A DNA stretch of 61,280 nucleotides, the filler included, from Perkinsus olseni (lineage: Eukaryota), in NCBI GenBank assembly GCA_013115125.1. It is 2 parts of 2 records of this genome, joined end to end, with 100 filler letters (N's around TTAATTAATTAA, not from the genome) between each part and the next. Parts side by side here need not be neighbours in the genome. Positions count along the whole stretch, not along the records: positions 1 to 30,636 come from JABANN010000419.1; positions 30,737 to 61,280 come from JABANN010000420.1. One strand, given 5' to 3'. Shown here piece by piece: positions 1 through 61,280 of this stretch. The notes under the pieces were generated by a model. The model did no database searches, was not told the DNA's origin, and saw only the letters and a program-made list of their open reading frames with translations. The position numbers and the translations under genes were made by a program. Positions within the stretch are counted from its first letter, which is position 1, and the number at the start of each line of letters is the position of its first letter.

Positions 1-1179
1 CCTCAAACACGTAGTATGTGCTGAATTAGACTGATTTTTGTGATTTGCATATCGAATTGGAACACCCTGTATTGGTATGACTCAACACCCAATGAGTTGC
101 TGAATATTCGTTGTATGCAGCATAGGGCCTGTCTGCCGTTATAATATGACGGTTATTTGGGACAGAAAAGGTCAATTTGGTCGTCTACTGCATAGGCTTC
201 CATCGGCCGAGAAAAGACCACCAGGAGAAGCGACATTTACACGGTTAACCACACCATAGACAAGCCACTGCAGATGATAACACGAATCACGTAACATGAT
301 TAACTTTTGATTGCCGAGACTGTCGTAATGACAGTGTCATCACTTTGCCACGATACAAACCAGTGGTATGCCACTAGGAATAATAACTGTCGATAAACTC
401 CCGCCAGCCTGGTCACCGAACCTACAAGGGAGTATCTCCGGACTTTTCTCCCGGTAGCTTCGCTTGATCATTATCGGCTGATAGACTTTTCCGACGCACT
501 TGAGGTCGTTGTGCTTCTAGACTGTCATGAAGAGAGGAATTATTCCCTTTGCACCGTCGATAACACTTTTAAACATTGTTGTGATTTAGGGACATTTAAC
601 TCTTGTGATGATCATTCTGTCCCTGTAGCTTAGCTTTGAGCTAGTACAGTTGCCTACTGTTGTTAAGTAACCCATAAGTCTATGTTTCTACAACACTAAT
701 ATGACCACGCAGAGTTCAGAAGATAATAAGGATGGTAACTCCAACACATGCCCAGCTCAGTTTACACCCTAGTGATTCAAATTCCCATCGAAAGTGAGAG
801 CACCAGTTGCTGAACAGCTACGGTGCCCACTTACTCGCTTCAAGTGAGTCGCCCGAGATAGTATGACGACTAGACGCCATTTCTTGTGCCTCTGCGACAG
901 GTCACCTGCTCTCGCGGGGTCCGCACCGTCCGAACGATTTGTCACCGAAGAGGGCCTCCGAAAACGAATCAGTTGCAGATTAGCTCAGCAGCAACTCAAT
1001 GCAGCTGGCCACCTCAGATCAGCTTAATTAAACTTAATAGACGCAGAAAGGGCACTAGCGCATCGCTAATAGCGATAGTCTATCGCCGCACGAGAGGACC
1101 AACCCGCGGATCAGACGGGTCGATATGGCCGGATATATGGAGTCTCCATAATGGAGAATGACCAAGGTGGATGATGACC

Positions 1180-1960
1180 GCGAGGATTGATAACAATACT
1201 CTATAGGCAATAAATAGGGGAGCCGTACCCTGCCGGTCAACAGAAGCGTGATCTGTCATCAACTGTGAATGCAGTTGTTTGTGCATTCGATCGGAAAACG
1301 TCCAAGAATCGTCATCTCCTGTCTTGATAATGAAATGACAGTAACCTTCATGATTCCTGGCATAGTTCATGCAGTTCATCGTGAATGGGACAGTGGCATT
1401 GGACCCCAACCCGAATACCAGTGTCGGCATGATGGTAATCCTCCCAGAGGAATCAATCAATCTGGCAAAGGAAAGTCTGCATGTCGCACCGATGTCACCG
1501 CTACAAAGATCGAATTTAATCAGACCGGTCGTGTTGGCAGCCTTCTAGCTTGACCTTTGATATCTCTCGTGAGCCTGTCGTAGTACACTTGCGAGACGTA
1601 CAACAAGTGGCCGGGTTGTGCCATCGAGAATCCAACCTTTCATCTGCTGTCTTAGCTTAGCGTAGCTTCTTATCGGAGCAAGATAGGACCAGCGATATAG
1701 ACATTACGGGATCAGGCTAAGGACGAAGGATCCGTTATCCACTTTCCCAGATGTGCTGCAACTGCTTCATTAGAGAGGGCAAGTTAGCATCGCCTGTATA
1801 CGGGCCAACTCCTTGTGTGCTGACAAGAGCTTGTGAAGCCGGAGGAGGAGGAGGAGACTGATCCTACAACATCCCGAACGTGAGGTCGATCGCTGGATTC
1901 CTGGCAACCGATGTCCTTCCGTTATGCTGGAAGATCTTAGCTGCGACGCCAATGGCGTCA
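1180..1960 (-). pseudogene. Degraded pepsin-like (A1) aspartic protease relic
   Basis: Minus-strand fragments in shifting frames, with stops: KIFQHNG...DLTFGML*DQ...PSLMKQL, ILDGTT/HLLYVSQVYYDRL (resembles the second DTG motif plus following helix), and MPTLVFGLG...VPFT...YAR...CHFII...DDSWTF (C-terminal lobe pattern). No intact catalytic DTG was seen. Confidence 0.45.
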
Positions 1961-3649
1961 CGCGTCCTCGTTTTTGACGATTTTCAGTGGTTTTCTGGGC
2001 GTACAAGGCTGCTCACATGCGTAACATCTACCGGCCACGCAGCTGCACGGTTTACCAGTCGGAATTTTCGAACCACTGCTTCTTGACGAAAAAGAAATAG
2101 TCCGAGTCAGTGTTGATAAGAACGTCCTTAACCTAAAGCGGTTCAGCTTCCATTGGATAGAATGATCCGAAGCCTACGGAGGCAACTCTGCGTAGGTCAA
2201 GTCGAGCCTCACGACCTGCCCCATAGCAACTAGGAGTAGAACTTTGGCGACGACATTGAACCCGGTAAAGATTCGGTTCATCGCAGCCATGAATGTTCGA
2301 GAGTACTGATACCGAAAATGGGTCCGTGCGAGGCCAAAAGTCTTTTGGTAGCAGATTCCGGACGACGCTGATATGTCGCGTCGCTCTCAGCCAGTACCGC
2401 GCAAGTCGCGCATACGCAAGCATACGCCCGCGCAGCCAACACGACGAGACCGGACGTAACCTGGGATAGATGACTCTACTCTGTTCGGCCTGTTCGAGTC
2501 AGCGACCAGCCTGTGCCTGCGTGTACAGCTAACACCCCATTCCCCCCGGACAACGTTTAGAAGAGAGGCTTTACACCCCTTCCTGCCGTGACTACGAGCG
2601 ACAACGGACAAGCTACAGTTCCTACCGTAGACGCGTGGGCGTCACACCGGGACGCGCGTCGAGCTTTGCGCTCGCGTGCAAGATACAACGAACTCATAAT
2701 ATTGAGTCACTTGGATTTTATAGGAGGTCACTTGTGGAATAAGCTCTTGATAGTGTGCTAGGCATGGTGCAATAGACCTGCACGCGAGTCCTGCCTCATC
2801 ATCTGTACATCATCAGAGTCCGCCTTTCGCCGTCCGAAAATGTCTAATTGCAAGTAATGCACGAAAGTAGCATTTTGATTCCGAAGGGCGCGGACCGCGT
2901 CACGCGGTGGTTTCCGATGTAAAAAATATTCGACTGGGAGCTCTCTCTCTCTTAAGCGTGTCAACAGAATGTTTGCACAGCTTATCAGGGCTGCCAGCGC
3001 AGCCGGGGATTTCGCTCTCATCTGGAGTGAGGACCGGTCGATGTGCTCTATCCCTTGCCCGTGCATAGCTGGGCTATGCTAGGTGATGCACTATAACGTG
3101 TATGAGCCTATCCGACATGCTCGCTGGTTTTCTGGAGTGCTCTTGCGGCCAAGTCTTTGCTCGCAGTAATAACGATGCGCATTGTGCTAAAGGGCGTCCG
3201 TCCAGTCGAGTTCTTCCTTCCACCCTAATTAGCATGCCATTGGCGAGCGGGCCCTTGCCGCCCCGGCAGCGTGAGATACGGAAACCGCCGAAAATGTATC
3301 AGGAACCAGGTGCGTTAACAACCCATGCCAGAGGATGCAATCCTCGTCCGCATACAGTCGAGAGAGCCGCCCTGTCGCAACCTGTGAACGTCTTCTCAGA
3401 AACCCACGTGTCTCCCATCCCGACTTCGGCTGCGGATATTCACTATTGGCATCGGTTGAACTTCGTAAGTCCCCGAACAGCTCGCGCTATCGCAGATCAT
3501 AGCCTAGAAGTGGCGATCATTGTCGCGTCCAACCGCTTAGGTCCCGAAGTCGCCACATCAACGGGTTGGACGGTCACCAGTACGGACGAGGTGAGTGCTT
3601 AGAAGGTTTTTGTAATCACCTCGTGACTCATGAGCCCTGCGGCCCCAGC

Positions 3650-6600
3650 GGCTTGAGATGCCCACAGCTTCAGCGGGACTTAGTCCATACTCGAGTCACA
3701 CTCTTGGCTCCCGCTTTTGCAGGCCGGTTCCTACGTTGGCCAAGTCTCCTCAGCCGAGGCCCCTAGCGCACGATGCACGGGAAATCGTGCCTGACCCGTT
3801 ACGTAAGCCTTCGACTTCTCTCGTTCGCCCCCTTGGGGTGAGCGCCTCGAGCTGGGACTACCGTGATATTTCAGCTCCGAGGTCCCCACCCACTCCACCT
3901 CGCATGTTCGGTCCCAGTGACTTCATTCGGAATCATCTCTGCCCGGATAGACGAGACCCTCTTCCAATTTCCGGAGGTGACCAACAGGCCGTCGGCTCTG
4001 CGAACGGCGGGAATCTCCCGCTTGACGTTGCGGGTCCCGATGTGGCCGCTGGACAGCTCGGCTCAGGTGGATCGCGCTCCCGGTCGCGAACGCCCGAGGT
4101 TCGGAGGTACATGGCCCGCCGCGAGAGGTATATTCCGAGACAAGGTGAGGCCTCGGCGGGCTCAGATCGAAGGGTCGTCATTTTTGCGCGTGTCAGCGTC
4201 GCCCTCTCCTGCCCGAGCTGAGCGCGATACAGGCCTTTACACGAAGTGGATCGCCAGAGAGATGCTCACAGTTCAAGCACTGGAGCGGGAAGTGTACGGC
4301 CTTCTACTCAGCGTAGCCTCGGGATGCTTCGCTCTGTCTTAGAGCCGCTATGGAGGAGGCTCTTGCGAAGGACTTTGCCGTGGCCGAACGAAACGAGGCT
4401 CAACTTAGAGATCTGGAGGGAGCTCCCGTCATGCCCGATCCTAGACTTCATGATGCTGAGAGGCTGTCGGAGGTCATCGTTGCCATCTGTGCTTACAAGT
4501 GACTCTGCACCGATCGCTCTGATACCATCTTTCGCCCTACTCTCCCGTAGATACTTCTCCCCGTCCTTCGACGCTGTGGCCTTCAACACAGTTGTGGCCA
4601 GCTTATTGCGAGAGTGTCGTGGTATAGACCCTCGAGTGGAGGCCATGTACCTCATCCACCTTGCGTTCAGTTCAACTCGCAAGTTGATTTACTGTATAGG
4701 TATCAGGCGGCGACTCGGAGAGGTGCCGGCCAGGCTCACGGATCTGAGGTGAGTGCTTGATGTGTCCCTTCATACAGGTAAGGGTACCGGCATTAGGTTA
4801 CACGGACACCTAGAGATTCCCCGGTTCAAACCGCGGAGGCGCCAGTTCTCAGAGCAGCATTGAAGGTGATCGATGAGGAGGCTGCCCGGAGTAGGGCCAC
4901 TGAGGTCCATCTCGTGGTCGTCAGGGAGCTTGTCAGGTTCCAACATTCGAGCAGCGTTAGAGAACGGCTTTGCTGTTGTCATGAAGAGGAAGGTGATCGT
5001 GCTCTCACGACGACTGCTGCTTCTAGGTGGCGCCACGCTCAGGTTCATGTGCGAGTGGTTGAGGAGCTCGACCCAGCTGGGGGACCTCCTAAACGGCATG
5101 TTCATTTCTCGGTGAGTGCCTGAGGGATCCTTGCTGCCTTACGCTGATCTTCCTCGCCAAGGCCCCTGACCTAGACGAGAAGGCTGCTATGGAGGCCATC
5201 TCCAGTGCGATGGAGCAAGGTCAGGCCCACCCTGAGCATGAAGTGCGCCATCTCCTTAAGATGTACTACCGCCGTAGCAGTGGGGTCTTGGGATGGTTTC
5301 TGGAAAGTTGACAGCTCGGGGTCTCGATCCTGCGTCCGCGACAGCATTTTCGTCTCGTAGGTGCACATTAACGCATCTGAACGACAGTCCGATAGCGGTA
5401 GCCTCTGATACCGCTCCGTCGGCAGCCAATCCACACCCACCTACTGAGAGGCTTGGCCCACATCCCCCTGCTGAGAGGCTTGGGCCACACCCACCTGCTG
5501 AGAGGCTTGGCCCACACCCACCTGTCGAGAGGCTTGGGCCACACCCACCTGAGAGGCTTGGGCCACACCCACCTGAGAGGCTTGGGCCACACCCACCTGC
5601 TGAGAGGCTTGGCCCACATCCACCTGAGAGGCTTGACCCAGTCGCACCTGCTGAGAGGCTTGGACCAACTGCACAGCATCACGAGGCGGTGGGGTCACCA
5701 AGCCCAGCTGGCAACTCGGCACTACCTGCGGGGAGCCCCTCGACGGGCCCTCCTCTGATGCATGGCCAGCATGTGGAGGAGGCTGCGCATCACCATCCAC
5801 CGCATAGTCCATCACCTACTCCGGTCCTCGGAGGCACAGGCGCATTCAGACGGGCGTCCGCGAGGACTGTGACCCGTGGTGGAGGACCGGCTCCGACCCG
5901 AGGAGAGGCGATCCCTCGACAAGCCGGCCCAGTGGGCTTCGGAAGAGCCGGGAACCCGCCGCCGTCGGCTCCACACGCGAACCCAGTTGGATCCGAAGAG
6001 GGAGCAGCCCCTCCCGCCCAAGCGATGTTCGGTCGCAGGCCCAGTGCCGCATCTATGGGACCTCCGGAGCAGGTGGTCCATGTCGAGCACCATAGAGGGG
6101 AGGAAGGGGGGGTTGTCACTACTACTGACATACACCCTCACCTCCGTAACCATACGCATCTGTATCGTAAATTAGAGGTTTTCGGCAACCCCACCCAACC
6201 TGAGGATGGCGACTCTGATAAGGCACTGGTATGGCCTCAGGTGTACCGGTATCCTGAAGCTCAGCCTCCTCCAGTAATGATCGTAGCTTGTTCGCAGGCA
6301 CACCTGTTCCGAGTCAGGTTATCGAATCCCCCAGAGGCCGTGGGCATCCGCCACCTACCCCTCCGACGCAGGCCCAGTCGGCCGATCACAGCGGCTCCGA
6401 AAGGAGCTATGCACCCAGGGTCCGCCTCTCTGCTGTACGCGTTCTCTCTGTGATTCTGTCCGTCCTCAGGCCTCGGTGGTGCGCCCCCGGCCTCCCTTGC
6501 CCGAGGCTAGACGAGCAAGTCGGCAGTCTCGGGCTTCGAGCTCCCTTCAATCAGAGATGGTGGCTCCTGAAAGCACCGGGTCCTCTGCCGTTCAGGTAGG

Positions 6601-9600
6601 TCACAGTATGGAACCAGCTCACTACTCTTCGTTGCGTGGCCTCAGGCGCAGGCGGCTTCTCCGTCACTTGGCGAGGAGCATGTTGGCAGTGTAGAAGAAG
6701 GACCGCCGGAGACTGGGAAGGGTGGGGGAGGCGCTGCATCTGTGGGAAGGCGGACCTCCGAGCCCGAGGCGTCTCTCGTGACGGAAGCAAGGAAGTCCCC
6801 GGACCGTCGCCGTCATCCCAAGCACGGTCCTGTGGAGGGTGAGTGTCCTGTTCGCTGCGAAGGAGGGGCTAATGCATTCGTCTAGGTCCACAAGGCCAGC
6901 GTGTGATCCGTATGATGAGGCATGACGTCGAGGAGGTCACTGGGGTGAGTAGTTCTTCCGAGGACTGAGCACCGCACGTTCGGTCCGGGATGTTGGGACG
7001 GTCTGAGTTGATGGTTGGAGGAACGTTCAGCCACGGAAGTTCTCCTTTGTCGCAGATTGGCGACATCTGGTCGAGCGACTCCTCCCTGAGCGACGATGCC
7101 GAGGCTGAGTTAGCCAAGAAGGGGTTTCGGGCGCAAGCTGAAGCCAAAAAGGTAGGTCAGGGTCTTCTTATTGGTACCGAGGTAGATCACGGTCTTCTTC
7201 TTCTCAGGCTCTCGGGATTGGTCAAAGCATCTCCTCTGTGGGACAGAGTCGTCGATGGAGCGGTCGCCGAGCCTCAGCGAGTGTTGTCGTCCGGCGAAGC
7301 TCAGTGGCGTCGGATTCTTCATCCGCCATATGGGGAAGACAGTCCGTATCCTAGGTTGGCCAGTAGCCGACATGGTGTTCACTCTCATGCCTTTGGCACA
7401 CGTCGTAGAAGTCTTGTTGACTGGTCTGCTCCAGTGTTGCGCAAGTGAATGGGACGAAGACGGCTCGACGAGACACGCGCGGAAACACTTGGAAGGTTCG
7501 AGTCAGGAGTCGCTCAGCTCTGAACCATGTGGCTTCTTCCCTCTGTGATTCTGCTCTTGTTCGGCGGCCTCGCGATCGGACAGAGCGATCAGAGATTGAA
7601 GACAGTCGGTGGCCTCAACTGCGAAGGAGAAGGAGAGTACCTAACTCTGTGGCCAATATTTCGACGGCTCCTTAAAACCCATGGTAGCGACCTTGTGACC
7701 TTGTTGACAACGAGTGGGCTCTCACAGGGCCGAGTGATCGCACGACCATCGCCGTCGCCGCGCAAGTGTGGGAGTCCATCTGTACGGCCGTGGTCGATGA
7801 GGACGTCTGCGAACGGTTGGGGCTCGATGATGACCGGGGTGTCCCAGAGCAGATACGGAACATGTGGGCCACAGACTAGGCCCTGAGGGCTCGGCTATCA
7901 TTGCCCAGATTCCTGAACCAGCTGAGGATACTGAAGCCCTTCGCGACCACCGGCGAGTTCCCGACAGAGCCACTGACAGATTTCACCTGCATGTAGGAGA
8001 GCAGAGCTGGGCTGCGCGGATGTAGGTGATGTGAAGGTACGGGACCTTAGTGGTGCTGTGGGAGATAATGGTAGGGGCGGAGAAGGGCTACTTGCCTATG
8101 GACTATGGTCAGAGAATCGCTAAGTAGCGCCGCTGGCCACGTATAACGCTTCCAGGGTTCAACTGTAGCGCGCCTCTACAGAAGCTATACTCGCCTAGCT
8201 ACGTGTATGACCATGTGCCCCACGCAGTGGCCGTCACTTCCTTGGCGAGATGCGCTTCCAAGCATCTTCTTCTGGGGTCGTTGCAGGTTCACCCTCGCAG
8301 TGATCGTCGAGGTTGTATTTGACGGTGGGGACTGGTCGCTAGATTTTATCGACTCGGCGACTGATTGGAACATCTCCACTGGGATGATTGTGGACCAAGC
8401 ATCGAGGCTCATCCATGGGTGGGGGCACCAACACGTCGAAGGTGCCCCTACAAACAGCCTGCAGGCGTTTAGACGGCCCCCCAGCGACCAGTATCGAGGA
8501 ATGGCTTTTGCAGACGACGCCCCCGGACTACAGCCCTAGGAGGCGACCTTGGCAGGCGGACTATCCCGTTAATATGTGCTCAAAAGAGACCGGCGAGCCC
8601 GAGTCTCGATGTAGGAGGTTTCGTGTGTTCCTCAACAGCACGTTTCCTTGTTTCGGATCCGTGGGCTTCACCGGGTGCAGGGCTACTGTGACTTGATAAT
8701 CTGCTCATCTGTTCCCGATCGTTGCAGCAAACCCGGAGGCGGCCGGACCTCCGCCCCGTCTAGCCATCTTGGAGCGGCACGATGGTACCGCGCTCGACAT
8801 CGGAGCCTCGGCTGAGGCTGCTGTAGCTTCGGAATGGTCAATAAGATCTCATGAAGTTGTAACAAAGTAGCAGCCATTCTTCCCTCTGCGAAATTCCCAT
8901 GCTGGTACTCGCCTTTCTAGATACTACTGGGTAAAGACAGTCAATTACAATGGGACTTCCGACTACCAGGAAATTTCCGAAAACCTGGTCGCTGACCATC
9001 AGTGGATCGACGACTGGTTTCCCTCGATCAAGGCCGGCAAAGCCACATACAGGCAGTTTATCGAGGAGGCTGTCAGACCTTTCTACGAGGGCGATGAGTA
9101 CCTCCGTGTGAGCTCCCCCTCCGCACTGCAGCAACGGTGAAGTAGAGCCTCAGGACCCGAACACACTGATAGTGTGTGGCGAGGAGTTCTTCGTGTGCCT
9201 CGGTCTGTGGCATGTATCAAAGAAGCCCATGATACTCTTCACTAACATGTCCATTCTGCTACTCTTCTTTTTCAAGCAGCAAGGTAGCCAAGGTAGCGTG
9301 AGCGTTCTCGGGGCGGGCGATGAGCAAAAGCCGCCAACACGCCCGCAAGTTGCGTACAGCGAGTGCATTCTAGAGTTGTACTCCTCGTAGTCGAGCAGCC
9401 ATCCCGGTCGTATGCACAATTCGAGCCTCGAATTTCGAGGCGCAGCGCACTCAGTCGTCTCAGATGACTTCGACTTATTCTGGAAGCTCTTTTACGAAGC
9501 CCTGAGCAGTCCATCGGTACGCATGGCTGTCATGTGCCGTATAACACAGGAGCAGATTTTGCATCAGACTGGAGTAGGCTCATTCTGGGACGAGTCGTTG

Positions 9601-11400
9601 CGGCATCGATCGCAGGAAGAGATTCCCTTCCGTTGCGCATGTCCTCAGGTCCGCGTCCCTTACGTCCCCTTCACAGCCCTTCATATCAACAATACTCATA
9701 CTATGGGTCGGAAGGATGCCGCGATATTCTTCCGAAACAACTTGTTCCACCTCCGCAACTATCATCAAGTCACTCACGCCTTGTTACGCCGCAACTACGA
9801 GCTCGGCTATCCGGTACCGTTCTGGACGTCGCCTCGAGTCCTCAGTTATAGTCGGAAAGAAGCCAGCTCGTTCGAACAGTATGTAGAATCTAATTCCCGA
9901 GAAGTGGCAAAGTAGAATCAGCGGAGGAAAGAGATTAGCTAGGAGGCGCATATAACATCCCCCTGCAGCACTTTCGTCGCTGCGAGATGGCCTACGGGTT
10001 CGGGTAGGCCGTAGTATACTCGCTGGCTGTCGGGCGGTGAAGGTACGAGTCTTCGACATGAACGATTACGACACTCCTCTAGAGATGGCGGATCTTTGTG
10101 ACTTCCGTGCTGTCATAATGCTGGCTTATATCCCCAATGCATTACGGCTAACAGACATGTGGGCCTTAGTCGCAGGATGGGCCCAGTAAAGCGGGCTGCT
10201 AGGTATGCAGCGCACGTCCCTATCTTCACTCCCGATGTGGTGACCTCCGGGCTGCGTCATGTGTGGATCAACAAGCCTTATACAGGTAGCCAGCAACACC
10301 CGCGTCGTCCAAGCCGTAGAGTATCCTCGCAGCCCGGCTCCTTGGTCGGTTGAATCAGGCTGGTATGCTGATGCGGAGTGGACGGCGCGCGCCCCGGACA
10401 GTGTGAGGGGAGCTGCCGGGCTGGGAGTTATGGACACCAGTATTGATGGATGCAACCCTCCGGACGTGAGCCGACTCATCAAGATCGTGATTGGCTCTTG
10501 ATTATGCGAGAAAGAGTGTCCGCGTGCGCCGACTATCCCCGCCATGAGAACGGAAATGCATCGCAGGGTTCCCAGAGACCTACATGATACTCAAGTCTAG
10601 AGCCTCTTCAACCGCAGTCTGCAGGGCCTGCTGCCTTAAAACTTTGTTGTTGTGATCGAGCCTGGTCAGATGGATATCTTCTCTCATACCGGCCCGGCAC
10701 CCGTGGTGCCTTTCGCGGGCTTGAATAACACGAGAGGACGACGGTGAGCTCACCCGCACACCTGCCGTAGAAAGCTGCGTTTTCCCAGATATTGGTGGCA
10801 AGCTACCGAGTGGTACTCAACGCCTGGCATCCAATGGTTTCGAGACATGGCCGATCTTATGGACAAGTTGGAGCACTTGGACGTGGAAAAAGTGGGAGGG
10901 GCCGTTGCTCACCATCAACCGCTGGAAGCTTCTCGTGCCTCGAAGGTGCGTAATGTCATGCGTGGTCATATTGAGGAGACCAGGAACCTCACGCTCGGTT
11001 GGTGGAGAGCCGCATGCCGAGACGTTGCGCATGCTATGATGAAGCCTGCGACGGCATAGCAATTCCTGTTTCCTCATGGACCGGAATTGCGCTCAGCAAA
11101 AGAAGTTGGTTGCTGAGTCGTGACGATCATCAAGTGGTATCAGCCTTCAACGTCGTCTTGAGTGTCACCATACCCGAACAGACCAAGCAGGCATCCCATC
11201 GTGAAATCTTGATGGAGTCCATATACTACAGCAGGCCCGTATCAAACGGCCCATCCGATCCACTCTGCGAGCGCATACCGTACAGGAGCCGTACAGTAGA
11301 CTGTCCGGCGAATTCAAAGTTTCAACGTTCGCAGCCTGGAGAGCTCATCGGCCCCACGACGAATTATCAGTGGTGATTGCCACCCGCGACTCCCGTAACC
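3650..11400 (+). mobile_element. Heavily degraded region, possibly LTR-retroelement-derived
   Basis: Long coding-like but frameshifted, stop-riddled plus-strand region with few clear introns. It contains a Pro-rich repeat ORF (5293-6453), then weak similarities to a protease (FIDSAT, ~8345), an integrase His-His zinc-binding segment (VPYVP...LHINNTHTMGR, ~9650-9720), RT (KVRVFD...DLCDFRAV, ~10040-10115) and RNase H (WYADA, ~10360). No LTRs or YxDD motif were confirmed. Confidence 0.3.
5431..5670 (+). repeat. Coding minisatellite, 24-27 bp unit (CCACCTGCTGAGAGGCTTGGGCCACAC), about 9 copies, encoding (PP[A]ERLGPH)n
   Basis: Directly visible tandem copies within ORF 5293-6453. Confidence 0.95.
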
Positions 11401-11965
11401 CGCAGGACCTTGAAGGTACTGGCTGCGACCACGAAGGATGTCTACGGTGAGGATCACGCGGACGCTTCCTACCCTCGCCTCACCAGCCTTGAGTCTGAAT
11501 GCTAGTGGGTGGAAACTTGGGATTCGGGATGTCTGCAGAGGCCCACGTGGCGCCCCCAGTTATCGCGGTGCATTGGGTTTTGTTACTGCCGCCATCTGAT
11601 ATCATCGGGTTAGCCGAGTTTCCCTACCCCCACGTCACCGAAGCCTTGGATCTTCACAGCAGACCTACCGTGTTCGTTGAGGGAAACTCTGACTGAGAAC
11701 GCATCAGAATCCCAACTTGTAACGTGAGTGAATGAGAACGCAACCACGAGGCAGATCTCCGTAAAATCTATTGTCATTGCAGATGCCGGAGCGAAATCTC
11801 CTTTTGGCGGGCAACGAAGGGAGGACAGCTGAATGAGGGCTACAACATGAGGATAAAGGAAAAAAGTACAGAACCGAGAATACGGCATCTACGAGTGCCT
11901 GTCGAGAAGTGTCTCACCACTTCGTGGTTAATCCGGAACCGCTGAGGCGAAGCCTGAGAATGCCT

Positions 11966-12732
11966 CTACTCGCTCTTGTCGAGAGCAAAGGTCTTGGAGT
12001 TCAAGCTCTCATCACCTAGTCGTAGGTATACTCTGCTCTCTGTAGCTGCGAATACGAAGAAGAGTGATTGCTGGGTCGGTAGGTCAGGCCTTTCACAAGT
12101 CTTCTTCACATTCTCGAAGAACTCTATGGATCTGTCTTGGTCGCCGATGAGGCGGAAGTTGGGGAGCTTGGCTTCGGCCTCCGCAGGAAATAATGGAAAT
12201 CTGCGTTGGAGTCGGCTACTGCCCCCGTCACTCATACAGTCGATCCTTACTCTACCAGTCCTCGTGACCTTAAAGGACAACACGAACGTGTCATCGTCGT
12301 TGGAGATGTATGTAGCCTCGGCAAGAGGGAGGGCTTCCCTCCTGAAGAGGATCTCTCTGCTTTCGAGTTTTGTGAAGAAGAAGATCTCGCTATACTCAGT
12401 TAGCTCAGCAAAGTCACCGGCTTGCACCTGGACTCCCGGAAACGATCTGCGGAGGCGATTCCTGAAAGAGTTGAACCCTCCAGGACTGCCTCTGAAATCG
12501 ACGGTGTAATTGTTAGGACCCCCTCTGAGGGCATATCGATCACTGACGAATCGTCGCCCGGTAGCTCCCTCGAAAGTGAATCTAACACCACCGGTCTCGT
12601 CCAGTTCAGCAGATATATTCAGGGATGACGTCTTGTTTGAGTATTCACCAATGAACCGGCCCCTGGTGCTCACCATAACCAAAGCGGCGAGAAGCCAAGT
12701 TGTGACTCACAACTTGTGAGAGTTTTCATCAT
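11966..12732 (-). CDS. Intronless hypothetical secreted-type protein, leader frameshifted by a 14-nt palindromic insertion (possible pseudogene)
   Basis: A 238-codon open frame (11966-12682). The upstream ATGATG at 12732 joins it in frame as MMKTLTTWLLAALVMVSTRG only if 14 nt (GTTGTGAGTCACAA) are removed. Confidence 0.6.
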
Positions 12733-12793
12733 TAAGATAATAGAATAGCTGTTCGAGAAGTTACTTTTGCAAATAAGGGATCACTTAAGATCC

Positions 12794-13414
12794 ATATGCG
12801 TGCCTTGGCGGAACAGACCCATGACAAATGAGCTATGTATATGCGTGCCGTGAGAGATCACACTTGCGACGGACGGGCTATGTATAGACGTGCCTTGACG
12901 AAGCACACTTAGAAGTATCGGGGAGGCCTTGGTAACACCGAAGGGAAGGGGGTCACAGTAGTTCCAGATTCTGGAACTAGTGTGACATCAACTTCTGGAA
13001 TCCAGAATACTCGTGACTTGAAGTCGGATATGAAAGGTGAACTTTCAAAGGTCGGGTTGCAGAGATCAATACCACGAAGGAGGAGCCCCACAGCAGCAGC
13101 AAAATGAGAAAAAATGAGCAATGAAAAAACGCATTGTCGAAATACACTCGTGTGGGACGAGTTATGCGTGTTCGCGACTCATTTACTATGACTATGCTAC
13201 TGAGTTGTTGAGGTTGTTGCCAGTCTACTGTGGTGTATCTTGGCTCAAGATCGAGTCTTCCCAGTGCTAACTCAAGGGCGTCATTGAGTACGGAGTTAGC
13301 CATTAGGAAATGAGAGTGATACTAGCTACGAATGGGATATCATCAAATAACTCATACTCATAGTCCGATGATCCGGGAGTGATTCGCAGCTGCGGCACGC
13401 ATATCCATAGCTCA
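12794..13414. repeat. Three degenerate 45-bp-period repeats plus an inverted 22-bp copy (possible non-autonomous DNA element)
   Basis: The core ATATGCGTGCC (ATAGACGTGCC in copy 3) occurs at 12794, 12839 and 12884. TGAGCTATGTATATGCGTGCCG (12829-12850) matches the reverse complement of 13393-13414 at 21/22. Confidence 0.6.
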
Positions 13415-14223
13415 GTCGGCTATGTTCCTGCCTGCAGCGGAGCGGTCGTCAGCATATTCATGAAAAGTAGGTTGGGCTTCAATAAGGAGCCCTTGCTAGA
13501 GATAGGGCGGTGATCCGCACTACCACAGTGATTGCACCAGATTGATCGATCGAGGATTGTGTTTTGGGTGGCAAACTGAGTATCGTGCTCGCTGTTGGTC
13601 AGTCCCTCACAGTGCGAGATTCACGCACGATTGAGCCCGTTGCCCTTGGGGGCTCACAGTCGAGTCTGTGATAACATCGCCATTTGTGATGGAAGGCCAT
13701 CTTCTGGTTTCCTCTCCAACGAACAGCCATTGTGTTTCTCAGGTCAGACAGGCGTTGACTTAACCTTCTAGTCAAGAGGCAGTGCGTGAAACGGGTCCTG
13801 CTCGCGAGGACCGATGTTACGGCGATTCTGCACGACGTCGAATATCGAGATGTGAAGGGCCATCGCCTTGCACGAGACGAAGTTATACTCTCTTCACGTA
13901 TTTGCCTGTGAGCCTGAACCGTCCATAATCTACAATAATATAACCGCTGATCAACCTCGTTTTTTACGATACCGAGTCGCAGCTCGTGCGAATAACCTAC
14001 TCACTGATCTGCATGAGGTTCTCAATCCGGAAAACTGCCCTCGGCAACAAGGGTACCAAAGTGAGCCGCCCGTCGTGGACCGTCCGCATTTGGCGCACAC
14101 TGGGTGGTGTTTACAGCGCTAATGCTCCAATACCCCGCCATACCGGGCACTCAACACAACAAGCATATCGCCTTAACAACCGCCGTTGTTAGCCCTGCTG
14201 AACTCATCAGAAGTTCCTCGAAT

Positions 14224-16537
14224 TCATGCAGACACACAGATACCTTTCATGAAGGAGGGAGTATCTGAGGCAACGGGATGAGCTACCCTACCCAAAGCTC
14301 GCAGCTTACGATTGGGCGTGAAGGTTCCAAGATGTGACTTCTCTCCGACTTGGTCCTCGCCCTTCTTCATGTACTCCTTGCAGGTCACACCAGTCGTATT
14401 AGTCACTAACAGCAGGCGTTGAGATGACGGTGACAGAAGTCCCATCTGCCCTCTACCATGAGAGATCGGTGCCTCAGTGACGTCGGGAACGGTGGTGAGC
14501 TGCATCGACGGCTTCCTGCCCGCTCTGAGCCCTCGCTTGGTCATGGCCCCCTCATGTTGTTCCGTAGGCGCTGTGGCATCGTCAACGTCGAAGGAGATAC
14601 GGCGCCTGCGGTCCTCTTGCAGGAGACCGTCGATGAGGAGCATAGACTCGACCACCTGAGGCGTGACTGATAGATCCCTGGGCGGACAGGGCACTTACTT
14701 CAGATCTCATCGACTTCGACAGAGATGCCGTAAGCATGTGGACAGCACTGTTACGCTTCACGTTCTGAACAGCGACATACCCGATATCTCGGCAAGGGCC
14801 ACCTTACCTCAGGGGCCACAACTTTCTCAGCCTGCAGAGCGACCGAAGGATTGTTTAGTTTGCGTTCGTCCACCACTGCTCTGGTGCCGGAAATAATATT
14901 GAAAAGTGTGCCACCGAGGGCATACCTGAGGAGGGGCGGGATGGCGGGGCTGCTGACGAGGGCCTCCTCCAGCAACTTACCAGTCGACGCTCTTGGCCTC
15001 ATCGAAAGTGAGAGAAGGGCTGCCGAGAAGGGCTCGGATCTCCTTGGTTTCCCTGAAAAGATAATCTGAGCACGCCGCGATGCTACGCGTGACTATTACA
15101 AGCTTTTGCCATCTTCAGGTCCGGTAGCGAGGACAACAGAATCCTGCATTAGCTCGCTGCCAGATGGCGGAGTACTCTGAGTAGAGCGAAAAGGTATCGG
15201 TGCGGTGCGGTGCTGTCGATCGAGTCCTACGGGAGTTGGAATCTTTCCGTCCCAAGTGTTGAAGTACTCAAAGATGGCAGCATCACTGCACTTGGCGTCG
15301 GAGCATAGAACAGTTTTCGGTGACATTCCCAAGTGGATCTGAGAGGAGGGAAAGTGAACGCTACATCCGCTGGGGGGGCGGGCCTACCATATGCGCCTTC
15401 GAGTGGAGGAACTTAAGGCCAGTAACAAGTTGAGGGGCGATCTTCTGGAAGAGCGGGAACCTGAAGTGACGATGCTGCGTCACAGCATCATAGCTGTCCT
15501 CGAGCAGGACCTCGTGACCATGTTAGAGAACTCCCCCAGGTAGCCCTGTTGGTCGGCCATGCCAGCCGGTTGGAGGAGATCGACCAGACGCCCACCCGGC
15601 ATGTATTGCATCAGAATGTTGCTACCAAAACTGCAGAGAAAACGTAACAGGGACCAACAAGGGTTAATCGGCCTACTATATGTTCTTCAGGTCCTCAGCC
15701 TTGCGACCAGACGCCTTCGGTACGACCATGGTGACGCCATAGGTGACTGGGACTTGTGTACCGTTCTCATACTTGAGGTCACTGATGTCGTGACCGAATC
15801 TAGCAGGTTGAATCTCCTATCCCGTCCCACACAAAAGCGGCCCGGATCTTACCCGTAGAGTACGTGGTAGTTGGGGCATGTGACAGTCTCGCCGGGCTTG
15901 GCGTTATCTGGTAAAGACACTGATATGAGCCAACTTGTCTTCGACAAAAACTGGTACCAATGGCGGCACACTGGGCCTTGTTGGTCTTGCCGAACCACAT
16001 CTTCTCCCTATTAAACTGGCCCAGTGTATGGATCCTCCTCTCCTGGTCAGTAGCCACGGGGAGAGACACCGCCTTCAAAGCGTACTCATTCTTGTTAGCA
16101 TCGGTCACTCGGAACACCACCCCGTTGCGAGCTTGGAAGAGCCTAAGAATCGGCCGTCCTGCTTCTGTGCCAGAGAGGGCACGGCCCTCCTTACCTTTCA
16201 TGGAGGGTGAAGGGTCCTTTCGGCATGACTAGTTTGACGGGCTGGTTGTGGTGGTGTAGGGTGTTCTGAACAAGGGCAAGGCGTGCTGATAAACCCTACA
16301 GCACAGATGGACGGAAGTTCCGTGGCCCCTGGGAGGACTTGTGCTCACGACCCCGAGAGACTGCGTTCTCTGTTGAATGTTATATTCCTATGCTGCGGAC
16401 GGTCGCCGGGGAGAGTTTTTGAGCATCCTTGGGTCTGACCGCTGTGACTCGAGAGAATTCTATCAAATTACTTGTTGGTTAAAGCCACTGAGACTGTCCA
16501 TTAGGAGAGCAGCGGAGACGAAGGAGATTCGAGACAT
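14224..16537 (-). CDS. Multi-exon protein-kinase-fold protein, predicted pseudokinase with N-terminal signal-like peptide
   Basis: Spliced reconstruction: MSRISFVSAALLMDSLSG...FTLHERLFQARNGVVFRVTD..EYALKA..FNREK...ILMQYMPGGRL...QLVTGLKFLHSKAHMIHLGMSPKTVLC..DAAIFEYF...SVDWYALGGTLFNIISG...LIDGLLQEDRRRRIS. Most kinase subdomains (I-VII, IX, XI) are recognisable. The 3' end is approximate. Confidence 0.8.
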
Positions 16538-16877
16538 TATTAGAATTAGGGATAGGTAATGGCTGAGAGAAAGGTGGGTCGGCTCTTGAAAAACAGCGAC
16601 CGTTGCAGGCTGTGATCTTGCGCTTATCTTATTCCTGCAATATGCACGAAAAGATCGTTCAAGATCTCGCGCGCCCTAAAATCGGCGTCGCCGACGCTTG
16701 AGCTTCCGGGCGGAACTGGACGAGAGGAAAGTTACGATGGCCGAAAGGAATGCTAAATTGGAGGAAGCCACGAGACAAAATACGAAGTTCATGTTTGTGA
16801 CCGGTCCTTGGAAACTAGAGTCATCGTTAACGTACTGCCGCACGGTCGAATTTTCGGAAAGTGTCGGGTGAGTCGGT

Positions 16878-19800
16878 ATGGAAGCAAAGCTTGCGTTGCC
16901 ACTGGGAAGTGAAGGGATGAGTGTTGCCAGTGACTGGGCCTGCTCAGGGTGGGTAAGGAATGCAGTTGAGGTAGTTGATGGTTGCTCTCTCTCTATGGGG
17001 GATCGACCCGTCCTCACCGCGGTCATTGGCCGGCAGTGTGCTAGGACAGCCCACACCGATATGTGAGCATGGCGGGTCGGGGCTGGTAGTGGATCCTCAG
17101 GGGGGCTCTCGATAGGACAGCCGCTCCTGACAGATACTCCCTTTATTTGGGGACGCGGAGCAAGACTGGCCCAACGGACTCCGCGTGGTCCTCTATTTCA
17201 TTGGTCTGTTTTGGTGCTTTGTGGGAGTGGCTATTATTAGCGATATTTTCATGGGGTCGATAGAAAAGATAACATCCAAGAAAACTCGAGGTGAGGAACG
17301 TCTTCTAGACGGCCACATGGCACCCATCATATCCCTCAGTCCGCCTCGCGGTCCATGGAGAGACAAAGCTGGTTACCGTCAGAGTGTGGAACGATACGGT
17401 AGCTAACCTGACTCTCATGGCCCTCGGATCGAGCGCACCGGAAATCCTGCTCTCGATCATCGAACTCCTCAGTCAGGATATGTACTCCGGTCACTTGGGC
17501 CCGAGTAGGTGTCGCTGCCGGTCATTCTCACAGTGTCTATTCATCCTCCTCGTCATCAGGCACCATCGTGGGCTCGGCGGCCTTTAACTTACTAGTCATC
17601 TCCGCAGTATGTATTATGGCAATTCCGGATGGTGAAGTGAGGACCATCAATGACGTTGGGGTGTTCGTGGTCACGGCCACCTGCAGTATCTTCGCTTACA
17701 TGTGGTTGCTTCTAGTGCTACAGGTCGGCCCTTGGCTGTCTATCATGTCTCCCGTAGAGGTCCACTGTAGGTTACCTCACCGGATGTAGTGGATATTTGG
17801 GAGGCCATCGTGACTCTGGCGCTCTTTCCAGCTCTTGTAGCCGTCGCATTCGCAGCTGACAAGGGTAATGTACTTTAATTCGATGCGAGGGTAACTGTCA
17901 GTCGTCATCTAGGTGTATTCTCGGTGAAGTCCACCGTATCGAGCGCGCACCGCGATCATGTCTTGGGGCTAGAGGACCTCAGCCAGGAGGAAATAGCTGA
18001 GTTGATGGACGACGTAATAATCAGAAAACCCGTCAAGATCAGCTCCTGAGGGCTTCATCTCAGACCCGACAGCGGCATGGGATGGACCTTACCGATGATG
18101 CGGTGATCAGGATCATTCAGGCCGAGAGGCCCCCGAGAGCGACTCGGTAGGAGGTGGATGGTGAGAGAGGAAATAACGCGTTCTGCAGAGCCCAGCATAG
18201 GATACATGCCAGTCGGCTGCTGACGGGAAGAGCTGGTTCAATGAGAAACATAGGTAGACAGTCGCCTCGGACAGTCGATCATCATCTCTGACTCTGTAGC
18301 AGCCGCCAAGCGTTCTCCAACGGGCCATCTCATGCCGTTCAAGGGTAGTACGGTCTTCAGTTGATGCTGACTCCCTCCAGACGTTACCTCAGATATTGTC
18401 GACAACACTGCAGAAGGAGCCAGTCGTGTAGGTCCTTGGGTCTTCGGTAAGCTCATGAGCATATTCCTGTAGGGAGGATCCACCCAACCAACCATCGATT
18501 TCACGTGTCCAAGGTGGGGCCTCTGGAGATGGGCTCTGGGGGCGATGCAAACCCTCCCCCAGGTTCGCCGTAATGGAGGGCGCTGGCAGAGTGCTGCTGC
18601 CACTGACCATCTCGCGTCCACTGGAAAAGGAGGTATCTGGTTAGACCACCAAGAGGTTGCCGATGGACCTTCTCCGCTACTAGGTGATGGTTCGTTACGA
18701 GACCGTACAGGGAACGGCGACACCGGGCGAGGACTACATACCGGTCGTTGATGGACGGGTGATCGGGGTTTCACAAGCGCTCTCCCTTGCTCACCATCAT
18801 TCACGCTTTGCTTCGTATCATTTCTGTATGGAGATTAGGGTTATCTCTAACCTTGGGTGTTAGTCGCTGCAGCTCGAGAAGTACACATCTGTGTCGAGGC
18901 GCCCTTCTGGCTACTGAGTTTACGCCGCTCTCCGTGATAGGTTACTATAAAGGCTGGGGAGACTTCAAGCAGCGACATAGCCATCGTCGTGCTCGACGAC
19001 GACATAGTGGAGGAGGATGAAAACTTCTGGTGAGTAGCTGAAGGTAGGGCACTCGCCGTTACCCGACTTTTTTAGGGTACGCTTGACCACTGTCTCCGAT
19101 GGTGCGGTAATCGGCAAGGTGGCTGTGGCGGAAGTGACCATCATTGACGATGATGAGGCTGGTGAGCTAGTCTTGGAGAAGGAGGAACTGCATGTGGAGG
19201 AGGGTGTATGCACAGTAACTGGGTGGACTGCTGGGATGGCCGTTCCCGTCAGGAGGCCCAAGTTGTGGTACAGCGGGCTAAGGGGTGCAGTGGTAGAGTA
19301 ACCCTACAGTACACGACTGAGTCTGGAAACGCTGTGGCCCCACATGATTATACTCACACTGAGGGAGAGCTGGTACTCGACCATAACCAGGCCGCTGGAG
19401 TTATCAAGATACCCATACACTCGACGTGGGTCTGCGGGAGGGGGCCGCCGGAGGGGGGAGGTTATTAACATTGTCAGGTCCACTCGGAACCCCCATTTCC
19501 GTCTTATATTATCGGAGCCTACTGGAGGTGCTGTACTAGTCAGGTCCGCCTTCTTCCGAGTGGTGGACTGTATCAGGTGCCAAGTTCTGTGCTAAGACCG
19601 ATGGTGGTGCGGAGTCCCTCATCTGCACGATCTGGATCAAAGCCAAGCCGGGCATGAGCACCAGCCGAACGACAGTCCCGGCCCTTCTCAACGTCCACTG
19701 GGGTAACAACTAGAAGCCTGTGAGCTCGCCTGTAGTGGTTGGTAGGGAAAATGAGCTTGGGAGCGTCTAATTGGCGAGAGCAGTTCTCCGAGGCTCTGTG

Positions 19801-20960
19801 GGTGAATGGTAGCCGAGAAGAACAAGCAGAGGTGGACTTCGACGGTTACCGAGAAGCCGTCGATGGTTGGGTTTAGGCCTCTGTCTTTGAATGGATAATG
19901 CATATCATAACGTTCCCGTGGAAGCTCGTCTTTGCCTTCTGCCCCCCATTAGAGTACGCGGACGGTTGGCTCACCTTCGTTGTCAGCCTATTGATGATCG
20001 GTAAGAGTGCTTACATGCTTCATCGTCGAGGGACTGGTGTCAGGTGGGGTGACGGCCATTGTGGCGGATGTTGCGGCCCTACTGGGGTGTACGATGGACA
20101 TCCCGGACTCTGTCACGGCTATCACGCTGGTGGCTCTGGGTAGGCTTCGCTGGCAGCGCATCTTCGTAAGTTATCCTGAGCGACCCGGTACCGTCAGGTA
20201 CATCCCTCCCTGACACCTTCGCGTCGAGGTTGGCAGCTGTGCAGGACCCTTACGCGGACGCGTCTGTTGGTAACGTGACGGGGAGGTAGTCAGTGACAGT
20301 AGGGGTTGTCGACACTCTGAAGCTGGGCTTTTTAGCAACTCTGTCAACGTTTTCCTTGGTCTTGGTCTACCCTGGGTTATCGGTTCTATATACTGGAAGA
20401 CCCAGGGGGCAACGCAGGAGTGGGTTGCCAGAGTTGGTGAGTGGTTCTAGGGAGTAGTATCGCTCCGGTACAATGTCGTATTAAAATCTGATAGGAGTAC
20501 TAGGAGGGGACACACTCATCATCAGACGGCGTGGTGGGTCTCAACTCCCGATCAGGATTACAGCGTGGAAATAAGATGGTACCTTATTCTGAGTACTACT
20601 CAGAATCACTGGGAACGGACACCCTGAACATCGCTTCGCTCACCTGAGCACATCGCCATTCATGGCATCGTGTGGACGGTCGTGCCATTGTACTCGTCCA
20701 CTGCAGGTGCAGAGATCGTCGCTGAGTACCCTGATGGTGGCTTCGTAGTGGAGGCTGGCGACCTTAGCTTCTCGGTTCTCGTGTTCACTATATGCGCCTT
20801 CGTCTGCTTGGCCATCTTGGTGGTGCGACGGGCCAAGTACGGCGGCGAGTTGGGAGGCCCTAAGAACGGCAAAAGGATAAGTGCGGGCGTTCTGGTGTTG
20901 CTGTGGGTGGCCTACATAACTGCCAGCTCGGCCAACAGCTTGAAGAACAGAGCCGATTAA
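16878..20960 (+). CDS. NCX: Sodium/calcium exchanger (NCX/SLC8 family) with two Calx-beta domains, multi-exon
   Basis: [22 protein letters not shown] (alpha-1 repeat), GSAAFNLL, Calx-beta segments ([39 protein letters not shown]), [12 protein letters not shown] and [16 protein letters not shown] (alpha-2 repeat), [12 protein letters not shown]. Stop TAA at 20958-20960. The start codon is tentative. Confidence 0.95.
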
Positions 20961-21469
20961 GTTGTCTTCTCTGTGCTATAAATGCAGCGTGTACCAAACC
21001 CTTTACCATGATGATACAGTCGTATGCGCCACTTCCTGGCGTTACTCTCCGCAGTCTCGAGTTCAGCAGTGGTCTCGGGAAGAAAGTCTAAAGTGGATCG
21101 GGGAGAGGACTTGTGGATGGACCGGATATTGAAGCTACGCATCTGTCCGCTATGATGACGAGATTCCCGTACACTCTTCCAAAAACGATTTTATTACATC
21201 TTTACACTTGACAGTCAAATTAACATATTGCAGCACAAGCACGGCGAGGTGGATCGCGCACGCCATCGTGATCGATTCTAGCGATGCCTCTTGTTGTGAA
21301 CGATGGGAGAAGTTATCTTGATTGGAGAATCTTGCGTTAAAGTTGGTAGGAGGCGAGCTGCCCGGTCAGGTCGGCCTTCTTTCGGGCGCGTCTATTGACG
21401 TCGGGGTGTAGCGGAGATAGGGGTCAGGATTGTCAGGGTCGTTGTTCTCCATCACTTGTTGGTGATACC

Positions 21470-24400
21470 ATGTCTGAGGAGATCATCTCCACAGATGGCG
21501 GGTATCAGATAGTGCCGGTGGTCGGGGCGGATGCTGGCGGCATTATTATGATATCGGGGAAGAGGAGAAAGCGTGATACTCGATGGGGACCGAGGAAGCA
21601 CATAAAGCTCGGCAAACGGTAGTACTGGGAGTAGTAACGTATCGAGGAATGGGGCATATAAATAGCAGGCAAACTTGACTATGGTGCAGCAACATTGAAG
21701 GAACCATTCGCATGGTAAAACTGTCGTTAAGGCTTCTGAGGTGGCTGATAATGCTTTACTAATCAGTGCTTGCCCGGCTTGCCATATCCGTAAGATATCG
21801 CACTGTACACATGATTGGTGTATCGAGGCAGTAGATGTAGACGCCATTAGTGTATCGAGGCAGTAGATGTAGACGCCATTAGTGTATCGAGGCAGTAGAT
21901 GTAGACGCCATTAGTGTATCGAGGNNNNNNNNNNNNNNNNNNNNNNNNNNNNNNNNNNNNNNNNNNNNNNNNNNNNNNNNNNNNNNNNNNNNNNNNNNNN
22001 NNNNNNNNNNNNNNNNNNNNGAGGCAGTAGCTGTAGACATGATTGGTGTATCGAGGCAGTAGATGTAGACGCCATTAGTGTATCGAGGCAGTAGGTGTAG
22101 ACGCCATTAGTGTATCGAGGCAGTAGGTGTACACATGGTTGGTGCGTTGCTTTACTCGATGGCACCGCCCTGTAGTGAGTCATGGCTGCTTGTTCAGTCT
22201 ATCAACGGTGGAGGACAAGCCGTACAAGCCTCTACCCTTAGTAGACATCCCTTGTGGGTTGGGGTGGAAACAGGTCGATCAATTGATGAAGGAGATACGA
22301 TTAGAGGATCGTACTACCCAGGGAGGTCTACCATGACGATTGGTATCATGCGTATCTTTTTAGTGGACAATAAGCTTCGAGCAGAACCAATCAGGTTGGA
22401 GCTTGGCGACCCTGATATTCGACCGCCATCACCACCACCAACGTGAGCGTTTTGTTGGCCTTCGTCGTTGTCAGGGATGTAACGGTTTCTGGTGGTAACA
22501 GGTATGATCAGACTGGGACGAGGACTAATGATCGTACTACTAGAGTTAAGAAGGCAATGGAAGGGGAGCATAATAGGCTAGTGCGGTAAGAACTCGTCTA
22601 CTGACAGTTGTGATGGAGTTATTAAGGTACATGATGGCTACTGTGAGGGACTATATGCCGCCCGAGACATGGAGCAAGGCTAGGTGAGTAGAACCGAGTA
22701 TGAAGCGGTGAAGGAGTGGTAGTTGTAACAGGTTGGTGAAGAAAATTATCATACCACAGAAGAAGTATCCCGATGTGCCTTTCATGGCTATTATTGTGGG
22801 TGCTCGAGGAACCAATCATAAGCGTCTGCAGGTGAGGAGACGGTTGATGATGGGAGAGTAGCATAAATTTGTTTGCTCAGATGGAGTCGGGCTGCCGTAT
22901 TGAGATCCGAGGTAAGGGTATTAATGCGATGAATCAGACGATAGAGGAGCAGAATATGCCTCAGCACGTTCATATAGAAGGTTGGATATGCGGGCTTTCA
23001 TACCACTCCTTCGTCAACTCCTGTTGACTAGGCGATACCGAGGCCAACCTCATAAAGGCTACGGCCCTGTTGGAGCCTCTACTGGACCCGACCCATCCTG
23101 ACTTCGCCAGAGCTAGGGCACTCGGTAAGGGCGGAGCGTCATACCAGTTTGGAAGGTATCTTTGGTTGACTCAGGTTTGGAGCAGTTGGCTGTTGTTAAC
23201 GGTTATACTACCCAAGTACAGCACATACGGTGTGGGCTGTGCCAGGCTATGGGTCACCATGCCAGCCAGTGTCCTGAGTAAGAGGGTATGGGCGGAAAGG
23301 GTCCATGATGCTTGTGACGGTGGTAGGTTCAATAACGTGGAGATGTCGTATAAGATGGCTGATGTCAAGTGCGAGATCTGTGGCGATAAGGGACACGCCA
23401 CTATCGACTGTAGGAGGTGCCTTTGGAGTGGTATGGGTTATTGTACTGCAATCAGGTCCTCAGAAGGGTACGGCACAGCAGCAGTCGAAGGAATGGCGGG
23501 AGGGAGCGGAGGAGCGGGCTAAGGTACTGGTGGGCACTGGCGAGGAATGTACCAAGAATGATGATGCAGAGACCGACTGATACCCCTGTACATGTACTGA
23601 TGCGTGTACGAGGCTCTATCACTATCATGAGGGATCTGTAGGGAATGATTTACTTTGATGTTGTTTGTTCCTTTGATGTCAAACATTAACATGCTAGCGA
23701 TCCTGTGCCGTATGCTGTCGCTTTCCGTCGCAGCTCCTCATTCGACATGCAGTGTCCTGAGAGTCCCAATGGTTAGGTTGATCAAGAGTACGCTGATCTT
23801 ATTAACAACCTGGCTGAGGAGAATGACCCTCTCAAGACAGCAGCTCAACCAGGCCAACAGGTAGTAGCTGAGTGGTGCAGTGGACGACGAAGTATCGGCA
23901 ACGCACTTTCGCTGTGAAGGAATTCTATATAGAAAGCTGGCACGAATTCTAGCGAGTAAATTCTAGAATCTGGACACGACATATTTAACATCTTTTTAGA
24001 TTAACGGCTCAGCTGCAGCGGCGGGAAATGGCGATGATTTAACGATTCCATTCAAGGATGTTGGTAAGAGTTGGTATGGGAGAGGATGGGGAGGATTCCG
24101 AACTCGTCAGGTGCTTTCATCGGACCACAGGGGAGTAATATTAAGTTGCTGGAGGGCGAGACGGGATGCCAAATACATGTTGGTGAGTGCGGAGGCAGCA
24201 CTATCACCTCGGTCGATCGTTGTGCATGCGACTCTGGCTCTGTCTTTTCGCTGAAGCATTCGGAGAGGGGGAGGGCTCTGTAGTGGGTGGATGGGTGGAT
24301 TCTAGTTGGGTCTGTCGCGTGTTTCGGTATTATTTGTGTTTTAACGTAGATCAGTCGAGTAAGGAGACAGGGCACTGCCCGGTGCAGATCCAGGGTCCCC

Positions 24401-25781
24401 TCGGTGCCGTAGAGCAGGCCAAGGAGAAAGTACGGGAATGGTTGAAGAGGTAGGGGGCCTTCCTTTCTTCTGCACCGATCTGGTACCAATACTTTTCAGT
24501 CGTGAAGCGGGAGGCTCGGGTGCGAACGCTCAGATCCCTATGGTAGGCACGAGATAGTCTATGGTTCCATGCTCGACAGGCCTTTGTGCTGTATTTAGGT
24601 TCTAGGAGTGCCGGGGGATGAGGAGCCAATAAGACTGCCAGCGGCTCTTGTTGGTAGTGGATGTGCCGTAGCAGCCCTTCGCCATGCCTCTCACTCGTTC
24701 AGGTGTGTTCATCGGTCATAATAGTCAGAACATGAAGGCCTTGGAGAGGGACTTTGGCGTTGGTCTCATGCTGGGTGGGTAGTCCTGGAATCATTCCAAC
24801 AACAAAGGTTCCATCTCCTTTATTGTCGTCTCTCTCGCCTCCTTTCATTGTTCTGAATCAGTTCCCCATGACTGAGCCCCGGAGATGGCCCGGAGTCGTC
24901 ATTCTCTTTTCGACTTCGTATTGAATTTGGTGGCGTGTGTTAGGTGCCACGGTAACGTCGGTGCTTATTGCTCCGGTCTAGAAATTCACTCGGCGATTGT
25001 AGGACACGTTCGATCGGCGTATCTCTCCAGAATCTTCCGGCTGCGCACAGCGTATCTTTTGTCAGACGGGAAGAAAGAGAGTGGTATCTTGGACCATCCA
25101 ATTCTCTTCAGTGGATCGGACGAAGCGATTCTCGAGGCTAAGCCCAAGCTACGGGATTGGATCTCACGGTAGTGGAGGCCTCAGCGGTCATACCGCAATG
25201 CTGTGATGCTCTCTCAGGCAGCTGGCCACGCCCCAGGGAGAACCCAGTCTGGCGCAGATGCCAGGTTTTCCAGGTACTCACGAGGGGCTTCCGTCATGGT
25301 AGGGCGTCCTTCGTGAAGTTTTATGGTCAATTTTGGGATAGTAGTTGGCGGCGCTGTCGAATTTTCGGCAGCTAGGTTTGACGCGGAGAGAGGGAATCGT
25401 GAAAGTGCGAGTCGAACTTTAGTGACTGTCTCAGGCTTCCCGGGAGGCTTCCCTATTCCCGCGGCTCCTGGAGGAGCTGCTCCTTTCGTGCCTATGGCCG
25501 CGGGTATGCCGATGATGACAGGCATGATGGCGGCCGCCCCTCCTCAAGGCATGATGGCTGTTGCTGCTGCTGCTGCCGCTGGGTATTCTCCTCAAATGCA
25601 GCAAGCATACATGCCACCTCCACCCGTGGCAGGACAGGTGGGAGTAGGGGGGATGGAGAGGTGTAGAGTGTGGACCGTATGTGTGGTTCAGTACCAAGCT
25701 GCACCGATGGACCAAGCCTCGTGGCAGCTACTTTATCAGCAGCGACTGCAACAGGAACAGATGAAGTACAATCAGCAGTAG
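21470..25781 (+). CDS. SF1: Splicing factor 1 / branchpoint-binding protein with two additional KH domains, multi-exon
   Basis: ULM KRRKRDTRWG, RPPSPPPTYD, KH-QUA2 (KKIIIPQKKYPDVPFMAIIVGARGTNHKRLQ), zinc knuckle CEICGDKGHATIDC, DQEYADLINNL, two further KH-like units and a Pro/Gln/Ala-rich tail. Confidence 0.92.
21818..22135 (+). repeat. 32-bp intronic minisatellite GTGTATCGAGGCAGTAGATGTAGACGCCATTA spanning an assembly gap
   Basis: Near-identical tandem copies on both sides of the N-run, in SF1 intron 1. Confidence 0.95.
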
Positions 25782-25935
25782 CCGAGGACGCCGAGGACGA
25801 TCATCAACAGAACCATTGTCATACATTTCATTGTGACCTGACGAGTTTTGAGCTTTAGTATGTGACTAGGGCGGGAGTTGGGGAAGTTGTGGTACTCGCC
25901 AGGACGTGGCAGTTGTCTGGATTCCACCACTATCG

Positions 25936-28055
25936 ATGCTGCGTGAGAGCCTCTTGGTGCTTCGTGACCTTTCGACAGCACCATGGTCGGTATTGTTAAC
26001 CTCTGGTCCCGTGTTAACTATATCGGTCATCCTCATCACAATTCTCCTCTTTTGTGCCCTCCACAAGCTGACGGTGCAGCAGAGGGTCCCCCACATAAGA
26101 GAGGTAAGCCGGAAACATGCAGGGCCGTCGTAGTAGTTGTCGTTTCAGGGTGATGGTTCGGACAACACCCGGAGCGAGGAGAAGTCGAAGGAGCATCCCT
26201 CTCGGTATCCGGCGGTGGACTATTGGCGAGGGATGTGCATCAGCTTCGTCGTTATGTACCACATGGTTGGCAACTTCCGTATCAATGGTCTGATACCCAG
26301 CGGTTTTCGAGGGGTAAATTATTCCGATCCCTGCCCTAAGTGGAACTACTTTACCTTTTTCCTTTACTACGTGGTATTCCAGACTACATGCCATCTGGGT
26401 AGGTTTGTGTCGCCCTATCTCCACTACATCTTGTAAGCTACCAGCATCAGCCTCAGCCTCTGGGCCACTGAAGCACGCTGATGGCATCAGGTTCACCCCT
26501 TGCACTGTGTACTGCATTTGTTTGTGGTGGCGGGAGAGTCAAGTCGCTGGTGTGGCGATGCTCCAAGTGTGTGTTGGTCTATCCCAAGCCCTGGCCAACA
26601 GAGGACGGGTTATCAGATGGAAGGGTGTCATCCATCGCACGATCAAGCTGGCTCTATTCGCCGCCATGCTCAGCGCTTACACGTGAGGGCTCAGGGGCTG
26701 CTCAATAAACTGACTCTGGAACTCAGAATGGATTCTGGAACCGTATTTTAAGAGTGAAGATCAATCCCAGAATCGATTCTCAGTTTTGAGAATTTGCTGA
26801 GAACCGAGCAGAGGGTTACTGTTCTGGTCCTGGCACCGTCTCTGTTGCGTAGATTCTATCGCTTTCCTGAGTCCCCCATTGTTTTCGGAGCCCTCCACTG
26901 TATCTGTCTCAACAGTCTGCTCTGTCTACCCTTCGTGAAGGTACTGCCTTTCTGTGCTGCCATCACTGCCTAGCTCCTCCCTGTCAGTACCCTCACCTCG
27001 CCCTGCCTGGTTTCCTGTTCTGCCAACTCTATACCATGCTCATCGGTACTTTTCCCTTGGAAGTTGACATCGATCGTCCCTCCCTGGACGTCATGCCGTG
27101 GTGAGTGTTATCTCATCATCATCCATCAGCTCCTCACAGGTGTCTACTTCAGGTTCAGCAATCTCGGATTCTGCTTGCTGGGGGTCTGGCTGCACGACCG
27201 TCAAGTTCACACCATCGAGTCTCTGCGCCTCTTCCCCTTCCGAACCCGAGTTCCATTCGAAGAGTCTGTTTTCTGCACGCTCGGCCGATGGGTAAGCCGC
27301 GCATTCGCTTCTACCAGTATTGGAGAATTCGGGCCCGTCGTTGGGTATATGGCTGATGCAAGAGTAGCCGTTGGAGCGAACTCGAACTAGCTCTCGATAT
27401 CGATCAGTCTGGACTAGAGGAGTGGGTAGTCTAATTTAGTCAACCGGGTGTACTTTAACGAATACTTTGCACCAGCGTTCCCTGTAACAATCCGCTCTCC
27501 CTTCCGCCCGCCCTAAGACCAACTATCGCACTTTTCCGCGCCCATATTCCCACATCTGACGTAACGAAGACATACAGTAGAGTCCACCTAGGCGCGTGGC
27601 ACCCACGTGCGGGTTGCGCGTGCGTGCGTACGCACTCACAATGGGCCGTCTCCCTTGAATCGTTCCATAACTCACTCTCTTGGACATCGTCGGATTCTCG
27701 CGCTCCTGAATGCCTTGTGTTTCTCAATAAACCGCTCTATTCAAGTGGCTGTGCATACGCAAAGCTGCTGGAAAGTTGAGTACTGTTGTGGCGAGTGTCT
27801 GGATCATAACGCATCGGGTAAATGGTCGAAATGGCGATCATAACTGCATGCCCCCTTCTCCAGCTGGAACGAGGCGACCCACAGACTGGTTGTCAGGAAG
27901 ATGGGAAATGATCAGGGGCGCTCGTCATGAACTCCTTCAACACGGGTTTTCACTTCTTCTTATTTCAGTCGTTGGTGGTGTACCTCTGCCATGAGATGGT
28001 ATTCGTGCCTTTGACCCTTGCAGTGAAGCAGTGGAAACCCCAAGCGGTGGTATGA
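25936..28055 (+). CDS. DUF1624 / heparan-alpha-glucosaminide N-acetyltransferase-like membrane acyltransferase, copy 1
   Basis: RYPAVDYWRGMCISFVVMYH, VCVGLSQAL, FGALHCICLNSLL, CTLGRW|SLVVYLCHE. Last intron 27292-27968. Stop TGA at 28053-28055. Confidence 0.82.
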
Positions 28056-28280
28056 TGGCGATGTGAAGTTTCTCTTGATCGTTCCGCTCAAGTTTACTAT
28101 TTTTTATTTCTTATTTGATCACTAGCAACGATGAAGTTAACTTTCTGATTATTATTTCCCTTCTGGCACTTTAGTTGGTGAAATTGTGGTACCCGCCAGA
28201 CTGAGGAGGCTATCACACTCCTGCTGCTGCTGCTGTCAGCCCGTCGCCTTAGACACGTTCTGGGCAGGGTTTTCTTACCA

Positions 28281-29643
28281 ATGAGCGCTCCTATCAACAG
28301 TCTCTCTTCGGACTTGGGCGTCCTGATGATAGCGGGCTGCACGATGACTGCCAGCCTCAGTCTGGTGCATTGGCTGTCCATGGACGAGAGGGCGCGGTTT
28401 AAGCGTGCCTGGACTGACTACGAGCAGGTCAGGGTCAGCCGTGGTCGCTCAGTAGATGCGCACGATTATTTTTTTCTTCAGATTCCGGCAAGAGAAGGTA
28501 TGGAAGAGGAGATGAGCGTCCTGGGTGAAGAGGACTCGAAGAGACGGCGAGGTCGGCCAAAGCCTCGGGCGCCTTTCATCGACTTCCTGCGGGGGCTCAG
28601 TCTGGCCTTTATCGTATCCTTCCACTTTATGTGGGACCTCCGTGAGTTTCACTTTCTTCCGCACGCCCCCCCGCTGGACAAGGCCGGGGGATTGCCAATA
28701 AGAAATTACCTATTTTTTATCGTCTACTTTGCCATCTCCTTCACCTCCTGCATCGTCGCCTGCCTCTACTCGCCGTACCTGGGCTATGCAGTGTGAGTGG
28801 GTGGTATCCAGACGTCCGTGAAGTACCATGGTCAGCCTTAGATACGCTCCCATGGTCACGTACTGCATCTACAGTATGTGGTGGGAGTCGCAAGTGTCGG
28901 GTGTATGTCTGATAATGATATGCCTTGGGATGTCCCAGGCGCTGGTACATCGAAATGGTGTAGTCTGGAAGGAAGTCCTCACCAGGGCCGCCAGGCTGAG
29001 CGCCCTTGCGGCACTCATCACTGCGCTCTCGTGAGAGGACTTAAGCGAGCGTCCTCTGTGTTCCGATGCTTCCTTTGGCAGGCTGTGGTTCACTCCCAAT
29101 CAGTGGGTTTACTTCGGCGCGGTGCACTGTCTCTGCCTCAACAGTCTGCTTACAGTTCCCTTTGCGAGGGTGAGTTCCTCTCCCCTACTCATTTCAGAAT
29201 TGCCATTACTTTATCTGTGCTTTAGCGACCCCAGGCGGCCCTGCTTGGCTTCCTATTCATACAGTCCTACACCATGGCCTTCGGAGCATGCCCACTCGAA
29301 GTACCGCTCGACTGGCCCACCCTTGATGTCATGCCTTGGTAGAACTCTTGTTCCCATCCGATACCGGGTTCGCACCTGCCGCCCCTTTGTAGGTTCCACA
29401 ACTTCGGTTACTGTCTACTGGGTGTGTGGCTTTACAGCAAGGGCCTCCACAAGTTGGCCTCGATCAGCGTGATACCAGGGACCCGTGTTTACTTAGAAGA
29501 CACCGTTCTCACTACATTCGGCCGACATGTGAGTCACCGGTTGCCCATGCTATGCGCCACTGTTGTTGTCTCAGTCCCTCATAATTTACCTGCTCCATCA
29601 AGGTCTACTGTTTCCAATCGTATACGGCGTCTCTCTGCTATAG
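28281..29643 (+). CDS. DUF1624 / HGSNAT-like membrane acyltransferase, copy 2
   Basis: PFIDFLRGLSLAFIVSFHFMWDL, CLGMSQAL, FGAVHCLCLNSLL, DVMPWFHNFG, FGRH|SLIIYLLHQ. Stop TAG at 29641-29643. Confidence 0.88.
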
Positions 29644-29989
29644 GCTGACATCCTTGCTTGTCGTGTTCCCTTATATTATGATAATGCAGCGGAAGTATGG
29701 TAGGGTTGTGTTGTGAGTGAGAGTAACTTGTTCGGTATGCCAGCTCGGACTGTAACGTTCTCATGTAACGAGAATTTGATCTATGCTCCAATCCACATCC
29801 TCGCTATCGCTGAGGGCTTCCTCTCTCGTCACTGCTGACAACGTCTTTTGATGGTGCTGCTCCTCTGCTCCCCGTCGTTAGCCCAGCCCGTAGTCTTAGT
29901 GTTTTGACACCTGAAGTGCTCTCAAGTCAGTTGATACCGCTTTGTATGGGAAAGAGCATTTGAGTAGTTTGTTGTAGAACTTTTTACAC

Positions 29990-30636
29990 ATGCCGTTCGC
30001 GGACTTGGAGTTCTTGGACCCCACCACATACATGGGGACAGCTGTGTGGGAGAATTTCTCCCTTCCCTCTGTCAAGTCAGCTCTCGTTCTAACAGCCCTT
30101 GGTTCGGTCATCTCCTGCGGTCTTTGTACCTTTCACTGTCTCACACGGAGAGAACGAGCAGCTCATAAGGCGGCACATGAAGGCTTCGACGAGGTGTCGA
30201 ACATTGAGAAGGGGCAGGCTGCCGCTGATGATGGTAGCGATGTGGTTGTTGGCGATGGTGGAAGGGTGGTAGCCAAACCGAGGTATCCAGCAGTGGACTA
30301 CCTCAGAGGCCTGTGTCTGATGTTCATTGTCACATTTCATTTATTGTGGGCCCTTGCCGATTTTGGTCTCCTACCCGGCTTTCCTGCGAAAGTCTCCTTC
30401 AACCTGCCCGTATCCAACTACGTCTATTTCGCTGCCTTCTATAGCGTGTCATTCACATGGGCGAATCTTCTATTCATATTCATCCACCCATACCTCTACT
30501 ATCTGATGTGAGGCTGTGCAGCTCTATCATCGCGCTATCCGTGCTTCGACCTCAGGTTCTCACTCGCTACACTACTATGCATCTACATACTGTGTTGGGA
30601 ATCGGAGATATCGGGAGTATGCCTGATAATGCTATG
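29990..30636 (+). CDS. DUF1624 / HGSNAT-like acyltransferase, copy 3 (5' part, runs into assembly gap)
   Basis: RYPAVDYLRGLCLMFIVTFHLLWALADFG. The exon after the intron (CIYILCWESEISGVCLIML) parallels copies 1-2. Confidence 0.82.
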
Positions 30637-30736
30637 NNNNNNNNNNNNNNNNNNNNNNNNNNNNNNNNNNNNNNNNNNNNTTAATTAATTAANNNNNNNN
30701 NNNNNNNNNNNNNNNNNNNNNNNNNNNNNNNNNNNN
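30637..30736. other. Assembly gap with artificial six-frame-stop linker TTAATTAATTAA
   Basis: N-run, TTAATTAATTAA (30681-30692), N-run. Confidence 0.95.
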
Positions 30737-31247
30737 TACAGCTAATGTAGAATGCTGAAGAATCATAAGGTAACAAGTTGGTACCATACTAAGTCCGCGT
30801 ACAGCAACAAAAACGTATATGCTCCAACTTTCAGCCTTATTCGCTTCCATACCGTGGAGAAAGTGGGGCCAGACTGAGAGCAATGTGGCTTCTATCACTA
30901 TCAAGTTTGCTGGCTCGAGCCCATAGATGGCGCGTATGGCTCAGTCAGTCAATCCCTATTTCTGGATCGAAACCCGCTCCTCGAGTGACCGGCGTTGCTA
31001 CGCAGTACACGGCTTCCGTCAGCAGTTGACCCTTTCTTGCGTTGTACGAGTGCATCACTCAAATCTTTCGCACTATAGTGGCATCGGTTATGCCATGTTA
31101 GCGTTGTTCACGAGGGCCGGAGCTCACTCGGAGCCTAGGAAACTCGCTGCGGCAGCGACGCTGCCGGACGGAGCATCGGAACGCGCACGTCATCGCCGAA
31201 GATATGTTGCTATACTTCCTTTGGGTATTTGACGTTGATAATCCTCT

Positions 31248-31820
31248 ATGACCCAAACTAAGCCGTTCAGTATCAGAGAGAAGGCTGAGTTCAATCAGTA
31301 CTGGTACTCTCGCAAGACCATTGAAACTCTTGTGGATGAAGTACTACACCTACAGCAGCGTCTGAAGCCGGATGGCCCCCTACGTGTTGCCTGCCTCTCG
31401 ACACCCAGTGTCTACTTCGCCCTAACAGCTGCACCGGAAGTCTCAGACAAGCTGGAATGCTGGCTTTTCGACTTCGACCCGCATCTCCTGCAGGGGGAGA
31501 GGTGTGTTAAGTTCGACTACCACGAGCCCAAGAATGTGCCAGTCGATCTGTGCCACACTTTCGACTGCGTCTTGATCGATCCCCCCTTCATAACAAAGGA
31601 GGTTTGGGAGTATTATGCGATAACGGCAAAGTTGTTAGCTGCAAGTGGCTGCCACTTCATCGGCTCGAGCGTCCGCGAGAACGGCGAGCTTCTCCACGAA
31701 CTACTTGATATGATATCTGTACCTTTTCAACCATCGATCCCTAATCTCGTGTATCAGTATGACTTCTTCACCAACTACCCTCCGGAGGGCCCATTTAGGC
31801 ATGTCAACAGTGAGGTGTAG
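31248..31820 (+). CDS. EEF1AKMT1: EEF1A lysine methyltransferase 1 / N6AMT2 family, intronless
   Basis: EFNQYWYS, VACLSTPSVY, LFDFD, FDY..P, IDPPF and FQPSIPNL motifs in a 190-aa ORF. Confidence 0.9.
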   Translation: MTQTKPFSIREKAEFNQYWYSRKTIETLVDEVLHLQQRLKPDGPLRVACLSTPSVYFALTAAPEVSDKLECWLFDFDPHLLQGERCVKFDYHEPKNVPVDLCHTFDCVLIDPPFITKEVWEYYAITAKLLAASGCHFIGSSVRENGELLHELLDMISVPFQPSIPNLVYQYDFFTNYPPEGPFRHVNSEV

Positions 31821-33084
31821 CATGGCGATGTTGGAGAATGATTCCAGTATGAATCACGGCATCCATGTTCTGGGATGGGGTTATTTTGCTCCGCACTAGA
31901 GATATAGAGTTAGCTTGCGGCCACCTCTCACGCTTTGGACAGAACGCGGTCCATCGCTTATAGAGTGGCTCTCACTGCGTGCATTCGCATGTCGAACAAG
32001 TCATGGAAGGCGTAAGCAGGGGAGTGACTCCAAGTTGATCCATTTGTTGGAGATGAGAAACTCGCTTCAGCTCGGAGACCTCAAGAGCTACCCTCCATCC
32101 AGACGACTCCTATAAAATGGTACGAAGGATTTAGGATATTGCCACTCATTGCGCGCCGATCATCTTATGCATGCGTGCATAGCTAATACGCCCGCCCCGC
32201 CCAAATAGATCCAAGTAGAAGACTTTACACTCCTCCTCGCCTTGCGTTGACTATGAGCCACAACGGAGAAGCAACAGCTATCAAGGATGATGGACCGACA
32301 TAGCGGCTATGTGCCTCAGCTCCAGAGCTCGAAGTCAACGAACGACGGTGTAAGGATGTCACCCGCCAGGCCGCTCGAAGCAGCTGATAAGGGGGGGGGG
32401 GGTCAAAACCACCCTACCAGGGGCTGTATATTGTTGCATGCACTGCCAGTGTCGGTGCTTGGCCCCACACACGGGCGCGTTCCATTCGAAAATAGCACAC
32501 TAGAAATCAGTACCTGAATGGAGTACCCGATCCCCAAGAGTATCGGATTATTCACCGCCGGTCTGTGTGATTGTGCAGGCCAACAACTACGGAACCTTGA
32601 CGCTAATGAACATCTTTATCAGGGCTGTTGATGGTTGAGTCGCAGGATTTCACTAACCACTCACCGCTTGGTGACAGTCTGCCTCGGGCGGAGACAGACC
32701 GTGCCTTCGCCAACGGGATGGTTCTCTATCTACAAGCGTAACAATAAGGGACGGCAAGTTCGACAAATCGTTCTGGATCGGTCAGGTGGCCAGCTCGGAC
32801 ACGTGGGTACTGTCTTTAATATGCATTCCAGTAGACACAGTAGAGTTCACTCAGTGAACTCCACTGTGTCTACTGGTGAACTAACTGCAGTGAACTCCAC
32901 TGGCGGGATCCAAAAACACTAGTAAGCTGCGCGTGCGTGCGGCTAGTGCCACCCGTAACTGGCTAATGCGCAACTGGTTCTCATCGTGGGGCACCAGAGG
33001 CTGGAGCTCGATTCACGCTGCGGTGTGACTCATCCATTTGGACGTCAATGGGGCAATCTCCTCGACAACAACGTGGTCATAACG

Positions 33085-33823
33085 ATGTGTCTTCTCTTCG
33101 TCGGCCTCCTCTTGGTCTTCCTCGTGAAAGCTGAGGACGTTGCATTCATCACCTCGGAGTCGCTACCTAAGTAGGTTTCTCGACGGAGCACGACGCCATT
33201 CAATCCTATCATTCAATCCTTTTAGGTTGACCAACCTGTCAGTCGCAGCCTACCCCACTCCTACCGGAAGTGAGCTTCGCTCCCGCTCGCCAGTACACTG
33301 CTGGTAGTGTGTTTCGCTTCCGCTCCTCTCCCCGCTGCAGGCTCATACAAGAAACCAACTGGCCTGTGCTATTACACGCCACCACAAGTCTACGGTTGCT
33401 CCTGTTACGACTCGGTGCCCGTTGTGTTGACCTATGTAAGCGGATCGTACTCACAGTAAAGACTGCGAATGTCCACAGTTCTTCTGCGTCGATGCTTCGT
33501 TGTCTCAGGCGGGGAATCCCATAGACGCTGTCTGTGCTCCCGCTGGCACCTATGCCGCCGATTGCCCCTATGGCCCGCCTGGGACTTTCCCGCAGTGTAT
33601 TAAGGGAGTATGCCTCCTCAGCTGCGAAAAGGTGAGCCCACTGGGGTCCTCACTGCCAAGGACCACCCGTGCTGGAAGAACTCGATGAGCATCGTGTACG
33701 CGTCGAAGGTTAATCGATACTCACTTTGCCGTTCAGGATTACACCTGTCCATGGCCGGGAAGGTGCGAAGCTACTACCGACTCAGGCGATCTGTGCTTCT
33801 TCCCACAATGGGCCGGGCAGTGA
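33085..33823 (+). CDS. Small secreted Cys-rich protein, family copy 1 (5 exons)
   Basis: MCLLFVGLLLVFLVKA signal; spliced YKKPTGLCYYTPPQVYGCSCYD...DAVCAP...DCPYGPPGTFPQCIKGVCLLSCEK|DYTCPWPGRCE...CFFPQWAGQ*. Confidence 0.85.
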
Positions 33824-34776
33824 CCCACTCAGAGAGCTCCCGAAGCCCGGCGAGTCTCGACAGCGATGAGCTGTTGAGGCTACAAGGAAAAGCGGGGATC
33901 TACTCTCCGTGTTTGGTTCAACTCCTACCTCTACCTGGTAGAGTCTACTATTTTAAATGCTCCATTTGATACTCCCAACTTCTCCACATCACTCTTTCAT
34001 TTGTCGATTGCTTGAGCACCTTCATTATCTCTGGCGTCTTTCATTACTTGACGAAGGAGAAGAATCAAATGAGTGTCCGTAATTGTGCCGTTAGCCTTGC
34101 TTGATAGGGTCACTTTCTACGTACGATGAGGGGGCTATGGCTAGGGGGTTCGAGTACTATTTCCCAGCCGGTCTCCCGCCGGTAACTGGCTCTCCTGCTC
34201 TCCGCAAGAGTCTCCACGAGGCTGCCCGCGGTCTGTCAAGAGTCTCAGGCTGGGCCTCCCAGTCGCCCTACACGGGGAGGAGCGTCGACGATGTGTCAAT
34301 GCTCGTCGGCTCACGGTTCTCCGATAACCGACTGAGTGAGGAAGGCCCGATTGATACCAGGAGCATAGATGAACGGGTGGATAATGCCAGCTCATGAAAT
34401 GCTCGTCACCCCGCCCGTAGTCGTTGTCTTCTATGCCTACTTATAGTAGGCTACTACGCTCGGGTCAGCTTTGAAGACTTCAAAGCATGAGCATAAGCTA
34501 CGCTTACGTTATCGGGTAACCCATCAGCATGTGCAGTGCGTTCGACGGGCTGAATCGTAGTTTTTGGTATCAGGCCGATTCCGTTGACGTCATAGCAGCT
34601 GCTCATTCTCGTGGGAACCCTTAGCTAATCCGAATGTCCGGCGGCTACAGCTGCCTTGAGACTTTCGTGCGCAATGCAAACCCGTTCACAAACATCATCA
34701 TGATAAACTTTATGTCATTCTTGCGGAAGTGATATCTCATTTTCTCTTACATGCTGATAAGGAGCGATCTGTACTC

Positions 34777-35661
34777 TTAAAGGGCACGATAAATCCTGAT
34801 CTCGCCTTGCTCCGTCGCATAGATGCGAAATTTTTCTGCATCCGGACCGTGCGTAGTCTCCGCTCCGGTGGCTTCAGGATGGTCGTTAGTCGGGAAGATC
34901 TCTTCGAGTGAGAGTTCCCGAAAGGGAGAGGCCGGTCGAGAGAGTGACTCGAGAGTTATCCTGTATTCAGCGTTTCTTTTCCGGCTCAGTGATGGGGATT
35001 CCCTCCGTGCTTGACTGGAAGCCTGAGGAGCTCCGCGTTGACGAGCCCTCTGATTAGCGGTGGGGCCTCGTCCCAGGGTCGGTGGTTGTCGATCTCGAAC
35101 TGCCTGGCCGGTAGCCTCATCTCGCACCATAGTGAAGAAGTTGAAGTAGGATTCATCGTATCCGGATGTTGTCCTCTTCCCGTTGTGAAAGCCCATAGTT
35201 ACGGTATCGTCTTTGTTCTGGCATATGAGAGTGTTGCCGACCTTGGCGTTGTGGAAATCTTTAGGGAAGGCCTTGTTTACCTCCTTCATCTGCTTGGTGG
35301 GGTGCATGGTTAGAGAATGGGCCTCGCTACCAGACATCCTCCAACAGCTTCTCATGAGCTCCTCAGTGATCGGATTGAATTTCCGAGAGCTTCTCTGCGC
35401 TAGGATATTCTGGACAGGATAGGAGATGCCTGCTAGATCAGTGAAGCTGAGCGCGACAACGCGGGTCGTTTTAAGGGTTCCCTTCTCGATAGTAACCCGC
35501 AGATCTTTGAGGTCGGTTGTCTTCTTATCCGAGTCGGCGACCTTGTAGTGACCCGGTTCTAACAGAGGTGGTATGGGGTAGTTGACCGTGGCGGCGACAA
35601 GGGAGAGCAGTGCAGCCTCCGCGAGCATGGCCAGAAAGGTGTTAAAGATGACGCCAGGCAT
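34777..35661 (-). CDS. Intronless hypothetical secreted protein
   Basis: Long ORF. ATG at 35661 gives a hydrophobic leader MPGVIFNTFLAMLAEAALLSLVAA followed by PLLEPGHYK. No family recognised. Confidence 0.65.
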   Translation of the reverse strand: MPGVIFNTFLAMLAEAALLSLVAATVNYPIPPLLEPGHYKVADSDKKTTDLKDLRVTIEKGTLKTTRVVALSFTDLAGISYPVQNILAQRSSRKFNPITEELMRSCWRMSGSEAHSLTMHPTKQMKEVNKAFPKDFHNAKVGNTLICQNKDDTVTMGFHNGKRTTSGYDESYFNFFTMVRDEATGQAVRDRQPPTLGRGPTANQRARQRGAPQASSQARRESPSLSRKRNAEYRITLESLSRPASPFRELSLEEIFPTNDHPEATGAETTHGPDAEKFRIYATEQGEIRIYRAL

Positions 35662-36461
35662 GGAGTAGCTTCGTGGAAAACTGCAGTCACAACAACTACG
35701 AAGGCTGGAAATCGGGATGAGACACCGCTCGTTTCGCTCGTCTTCAATCGATTCCGCTAAGTCGGGCGGCATCCACTGGTGCTCAAAACGTCCACCCGTA
35801 GCGCGGGCTCAAGACAAATCTTGGCCGTCTTTCGGCTGAAGATCGACGACTTCGTCCAATGACTCCTTCCTAACGACACGTCAGCGGATCTGCTCTCGGC
35901 ATTCAGAATCTCAATTTGAGATGGCATCCGCGCATCGTCCGCTTCCATCTGTCTGCAGAGGCGAGGGCCTCCTTTCCGAAGACTCTTGGCTTTTGGAAGC
36001 GATTCGGTGCTCTCCGTGTCCGATAGAGTCTACTCATTACCTGCAAGGATGCCGGATCACCGTGGAGATTGGATCATCCGCATGAAACACATACCCGACA
36101 GCCGACAGCGGCGGCTGTCACGGCGCCGGTGTCTCCCATCAACAAGCGCAACAAACTAGGAAAAAGACTTTTAGGCATGGCTACACCTGGAGGACGCCTT
36201 GGGCATAATAATCGTGAGCTTGGCTTGACGCCGCCGTCTTCCTCAGTAAACAAGACCAAGTACAGCCCCGGACTATGCCAATTTGCAGATGGTGCATGCG
36301 TACAGCAGGCTCCACCGATAAGGGCGCCATTGTGAGCGTCACGAGTCGTGACGCTCACAGTTCGTGACTCACGACTGAATTGCCATTTCGCTCATTAACT
36401 TCACGACGGAAAGTGACGCTTCACGCTTGTCCTGCTCGGTTGAAGTGGACATTCTTAAACA

Positions 36462-37187
36462 ATGATTCGCATCCTCGTCAAGCTACTCATCATGTTTTAC
36501 GTTCATGCTGAGAGCCACGTGCATATCCTTTCGGACCGCTTCCTCGAGTAAAACTCGAGATTTCAAGCCAATGAGTCGTTCTGAATTCGTTCTTCAGGCT
36601 GGCGGATTCAGCTGTCGGAGGTCGTCCCTCGCTACTAGCAGGTAAGCGCTACTCCCCCTCCCCGCCCCAAGTTGTGGCCTTTGCCTACCCCTGTTGTAGG
36701 GCCTTACGAGAAGCCGACGGGCCACTGCTTCTATGACCCGCCTGATTTAAAGGCTCACGGCTGCCTCTGTAATGCCTCTGAACCAATCCAGATCGTCGAG
36801 GTGAGTTGGTCATTTCTCGAAGCTGGCCCATGAGCATTAGCACCTTCTTCAGGGCAGAAGTACTGTCGACGCTGTCTGTGCGCCAACGCCTTGTTCTGAA
36901 TCAATCGAGTGCCCAGCGGGTCCTCGCGGCTCTCACCCGGTGTGCGCTCTCGGGAGTTGCTTTCTCAGCTGTCACAAAGTAATTTTCCCCGTCTACTCGC
37001 TCTATACCATCTTTTCCGATAATCGCCGTCTCGGCTCGTTGACTCAACGCGGTAGTCGAAGCGCATGCTGAGGATGATTCGAATCGAATCATTCGATATA
37101 TCCGTTCTCCTTCAGAATGACGACTGTCCTGAGCGTGGCGCATGCAAAGTCATCCACAAGATGGGGTTATGCTTCTTCCCATCATAG
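36462..37187 (+). CDS. Small secreted Cys-rich protein, family copy 2
   Basis: MIRILVKLLIMFYVHA; YEKPTGHCFYDPP..HGCLCN..DAVCAPTPCSESIECPAGPRGSHPVCALGSCFLSCHK|NDDCPERGAC..CFFPS*. Same intron positions as copy 1. Confidence 0.85.
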
Positions 37188-37656
37188 AATGGGGAATGCC
37201 TTTTTCAGAACACCTCATCAGCGCAGCGGTGGGACTGAACAGCGGCGAGCCATCAGTGGTAAAGTTTGATGCGACTCTTTAGAATCATCGTACTCTTTCC
37301 TCTAAATGGTAGAGTCTCCAATTCTCTGGTCGTTTCATCATAACATTTACCTTTTCACATTCATCCGACTTAAGTCCTCATACTTTCCCATTATATTCAA
37401 CTCGAGCGATAAGTTGTTCTTATTAACCTTACCATAGCTATTACTGAACTTGATTTCTCACTATGCTTGATATTAGACATGGTATCCATAAGGTTTCCTC
37501 TCGCCTTTCGTGTTCCCTGACCTTAAAGTTTGAGTGATCTCAGAATAACCGTTGTCGCAAAGGTCGCGACCTAAGAGCTGACTGTCGCTAGCTCTTATTC
37601 GAGAGCGCGGGGAGAAGAGCTGCGTGCACGCTCCAGGGTTCCCTCGGTCTTGTTCA

Positions 37657-38275
37657 ATGCGTATCGCTCATCTCTTACCGCTCGTCTACACCTGTCTTTC
37701 TGATGACAGCATTGCAGATTCCGAGGCGTAAGCTTGATGAGGTTGACGTTCATAAGTCCACATCCTTCCGCTCTGCAGGTCCGCCGAGTTCAGCGCTGCT
37801 GGTTACCCTGTGCCGGTCGGTGGTAAGCTCCTTGCCTGACTGATGGAAGCGATCACGTCTCGTTGTCTTAGGGGCCTATCAAAAACCCGTCGGTCTCTGC
37901 ACTGGGTTTTACTATCAGATCAGTGGTTGCTACTGCGACCACATGTCGGAGCCCGTCACCCTCACTAACGTAAATCTCACATAAGATGGAGCCGTCAATC
38001 ATTTGGTTGATTCAGGCTGGGTATTCGGTCGGAGCTATCTGTGCTCCGAAGTACTGTTCATCACAATTCGACTGCCCTGCCGGACCTCATGGCACAGTTC
38101 AAGTGTGTGCCAAAGGGAAATGCCACTTGGGCTGCCACAAGGTGAGCACTAGCCTGCCCCCGAGGCGTTCGAGAGTGATGATTGATTTCAGGATTACAAC
38201 TGTCCTTGGCCAGCCCGCTGCGAGCATGCACTTGAGCTTGGCGATGTTTGCTTCTACCCGCAGTGGCAAGACTGA
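37657..38275 (+). CDS. Small secreted Cys-rich protein, family copy 3
   Basis: MRIAHLLPLVYTCLS; YQKPVGLC..SGCYCD..GAICAPKYCSSQFDCPAGPHGTVQVCAKGKCHLGCHK|DYNCPWPARCE..CFYPQWQD*. Confidence 0.88.
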
Positions 38276-38695
38276 AGATCACCTTTCCTTACCGTTCATT
38301 CTTCGTGACGAGGGTTCTGTCAACTTCCGCAAATTGAGCCTCAGAGTTCTCTAATACCTGTTTTTCCGGCAATGCTGTCTAACAGATCCATGAGGTCTTT
38401 TCGATACCCTTTCCCATCCACGACCATCGCCGGCAGGCTCTATAACACTGCCGAGTGTTTTGGGCCTTTTGGCAAGCTCCAGAGGATATCTCGTCCCTGG
38501 CAGCCATGCCATTTTTTCTCTAGATTTATTTTAGCTTCTCTCCATCCGTGCTCACACCCTTCGGTTAGAGTATACTCAATGGTTCCTGCTGCTTGCTCCT
38601 CGCTTTTCTCTCCATAGGTTTCAGCACCCCGTCGCCGAGTGCAAATACCTTTTACAAAGGACGGATCCTCACGTGCAGGTTTTTTCTCCATCACC

Positions 38696-39453
38696 ATGTT
38701 CCGGCTCATCACACTAGCCTCGGTTATGATCGGAACTGCCATTGTTTCTGCCCTATGGCCTATTGAGTAATCACCCCTTTGTCTCAACTCCCACTATACT
38801 TCTTTCTTAAGTTACGTTCCGTACCCTTCCTGGAGGATAAGCTGGCGCGATGGATGTGAGTGGGCTGGATGCTATTCTCTCTTGTGTGACCGATATCTCA
38901 GCTGACTATCGCCAGCCGAAAGGCCTATGTACCTACGTTAATGGCGTTACAACAGGCTGCTACTGCAAGAACAAGAACACTGAGCCCATTGTGCACCTGA
39001 ATGTGAGTTCACCATGCACCACCAACGCCGTAAAGGTTGTCCCGCTCCCGTGCTGGGAGCCTGCTGATGGTTAAATGCTCGAAGGCACTGACTTCCACGC
39101 TCGATATACTTTGTTTACTTGTATCCCTGATTGGAACAGCGGAGCGCGACAAATGATAATGTGGAAATGGTTCAGTTGTCTCTCGAATTTTTCTCGTTCA
39201 GGCCGGATATGCTACAGGAGCAGTTTGTGCTCCAAAGCGATCGTTCCTCTGTCCATCCACCCCGGGTCTTCTCGACCACGCGGTGCTCGCTGACGGCCGC
39301 TGTTATACTAGTTGTTCTGGAGTAGGAACACAAAATCGGGGTTTTTCGCATTTGTGTATCTCGTTTCAGACCAGGAAGTGCCCCTGGCCGAGTAGATGTG
39401 AGCTTGTTGCCGTCCTCGGAGAAGTCTGCTTCTATCCACAGTGGATCAAGTGA
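38696..39453 (+). CDS. Small secreted Cys-rich protein, family copy 4
   Basis: MFRLITLASVMIGTAIVSA; YRQPKGLC..TGCYCK..GAVCAPKRSFLCP..GRCYTSCSG|TRKCPWPSRCE..CFYPQWIK*. Confidence 0.85.
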
Positions 39454-40827
39454 TTCTACCCCGGACACCCAGACGTTCCTCCATGAGGATGCCCTTGTAC
39501 GGAGATCTCATATCTCAGACTTCTAGTACATATCGTTTTCTACACTCTGCCTTGCAACACCGGCAGGCTAGCTCAGTGGACTGCCAAGAGCTCTCGATGT
39601 GCCCGTTGCTCGTTTACTCCGACGCACGAGGCCATATTTCGCTTTTAACTTCGACAAACGGATTTCTTGGCATGAGTTTTATCAGTATCGAGACTGTTTT
39701 AATCCAGTCCTTCTGTCGAAGTTTCCCTAGCATTCGCTGTGGCTTGAGTTTGCGAAAACGGTTCGACTCATCTCAGTACATTCCTGAGTTACGCGAGGGG
39801 TTATATCGTCTGCGTGCAGAATAATGGCTTGATAATTAATAATTGATTTAATAATTAGACCACAAATCAATAACGACTTAGCATTGGAGAACGAGCCTTG
39901 CACTAATCCGTTCCCCATCAGAAACTTCCCAGACCTGATTTTTCGATTACCGCACTAGAAGCCTCGTAAATCCACAACCAGGGGACCACTGCAAGCAAGC
40001 GATATACGGGGAATCTTCGGGTGAGCGAAGCGACTTCGCGTGTGCCAAGGCTTGGCAGCCAAGCGTCTACCATACGGGCAGCGGATCATTCAATGGTCCA
40101 CTCGGATACGGATCGGGTTACCCGGTAATGGTCACCTCGGTGGCGTGTCCCGATCCAAGTCAGTCTGGTTACGCCCTCTTCTTCTTGCGCGGAACCCCTT
40201 CGACCAGGCGGGTGATAGCCAGTATAGGGGTATAGCTGGGGGCTCAGTCACTGCCTGAATCCTGGTAGTATCAGACAATACGTTTCATCATCGAGAGTGC
40301 AAAAAATAGGAAGGTCACGCCCTCAGTGGTCGAATTACCAATAATGGTTGTCAATTATATTGGCCCGTGTGCTCACGGATACCCAAAATGTTGTGCACTA
40401 CATAAATTTCAGACAGTTTGCCGCCGCCTAGCTGGCAGTGCAGGACAGATGTCTAACCACTTATTCCCAGCTCTCCATACGCGCGCTATCCTCGCCTTGG
40501 CGAGCGCTGCAGCCTACCCCGAGGAGACGGGAGGCACGTCGCGTCTCTCTATAGACGTTTCCATCCTCCTGCATGTTGCTCGCTCGCGCTCCTTGTTCAT
40601 CCACTCAAAATCGCAGCAGCGACTCAACCGCTAGTAAATGTGCATTCTGGGGACAGATGGGCCCTTCTCTTCGAGAATCATTCCAGCTCTTCGATATCTA
40701 TGCTTTTGTCCCTTCATGTGAACTATAGTTTGTAGTGACTGCCGTATTCTGGTCCTCGAAACCTTCCACCCCTGGCCGCTGTGTGCCACCCTCGGAAATC
40801 TCCAAGCGTAGGTTTGGCTCTTTTGCC

Positions 40828-41592
40828 ATGCTCCGGCTCATCGTACTAGCTGCTGTTCTGATCGATAACGGCATCGTTCAAACTGCAAACCCCAATAAAA
40901 AGTAAGCCAATTCGTCCACGCAGCTCGGACTCCACTTCCTGCGCAAGGTCCTCTAGAAGCCGTATTAGTTTTCGCCATGCGATTGGTTGGGCAGCAGGAA
41001 GGAAGTCAGTCCTTCGCTATTTCGTTTCTGACCGCTGACATCTCAGCCGATTACGGCCCGCCAAAAGGTTCTTGCAACCACACGGGAGGTGCTACAACAG
41101 GCTGTTCCTGCTTTTGGAAGGACACTGAGCCAGTGGTGCAACTGAGCGTAAGTTCGCGGCTCTACTTTATACCTTGCTCACTGTATACATCACAACAGAC
41201 TCTGCCTTCTCTGTATGAGTCCCCCCGCTGAACATGGCGTGTAGTAGTTTTCCGATGTTCTATTGAATTCTAAGGCGTTGGCCACCTCATTGCGAGCCCC
41301 AAACATCTCGACCAGATTGCACGCTTTGATGTCCTCCACTCAGGCTGGAAAGATTACCGGAGCAGTCTGTGCCCCAAAGCGGAGCTACTTCTCATGCCCC
41401 GGGACCAAGACTGACATGACGAGGCCGGCGTTCGTTAAGGGTCATTGTTTTGCCAGCTGCAAATGGACGGTGAGATCACATAGTTGAGGCCCCACGTATC
41501 CGATGCGTGCTCTTTCTCAGAGCATGCTGTGCCCGTCGACGAGCAAATGCGTGGTCTACGGCGGCGAGAAGGTTTGCTTCTACCCGCAGTAG
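40828..41592 (+). CDS. Small secreted Cys-rich protein, family copy 5
   Basis: MLRLIVLAAVLI; YGPPKGSC..TGCSCF..GAVCAPKRSYFSCP..GHCFASCKWT|SMLCPSTSKC..CFYPQ*. Confidence 0.85.
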
Positions 41593-41999
41593 ATCAACAA
41601 GTTATTCTACGTCTAAATGATACGCCTGTTGCTCAGCTCTTCATCACCAAGCTCCTCGCGGTGTCTGCTAGCTTCCTTCGACGAACAGATTCCTTGTCAA
41701 AAGTTACAAGACTGTTTCCATCCGGTTCTTCCTCTGGAGTTTTTCTCCCGCCTACATTCGTTCGTGTGTTGAGTTGGCTCCTGCTTTTCGCCGAAAGTGA
41801 ACAACCACGTAATCACGAGACTTCCCCGCTACACAGTCATTTGACCATGAGCAACATCGACTCCACGGTTCACGTGAATTCCCACACGCTACGTTCTCTT
41901 GTGAATGCACACTTGGTCCTGACGGAGTCAAGGGGTGCTTCGCAGCGGGCGACACCATGTTGCTTGATCGTGTGCCTTCGCTAGTCGAATCAATGTGGG

Positions 42000-43160
42000 A
42001 GCCGCTGTGTGGCTGAGTTGTAAAGGACTCCTGAGCACATACTGCGGACAGTCCGCAGTGGACTGTTGTTACATACACAGCGCAACAAATTCCTGGGCGA
42101 TCAGGGGTTTTCAGCCTTTCGTCTTCCCGGTATTGTGTTTGGCACATAGGCCTCAGTGGTTCCGCTTGCATGTTGCAGCGAACATTCTCTTCAAGTTTGA
42201 AGGCGGCACTCTTCATGGTTGGTGAAAAAATCAGGATAGACCCACTTTCTCAATAATTGACTGGGTCGGTTGTCTGGTTCCTGGGAGCAATCCCAAGGGG
42301 GTGAATCGGCGTGAGGGAAGTTGCCATGCGGAGTCAATTCGCGCACAGAAGGGCATTTCGCGGTACATGAAACCTCTGACTGCGGGGACTGGGAGAAAGG
42401 GACGGTTATGGCACACCTGAACAGGGCATGTGTCACGTGCCTCTGTTGAGGACGACAGGACGACAGGCCGACAGCGAACACGCAAGCACCCAAGCACTGG
42501 ACTCGTCCAGCCTGGGAACCCTCGTCCAGCCTGGGAACCCTTGGGAACCCTTGCAGTGCTTCGATGGAGTTCAATGCTAGAGCGAGCAAGGCGCTAGCAA
42601 AGGGTACAGCCATGAACGTCATGGCTGTGATCACGGCGGACACGAGCTCCTTCCAGCTCTCAGCTCTCTGGGTGTGGACGTAGGATATTAGCGACCGCTG
42701 ATTCGACCCAGAGTGGGTTCAGATTCGGGCAGTTCTGTCGTGTTATACTGAAGTTCAGTAACCACCGTTCAGTAACTGAACGGTGGCGGCCGTCAACGTC
42801 CACTTTGCTGTGAGAACAGGCTACTGCCTGGTGACCAGGTAGTAGCCAGTTCTCGCAGTTATCGCAGTAGACCAGGCCCTGGTCGCTTGCTCTGTTCCTG
42901 ATGAAAATCAAACAGGTCATAACTGAGCCGCAGCCGCTGTGGCACAGTGGGGCTCGGCTCTGACCTGTTTGACCTTCGTGTGGCTGCCACCCACCGTTCA
43001 CACTCCTAGCTTCAGCATGAAGGGGATTCGGAGTCATGCCTAGGCCTGGTAGGCCATCATAGGGCCACCGTCGCCCACCGGCAAGTACAACAGTCGAAGG
43101 CTGATAGAGCGACGAATACTACCAGCGGCAACAGACGCTAATACCGTCCCTTCCAAGATG
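42000..43160 (-). CDS. Possible hypothetical multi-exon protein with a hydrophobic segment
   Basis: Coding-like minus fragments (RRWPYDGLPGLGMTPNPLHAE; SAVITAMTFMAVPFASALLALALNSIE). Exon structure not resolved. Confidence 0.3.
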
Positions 43161-43879
43161 CAGCGGAGACACTGAGTTCGCCAACTCAAGTGGCTCAATT
43201 CGCAGATTCTGCCAGAATTGCGATCACCGTGTGCATACCATGAGATTGGCTGCGGATGGCGTCACTGTGGCCCACAGTCTGTGGGCGTCACGTCAAATGT
43301 TCATCGCGGTGTGCTAGAAATATGTTCTGCGGTCATGACCTGATGTCTTGTTCCCGAGCTAGGTGGAGGAGTCCCCTCTACAGCAATGAGTCGTATCTTT
43401 ATCGGACTACTCGTTCACGTTCGTGCTGTGAGCCTCGTGTGCATCTCTTGGAACTTCTGCCTGGCGCCTGGACATGAGCGTTGAACCTCGTGGACTCTTC
43501 ATCCGCTCCGGCAAGTCAAGCAGCGGAGGTCACTCGACCCATCGCAGATAAGCATGTCTTGATATCATATCGTTGCTTTTCTCTACTGCAAGACAATTCG
43601 AGAAGCAAATTAGGCACTGCTTCTAGCCGTCCGATCAGACAATTTACACTTGCTTCCGTCACGCGTCGGAGTCCGGTAATCGGACGATCTGAGTTGGGCG
43701 TCTGCGTGCCCACCACTTCCAGTGGCGGCCTTCACCGAGTTAGATGTCGTTGCTAGGCACTCTACTGCTCGATCGACAATACTTCTTTTCAATCTTGAAT
43801 TGAATCTTCTTTCTTTCGGATCTTCAGACTCTTTCCAATTAGACCAGTTTATGCTGCAGTTTTTTCCCGAACTGCGACT

Positions 43880-44497
43880 ATGCGCACCGCTCTTCTCGCA
43901 ATGGCAGTCGCTGGCACCTGTGTGTCTGGACAGGATGTTGAGAACTCCGATTTGTAAGCTCATACCACTCGCTGGCTTATTCTTGTCTTTTCCTTTCGAA
44001 GGTCCGCCGAGTTCAGTGCCGTTGGCTACCCCGTTCCGATCCGTGGTAAGCTCCCCCTATTTTCGCAATTCATACCTCGCTTTCCAGGGAGTTACCAAAA
44101 GCCCCATGGCCTGTGCAAGAAGACTTGCCTGCGAGCTAGCGGTTGTTTTTGTGATCGCCCTGGGGAGCCGGTCGCCTTCACAGCTGTAATTCTGAAGCTG
44201 ACGTCGAGTGAATCGAGTCCTTGCTTCAGGATCGGTATACAGTCGGAGCTATCTGTGCTGCCAAGTACTGCTCATCTTTATCCGACTGCCCTGCCGGCCC
44301 TTATGGAACCACTCCGGTGTGCGCCAACCGAAGGTGCCACTTGAGCTGTAAGAAGGTGAGTATCAGCCTGCCCGAGAAGGCGCAAGGCGTTCGAGAGTGA
44401 TGATTGATTCTAGGATTACAACTGTCCTTGGCCAGCCCGCTGTGAGCATTCAAAGAAACTTGGCAACGTTTGCTTCTTCCCGCAGTGGCAAGAGTAA
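43880..44497 (+). CDS. Small secreted Cys-rich protein, family copy 6 (closest to copy 3)
   Basis: MRTALLAMAVAGTCVSG; YQKPHGLC..SGCFCD..GAICAAKYCSSLSDCPAGPYGTTPVCANRRCHLSCKK|DYNCPWPARCE..CFFPQWQE*. Intron 4 shares AGGCGTTCGAGAGTGATGATTGATT with copy 3. Confidence 0.88.
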
Positions 44498-44686
44498 ATG
44501 CTGCATAGAAGCTGTCATTTTATTGGACTTTCTCTGCCAACTGCTGCAGTGGGTTGAGTTTGAGAATCAGATTCGCGCCTCCATCAGTGTATCCACGAGG
44601 CTCCTGTGTACCGTGAGGACCTCGCATTCATCTGTTTCGCGACGCCGTCGGAGTTCGGACTCCGAACTCCGAACTTCGGAGCACCT

Positions 44687-45669
44687 TTATATCGCGATTC
44701 CCGCTGGCAGGTTGCTAGTGTCAAATCGCCGCGCTCTCGCGTGCTCCAGAAGTTGCACGCATGCGCAAGGCCCGGGCCTTCGCTGGAAGTGCTGAATCCG
44801 CCTCTCACTCAACTGTGGGTTTCTCCCAAGCTCGTTTGTGATGTCGTGGAAGTACGACCGTTTATCCCTGAGTGCCCGACGCACAACCACTGGGGAAGAA
44901 ACCTTAACCGTACAACGGTTGTTCGCCACGCCGTCCTCGGCTCTGGTTGTAGTACAACCATAGCCGAGGACGGCGTGGCGAACTCAGATGGCCCATCAGG
45001 AGAGATCGCTTTCAGTCCAACGGGCTGTCGACTAGGCCAATACATCGCTCTTTTGAAGGCTCTAGCAAAGAGAGTCGGAATTGTCGTCCGTGTAGCGATG
45101 ACTGTACCTGGCCCCCAGAGTTGTCCCCCTTTGCACAGAACTCTCGCGACCAGCCGCGCACACACTCTTCTAGCCTTGGTGAAAGCGATGCTCTCTGAGT
45201 TGGTTTATTCAGTTCTTTGCGTCATGTCGTCTACGGCAGGGGGCGTAGTGGGGAACGGTGGAGGTCGTGGTGGGTCCTCGGCGGCTGCAGTTCTCTCAGA
45301 CCTGTGGACCAGCCTCGACACAGTGTGAGCGTAACCTCTACTAAGGTTGGTCCCCCATGCGGTTTTCCAGGTACTTCTCCAGCATACCTCCCACACATGA
45401 TTTACTACAGGCCTTGCAGCGCCTCAAAGGCAACACTTTTTCAAATTCGAAGCAAGCCTCTCCGGCGGGGAGGTGCAGTTGGTCAATATTCTCATCGTGT
45501 GAGACGAGCTTGCCTTCAGTTCGACCACCATCCCTTCGGAGTCCTGCGGCAGCTCTTTGAACAGTGAAACCTTCGAGATGCGGTCGGAGCTGATCCCGAT
45601 ATACCCGTGTGTTATCTTCAACCACAGATTTGCGATCGGAGGCGAGCGTGCGTCAGCCGACAGTACCAT
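44687..45669 (-). CDS. Possible hypothetical multi-exon protein
   Basis: Several protein-like minus-strand frames with plausible splice sites, but a single consistent model could not be built. Confidence 0.3.
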
Positions 45670-48600
45670 GCCAGTAGATGATGACGGTGTTAAGATTGAG
45701 GAGATGGGCGCGGACCAATCGTGCTCTGGTAGCGGCCAGTGGAGGTGGAGGCTTTATTGATGCGCTCTGCCTCAGACACGCCTCAGCGAACGGTGGTGGT
45801 CAACTTCGCCGCTTCGGGTGGTGAGTCGGACGGGGAGAGATGGGACTCTACTGTAGGTCCCTGGCGACAGTTGTTCAAGGGTGGGTACTTATCGCCGATG
45901 TTCAGGTGCCCCGGCTACTTTACGACAGCCGGCCAGGGCGCGAGTGGATCATGCAAGAGCCGCCCTTGCCGTCAACCTCGACAGAGAGAGGTGGGACTTA
46001 CGACCGCTCAGGCTCATTCTGAGTGTTGTGGATCTCCAGAGGCTTCGGAGGCCACTTGCACTGAAGTGATCAAGGTCGAGAACTTGAAAGACCGACAAGT
46101 GGATCGGGGAAAGGACGCCTGCGGCGGAGAGGCGGCCGCCCTCCAGGGTACGCGCTTCTGCCTTCCTCGCCAGTAGATTCTCATTCAGCGATTCTCCACG
46201 ATATCGAGACTCGGAAGCAGCAGTTGCTCTCTCCAGTACTGGAAAGGATCCTGCAAGACCAGCAGGTAGGATTGCGCTGATGGACTAGGGGCATCGACAC
46301 TCTCACTGTATTCAGGGACGGCCGAATCGGCAAGCGTGGTTCGACGCTGACAAGGTTCTCTTGAAAGCGTAGGTTGGACTCGCTCCGTCGCCTGGTGAAT
46401 CCCCGTTGACAGTTACGAGGCTCGGCCTCCTTCAAGTGCCCATAACGGGGGGTCTCTTCTCCCGTCTGGTCCGCCACCCCAGCCACCGGCGACGAGGCTG
46501 TCTTCGAGGAAGAACATCAGCTCTCGTGGGGGAGGGGCTGCATCGCTGGAGCTGCCGCCTCTAGACGAAGCCTTTCTGGCTACGCTCGGTCGAGCGATCA
46601 GGGATGAAGAGGAGGTCCCTGGTCCGCCAGACGGGCAGGAAGCTGAGGTTGACCTATGCTGTAAGCAGACGAAAAGATACTCTCCTGCCACGGCGAGGTT
46701 CCCTAGACATTATCTCTTCGCAGGCTCTATCTGCGGTGACGGTGATGTTGATGATGATAATGCTATCCTCATCTGCGACGGCTGCCACTTTGCCGCCCAC
46801 CAGAAATGCTATGGGGTTTCCGCAATTCCTGAGCAGGAATGGTAGGAGGCGCATCACGAGTACCTCAGGGAATCTTTCAGTCGGGCCTCCCGGAATATAA
46901 CGTGTTAAAGACGATTCTTGAAACGCACTCGGAACTCTGGGAAGGTCTATCGAATACCCGGTCCACTACTCTGTTGCGCAGTAGATAGTTTTATCTTGGC
47001 TCGCTTAGTCGTTGCTGATGCTTCCATGACTCAACTCTAAAATAGCGAAGTGCCTGTGCATCGTACGAAGCCTTCTACATGCCAGGTTCTGTCGGACATG
47101 TTCGGTGTTTCCTCGAGATGCCGCTGGTCGCCCAGCAGGGGAGAGGCCGGTCTGTGTAGGTCACGAGAGTGCCTGCCGTGTCGTGTTCTCATCATTGAAC
47201 AGGTGCTCTGCGGTCGAGACTCTGAGTTCGTGGGGGGAGGCCTGATGAAGCCAGCGGTCGTGTCGATGCCTGGCAAGGGATCCTCTGGCCGTTCGGCAGG
47301 TGGGTGCTGGTAAAATCACTTTGGCACCATTATAATTTTGCGCCGGTGCCGGGGATCGAACCTGCGACCTACTCTAGATCCAATACTACCCTGCACTACT
47401 ACCCCCAGCCCGCCGACATCTCCCGGTTCGAATGCTGTCCCAACGGCACCCCCGGGCTCCCTTGGAGCATGGGCTCATGTGAAGTGCGCCGTGTGGATAA
47501 GGGAATGCTCTATAGACAACCCAACCACAGTGATGGAACCCATAAGGGCTGTGGTAGGGAGAAAGACAGCCAGGCCGGTTCGCCCTCTCTCAAGGCTGGG
47601 AGCAGATCCATCCATCTCGACGAGATCTAGTCTGTGGCATTTGCAAGTCGAGGGTCGGCGCTAAGGTCCAATGCGCCTTCGGAAAATGTAGCTTCTCCAG
47701 TGTGAGCTTACTCGAGCGCGACGCTCGCGGTTTTAGGTCAGAATTTCTATCACGTCAGTTGTGCTGCGCGTTATGGACTTGTTACTGAGGGCACTGGCGG
47801 CAATGCCGCATGGGTGAGTAGGGTAAAGGGTCCCGGGTTCGATCCCCGGTGGAGTTTTTTTAGGTGATTTACTGCCCTCGCCACTCTCGGCAGCAACAGA
47901 AGCAGGGGAATGCTATTCTTGCAAGACTCAAAGCTTGGCGGAAGTCCGAGCATTTTAATCGGCTATCCCATGACAAATTCGTAGGCAAATCGCACAGATC
48001 GCAGGTTCGATCCCGGCATCTGTCAGCTCGCTCCCTTCGACCCTCGGCTAGTCGCAGCGGCCGGGTTCGGTCAGGACACAGGCGACCCCTCCTCCTCGAA
48101 AATCCAGTGGCAGTTTGACTCCGAGGAAGCGTCTCTGAGTAACAATCCCGACTGCGAAAACTCGCGCTCATCCCTAGGGGGCATTCGCGATAATGAGTAG
48201 AAAATAGAATACTTGTGCGTGGCAGGGCAACTCCTGGAGCCAGTAGAGCGGCTCTGTGTGGATGACACAGCGAGGGCTCTGCTCCCGCCCATGATTCGAG
48301 ACGGCCGAGGGGACTGTCCACTACTCTATCCAGCTCAACCAGGCGCAACCGCTGCGACGACGACCACTGCTGCGGGGACAACTTCCACTGGTAAGGTTGA
48401 GTTTCGCTCGCCCGAGGATGGTCGGGCGAAGAGAGCGTTCGCAGGCTCTCTGGCGAAGGTCGTCGGGGCTTACGGAATGAACGTCACTGCGCCACGAAAT
48501 TCGGTTGGGTCTGCCGGCCACCATGGCGATTATGCTGGTAGCCCGACCGCCTCGCTCGCCCTTGCTGGTAGCCACCGAGCTCAGGTGTACTGTATCCGGT

Positions 48601-50967
48601 GAAGATAGTCGTCGAATCGGCGAGGCAGCTGAGAGCGCAGACCCACGCAGCCAGTGGTAAGGCCTCCTTACCGCTGTAAACCTCCTTTTTGAATTCGACT
48701 TATTGTAGTCTGTGGACGCTGCAATGAGTGTCTGATGCGAGCTAGCAGCGACCCGGATACCAACAAGGCGGCCAGCGCGAACCACAGTGACATGGACAGG
48801 CTTGTGTGGGCCCTCTCGTTGTAGCACGCCTCCGCTACTCCGAATTTTCAGAGCGTGTCAGAACTGCGGGCTAACTGTGCATTGGCGCTGCTTCCTGCGA
48901 CCCGGCCTGCCGCCTCTCAACGTTCTTGATTATGATGATTCTAAGGTGCTCGCATCGCTCCGCCGAAATCTTTCTAATCCTTGGATCAGTTAACATCAGC
49001 GATGTATCACTGCCCGTACCCACTGGCCGCTAGGAGTCAGGATGGCACTTTCCTTTGCGAACGTTGCAAGTATGTTAAAGAATTCGGCGACCTGCAGGAG
49101 CAATCTGACGTGAAAACCGACGCAGCAGAAGAACCCCCGGGGGAAGAGACGACTGCCGTGGACGCAGTTCAGGTAAGTGGCGCTCGGGAGGCAGTGCACG
49201 ACCGGGCAGTCGCTTCTTTGTATCGAACTCCTTCACCGAAGAGTTCGAAGGCTTCGCAATTCCGTAACGCTATCCACATGAGGCGATTCAGGAAAAGCCG
49301 CATGACTCATCGCTCAGGCCCAGGAGGCCGGTCGTACAGGGTCGGTTAAATTTTCTGACACCTACTGCATCCTATGCCAGCAGCTAGGAGGCCTCCTCGT
49401 CCGAGTTGAGAACACTGAGGAGCGTCAGTGGGACCCGCACGGCTACTGGGTATCGCCGGGCTGTCGGCGATGTTGCGAGCAAACGCTCAGGTCCACCCGC
49501 GCTGCGTTTACTGGCTACTGCCAACTCAATCACTCAGCCTCAATATGACGACTACTCCAATTGACATAAATTCTCATGCACTGATAAAGTCGATACCGAA
49601 AGATGTAGAGCAGCGAAGGGCATGTGCATGCGTGCAGTCGTAACCCGACAGGCACACTTCAGTCTGTGCTGGATATGCGGCCAGCGCTCTGGATGCACTG
49701 TAAAATGTGCGAAGGCCGGTTGCCTGTAGGAATCAGTGCCGATCAATACCTGATCTATTGTGCGCTCTCTGTTTAGCCGACGCTTTCATGTCTCCTGTGG
49801 TTGGTACACTGGCTGTCACTTCATCATAAAAAGTTCGTCTGGTGTGGTAAGAAATTTCTGCACGAAAGCAGTGGGTATATATAACTTCCCAAGGTCCTCG
49901 CGGGGTCAGCCTGTCGTCCGAGAAGCGGTGGCTCCGCTGCAGCTGGACAAAATCCATCCATCGACAAGCAAGTTCTCGAAGCTCTGCGGGACGGTAGGCT
50001 GTGTACTACCGGCTTTCCTCCATCTCCCACTGCAGAGCGGGCGCCGCTCAAACGCTACGCCTACTGCTCGAGCCATCGGCCGCCGAGGCTGACCGGAAGG
50101 AAAATCTCTAACGCGGTCGGCGGGGCTGCCGTGGATGAGCCCAGGATGCTACCCCTGCCACACTGTAGGGTGATCTGAACGAACTCAGCCCTCATAATCC
50201 CCGTTCAGATGAGAGCCCCCTGCACATGCAGTACGCTAACGTTGTGCGAGCACGCGTGGTAAGTTGGGTGTCCTTCTCCGTTCCCTTATAATACAGACCC
50301 TTCAGCGAGGCGTTCGCCGGTGGTTTCAACGGGCTTCTTGTTGTTTTTAGAATAGCACCAATCTGTTCGTGCCGATCAATCCAGAGGCTGGCATCGCAGC
50401 AGATCAGCGCAAGAAGCGGAAGCTCTCGTCCAACGCCACACTACGAACACCGAAGAGTGAGTGCGGCCGCGTAACCGCACGTGGCAGAGTCTTGTTCTTG
50501 CAGAGTCGGCCAAACGAAAAGCGAAGCGACGCAAGGTGAAGCGAGACTCTCAGGAGTCCTCTACACCAGTCCTCGCTGGCAGCATCATCACCCGCGATGG
50601 GATCAGTACGCTTAAACCGGAGAACTCTTATTGAGAACGGTTCGTCTCAGCTGAACTCGTCGATGTGGATGACTGGGAGGGGTCCTGTCCCAAGTGTGGC
50701 ATCCCTTGGGACCCCAACGATCCAGGGCAGCTGATAGGCTGTGATGAGGTGCGTATCGGAGGGCTCGTGGCTTATGACTGTATTGCTGATCAGTGCGATG
50801 AGTGGTACCATATGGCCTGTGTGGGCCTTATATCAGCGCCCGAGGGGAAATGGTAAGGTGCTGCCCCCGCTCCAACATGAGGAGTTCGGTGGTGGTTCAG
50901 GTTCTGTCCGAATTGTTCCAAAGCGAAGACGCCTTCAAGGAAGCGATCACAAGGCCACGCACGTTAA
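45668..50967 (+). CDS. PHD-finger chromatin reader with two PZP (PHD-zinc knuckle-ePHD) modules and a C-terminal PHD, BRPF/JADE/NTO1-like
   Basis: CSICGDGDVDDDNAILICDGCHFAAHQKCYGV..WFCRTC; WAHVKCAVWI; VIYCPRH; second module CQNCGLTVHWRC, VHPRCVYWLLP, CAGYAASA-adjacent CAKAGC/FHVSCG/FCTKA segments; final CPKCG..LIGCDECDEWYHMACVGL..EGKWFCPNC. Stop TAA at 50965-50967. The start is tentative. Confidence 0.88.
47341..47375 (-). promoter_or_regulatory. Intronic tRNA T-arm / B-box-like element
   Basis: Minus strand reads AGGTCGCAGGTTCGATCCCCGGCACCGGCG, inside intron 47300-47377. Confidence 0.65.
47827..47861 (+). promoter_or_regulatory. Intronic tRNA T-arm / B-box-like element followed by T7
   Basis: AGGGTCCCGGGTTCGATCCCCGGTGGAG-TTTTTTT fills most of the 50-nt intron 47814-47863. 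Perfect 5-bp T-stem. Confidence 0.7.
47996..48017 (+). promoter_or_regulatory. Intronic tRNA T-arm / B-box-like element
   Basis: AGATCGCAGGTTCGATCCCGGC in the 46-nt intron 47981-48026. Confidence 0.65.
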
Positions 50968-51678
50968 TCTTTTGCACTATCAGCGACTGCAACGTCATAT
51001 TACTAATATCATTGTTATTGCAGCGGTTAGACGAGAAAAGAGCTTGTTGTGTTGTTAAATCGAAGAGATCATCGTCGCAATCAGAGACACAATGTTATCG
51101 CGCGAGGAACCTATTCTTTGGGCCTGTCTCTATGCTGCTACGAACATGAGTACCCGAGGCGAATCCTTCATCAAGGTGCTCGAGAGAAAAGTTAGGCGTA
51201 GAACCTCCGAATTGCCCGAATAACTCACCCCACGGTACGAGGCCGTATGTTCCTGGCACATCGGCTACGACCCTAACTAAGACTAAGCTGGCGATGGCTT
51301 AAGACGAACACATACACCGGACGTATTACGGATAGTGATCATCCACGCGACCATCGATCAATGATCGGGGCGTTGGAAGACCCAATAGAGCTGCCAATTG
51401 ACGACATGAACACGAGGCAATGCTGTCTTCTAAGAAGCCGCGCCTTTAAATTTCCGAGTAATTATCGTGGTACTTATCGATTACCGCTATTTATCGTGTG
51501 AATGGACACAGTAAACGTCGTGGAACTACCAATACAGCCAACAACAACAACATCGCAGGAAAACTCGAGGGCCAAGCATCTCTATGAATGATGAATAATT
51601 GTCTCAATCGTATAGTAGCAAACAGTACACGTATGCCACTCTCAGAAGGACCCCATCACCACAAAGGACAGCGAATGC

Positions 51679-52291
51679 TTAGTTAGGGCAGTCCCTGGCG
51701 AAGTGACCGGGCTGGCCGCACTTGAAGCAGTTCCTTCCCTCGGCACCTGAAATCACACGACATGAGATGCAACTCAGACAGCACAACACAAGGCATTAAG
51801 CGTGCGAAGGTCATTTATTACCACGTCCACGGGGAGCACGATCGCTCTCAGGCCTGGTATCCTCGTTGGGGCAGTCACGGGCGAGATGACCGGTCTGGCC
51901 GCAACGGAAGCAGGCACGGGTATCAGGGGCGGTGCAATCCCTAATGGCAGAAGACACTTACGTGACTCAGGACCTATACCGTGCTTTATTACCTAGCGAA
52001 ATGACCGACCTGACCGCACTTGAAGCAGGGCCTCTGGTTGGTCTGCTCATTGGGGCAGTCACGAGCAAGATGATCGGGCTTGCCGCAGTTGTAACAGTTC
52101 ATGGGGCGGCGACCAGCAGGCTGAAAAATTACGATACACACTCATACCACACCATTCCCAACACTTACGCGAGAGCTGGAGGCCTGAGGGCAGTCCCTGG
52201 CGAAGTGACCGGGCTCGTTGCAGATGAAGCAAGTAGAGGAAGAAACGCGATCGGTGGCGGTAGTGGTGGGAGTGGCGGCAGTATCAGCCAT
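51679..52291 (-). CDS. CNBP/GIS2/UMSBP-like nucleic-acid-binding protein with five CCHC zinc knuckles (4 exons)
   Basis: CFICNEPGHFARDC, CYNCGKPDHLARDC, CFKCGQVGHFARDC, CFRCGQTGHLARDC, CFKCGQPGHFARDC. Confidence 0.93.
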
Positions 52292-52448
52292 TATTTTAGG
52301 AAACGTATGATAGCTAGACCCTGAAGGGAGTAGTTGCATGCGATTCACTCAATGGCCTCTTAGGACGCAGCTCGACATAGCGCCCGTTAACAATGAAGGC
52401 CGGCAGCCGAATCGATCACCAGGGCGAGCGCAAACTCGAGTATCTTGT

Positions 52449-52514
52449 GCTCCCACTTTAGCCTATGCGGAGCGAAGGGAGGTCGTAGGTTCGATCCCTG
52501 GCGGGGGCTCTTTT
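52449..52514 (+). other. Truncated tRNA-like / B-box element in the region upstream of the CNBP-like gene
   Basis: GCTCCC...GGAGGTCGTAGGTTCGATCCCTGGCGGGGGC. Acceptor-like pairing of the ends and a T-loop, but no full D or anticodon arm. Confidence 0.55.
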
Positions 52515-52658
52515 CTCACGCGAAAATTCCGACTGATGAATGAAAGTCAACATAGTGGAAGAAACTCATCACTAACGAGGCAATTGTATCAGAATGAATT
52601 CACACAGCACTGATAATGGTACACTGTGACGGTGGCCCAAAGGGCGGTGAGGGTAGCG

Positions 52659-52856
52659 TCAGAACCGCAGCGAGTGCATCTCTCGTTTCAACAGGGTCTC
52701 CATCATCTCCAACGGTAGCACATCTCCGCCTTGTGTAGTTGGAACGTAGCAGTCTCTCGCTCGAAGTAGCGCTTGAACGGACTCTTCGAGGACCCGAGCG
52801 CCACGAAGAACAGTCGACCGATCGCTTGACGCAAGCATGCGTAAGGGGTTGATATC

Positions 52857-52890
<34 letters not shown>

Positions 52891-53570
52891 AACCCGAGAG
52901 GAACGCCCAAGATGTAAGACACCATACAGGTTAGATGAGCCAGATACAAAACAGCCACGCTTGGGAACTGCTCTGACGACTGAGACAGGGCGGCGATATC
53001 GCCGTTAGAGGTCATAGGGAAGCCCCTGATGGTCCGATACCGACCACTGCAGTTCTCTATAGGGTAGAGGTCGTTGGTGATCTCCTTGAGCATCACTAAG
53101 CGAATATAATAACGGCAAAACACTAAACTGAGCAGCATCGTTCTCTGCGTCTTCTCAGCGCCCACCATGGGCTGTATTTTCACACGATAGCCCAAAGACT
53201 CCAGTTGTCGACTGGCGACCTTCACAACACTAGTAGGGCACTCCTCCTTCTGAAGTAGCACTCTTGCAAGCTTCCCTTTCAAACACTGAGCCTTCTTATT
53301 CTCCCGTCCAATGGCGAAGCGAAGGTCGTCTCGTCGACGCCTCAACTCCTCCAACTTTCTCATGCGCACACGCCGGGGGTCTCCAGTAATAAGATCTTCC
53401 ATCTTCCTCATAACCGCATTGGTCCTGCCGACGACAGCGACGTATTGACGATAGAACTCCCAAGTCGCCTCCACTTGAGCTATCAACGCGTCTATGGCGA
53501 TGCTGCGGATCTCCGGAAAGGGAAGGACGTCGTCATCGGGGAGATCGTCAGACGATGAAGACGAGGCCAT
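52659..53570 (-). CDS. UVRAG/Vps38/Atg14-like protein, intronless
   Basis: Coiled-coil region, then LKEITNDLYPIE...RTIRGFPM...VAVLYLAHLTCMVSYILGVPL, typical of the Atg14/UVRAG family. A poly-Ser tract is encoded by (CAG)n. Confidence 0.7.
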
Positions 53571-54935
53571 GAGGGAAGGGTGTGCTCGCAAATAACATAC
53601 CACTACTACGATTCAGCGAAAGGCTTCCTTCAAAAAATTCTCACAAAACCGAGCTTGGTCTCAAGATTAGTTCGTGATGACACTCCCTTATTGAGTATAA
53701 ACCCAACACCACCACGGAAGCCCAACCAATTCTTTCAAATGATGATGATGAAACGACTGACTCGTCAAAAGCGATAGTAGCAGTAATAGGTTAACCGGAC
53801 TTTCTCATGACGCCCTAGTCTTGACGGCTAGAGGTGCCAGAAAACTCTTCCTGCGACGAAACAGAAGGCTGACAGTAACACAACCGCTACTACGCAGCCT
53901 GAGAGCAGACGAACTTCAACATATTAACTTTATCGAGTAACGGAGCTACTTCCCATCGATCCACCTGATATGAGTGGGCGAGTACAGAAAGGAATGCTAC
54001 TGGTAACGATCGTGAAGCGAAATACAACAGGCACATTACTTCACATTAATCGGCGACCTTCACGAGAGAAAAAAAACAATGCCAAAGCAACAGCATCAGC
54101 AACAACAGCAGCAGCCGACAACAGCCGCACTAATAGTAGTACAGCAAGAAACGAGACGACCGTCAACCAACAAGAGAGACTCCTGTACATCGATGATGAT
54201 GCCGCTATAATGCAAACGGTGATCCTGGCCCACCGCCGTCTTTGGTGATGAAACCACAACACAGTTGATAATGTTACGATACTTCAAATGCAGCACTGGC
54301 AAGGCGCGAGCCAAACTGGGATGGAAACGCTCATGTGGTTCGCCCAAAGTGGCTCGACGCTGAGTCCAGTATACGAGAGAATCAACGGTCGTTACTACCG
54401 GCATTAGCCATGGTATAAAATTACTATTTCTACTACTACTACCGGCCGGCCTCTCGACGAACGACGAAATTGAACCCTTTATTGAAAATTACCGCGCGCC
54501 ACGAAATTAGACAACTCCGGTGGTGACACGATCGTTGCCCTAGGAGAGATCGCAGGCAAACAGCCAGAACTGCATCCCATAGCGATCAACCGATCAGGCG
54601 GAGACAAACGAGGTTCGTGAATACCAGCAAGAGGGCAGCCATCGGGCGAACGAGAGAAGGAAAACGTCACACGACCTTCCCCTAAGTTCGAACGCCCCAT
54701 GGCAGCCGCGGCCAGCCGATGGCACTTAACACAGTTAACGAGAGGCAGACGAGAATAGTACAGAAGCGGAAGCGACGACCACGGTCGTAGCCGCCACTAG
54801 GATACAATAAATGAGCCATGTTACATCTGATACTTATTAGAATTGGGGCCTCGACACTGGGGTAGGGAAGCGCCTGTTACGAATGGCGGACTTCATTTTA
54901 CGACGACTGCTGATGATGATTATGATGAAAGGGAG

Positions 54936-57900
54936 TTAGGCCGAGTGATTGCGGCTGCCGGCTTCCATGGTCACATACCAAGCATTGGACGTGGTTCGAC
55001 GCAGGGATGAGAGGAAGCCTCGCTGTTGTTGGTGTGACGCGACGTGATGATTGTCAGTTGGGGAGCGGCCGGCCAGGTACGATGGGGAGGAAATGGACGA
55101 CTCTCGCGGTACGTTGCCGAGGTGCTCCGAGGCGACGGAATCTGCACGCACGCACAATAATGAGAATCCATGGGGTCTAACTCGCGTATCATTCCTCTTG
55201 TCAAATACCATGGTGACCTCAACCTAGGAGCGCAGGTAGCACGAGCTAAGATTCACGCATCACCCTAGGGTACCATCATCATCGACTAACGGGGGCCTCT
55301 CGACCAAAGGAGGCCTTTGTCGGGTGATTAATCTTAACGAACTCATTCTCGCTCGGAAAATGGCCATTACCATACCACACCTTGACCAATTCGCCCGATC
55401 TCCCAACCGCAAGCTACCTTTTGCATCGTCGACATCGAAGCTCGCTGGCAACTTAACAGAGGGCACACACGATAGCGAGAATAGTGTCCGACCGACCTGA
55501 TCGATACCACTACACCTCACATCGACCTGGCCGCTCCCCTACTTGAATTGCTGTAGGAGCGCCATCAGAGGCCAGAGGGACCTCACCGCCCCGAACTGCG
55601 ACCAGTGTGCCGAACTTGGACATGAGATCCTGAGTGATTGAAACTAGAAGATACCTTCAGAAAGAAGCTCGCGTCGATTGAATTTCGTGGCGCGCGAAAT
55701 TGTGCTGATTTGCTTGTCTCTCACCACCTGAATCCACACGTGGCCGTTTTCATAGCGGATACTGGCGTGTTTACGAGAGATGGAAACCTGAGACAGATGA
55801 ATGGCAACCGATCCAAAAAAGAAGAAAAACCCAGAATAAGAGCACTCATACCGCACTCGGAAGATTCCGTCCTGAAAGAACCCCGGATGAAAGATTCCAC
55901 CGCTCATCTCTGAACCCGCTCTAAGACCAGAATGATGAGTCCAACAATTGTCATGATTCTAGCATCGTGAAAAATGCATTTCTCGCGCGCCACAAAATTG
56001 TCAACAACTGCAAAATTGCAACTTACATCAGTAATCCTAACCTGACTCTCATGGCCCCTGCCGAGGATGACCGGTGTGTTGTCGGCAAGGCTGATGATAT
56101 GCAGGCCCGATGGAGTTAGTGAAGATGTCGAGGACATCGAAGACGGGTCTGAGCATTACCATCATCGACCGCCGCCCAACGTGTAACCGCTATCTGCGGC
56201 AATTCCACCAAGGGCGACTTCGAACGTCCGAAGGGCGAGGTATGTTCGGAAAAAACATCTCGCATTTTTGACTCTCTCGTAGCCCACAACCACGGCAGTA
56301 AAACTCCTCGCTCCAACTCGCACACAGCGTCAAGGAGCCGTTGAGACGATGCAGAATCCTTCCATCCACTGTTTTACTAGCGGGAACAACGATTGTCAAT
56401 CCGACCAATTTTCGGAAGTCGTTGATCGTGATCGGCCCGAGCATTTCAAGATTTCCGGAGAACCTCATCTATGGCATCCTACGCAAACGATTACGCCCGA
56501 GTGAATGGTTCCGACCAACATTCGTCAGCTCAGCTCTTCTTAGGAATCCCCTCCGAAGTGACCTCTCCTCATTACCAGAATTTTCCTCGTTGCTGGCGAG
56601 CGACTCCAAGACAATGATCGGCGCGCGGAGTTGAGGTACCTCCACCAGAGTAGTGAGACTATCAGAGCCGGGCAGCCGTATCTAAGGCGAGTAGAGATGC
56701 TTTTTTGGCGAGACCTCGCTCGACCCCAAGATACTATCCCTAGTCTTCCTACCACTCCATTCGGAACATTATGAATATCTTTTTGTATCATTGAAGTGCT
56801 CAGTTCTACGTCGAACCACCGATGGACGAGATCACAGATCCAAATTAAGCCTTGACATTTTCGTTCCGAACACTGTTCGAAAACATTCCAAAACCGTCTC
56901 GAGACAGTCAAGCCGGCAAGATTGTCTGCCGGGTGGTCCATCCTGGAGACTGACTGAATGGCACGGTTTCTCACTAAAACTGCAGGCACGAAGCGCCCGT
57001 ATGAACAAGCCAGGAGAAATACGGGAGAAAGGGTTCCAGAAATGACCACCACCAGCCCTCCGTACATAAGTGGGATACAGTTGTTTGCAAAGCTCACAGG
57101 AGAGCTGCTTATAGAAAAAGTGACAAGTGGCTAGTGCGTCGGTCTCATCGGGGAGCTCTAGACGACCGTTGATCCACCGCCGTAAACAGGACAGATGGAC
57201 GTATCTTGAGGATAGCTGGCACGATACAGGTTAACCTACAACACGCATGCTCACCGGATACTTCCACTGCAGTTGCATGGCGCAATCATCGGGTCATCAT
57301 CCTCAGCACCTGACCATGAGATCCTCCTAGACAATAACCACGGGTAGCTAGGCAAAGCGACAGTCCTCTCTCGGGTGCTCATAGCATGGCAACAGTCGAC
57401 GATTTTGTGGCGCGCGACATCGGATTCGACCGGCCCCTCTTCCCTTCAAAGCCAGCACTACCAAGAGGCGAGGTGATTCACAACAATCTTCAGGGAAACA
57501 GGACGTTGCCCCCACGTTATCACAAATATCGGGGAAAAAACTTTTCGAGCATTGCCCGCCGCTTGAGGACCCGCAGCGTCTTGATCAACCCTTCTGCTTA
57601 CCTTCCATCAGACATATCTTACACACTAGCTTCTTAGCCTCCTCTGTACCACCACCGACGGCCGTGACGAACGAGGGATCTGCAGGAAGGGGACGTTGGC
57701 ACATGAGAAGGTCGGTTGGCAGGCCCAGATTGCACGGGAGAATCAACCAAGAGCCACCAGTGTTTCCATCTTACTCGATGCAGTGCCACTACTAGAGAGT
57801 TGAATTTCGCCTTGGTTAATTGTTCTGGACGGACGACGAGGGACGACGCTATCGCTGCCGCCGGACGACGATCGCGAACCTGCGGTAACCGTCATTCTCG

Positions 57901-59641
57901 CGCGCCACAAAAATAAGGTCGCACTTCTATGGAATGAACGGCTCAACTGGCGCTTCCTCTGACGGTAGGTTCGTGCCAAGTCTAGCGACGGCCACTGAAA
58001 TAACAGGAGTCGGGAGGTCCCGGGTTCGAACCCCGGCGAGGACGTACAGCATCCTCCTCATCTTCGCTGCCCATACACGTCTCTGCCGAGTCCGAGCGGC
58101 AGGCCATCGAAGACGCATCGGTGGCATCATCAGCATCATCCAGAATTATCTGGCAACGAGCTGTAAAATAAAAGAGAGAATTTTTTCACAGAAAAAGTTG
58201 AGCAATGATACAGCAAGTTCGAAAGTCCCAAGTTTGTTGTGCTCTTCGTGAGAGACTTCTGTAGTTGCAGCAAAGTTCAATCATGGAGGGGACGAGCTAA
58301 CACGCGGGCCAACAAATTTTTCTCAGCTTCAAGTCCTAGGAAGCATACCACACTACTTGATACGGGCAGCAGCGGTCATCAGAGTGTACGGCAACGAAGA
58401 GCTCACCTGTTTGACCCTCATTTGATATCGGCCGAGTTTGATGAGATCACCTTCTTGCAAGCAGTACCCTCCGGGAGCAGCATGACGAACAACCACCCAG
58501 GAGTGTAGCTCATCAGACGATCCGACTGAGGACCGACAGTCAGATGGCGTAACCGATAACATGATCGCTCCTCTAGCCGATGATACCGGGTTCGAATCTT
58601 CCGCCCCGCACCTCACCTGGAGCCGCCCTATGCACCGTCTTAGCCACGAAGTCATCACCGGCCTCGTTCCTGAAAGCATTTCAAGTGCCTTCGAGTCAAG
58701 GAGATTCCAAAACGAGAAATGCATACAGAAGGAGAAACCAGAGTATTTTCCGTGTATCATGAGATTCTAAGCGGCAACTATACAAAATTGGATCGAAATT
58801 CTGTGAGAAATCTCCCATCAGAGTATCCAAAAAACCTGCTCATCTCGATTGCAGGATTGTTACGCTAATCAACTTTCGCAATTTCCAAACCCCGAACACC
58901 TTCTCTGCATTTCACTCAGATTTTCACGGCTAAGGATTTGCCAAGCAAACGGGAGGTGTTTTTGTCCAGAGTTGTGATGATAGGTTGGGCCGACAAAGCA
59001 ATTCTTAGACCTATTCAGTCCCATTTTCGGGCCGCCAGAAACCATGCTTGTTCTCGTGCGGCTCTCGCGTAACGCAGTCATATTATGACTTTTTCGAGAG
59101 CTTTCTGTATCATGACCGCGATAATAAAGAAAAGGCTCGAGGGCTCAGGCCGCTTCCCGACAGCACCTTGTCAACCGCAAGAGAGGCATCCGACTATCCA
59201 GTTGAGTGCTCTCCGGATCAACCAACGCCACTTCGGATTTGGTAGGATCGGCCACAGCTGTGTCAGCACGAACAAACTTAGCGCCTGGGAAGAGACACTT
59301 CACGACGCGGCCGTGCCGATGGACACTCACCTGCGGAGTCCGCCGGAATGGTGAACCTATTGTAAGTGACATGCCTGAAAAAATGACAAGTCCACGGCTG
59401 CTGAAGAGCTTAGGTAAACTGGCTACCTCGATTCGTAATCGAAGAGGTCATGGGAGTCCCTCATCCAGGTGGTTGCAACTACATCTACGCAGTTCTCGTG
59501 AACTCGTGAGGCACCATCACAGGATCCGTCGCAAGTGAGCTCAGATTGAACACGGTCGACTCGGTTAGCTGGTGGCTGGTAATAGGCGGATGACGAAGTA
59601 GTAGCCGTTTGTTGTTGTTGTTGTTGTTGTTGTTGTTGCAT
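54936..59641 (-). CDS. FHA + RING-CH (RINGv) + FHA domain protein, alveolate type, multi-exon
   Basis: PolyQ start, TWMRDSHDLFDYE, WVVVR..LQEGDLIKLGRYQMRVKQI, CKICLMEG..PMIAPCNCSGSIRYVHLSCLRRWI..CELCK, LGRGHESQVRITDVSISRKHASI..DLMSKFGTLV, IQVGRT. The 3' end is approximate. Confidence 0.92.
58011..58043 (+). promoter_or_regulatory. Intronic tRNA T-arm / B-box-like element, antisense to host gene
   Basis: CGGGAGGTCCCGGGTTCGAACCCCGGCGAGGAC fills most of the 53-nt intron 57995-58047. Perfect T-stem. Confidence 0.72.
58538..58610 (+). pseudogene. Decayed tRNA-like sequence filling an intron, antisense to host gene
   Basis: A-box/D-arm-like ATGGCGTAACCGATAAC, an imperfect anticodon-like stem ATCG..CGAT and B-box GGGTTCGAATC, within the 91-nt intron 58526-58616. 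Confidence 0.5.
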
Positions 59642-61280
59642 TGGACGACAACAATGAAATAGAAAATTAACGGGTATTTTAGACTGAGAAGAACTAATGC
59701 TTAATTAAGAGGTTCCGACCACTATACGACAAGAGAGCACTAGGAAAGGCCTAGGGAGTTCGTAAACATTGTTCTTAGGGAAGGCCGGAAGAACTCTAGC
59801 TCACCTACCACATCAACTACACAAGTGTAGCTAGAGGTGTCAGAAACGTTTGGTGGAACGAGTTAGGCCATCTCTCTTTCTGGCGCAAGCAAAGCGGTGG
59901 AATTTAGCAAAAACCCTCCCAGAATGTTGTTTCACCCCTTCCCAGCTTACTCTGATCTGCCAAATCTGCTCAATTCCGACTCGGCTGTTTTTGACAACAT
60001 TTTCAAAAATTTTCACGCCTTTATTTAGAGGCTGTGAAATTCACAGTGTGGATACTGTTTAGAAACCCAGCCATACCGCACGTCCCACGATTCGTATCAA
60101 TATCATCGTCCCTGCTCCCTGGTTGATAAGAAAATTTCTGGGAGAAATCTTCTTGACAGTGATGGCGAGACTACTGTCTGATCATCACACACCTGGCCCC
60201 CAGAAGACGCCAAAAATCCGGAGAAAAGAGCAAAAATTAGCTTTTCAAAGAGGTTAGTTTTTGAGGAGAACATCGTTGAGGGTACTGTGTTTGATTATTC
60301 GACGAGCTCAGAGATAGCCGTTCATGGCAATAATTTGTCGAATTTCTGTAGCGGTCGACGAGTTCGCGCGCGCCCTTGCTATTCAATTTCCGTCTCGGAC
60401 GACCTCACGCCTCGAGGCGGAGACTTCCCCATGCAGAACGTGCGCAAGCCTTATGATGACGAGTGGCATAATGTATGGAAGGTAATAACTCGGGCAATTT
60501 ACTTTTTTCACCATACCAACTTTCGCCCAATTTATGTATGAGGGAGTGCTGCGGAGGGAATTGGTAGTATCGGTAGCGGTAGGCCCTCAGCGGTATCTAT
60601 GTATGATTGATAGCCAATTTATAGTCAGTCATTCCAGTAATGCTGACTCCATCCTCAACTTAGTGAAGAGTAGGTCAAGTTACGCTATGGTTTCATCTTT
60701 ATCGAACGACTAGTGTAAAAGAACCTGCAGTCTCTTGATAGGGAAGGTTGCGAAGAAAAGGGCGGCGGAATAGAAGCCTTGCCCATAATTATCGATTCTG
60801 CCATCTATAAAACATAGTTAATGCAACGGCTTAGGTATACCTTGTTTTTGTAAGGAAGGCCAGCATCGATTGGCTACTCATCGCGTAGAACCGTTCTCCG
60901 CCCAATCATGGACTGATGCCCATATCGCGAGGCGGTGCCTACGACGCACGGTGGCGCCGAAAATCAAAGTGCCCCAAGAAAAAAAACTGATTAAAGATAT
61001 TTATGTGTAGGACTCGTACACAATTTTTCAAGGCCATATTCGCATGCTGTGGCTCACACTATCTGTCGAAAGTTTAACCCGTGATTTTGGCACTTCAGTG
61101 GGGTTTACACGGGGTAGGCGGCTCGAAATGCCCTTAGGGCCGCACGGATGGTCCGGCTTTTACGATCAAACCCAGCACTATTCGGGGCAGAGAAAGCGCT
61201 TTCGAATGGTGGTATTCGGCCTCGCTCATCACTCTTGAGTAGCTTCTACGGGGGTCCTTGTCAACAATTTAACCCCCGAA

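Follow-up and report, generated by a model that had tools for sequence, protein, structure and literature searches.

Seven loci in the window, by which we mean the whole 61,280-nt stretch of Perkinsus olseni DNA analyzed here, carry a 30-nt tRNA-like piece composed of a variable loop, a T-arm and a 3′ acceptor strand. These pieces resemble the final third of a tRNA gene, and they often occupy most of an intron of about 50 bases. The explanation that we prefer, and to which we would give an even chance, is that the copies are captured pieces of tRNA genes that have no function and are tolerated since splicing removes them. Such fragments would reach roughly from tRNA position 38-44 to position 73, with a few trailer bases appended. 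Both the mechanism of capture and the lack of function are what we infer.

Perkinsus is a parasite of oysters and clams. The origin of new intron sequence is an old question, and clear donors are rare. Here, a donor class (tRNA genes) is recognizable, the introns hosting the element are close to minimal in size, and its 3′ end is aligned with splice junctions. If this were true genome-wide, Perkinsus would be a system in which the writing of intron content by captured fragments of Pol III genes could readily be studied. If the copies are plain debris, they would still be an annotation issue, since they would turn up within genes, called as tRNA pseudogenes, and would mark intron turnover.

Anatomy of the tRNA-like elements

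The seven copies are as follows; coordinates run from tRNA position 44 to position 73 (30 nt).

Copy A: 47341-47370, minus strand; antisense to its host, in intron 47300-47377 (78 nt) of an Nto1/PHD-finger gene.
Copy B: 47828-47857, plus strand; sense, in intron 47814-47863 (50 nt).
Copy C: 47996-48025, plus strand; sense, in intron 47981-48026 (46 nt).
Copy I: 52480-52509, plus strand; outside any cis-intron, upstream of a minus-strand CCHC zinc-knuckle gene.
Copy D: 58015-58044, plus strand; antisense, in intron 57995-58047 (53 nt) of a minus-strand FHA-RING gene.
Copy E: 58581-58610, plus strand; antisense; the FHA-RING gene again, intron 58526-58616 (91 nt).
Copy F: 29359-29388, plus strand; sense and degenerate, in the putative intron 29339-29392 (54 nt).

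The same order is found in all seven copies: variable loop, T-stem, T-loop (TTCGAWY), T-stem and 7-nt acceptor strand. The sequence-only reading had recognized the variable loop and the T-arm; this likeness to tRNA indeed reflects derivation from it, the acceptor strand being present as well, and T-runs follow two of the copies (B and I). In none of the seven is position 73 followed by CCA, which together with the two T-runs indicates that the source was gene or primary-transcript sequence. Watson-Crick pairs in the T-stem number five in B and D, four in C and three in A; copy I has three plus one GU pair, E one plus two GU pairs, and F one plus one GU pair. The paired 5-bp T-stem of a functional tRNA is confined to B and D (2/7), and the stem is broken in the other five, as had been claimed for several copies. 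That of D is perfect and near-palindromic. That of B is also perfect, and this copy is succeeded by a T-run that leads into the terminal AG of the intron. The B-box core GGTTCGA is exact in six of the seven copies; in F the T-loop reads TTCGCAC, and A58 of the B-box is lost.

The elements are real, in that the extended motif exceeds chance expectation. In the window, GGTTCGANNC has 11 matches versus 2.13 expected, and none of 100 shuffles reached at least 11. The shorter GGTTCGAWYC gave seven matches versus 0.60 expected (0/100 shuffles), representing six loci, since a palindromic locus is scored on both strands. The 19-nt consensus proposed earlier, allowing up to three mismatches, likewise yielded seven matches (0.37 expected; 0/100 shuffles): five loci show no mismatch, and the other two matches come from copies C and F read on the reverse strand. 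Comparison with shuffled controls of the window supports the motif with all three patterns. A profile HMM built from the seven copies recovered all of them with E values of 4e-5 to 4e-3, the best further match, reverse-strand echoes aside, having E=2.1.

We give virtually no credence to a chance likeness of GC-rich intron sequence to a T-arm. Single heptamers do arise by chance, as 8 of the 15 matches to GGTTCGA lie outside the seven elements, one of them in an exon at 47425; at the level of the extended motif, however, chance is refuted by the shuffled controls, and the likeness reaches into the variable loop and the acceptor strand. The copies were found via the core GGTTCGA, and its conservation is therefore partly a matter of ascertainment. 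Among 48 introns, GTTCG occurs 22 times versus 11.1 expected (1 of 300 shuffles reached 22), an excess that is unconvincing once the known copies are subtracted. Two further candidates were discarded: additional GTTCGA sites in introns of the FHA gene, which do not look like a T-arm and so were not accepted as decayed copies, and intron 47554-47605 with CCGGTTCGCCC, which received no score from the profile.

Searches for more complete tRNA-related structures were negative. ARAGORN reported no tRNA gene in the window at its default or at a 95% threshold; at 85% it produced nine weak calls, two of which end on B and D yet extend into exons. No Rfam tRNA match was obtained for the whole window or for the intron of copy E, none reaching the gathering score. 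The A-box pattern has three exact matches in the window, all elsewhere than at the copies and none with D-arm context, and no 5′ tRNA half, A box or D-arm lies upstream of the copies at the seven loci. These results bear out the earlier observation that the 5′ half is missing. A functional tRNA gene was rejected for want of a complete cloverleaf and of a 5-bp T-stem in more than two of the seven copies, and a permuted or split tRNA because no complementary 5′ acceptor strand or D-arm is found downstream of any copy. A tRNA-derived SINE, suggested earlier as a source, is not supported either: there is no A box, the likeness among copies ends at 14-26 nt with no common body or tail, and the trailers differ. 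Relic spliced leaders, sought as a mark of retroposition, gave a single match with two mismatches versus 2.16 expected.

It seems very improbable that the elements act at the RNA level, with the T-arm hairpin recognized by tRNA-processing or tRNA-modifying enzymes or serving as a source of tRNA-fragment-like small RNAs. Copies B and D are able to form perfect 5-bp T-arms, and B showed weak T-arm-only matches to tRNA-like Rfam families, such as mascRNA, in a 75-nt search (best 15 bits, E=0.5). Nevertheless, five of the seven stems are broken, for half of the copies in introns the transcript carries the antisense strand, and no Rfam match attains the gathering score.

Host introns and the position of the elements within them

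All six introns to which copies had been assigned were upheld, five of them by RNA contigs, ortholog protein continuity or ORF continuity. For the sixth, the intron of copy F (29339-29392), the support consists of terminal GT..AG, of a split codon that keeps the frame and of alignment with a paralog, in which exons are 56-75% identical and introns 28-44%. The host segments have GT..AG ends and are removed from the mRNA, as are spliceosomal introns. The joint 58525>58617, one of the 15 RNA joints listed out of 83, occurs in RNA contigs of three runs and is absent from the DNA run; segment 58526-58616 is thus skipped in RNA, which answers for this copy the question of whether the segments are exonic. 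The introns of A and D were assessed by contig-length arithmetic. Intron 47300-47377 is supported by such arithmetic (283 = 283) and by the P. olseni protein junction GRSA|DPILPC. Removal of intron 57995-58047 is required for a continuous 404-aa ORF, the junction EDA|WPSL appears in proteins of three species, and the lengths of two RNA contigs (2768 and 1546) match only with the intron spliced out. Ortholog continuity supports introns 47814-47863 (AAW|VIYCP) and 47981-48026 (HDKF|LAPFD), and also that of E. The Nto1 and FHA-RING genes are syntenic, lying together on a single contig of P. chesapeaki. A metagenome scan with the P. olseni Nto1 protein returned one distant locus, matching in the C-terminal PHD domain only.

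Most introns in this region measure 35-54 nt, with a short-intron median of 48 nt. In four of the host introns (B, C, D and F) the element accounts for 30 of 46-54 nt, in agreement with the earlier remark that it can make up half or more of an intron of about 50 nt. The ordinary size of these four introns, despite the 30-nt element, requires trimming or replacement. The two remaining introns, of 78 nt (A) and 91 nt (E), are longer than the median by approximately the length of the element. The intron CpG observed/expected ratio is 0.99, so that CpG decay is uninformative as a clock, and the extra DNA depth in copy-bearing bins sums contigs from other loci and is no evidence of copy number.

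Copy I is the one that had been reported upstream of a CNBP-like gene, and its place there, upstream of the CCHC zinc-knuckle gene, was verified. This gene is trans-spliced, and copy I is situated some 160-190 nt upstream of its spliced-leader acceptor (~52322). The spliced-leader tail is seen as an RNA loose end at 52322 and matches PmaSL1 as given in PMC3101222. After the element comes CTTTTCTCAC, which reads GTGAG on the strand of the zinc-knuckle gene.

The intronic copies occur in both orientations, as stated before, three being sense (B, C and F) and three antisense (A, D and E). The suggested preference for introns was not borne out: in the annotated 13.9 kb, introns constitute ~68% of the non-coding DNA, and the intronic location of five of the six local copies is therefore as expected (P=0.39) and no enrichment. 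The copies are clustered, six of the seven falling within 23% of the window (P=8e-4). In the clustered part 5 of 48 introns contain a copy versus 1 of ~100-155 elsewhere, a rough estimate for the first 45 kb made with a de novo intron predictor that recovered 26 of 39 known short introns and gave ~5-12 probably false calls per 5 kb on strands without an annotated gene. In view of this clustering, random capture genome-wide would be insufficient without local copying.

The tRNA 3′ end lies at most 6 nt from the splice junction that it faces in five of the six intronic copies (post hoc P=0.004, assuming uniform placement): 1 nt from the 3′ junction in C, and 3 and 6 nt from the 5′ junction in D and E, respectively. 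It faces the 3′ junction in all three sense copies and the 5′ junction in two of the three antisense copies. This pattern argues against random insertion followed by trimming, unless compatibility with splicing filters the outcomes.

The same proximity of 1-6 nt in five of six copies speaks for intron birth, which we nonetheless consider rather unlikely. In such a scenario an exon would have received a short stretch of DNA ending in the 3′ part of a tRNA, which splicing removed from the outset; the element would be the founding sequence of the micro-intron, and the tRNA trailer would have provided one splice site (for sense copies a T-run and AG, for antisense copies the complementary GTGAG or GTA) in an introner-like manner. 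Consistent with this, in B, C, D and F the 30-nt element leaves only 16-24 nt, less than an earlier intron would need, given the 35-54 nt of most introns here; the T-run of B into the terminal AG corresponds to the local acceptor consensus; the intergenic copy I has the layout of E, GTGAG plus an antisense element; and both orientations are present, as in transposon-type introners. However, the copies have 14-26 nt in common rather than whole introns, no target-site duplications or terminal repeats were seen, the splice-site flanks contain no common proto-splice motif, and A and E have the appearance of an ordinary intron plus an insert.

The position of F's intron also counts against its birth from the element. 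A tandem paralog of the host of F has, in the same place, a 52-nt intron (27101-27152) that lacks the element. Since the position is present in this old paralog, yet F is 88% identical to E, copy F entered an existing intron, and the lengths of the two introns (54 versus 52 nt) indicate that it did so without lengthening it. The earlier proposal that tRNA fragments seed introns is therefore not supported for this copy.

Descent of the copies and possible routes of capture

Two pairs of copies are closely akin. Copies A and C, located in one gene, have 16 identical nt and the same T-stem-breaking GCAGG, and copies E and F, 29 kb apart, are identical at 23 of 26 nt (88%), including the non-pairing 3′ strand CTNCC. 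These common stem defects indicate descent from defective pseudo-tRNA copies and not from working tRNAs. Altogether, the copies derive from at least three tRNA-like lineages. The likeness between copies stops after 14-26 nt, with no common body, tail or terminal inverted repeat, and such short likeness without common ends fits patches rather than a defined transposon. When 50 introns were compared with the window, likeness was confined to the T-arm block, excluding the intron ends.

If the copies are captured debris, as we prefer to think, their source would be tRNA genes, more precisely copies that were already defective pseudo-tRNAs, and their destination DNA that cis- or trans-splicing eliminates from the mRNA. 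They would have entered as short patches, either during the repair of a break, through filler DNA or templated synthesis, or by way of reverse-transcribed Pol III primary transcripts. Some pieces may then have been templates for more copies, giving A and C in one gene and E and F at a distance. The setting would be favorable, the genes being packed with ~48-nt introns in which presumably only the splice signals are constrained. Overlong introns would be trimmed to the preferred size, the visible cases being those where trimming spared the element. In the sense orientation, the tRNA 3′ end with its T-run would suit the pyrimidine tract plus AG, and in the antisense its complement would adjoin GTRNG, which may explain why the tRNA 3′ end abuts the junction. 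Donors would be abundant, as Perkinsus genomes contain hundreds of near-identical tRNA genes; for P. marinus, PMC3706591 gives 349 genes for tRNA-Leu and 116 for tRNA-Gly with >95% identity to their consensus. On the other hand, the perfect T-arms of B and D and the presence of GGTTCGA in six of the seven copies could reflect selection, contrary to the notion of debris.

Selection of isolated B-boxes as TFIIIC sites (ETC sites, with or without Pol III), for chromatin organization, insulation or Pol II passage, would be one such possibility; introns would simply be where these candidate sites fit in a compact genome. Judged from the sequence, we think this quite unlikely. In its favor, GGTTCGA is exact in six of seven copies and GGTTCGAWYC is found in six, while stems and acceptor strands vary; like ETC sites, the copies have neither an A box nor a 5′ half; they are indifferent to orientation and clustered; and a second DNA motif, resembling a protein-binding site, is also present in introns of the same gene. 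Yet the core is common to all tRNAs and owes much of its conservation to the way in which the copies were found, A58 of the box is lost in F, and the defects held in common beyond the box speak for descent through copying and not for convergence. Moreover, ETC sites are not best known from within transcribed gene bodies.

A broader version of capture, which we regard as doubtful, is that the 3′ parts of tRNA genes or Pol III primary transcripts are regular raw material for micro-introns in Perkinsus, the 3′ end being directed to the splice junction, and that thousands of introns of ~50 nt have been created or overwritten in this way genome-wide. The terminator T-run would then act as pyrimidine tract, with its complement next to the 5′ site, an introner-like process without a defined transposon. 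The B-boxes may secondarily recruit TFIIIC inside genes.

Comparison with known systems

Like dispersed tRNA pseudogenes and repeats, the elements consist of tRNA-gene sequence with a B box and occur in many copies, which are degenerate and descended from other copies; unlike these, they comprise the last ~30-35 nt only and lie inside spliceosomal introns of 46-91 nt. At repaired double-strand breaks, filler or templated insertions bring in short segments copied from sequence that is abundant or highly transcribed; their ends are ragged, and they may point either way. Captured DNA situated between a usable GT..AG pair can be spliced out, and introns of organellar or captured-DNA origin are comparable. 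In contrast, no signature of breakage and repair (microhomology or duplication) is demonstrable here, and we know of no regular placement of a tRNA 3′ end beside a junction as a feature of filler insertions. With tRNA-derived SINEs the elements have in common tRNA-related sequence with a Pol III B box that is dispersed in non-coding DNA, including introns, but they lack an A box or 5′ part, a body, a tail and an A-rich end, and their ~30 nt are far below the length of any SINE.

The resemblance to the ETC sites of yeasts and mammals is that of an isolated B box, GGTTCGAWYC at six of the seven loci (F deviating at A58), without an A box or tRNA body. The copies differ from ETC sites in keeping the variable loop and acceptor strand and in their copy-specific defects, which mark them as relics by descent; they lie within transcribed introns.

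Introners, or introner-like elements, are known from Micromonas, Aureococcus, fungi, dinoflagellates and Amoebophrya; papers on them include PMC9860276, PMC3609843 and PMC7789003. As with introners, a repeat recurs here in many short introns belonging to unrelated genes, lies either way round and has its ends near the splice junctions. Introner copies resemble one another along the entire intron, and terminal repeats, direct or inverted, are frequent in them, whereas here the likeness extends over 14-26 nt, no copies alike over a whole intron were found among the 50 introns compared, and one host intron (that of F) predates its element. The accessible text of Kojima & Jurka (2013; PMC3706591) deals with whole amplified tRNA genes of P. 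marinus and with Dada transposons inserted in them, and mentions no intronic fragments. In the literature, represented mainly by titles and abstracts, no report of tRNA-like pieces in Perkinsus introns was found. Apart from the tRNA-like elements, a second short word, present in high copy in the genome, likewise occupies part of micro-introns, which would be expected if introns take up abundant sequence.

Recurrence and anatomy of the element

The recurrence of a T-arm/B-box element, proposed from sequence alone, is upheld by counts far in excess of chance. The pattern GGTTCGANNC has 11 matches in the window against 2.13 expected, GGTTCGAWYC has 7 matches (6 loci) against 0.60, and the 19-nt consensus of the sequence-only reading, with up to 3 mismatches, has 7 against 0.37, five loci matching it perfectly; none of 100 shuffles was as high as the observed count in any of the three tests. 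Chance resemblance is accordingly given practically no weight. When the seven copies were turned into a profile, a search of the window recovered them at E values of 4e-5 to 4e-3, with no other match better than E=2.1, reverse-strand echoes aside.

Copies of the tRNA-like element
29359-29388 (+): copy F, in putative intron 29339-29392
47341-47370 (-): copy A, in intron 47300-47377, Nto1-like PHD-finger gene
47828-47857 (+): copy B, in intron 47814-47863, same gene
47996-48025 (+): copy C, in intron 47981-48026, same gene
52480-52509 (+): copy I, upstream of the zinc-knuckle gene
58015-58044 (+): copy D, in intron 57995-58047, FHA-RING gene
58581-58610 (+): copy E, in intron 58526-58616, same gene

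Anchored on the T-loop, all seven copies display one order, namely variable loop (AGGTC-like in most), 5-nt stem strand, TTCGAWY loop, 5-nt stem strand, 7-nt acceptor strand and discriminator, corresponding to tRNA positions 44-73. The T-stem is often broken, as had been claimed: full pairing is limited to B and D, C has 4 pairs, A has 3, I has 3 and one GU, and the stems of E and F are broken. CCA follows none of the seven; a T-run lies 3' of copy B and CTTTTCT 3' of copy I.

The lack of a 5' tRNA half was likewise borne out. ARAGORN found no whole tRNA in the window at the default and 95% thresholds, and the Rfam tRNA families had no match in the window and none in intron E, which together rule out a complete tRNA gene window-wide. 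At 85%, ARAGORN made nine weak calls, two of which merely terminate on B and D and extend into exons, and Rfam returned for copy B weak T-arm matches to tRNA-like RNAs and nothing more. The three exact A-box matches in the window lie away from the copies, and no D-arm was found at any of them.

Host introns and their genes

The window is eukaryotic and dense in introns, and protein matches assign it to Perkinsus: the Nto1-like PHD-finger gene has protein matches in P. olseni and P. chesapeaki, and for one FHA-RING exon the identity is 100% with P. olseni, 93% with P. chesapeaki and 91% with P. marinus. Passages of PMC3101222 report introns in 69.2% of 104 Perkinsus genes, mostly <100 bp. At 45224-59166 we annotated 48 introns (32 Nto1-like, 13 FHA-RING and 3 in the zinc-knuckle gene), totalling 4846 nt or 35% of the stretch, the short ones having a median of 48 nt.

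The location of copies in introns is supported for A to E by RNA contigs and by orthologue or ORF continuity. Segment 58526-58616 (intron E), with GT..AG ends on the minus strand, is skipped by RNA contigs of three runs and not by the DNA run. For intron A, a P. olseni protein has the junction GRSA|DPILPC, and an RNA contig measures exactly the 283 letters expected with 47300-47377 removed. Orthologues are continuous across the junctions of B (AAW|VIYCP) and C (HDKF|LAPFD). For intron D, a 404-aa ORF is unbroken only with 57995-58047 removed, proteins of three species share the junction EDA|WPSL, and the lengths of two RNA contigs (2768, and 1546 of 2968) are compatible only with the spliced form; the 15 RNA joints listed out of 83 do not include that of D. 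Putative intron F is bounded by GT..AG, divides a Trp codon and is supported by alignment to a paralogue.

The further copy claimed upstream of a CNBP-like gene was also found: copy I lies in intergenic or outron DNA, 160-190 nt upstream of the Perkinsus spliced-leader tail of an RNA contig. This contig carries 10 extra letters past ~52322 (-), whose reverse complement matches the 3' part of PmaSL1 (sequence given in PMC3101222); the CCHC zinc-knuckle gene, which is highly expressed, has its trans-splice acceptor there.

In the 5.7 kb of the Nto1-like gene (45224-50964, +) there are at least 32 introns, of median 47 nt, between exons of ~100 nt; the P. olseni database model P0003 omits the gene's conserved exon 47378-47553, which P0002 and P0004 contain. 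The FHA-RING gene (55142-59166, -) has seven long introns, 239-497 nt in length, in addition to its micro-introns of 45-95 nt, and orthologues and contig arithmetic imply at least one additional intron near 55633-55712. The interiors of long introns 56120-56605 and 56652-57095 are also covered by RNA contigs of one run, which may reflect intron retention, alternative transcripts or a nested gene.

Descent, placement and origin of the copies

Copies A and C, 640 nt apart in one gene and in opposite orientations, have 16 identical bases in common, including the stem-breaking GCAGG. Copies E and F, 29 kb apart along the window in different genes and orientations, have 23 of 26 bases in common (88% identity), including the non-pairing 3' strand. 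B agrees with D at 20 of 21 bases, but the two have unlike acceptor strands. Since stem defects are common to pairs, the copies derive from already defective copies and not from repeated capture of working tRNAs. Between-copy likeness reaches 26 nt at most, and no common body, tail or terminal repeat was found among the copies, which argues against a classical introner and against the tRNA-derived SINE suggested earlier.

The check for intron enrichment put forward in the sequence-only reading fails locally. Introns make up ~68% of the non-coding DNA at 45224-59166 (exon totals being rough), so that 5 of 6 copies in introns is as expected (P=0.39); the value of P=0.024 against all DNA arises because of purifying selection on exons. 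Selective maintenance of TFIIIC sites is doubtful in our estimation, and a role at the RNA level very improbable.

Plain debris leaves unexplained the clustering, the intron sizes and the position of the element, for which several statistics are post hoc and rest on seven copies. Six of these lie inside 23% of the window (P=8e-4); element-bearing introns number 5 of 48 in 45-59 kb against 1 of ~100-155 elsewhere, by a rough intron estimate. Introns B, C, D and F are of ordinary size (46-54 nt), 30 nt of which are element, and the surplus over the median is roughly one element in A (78 nt) and in E (91 nt). A distance of 1-6 nt separates the tRNA 3' end from the junction that it faces in 5 of 6 intronic copies (P=0.004 under uniform placement, a post hoc test); the junction concerned is the 3' one in all three sense copies and, among the three antisense copies, the 5' one in two. 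On its gene's strand, copy I (GTGAG, a few bases, antisense element) has the layout of copy E.

Intron birth through such tRNA inserts is unlikely, and copy F argues against it as a general rule. The position of intron F is common to a tandem paralogue (exons 56-75% identical), whose 52-nt intron there is without the element; identity is 44% between these two introns and 28% for the intron pair before them. Because this old-diverged paralogue has the position without the element, while F is 88% identical to E, copy F seems from these alignments to have entered or overwritten a pre-existing intron without increasing its length. On this evidence, placement beside a junction can come about by colonisation. 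If deletions after insertion restore the preferred size, only element-sparing cases are visible.

We consider it most likely, at an even level of confidence and with all three steps inferred, that short 3' portions of tRNA genes or primary transcripts were copied into spliced-out DNA, by repair or reverse transcription, that these pieces then multiplied locally, and that they would be tolerated because a ~48-nt intron is constrained at its splice signals only. In sense orientation, the pyrimidine-rich tRNA end and terminator would fit the 3' splice region. Near-identical tRNA genes are very numerous in Perkinsus; for P. marinus, PMC3706591, in its parts on Dada transposons and tRNA gene counts, gives 349 tRNA-Leu and 116 tRNA-Gly genes. 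Literature searches at the level of titles and abstract openings brought up no account of tRNA-like pieces within introns of Perkinsus; supplements may contain repeat annotations with a bearing on novelty. In PMC7789003, on introners of Amoebophrya, the passages on Perkinsus deal with genome metrics and metabolism and do not take up introners.

A second repeated word and other features

A second word, GCGCCACRAAA, lies within TCGCGCGCCAC(A/G)AAA(T)T and has six exact copies.

Exact copies of the second word
48489-48499
54496-54506
55683-55693 (-)
55987-55997
57403-57413 (-)
57902-57912

With up to one mismatch there are 8 copies against 1.84 expected, and all copies, exact or not, fall in 48.4-57.9 kb. 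Three lie inside FHA-RING introns; in intron 57880-57924 the word takes up 18 of 45 nt, with 100% identity to that at 55980-55997. DNA contigs branch exactly at 48482/48501, 54491/54509 and 55681, and the word is therefore high-copy in the genome. From its sequence it looks like a candidate protein-binding site, perhaps an E2F-like one.

Diverged paralogous genes form tandem arrays at 26800-31000, with a pair at 26884 and 29113 (2229 nt spacing), and at 33500-44500, where six or seven members of one family (33505-44261) lie 1.2-3.3 kb apart, the last of them being 77-88% identical over 114-166 nt. The N runs number three (184 bases in total, spans 21925-22020 and 30637-30736 among them); one set of N lies within a palindrome of 61 nt, which may have arisen in assembly. 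RNA and DNA contigs both break at the (CTG)n run 52850-52897. The near-perfect hairpins below have weak, chance-level matches to Rfam miRNA families.

Hairpins and repeats
5444-5698: coding-like tandem repeats of 24/27 nt
21771-22166: 32-nt repeats either side of an N gap
32828-32876: near-perfect hairpin, 24-nt arms
42810-42856: near-perfect hairpin
44921-44983: near-perfect hairpin, 31-nt arms and 1-nt loop
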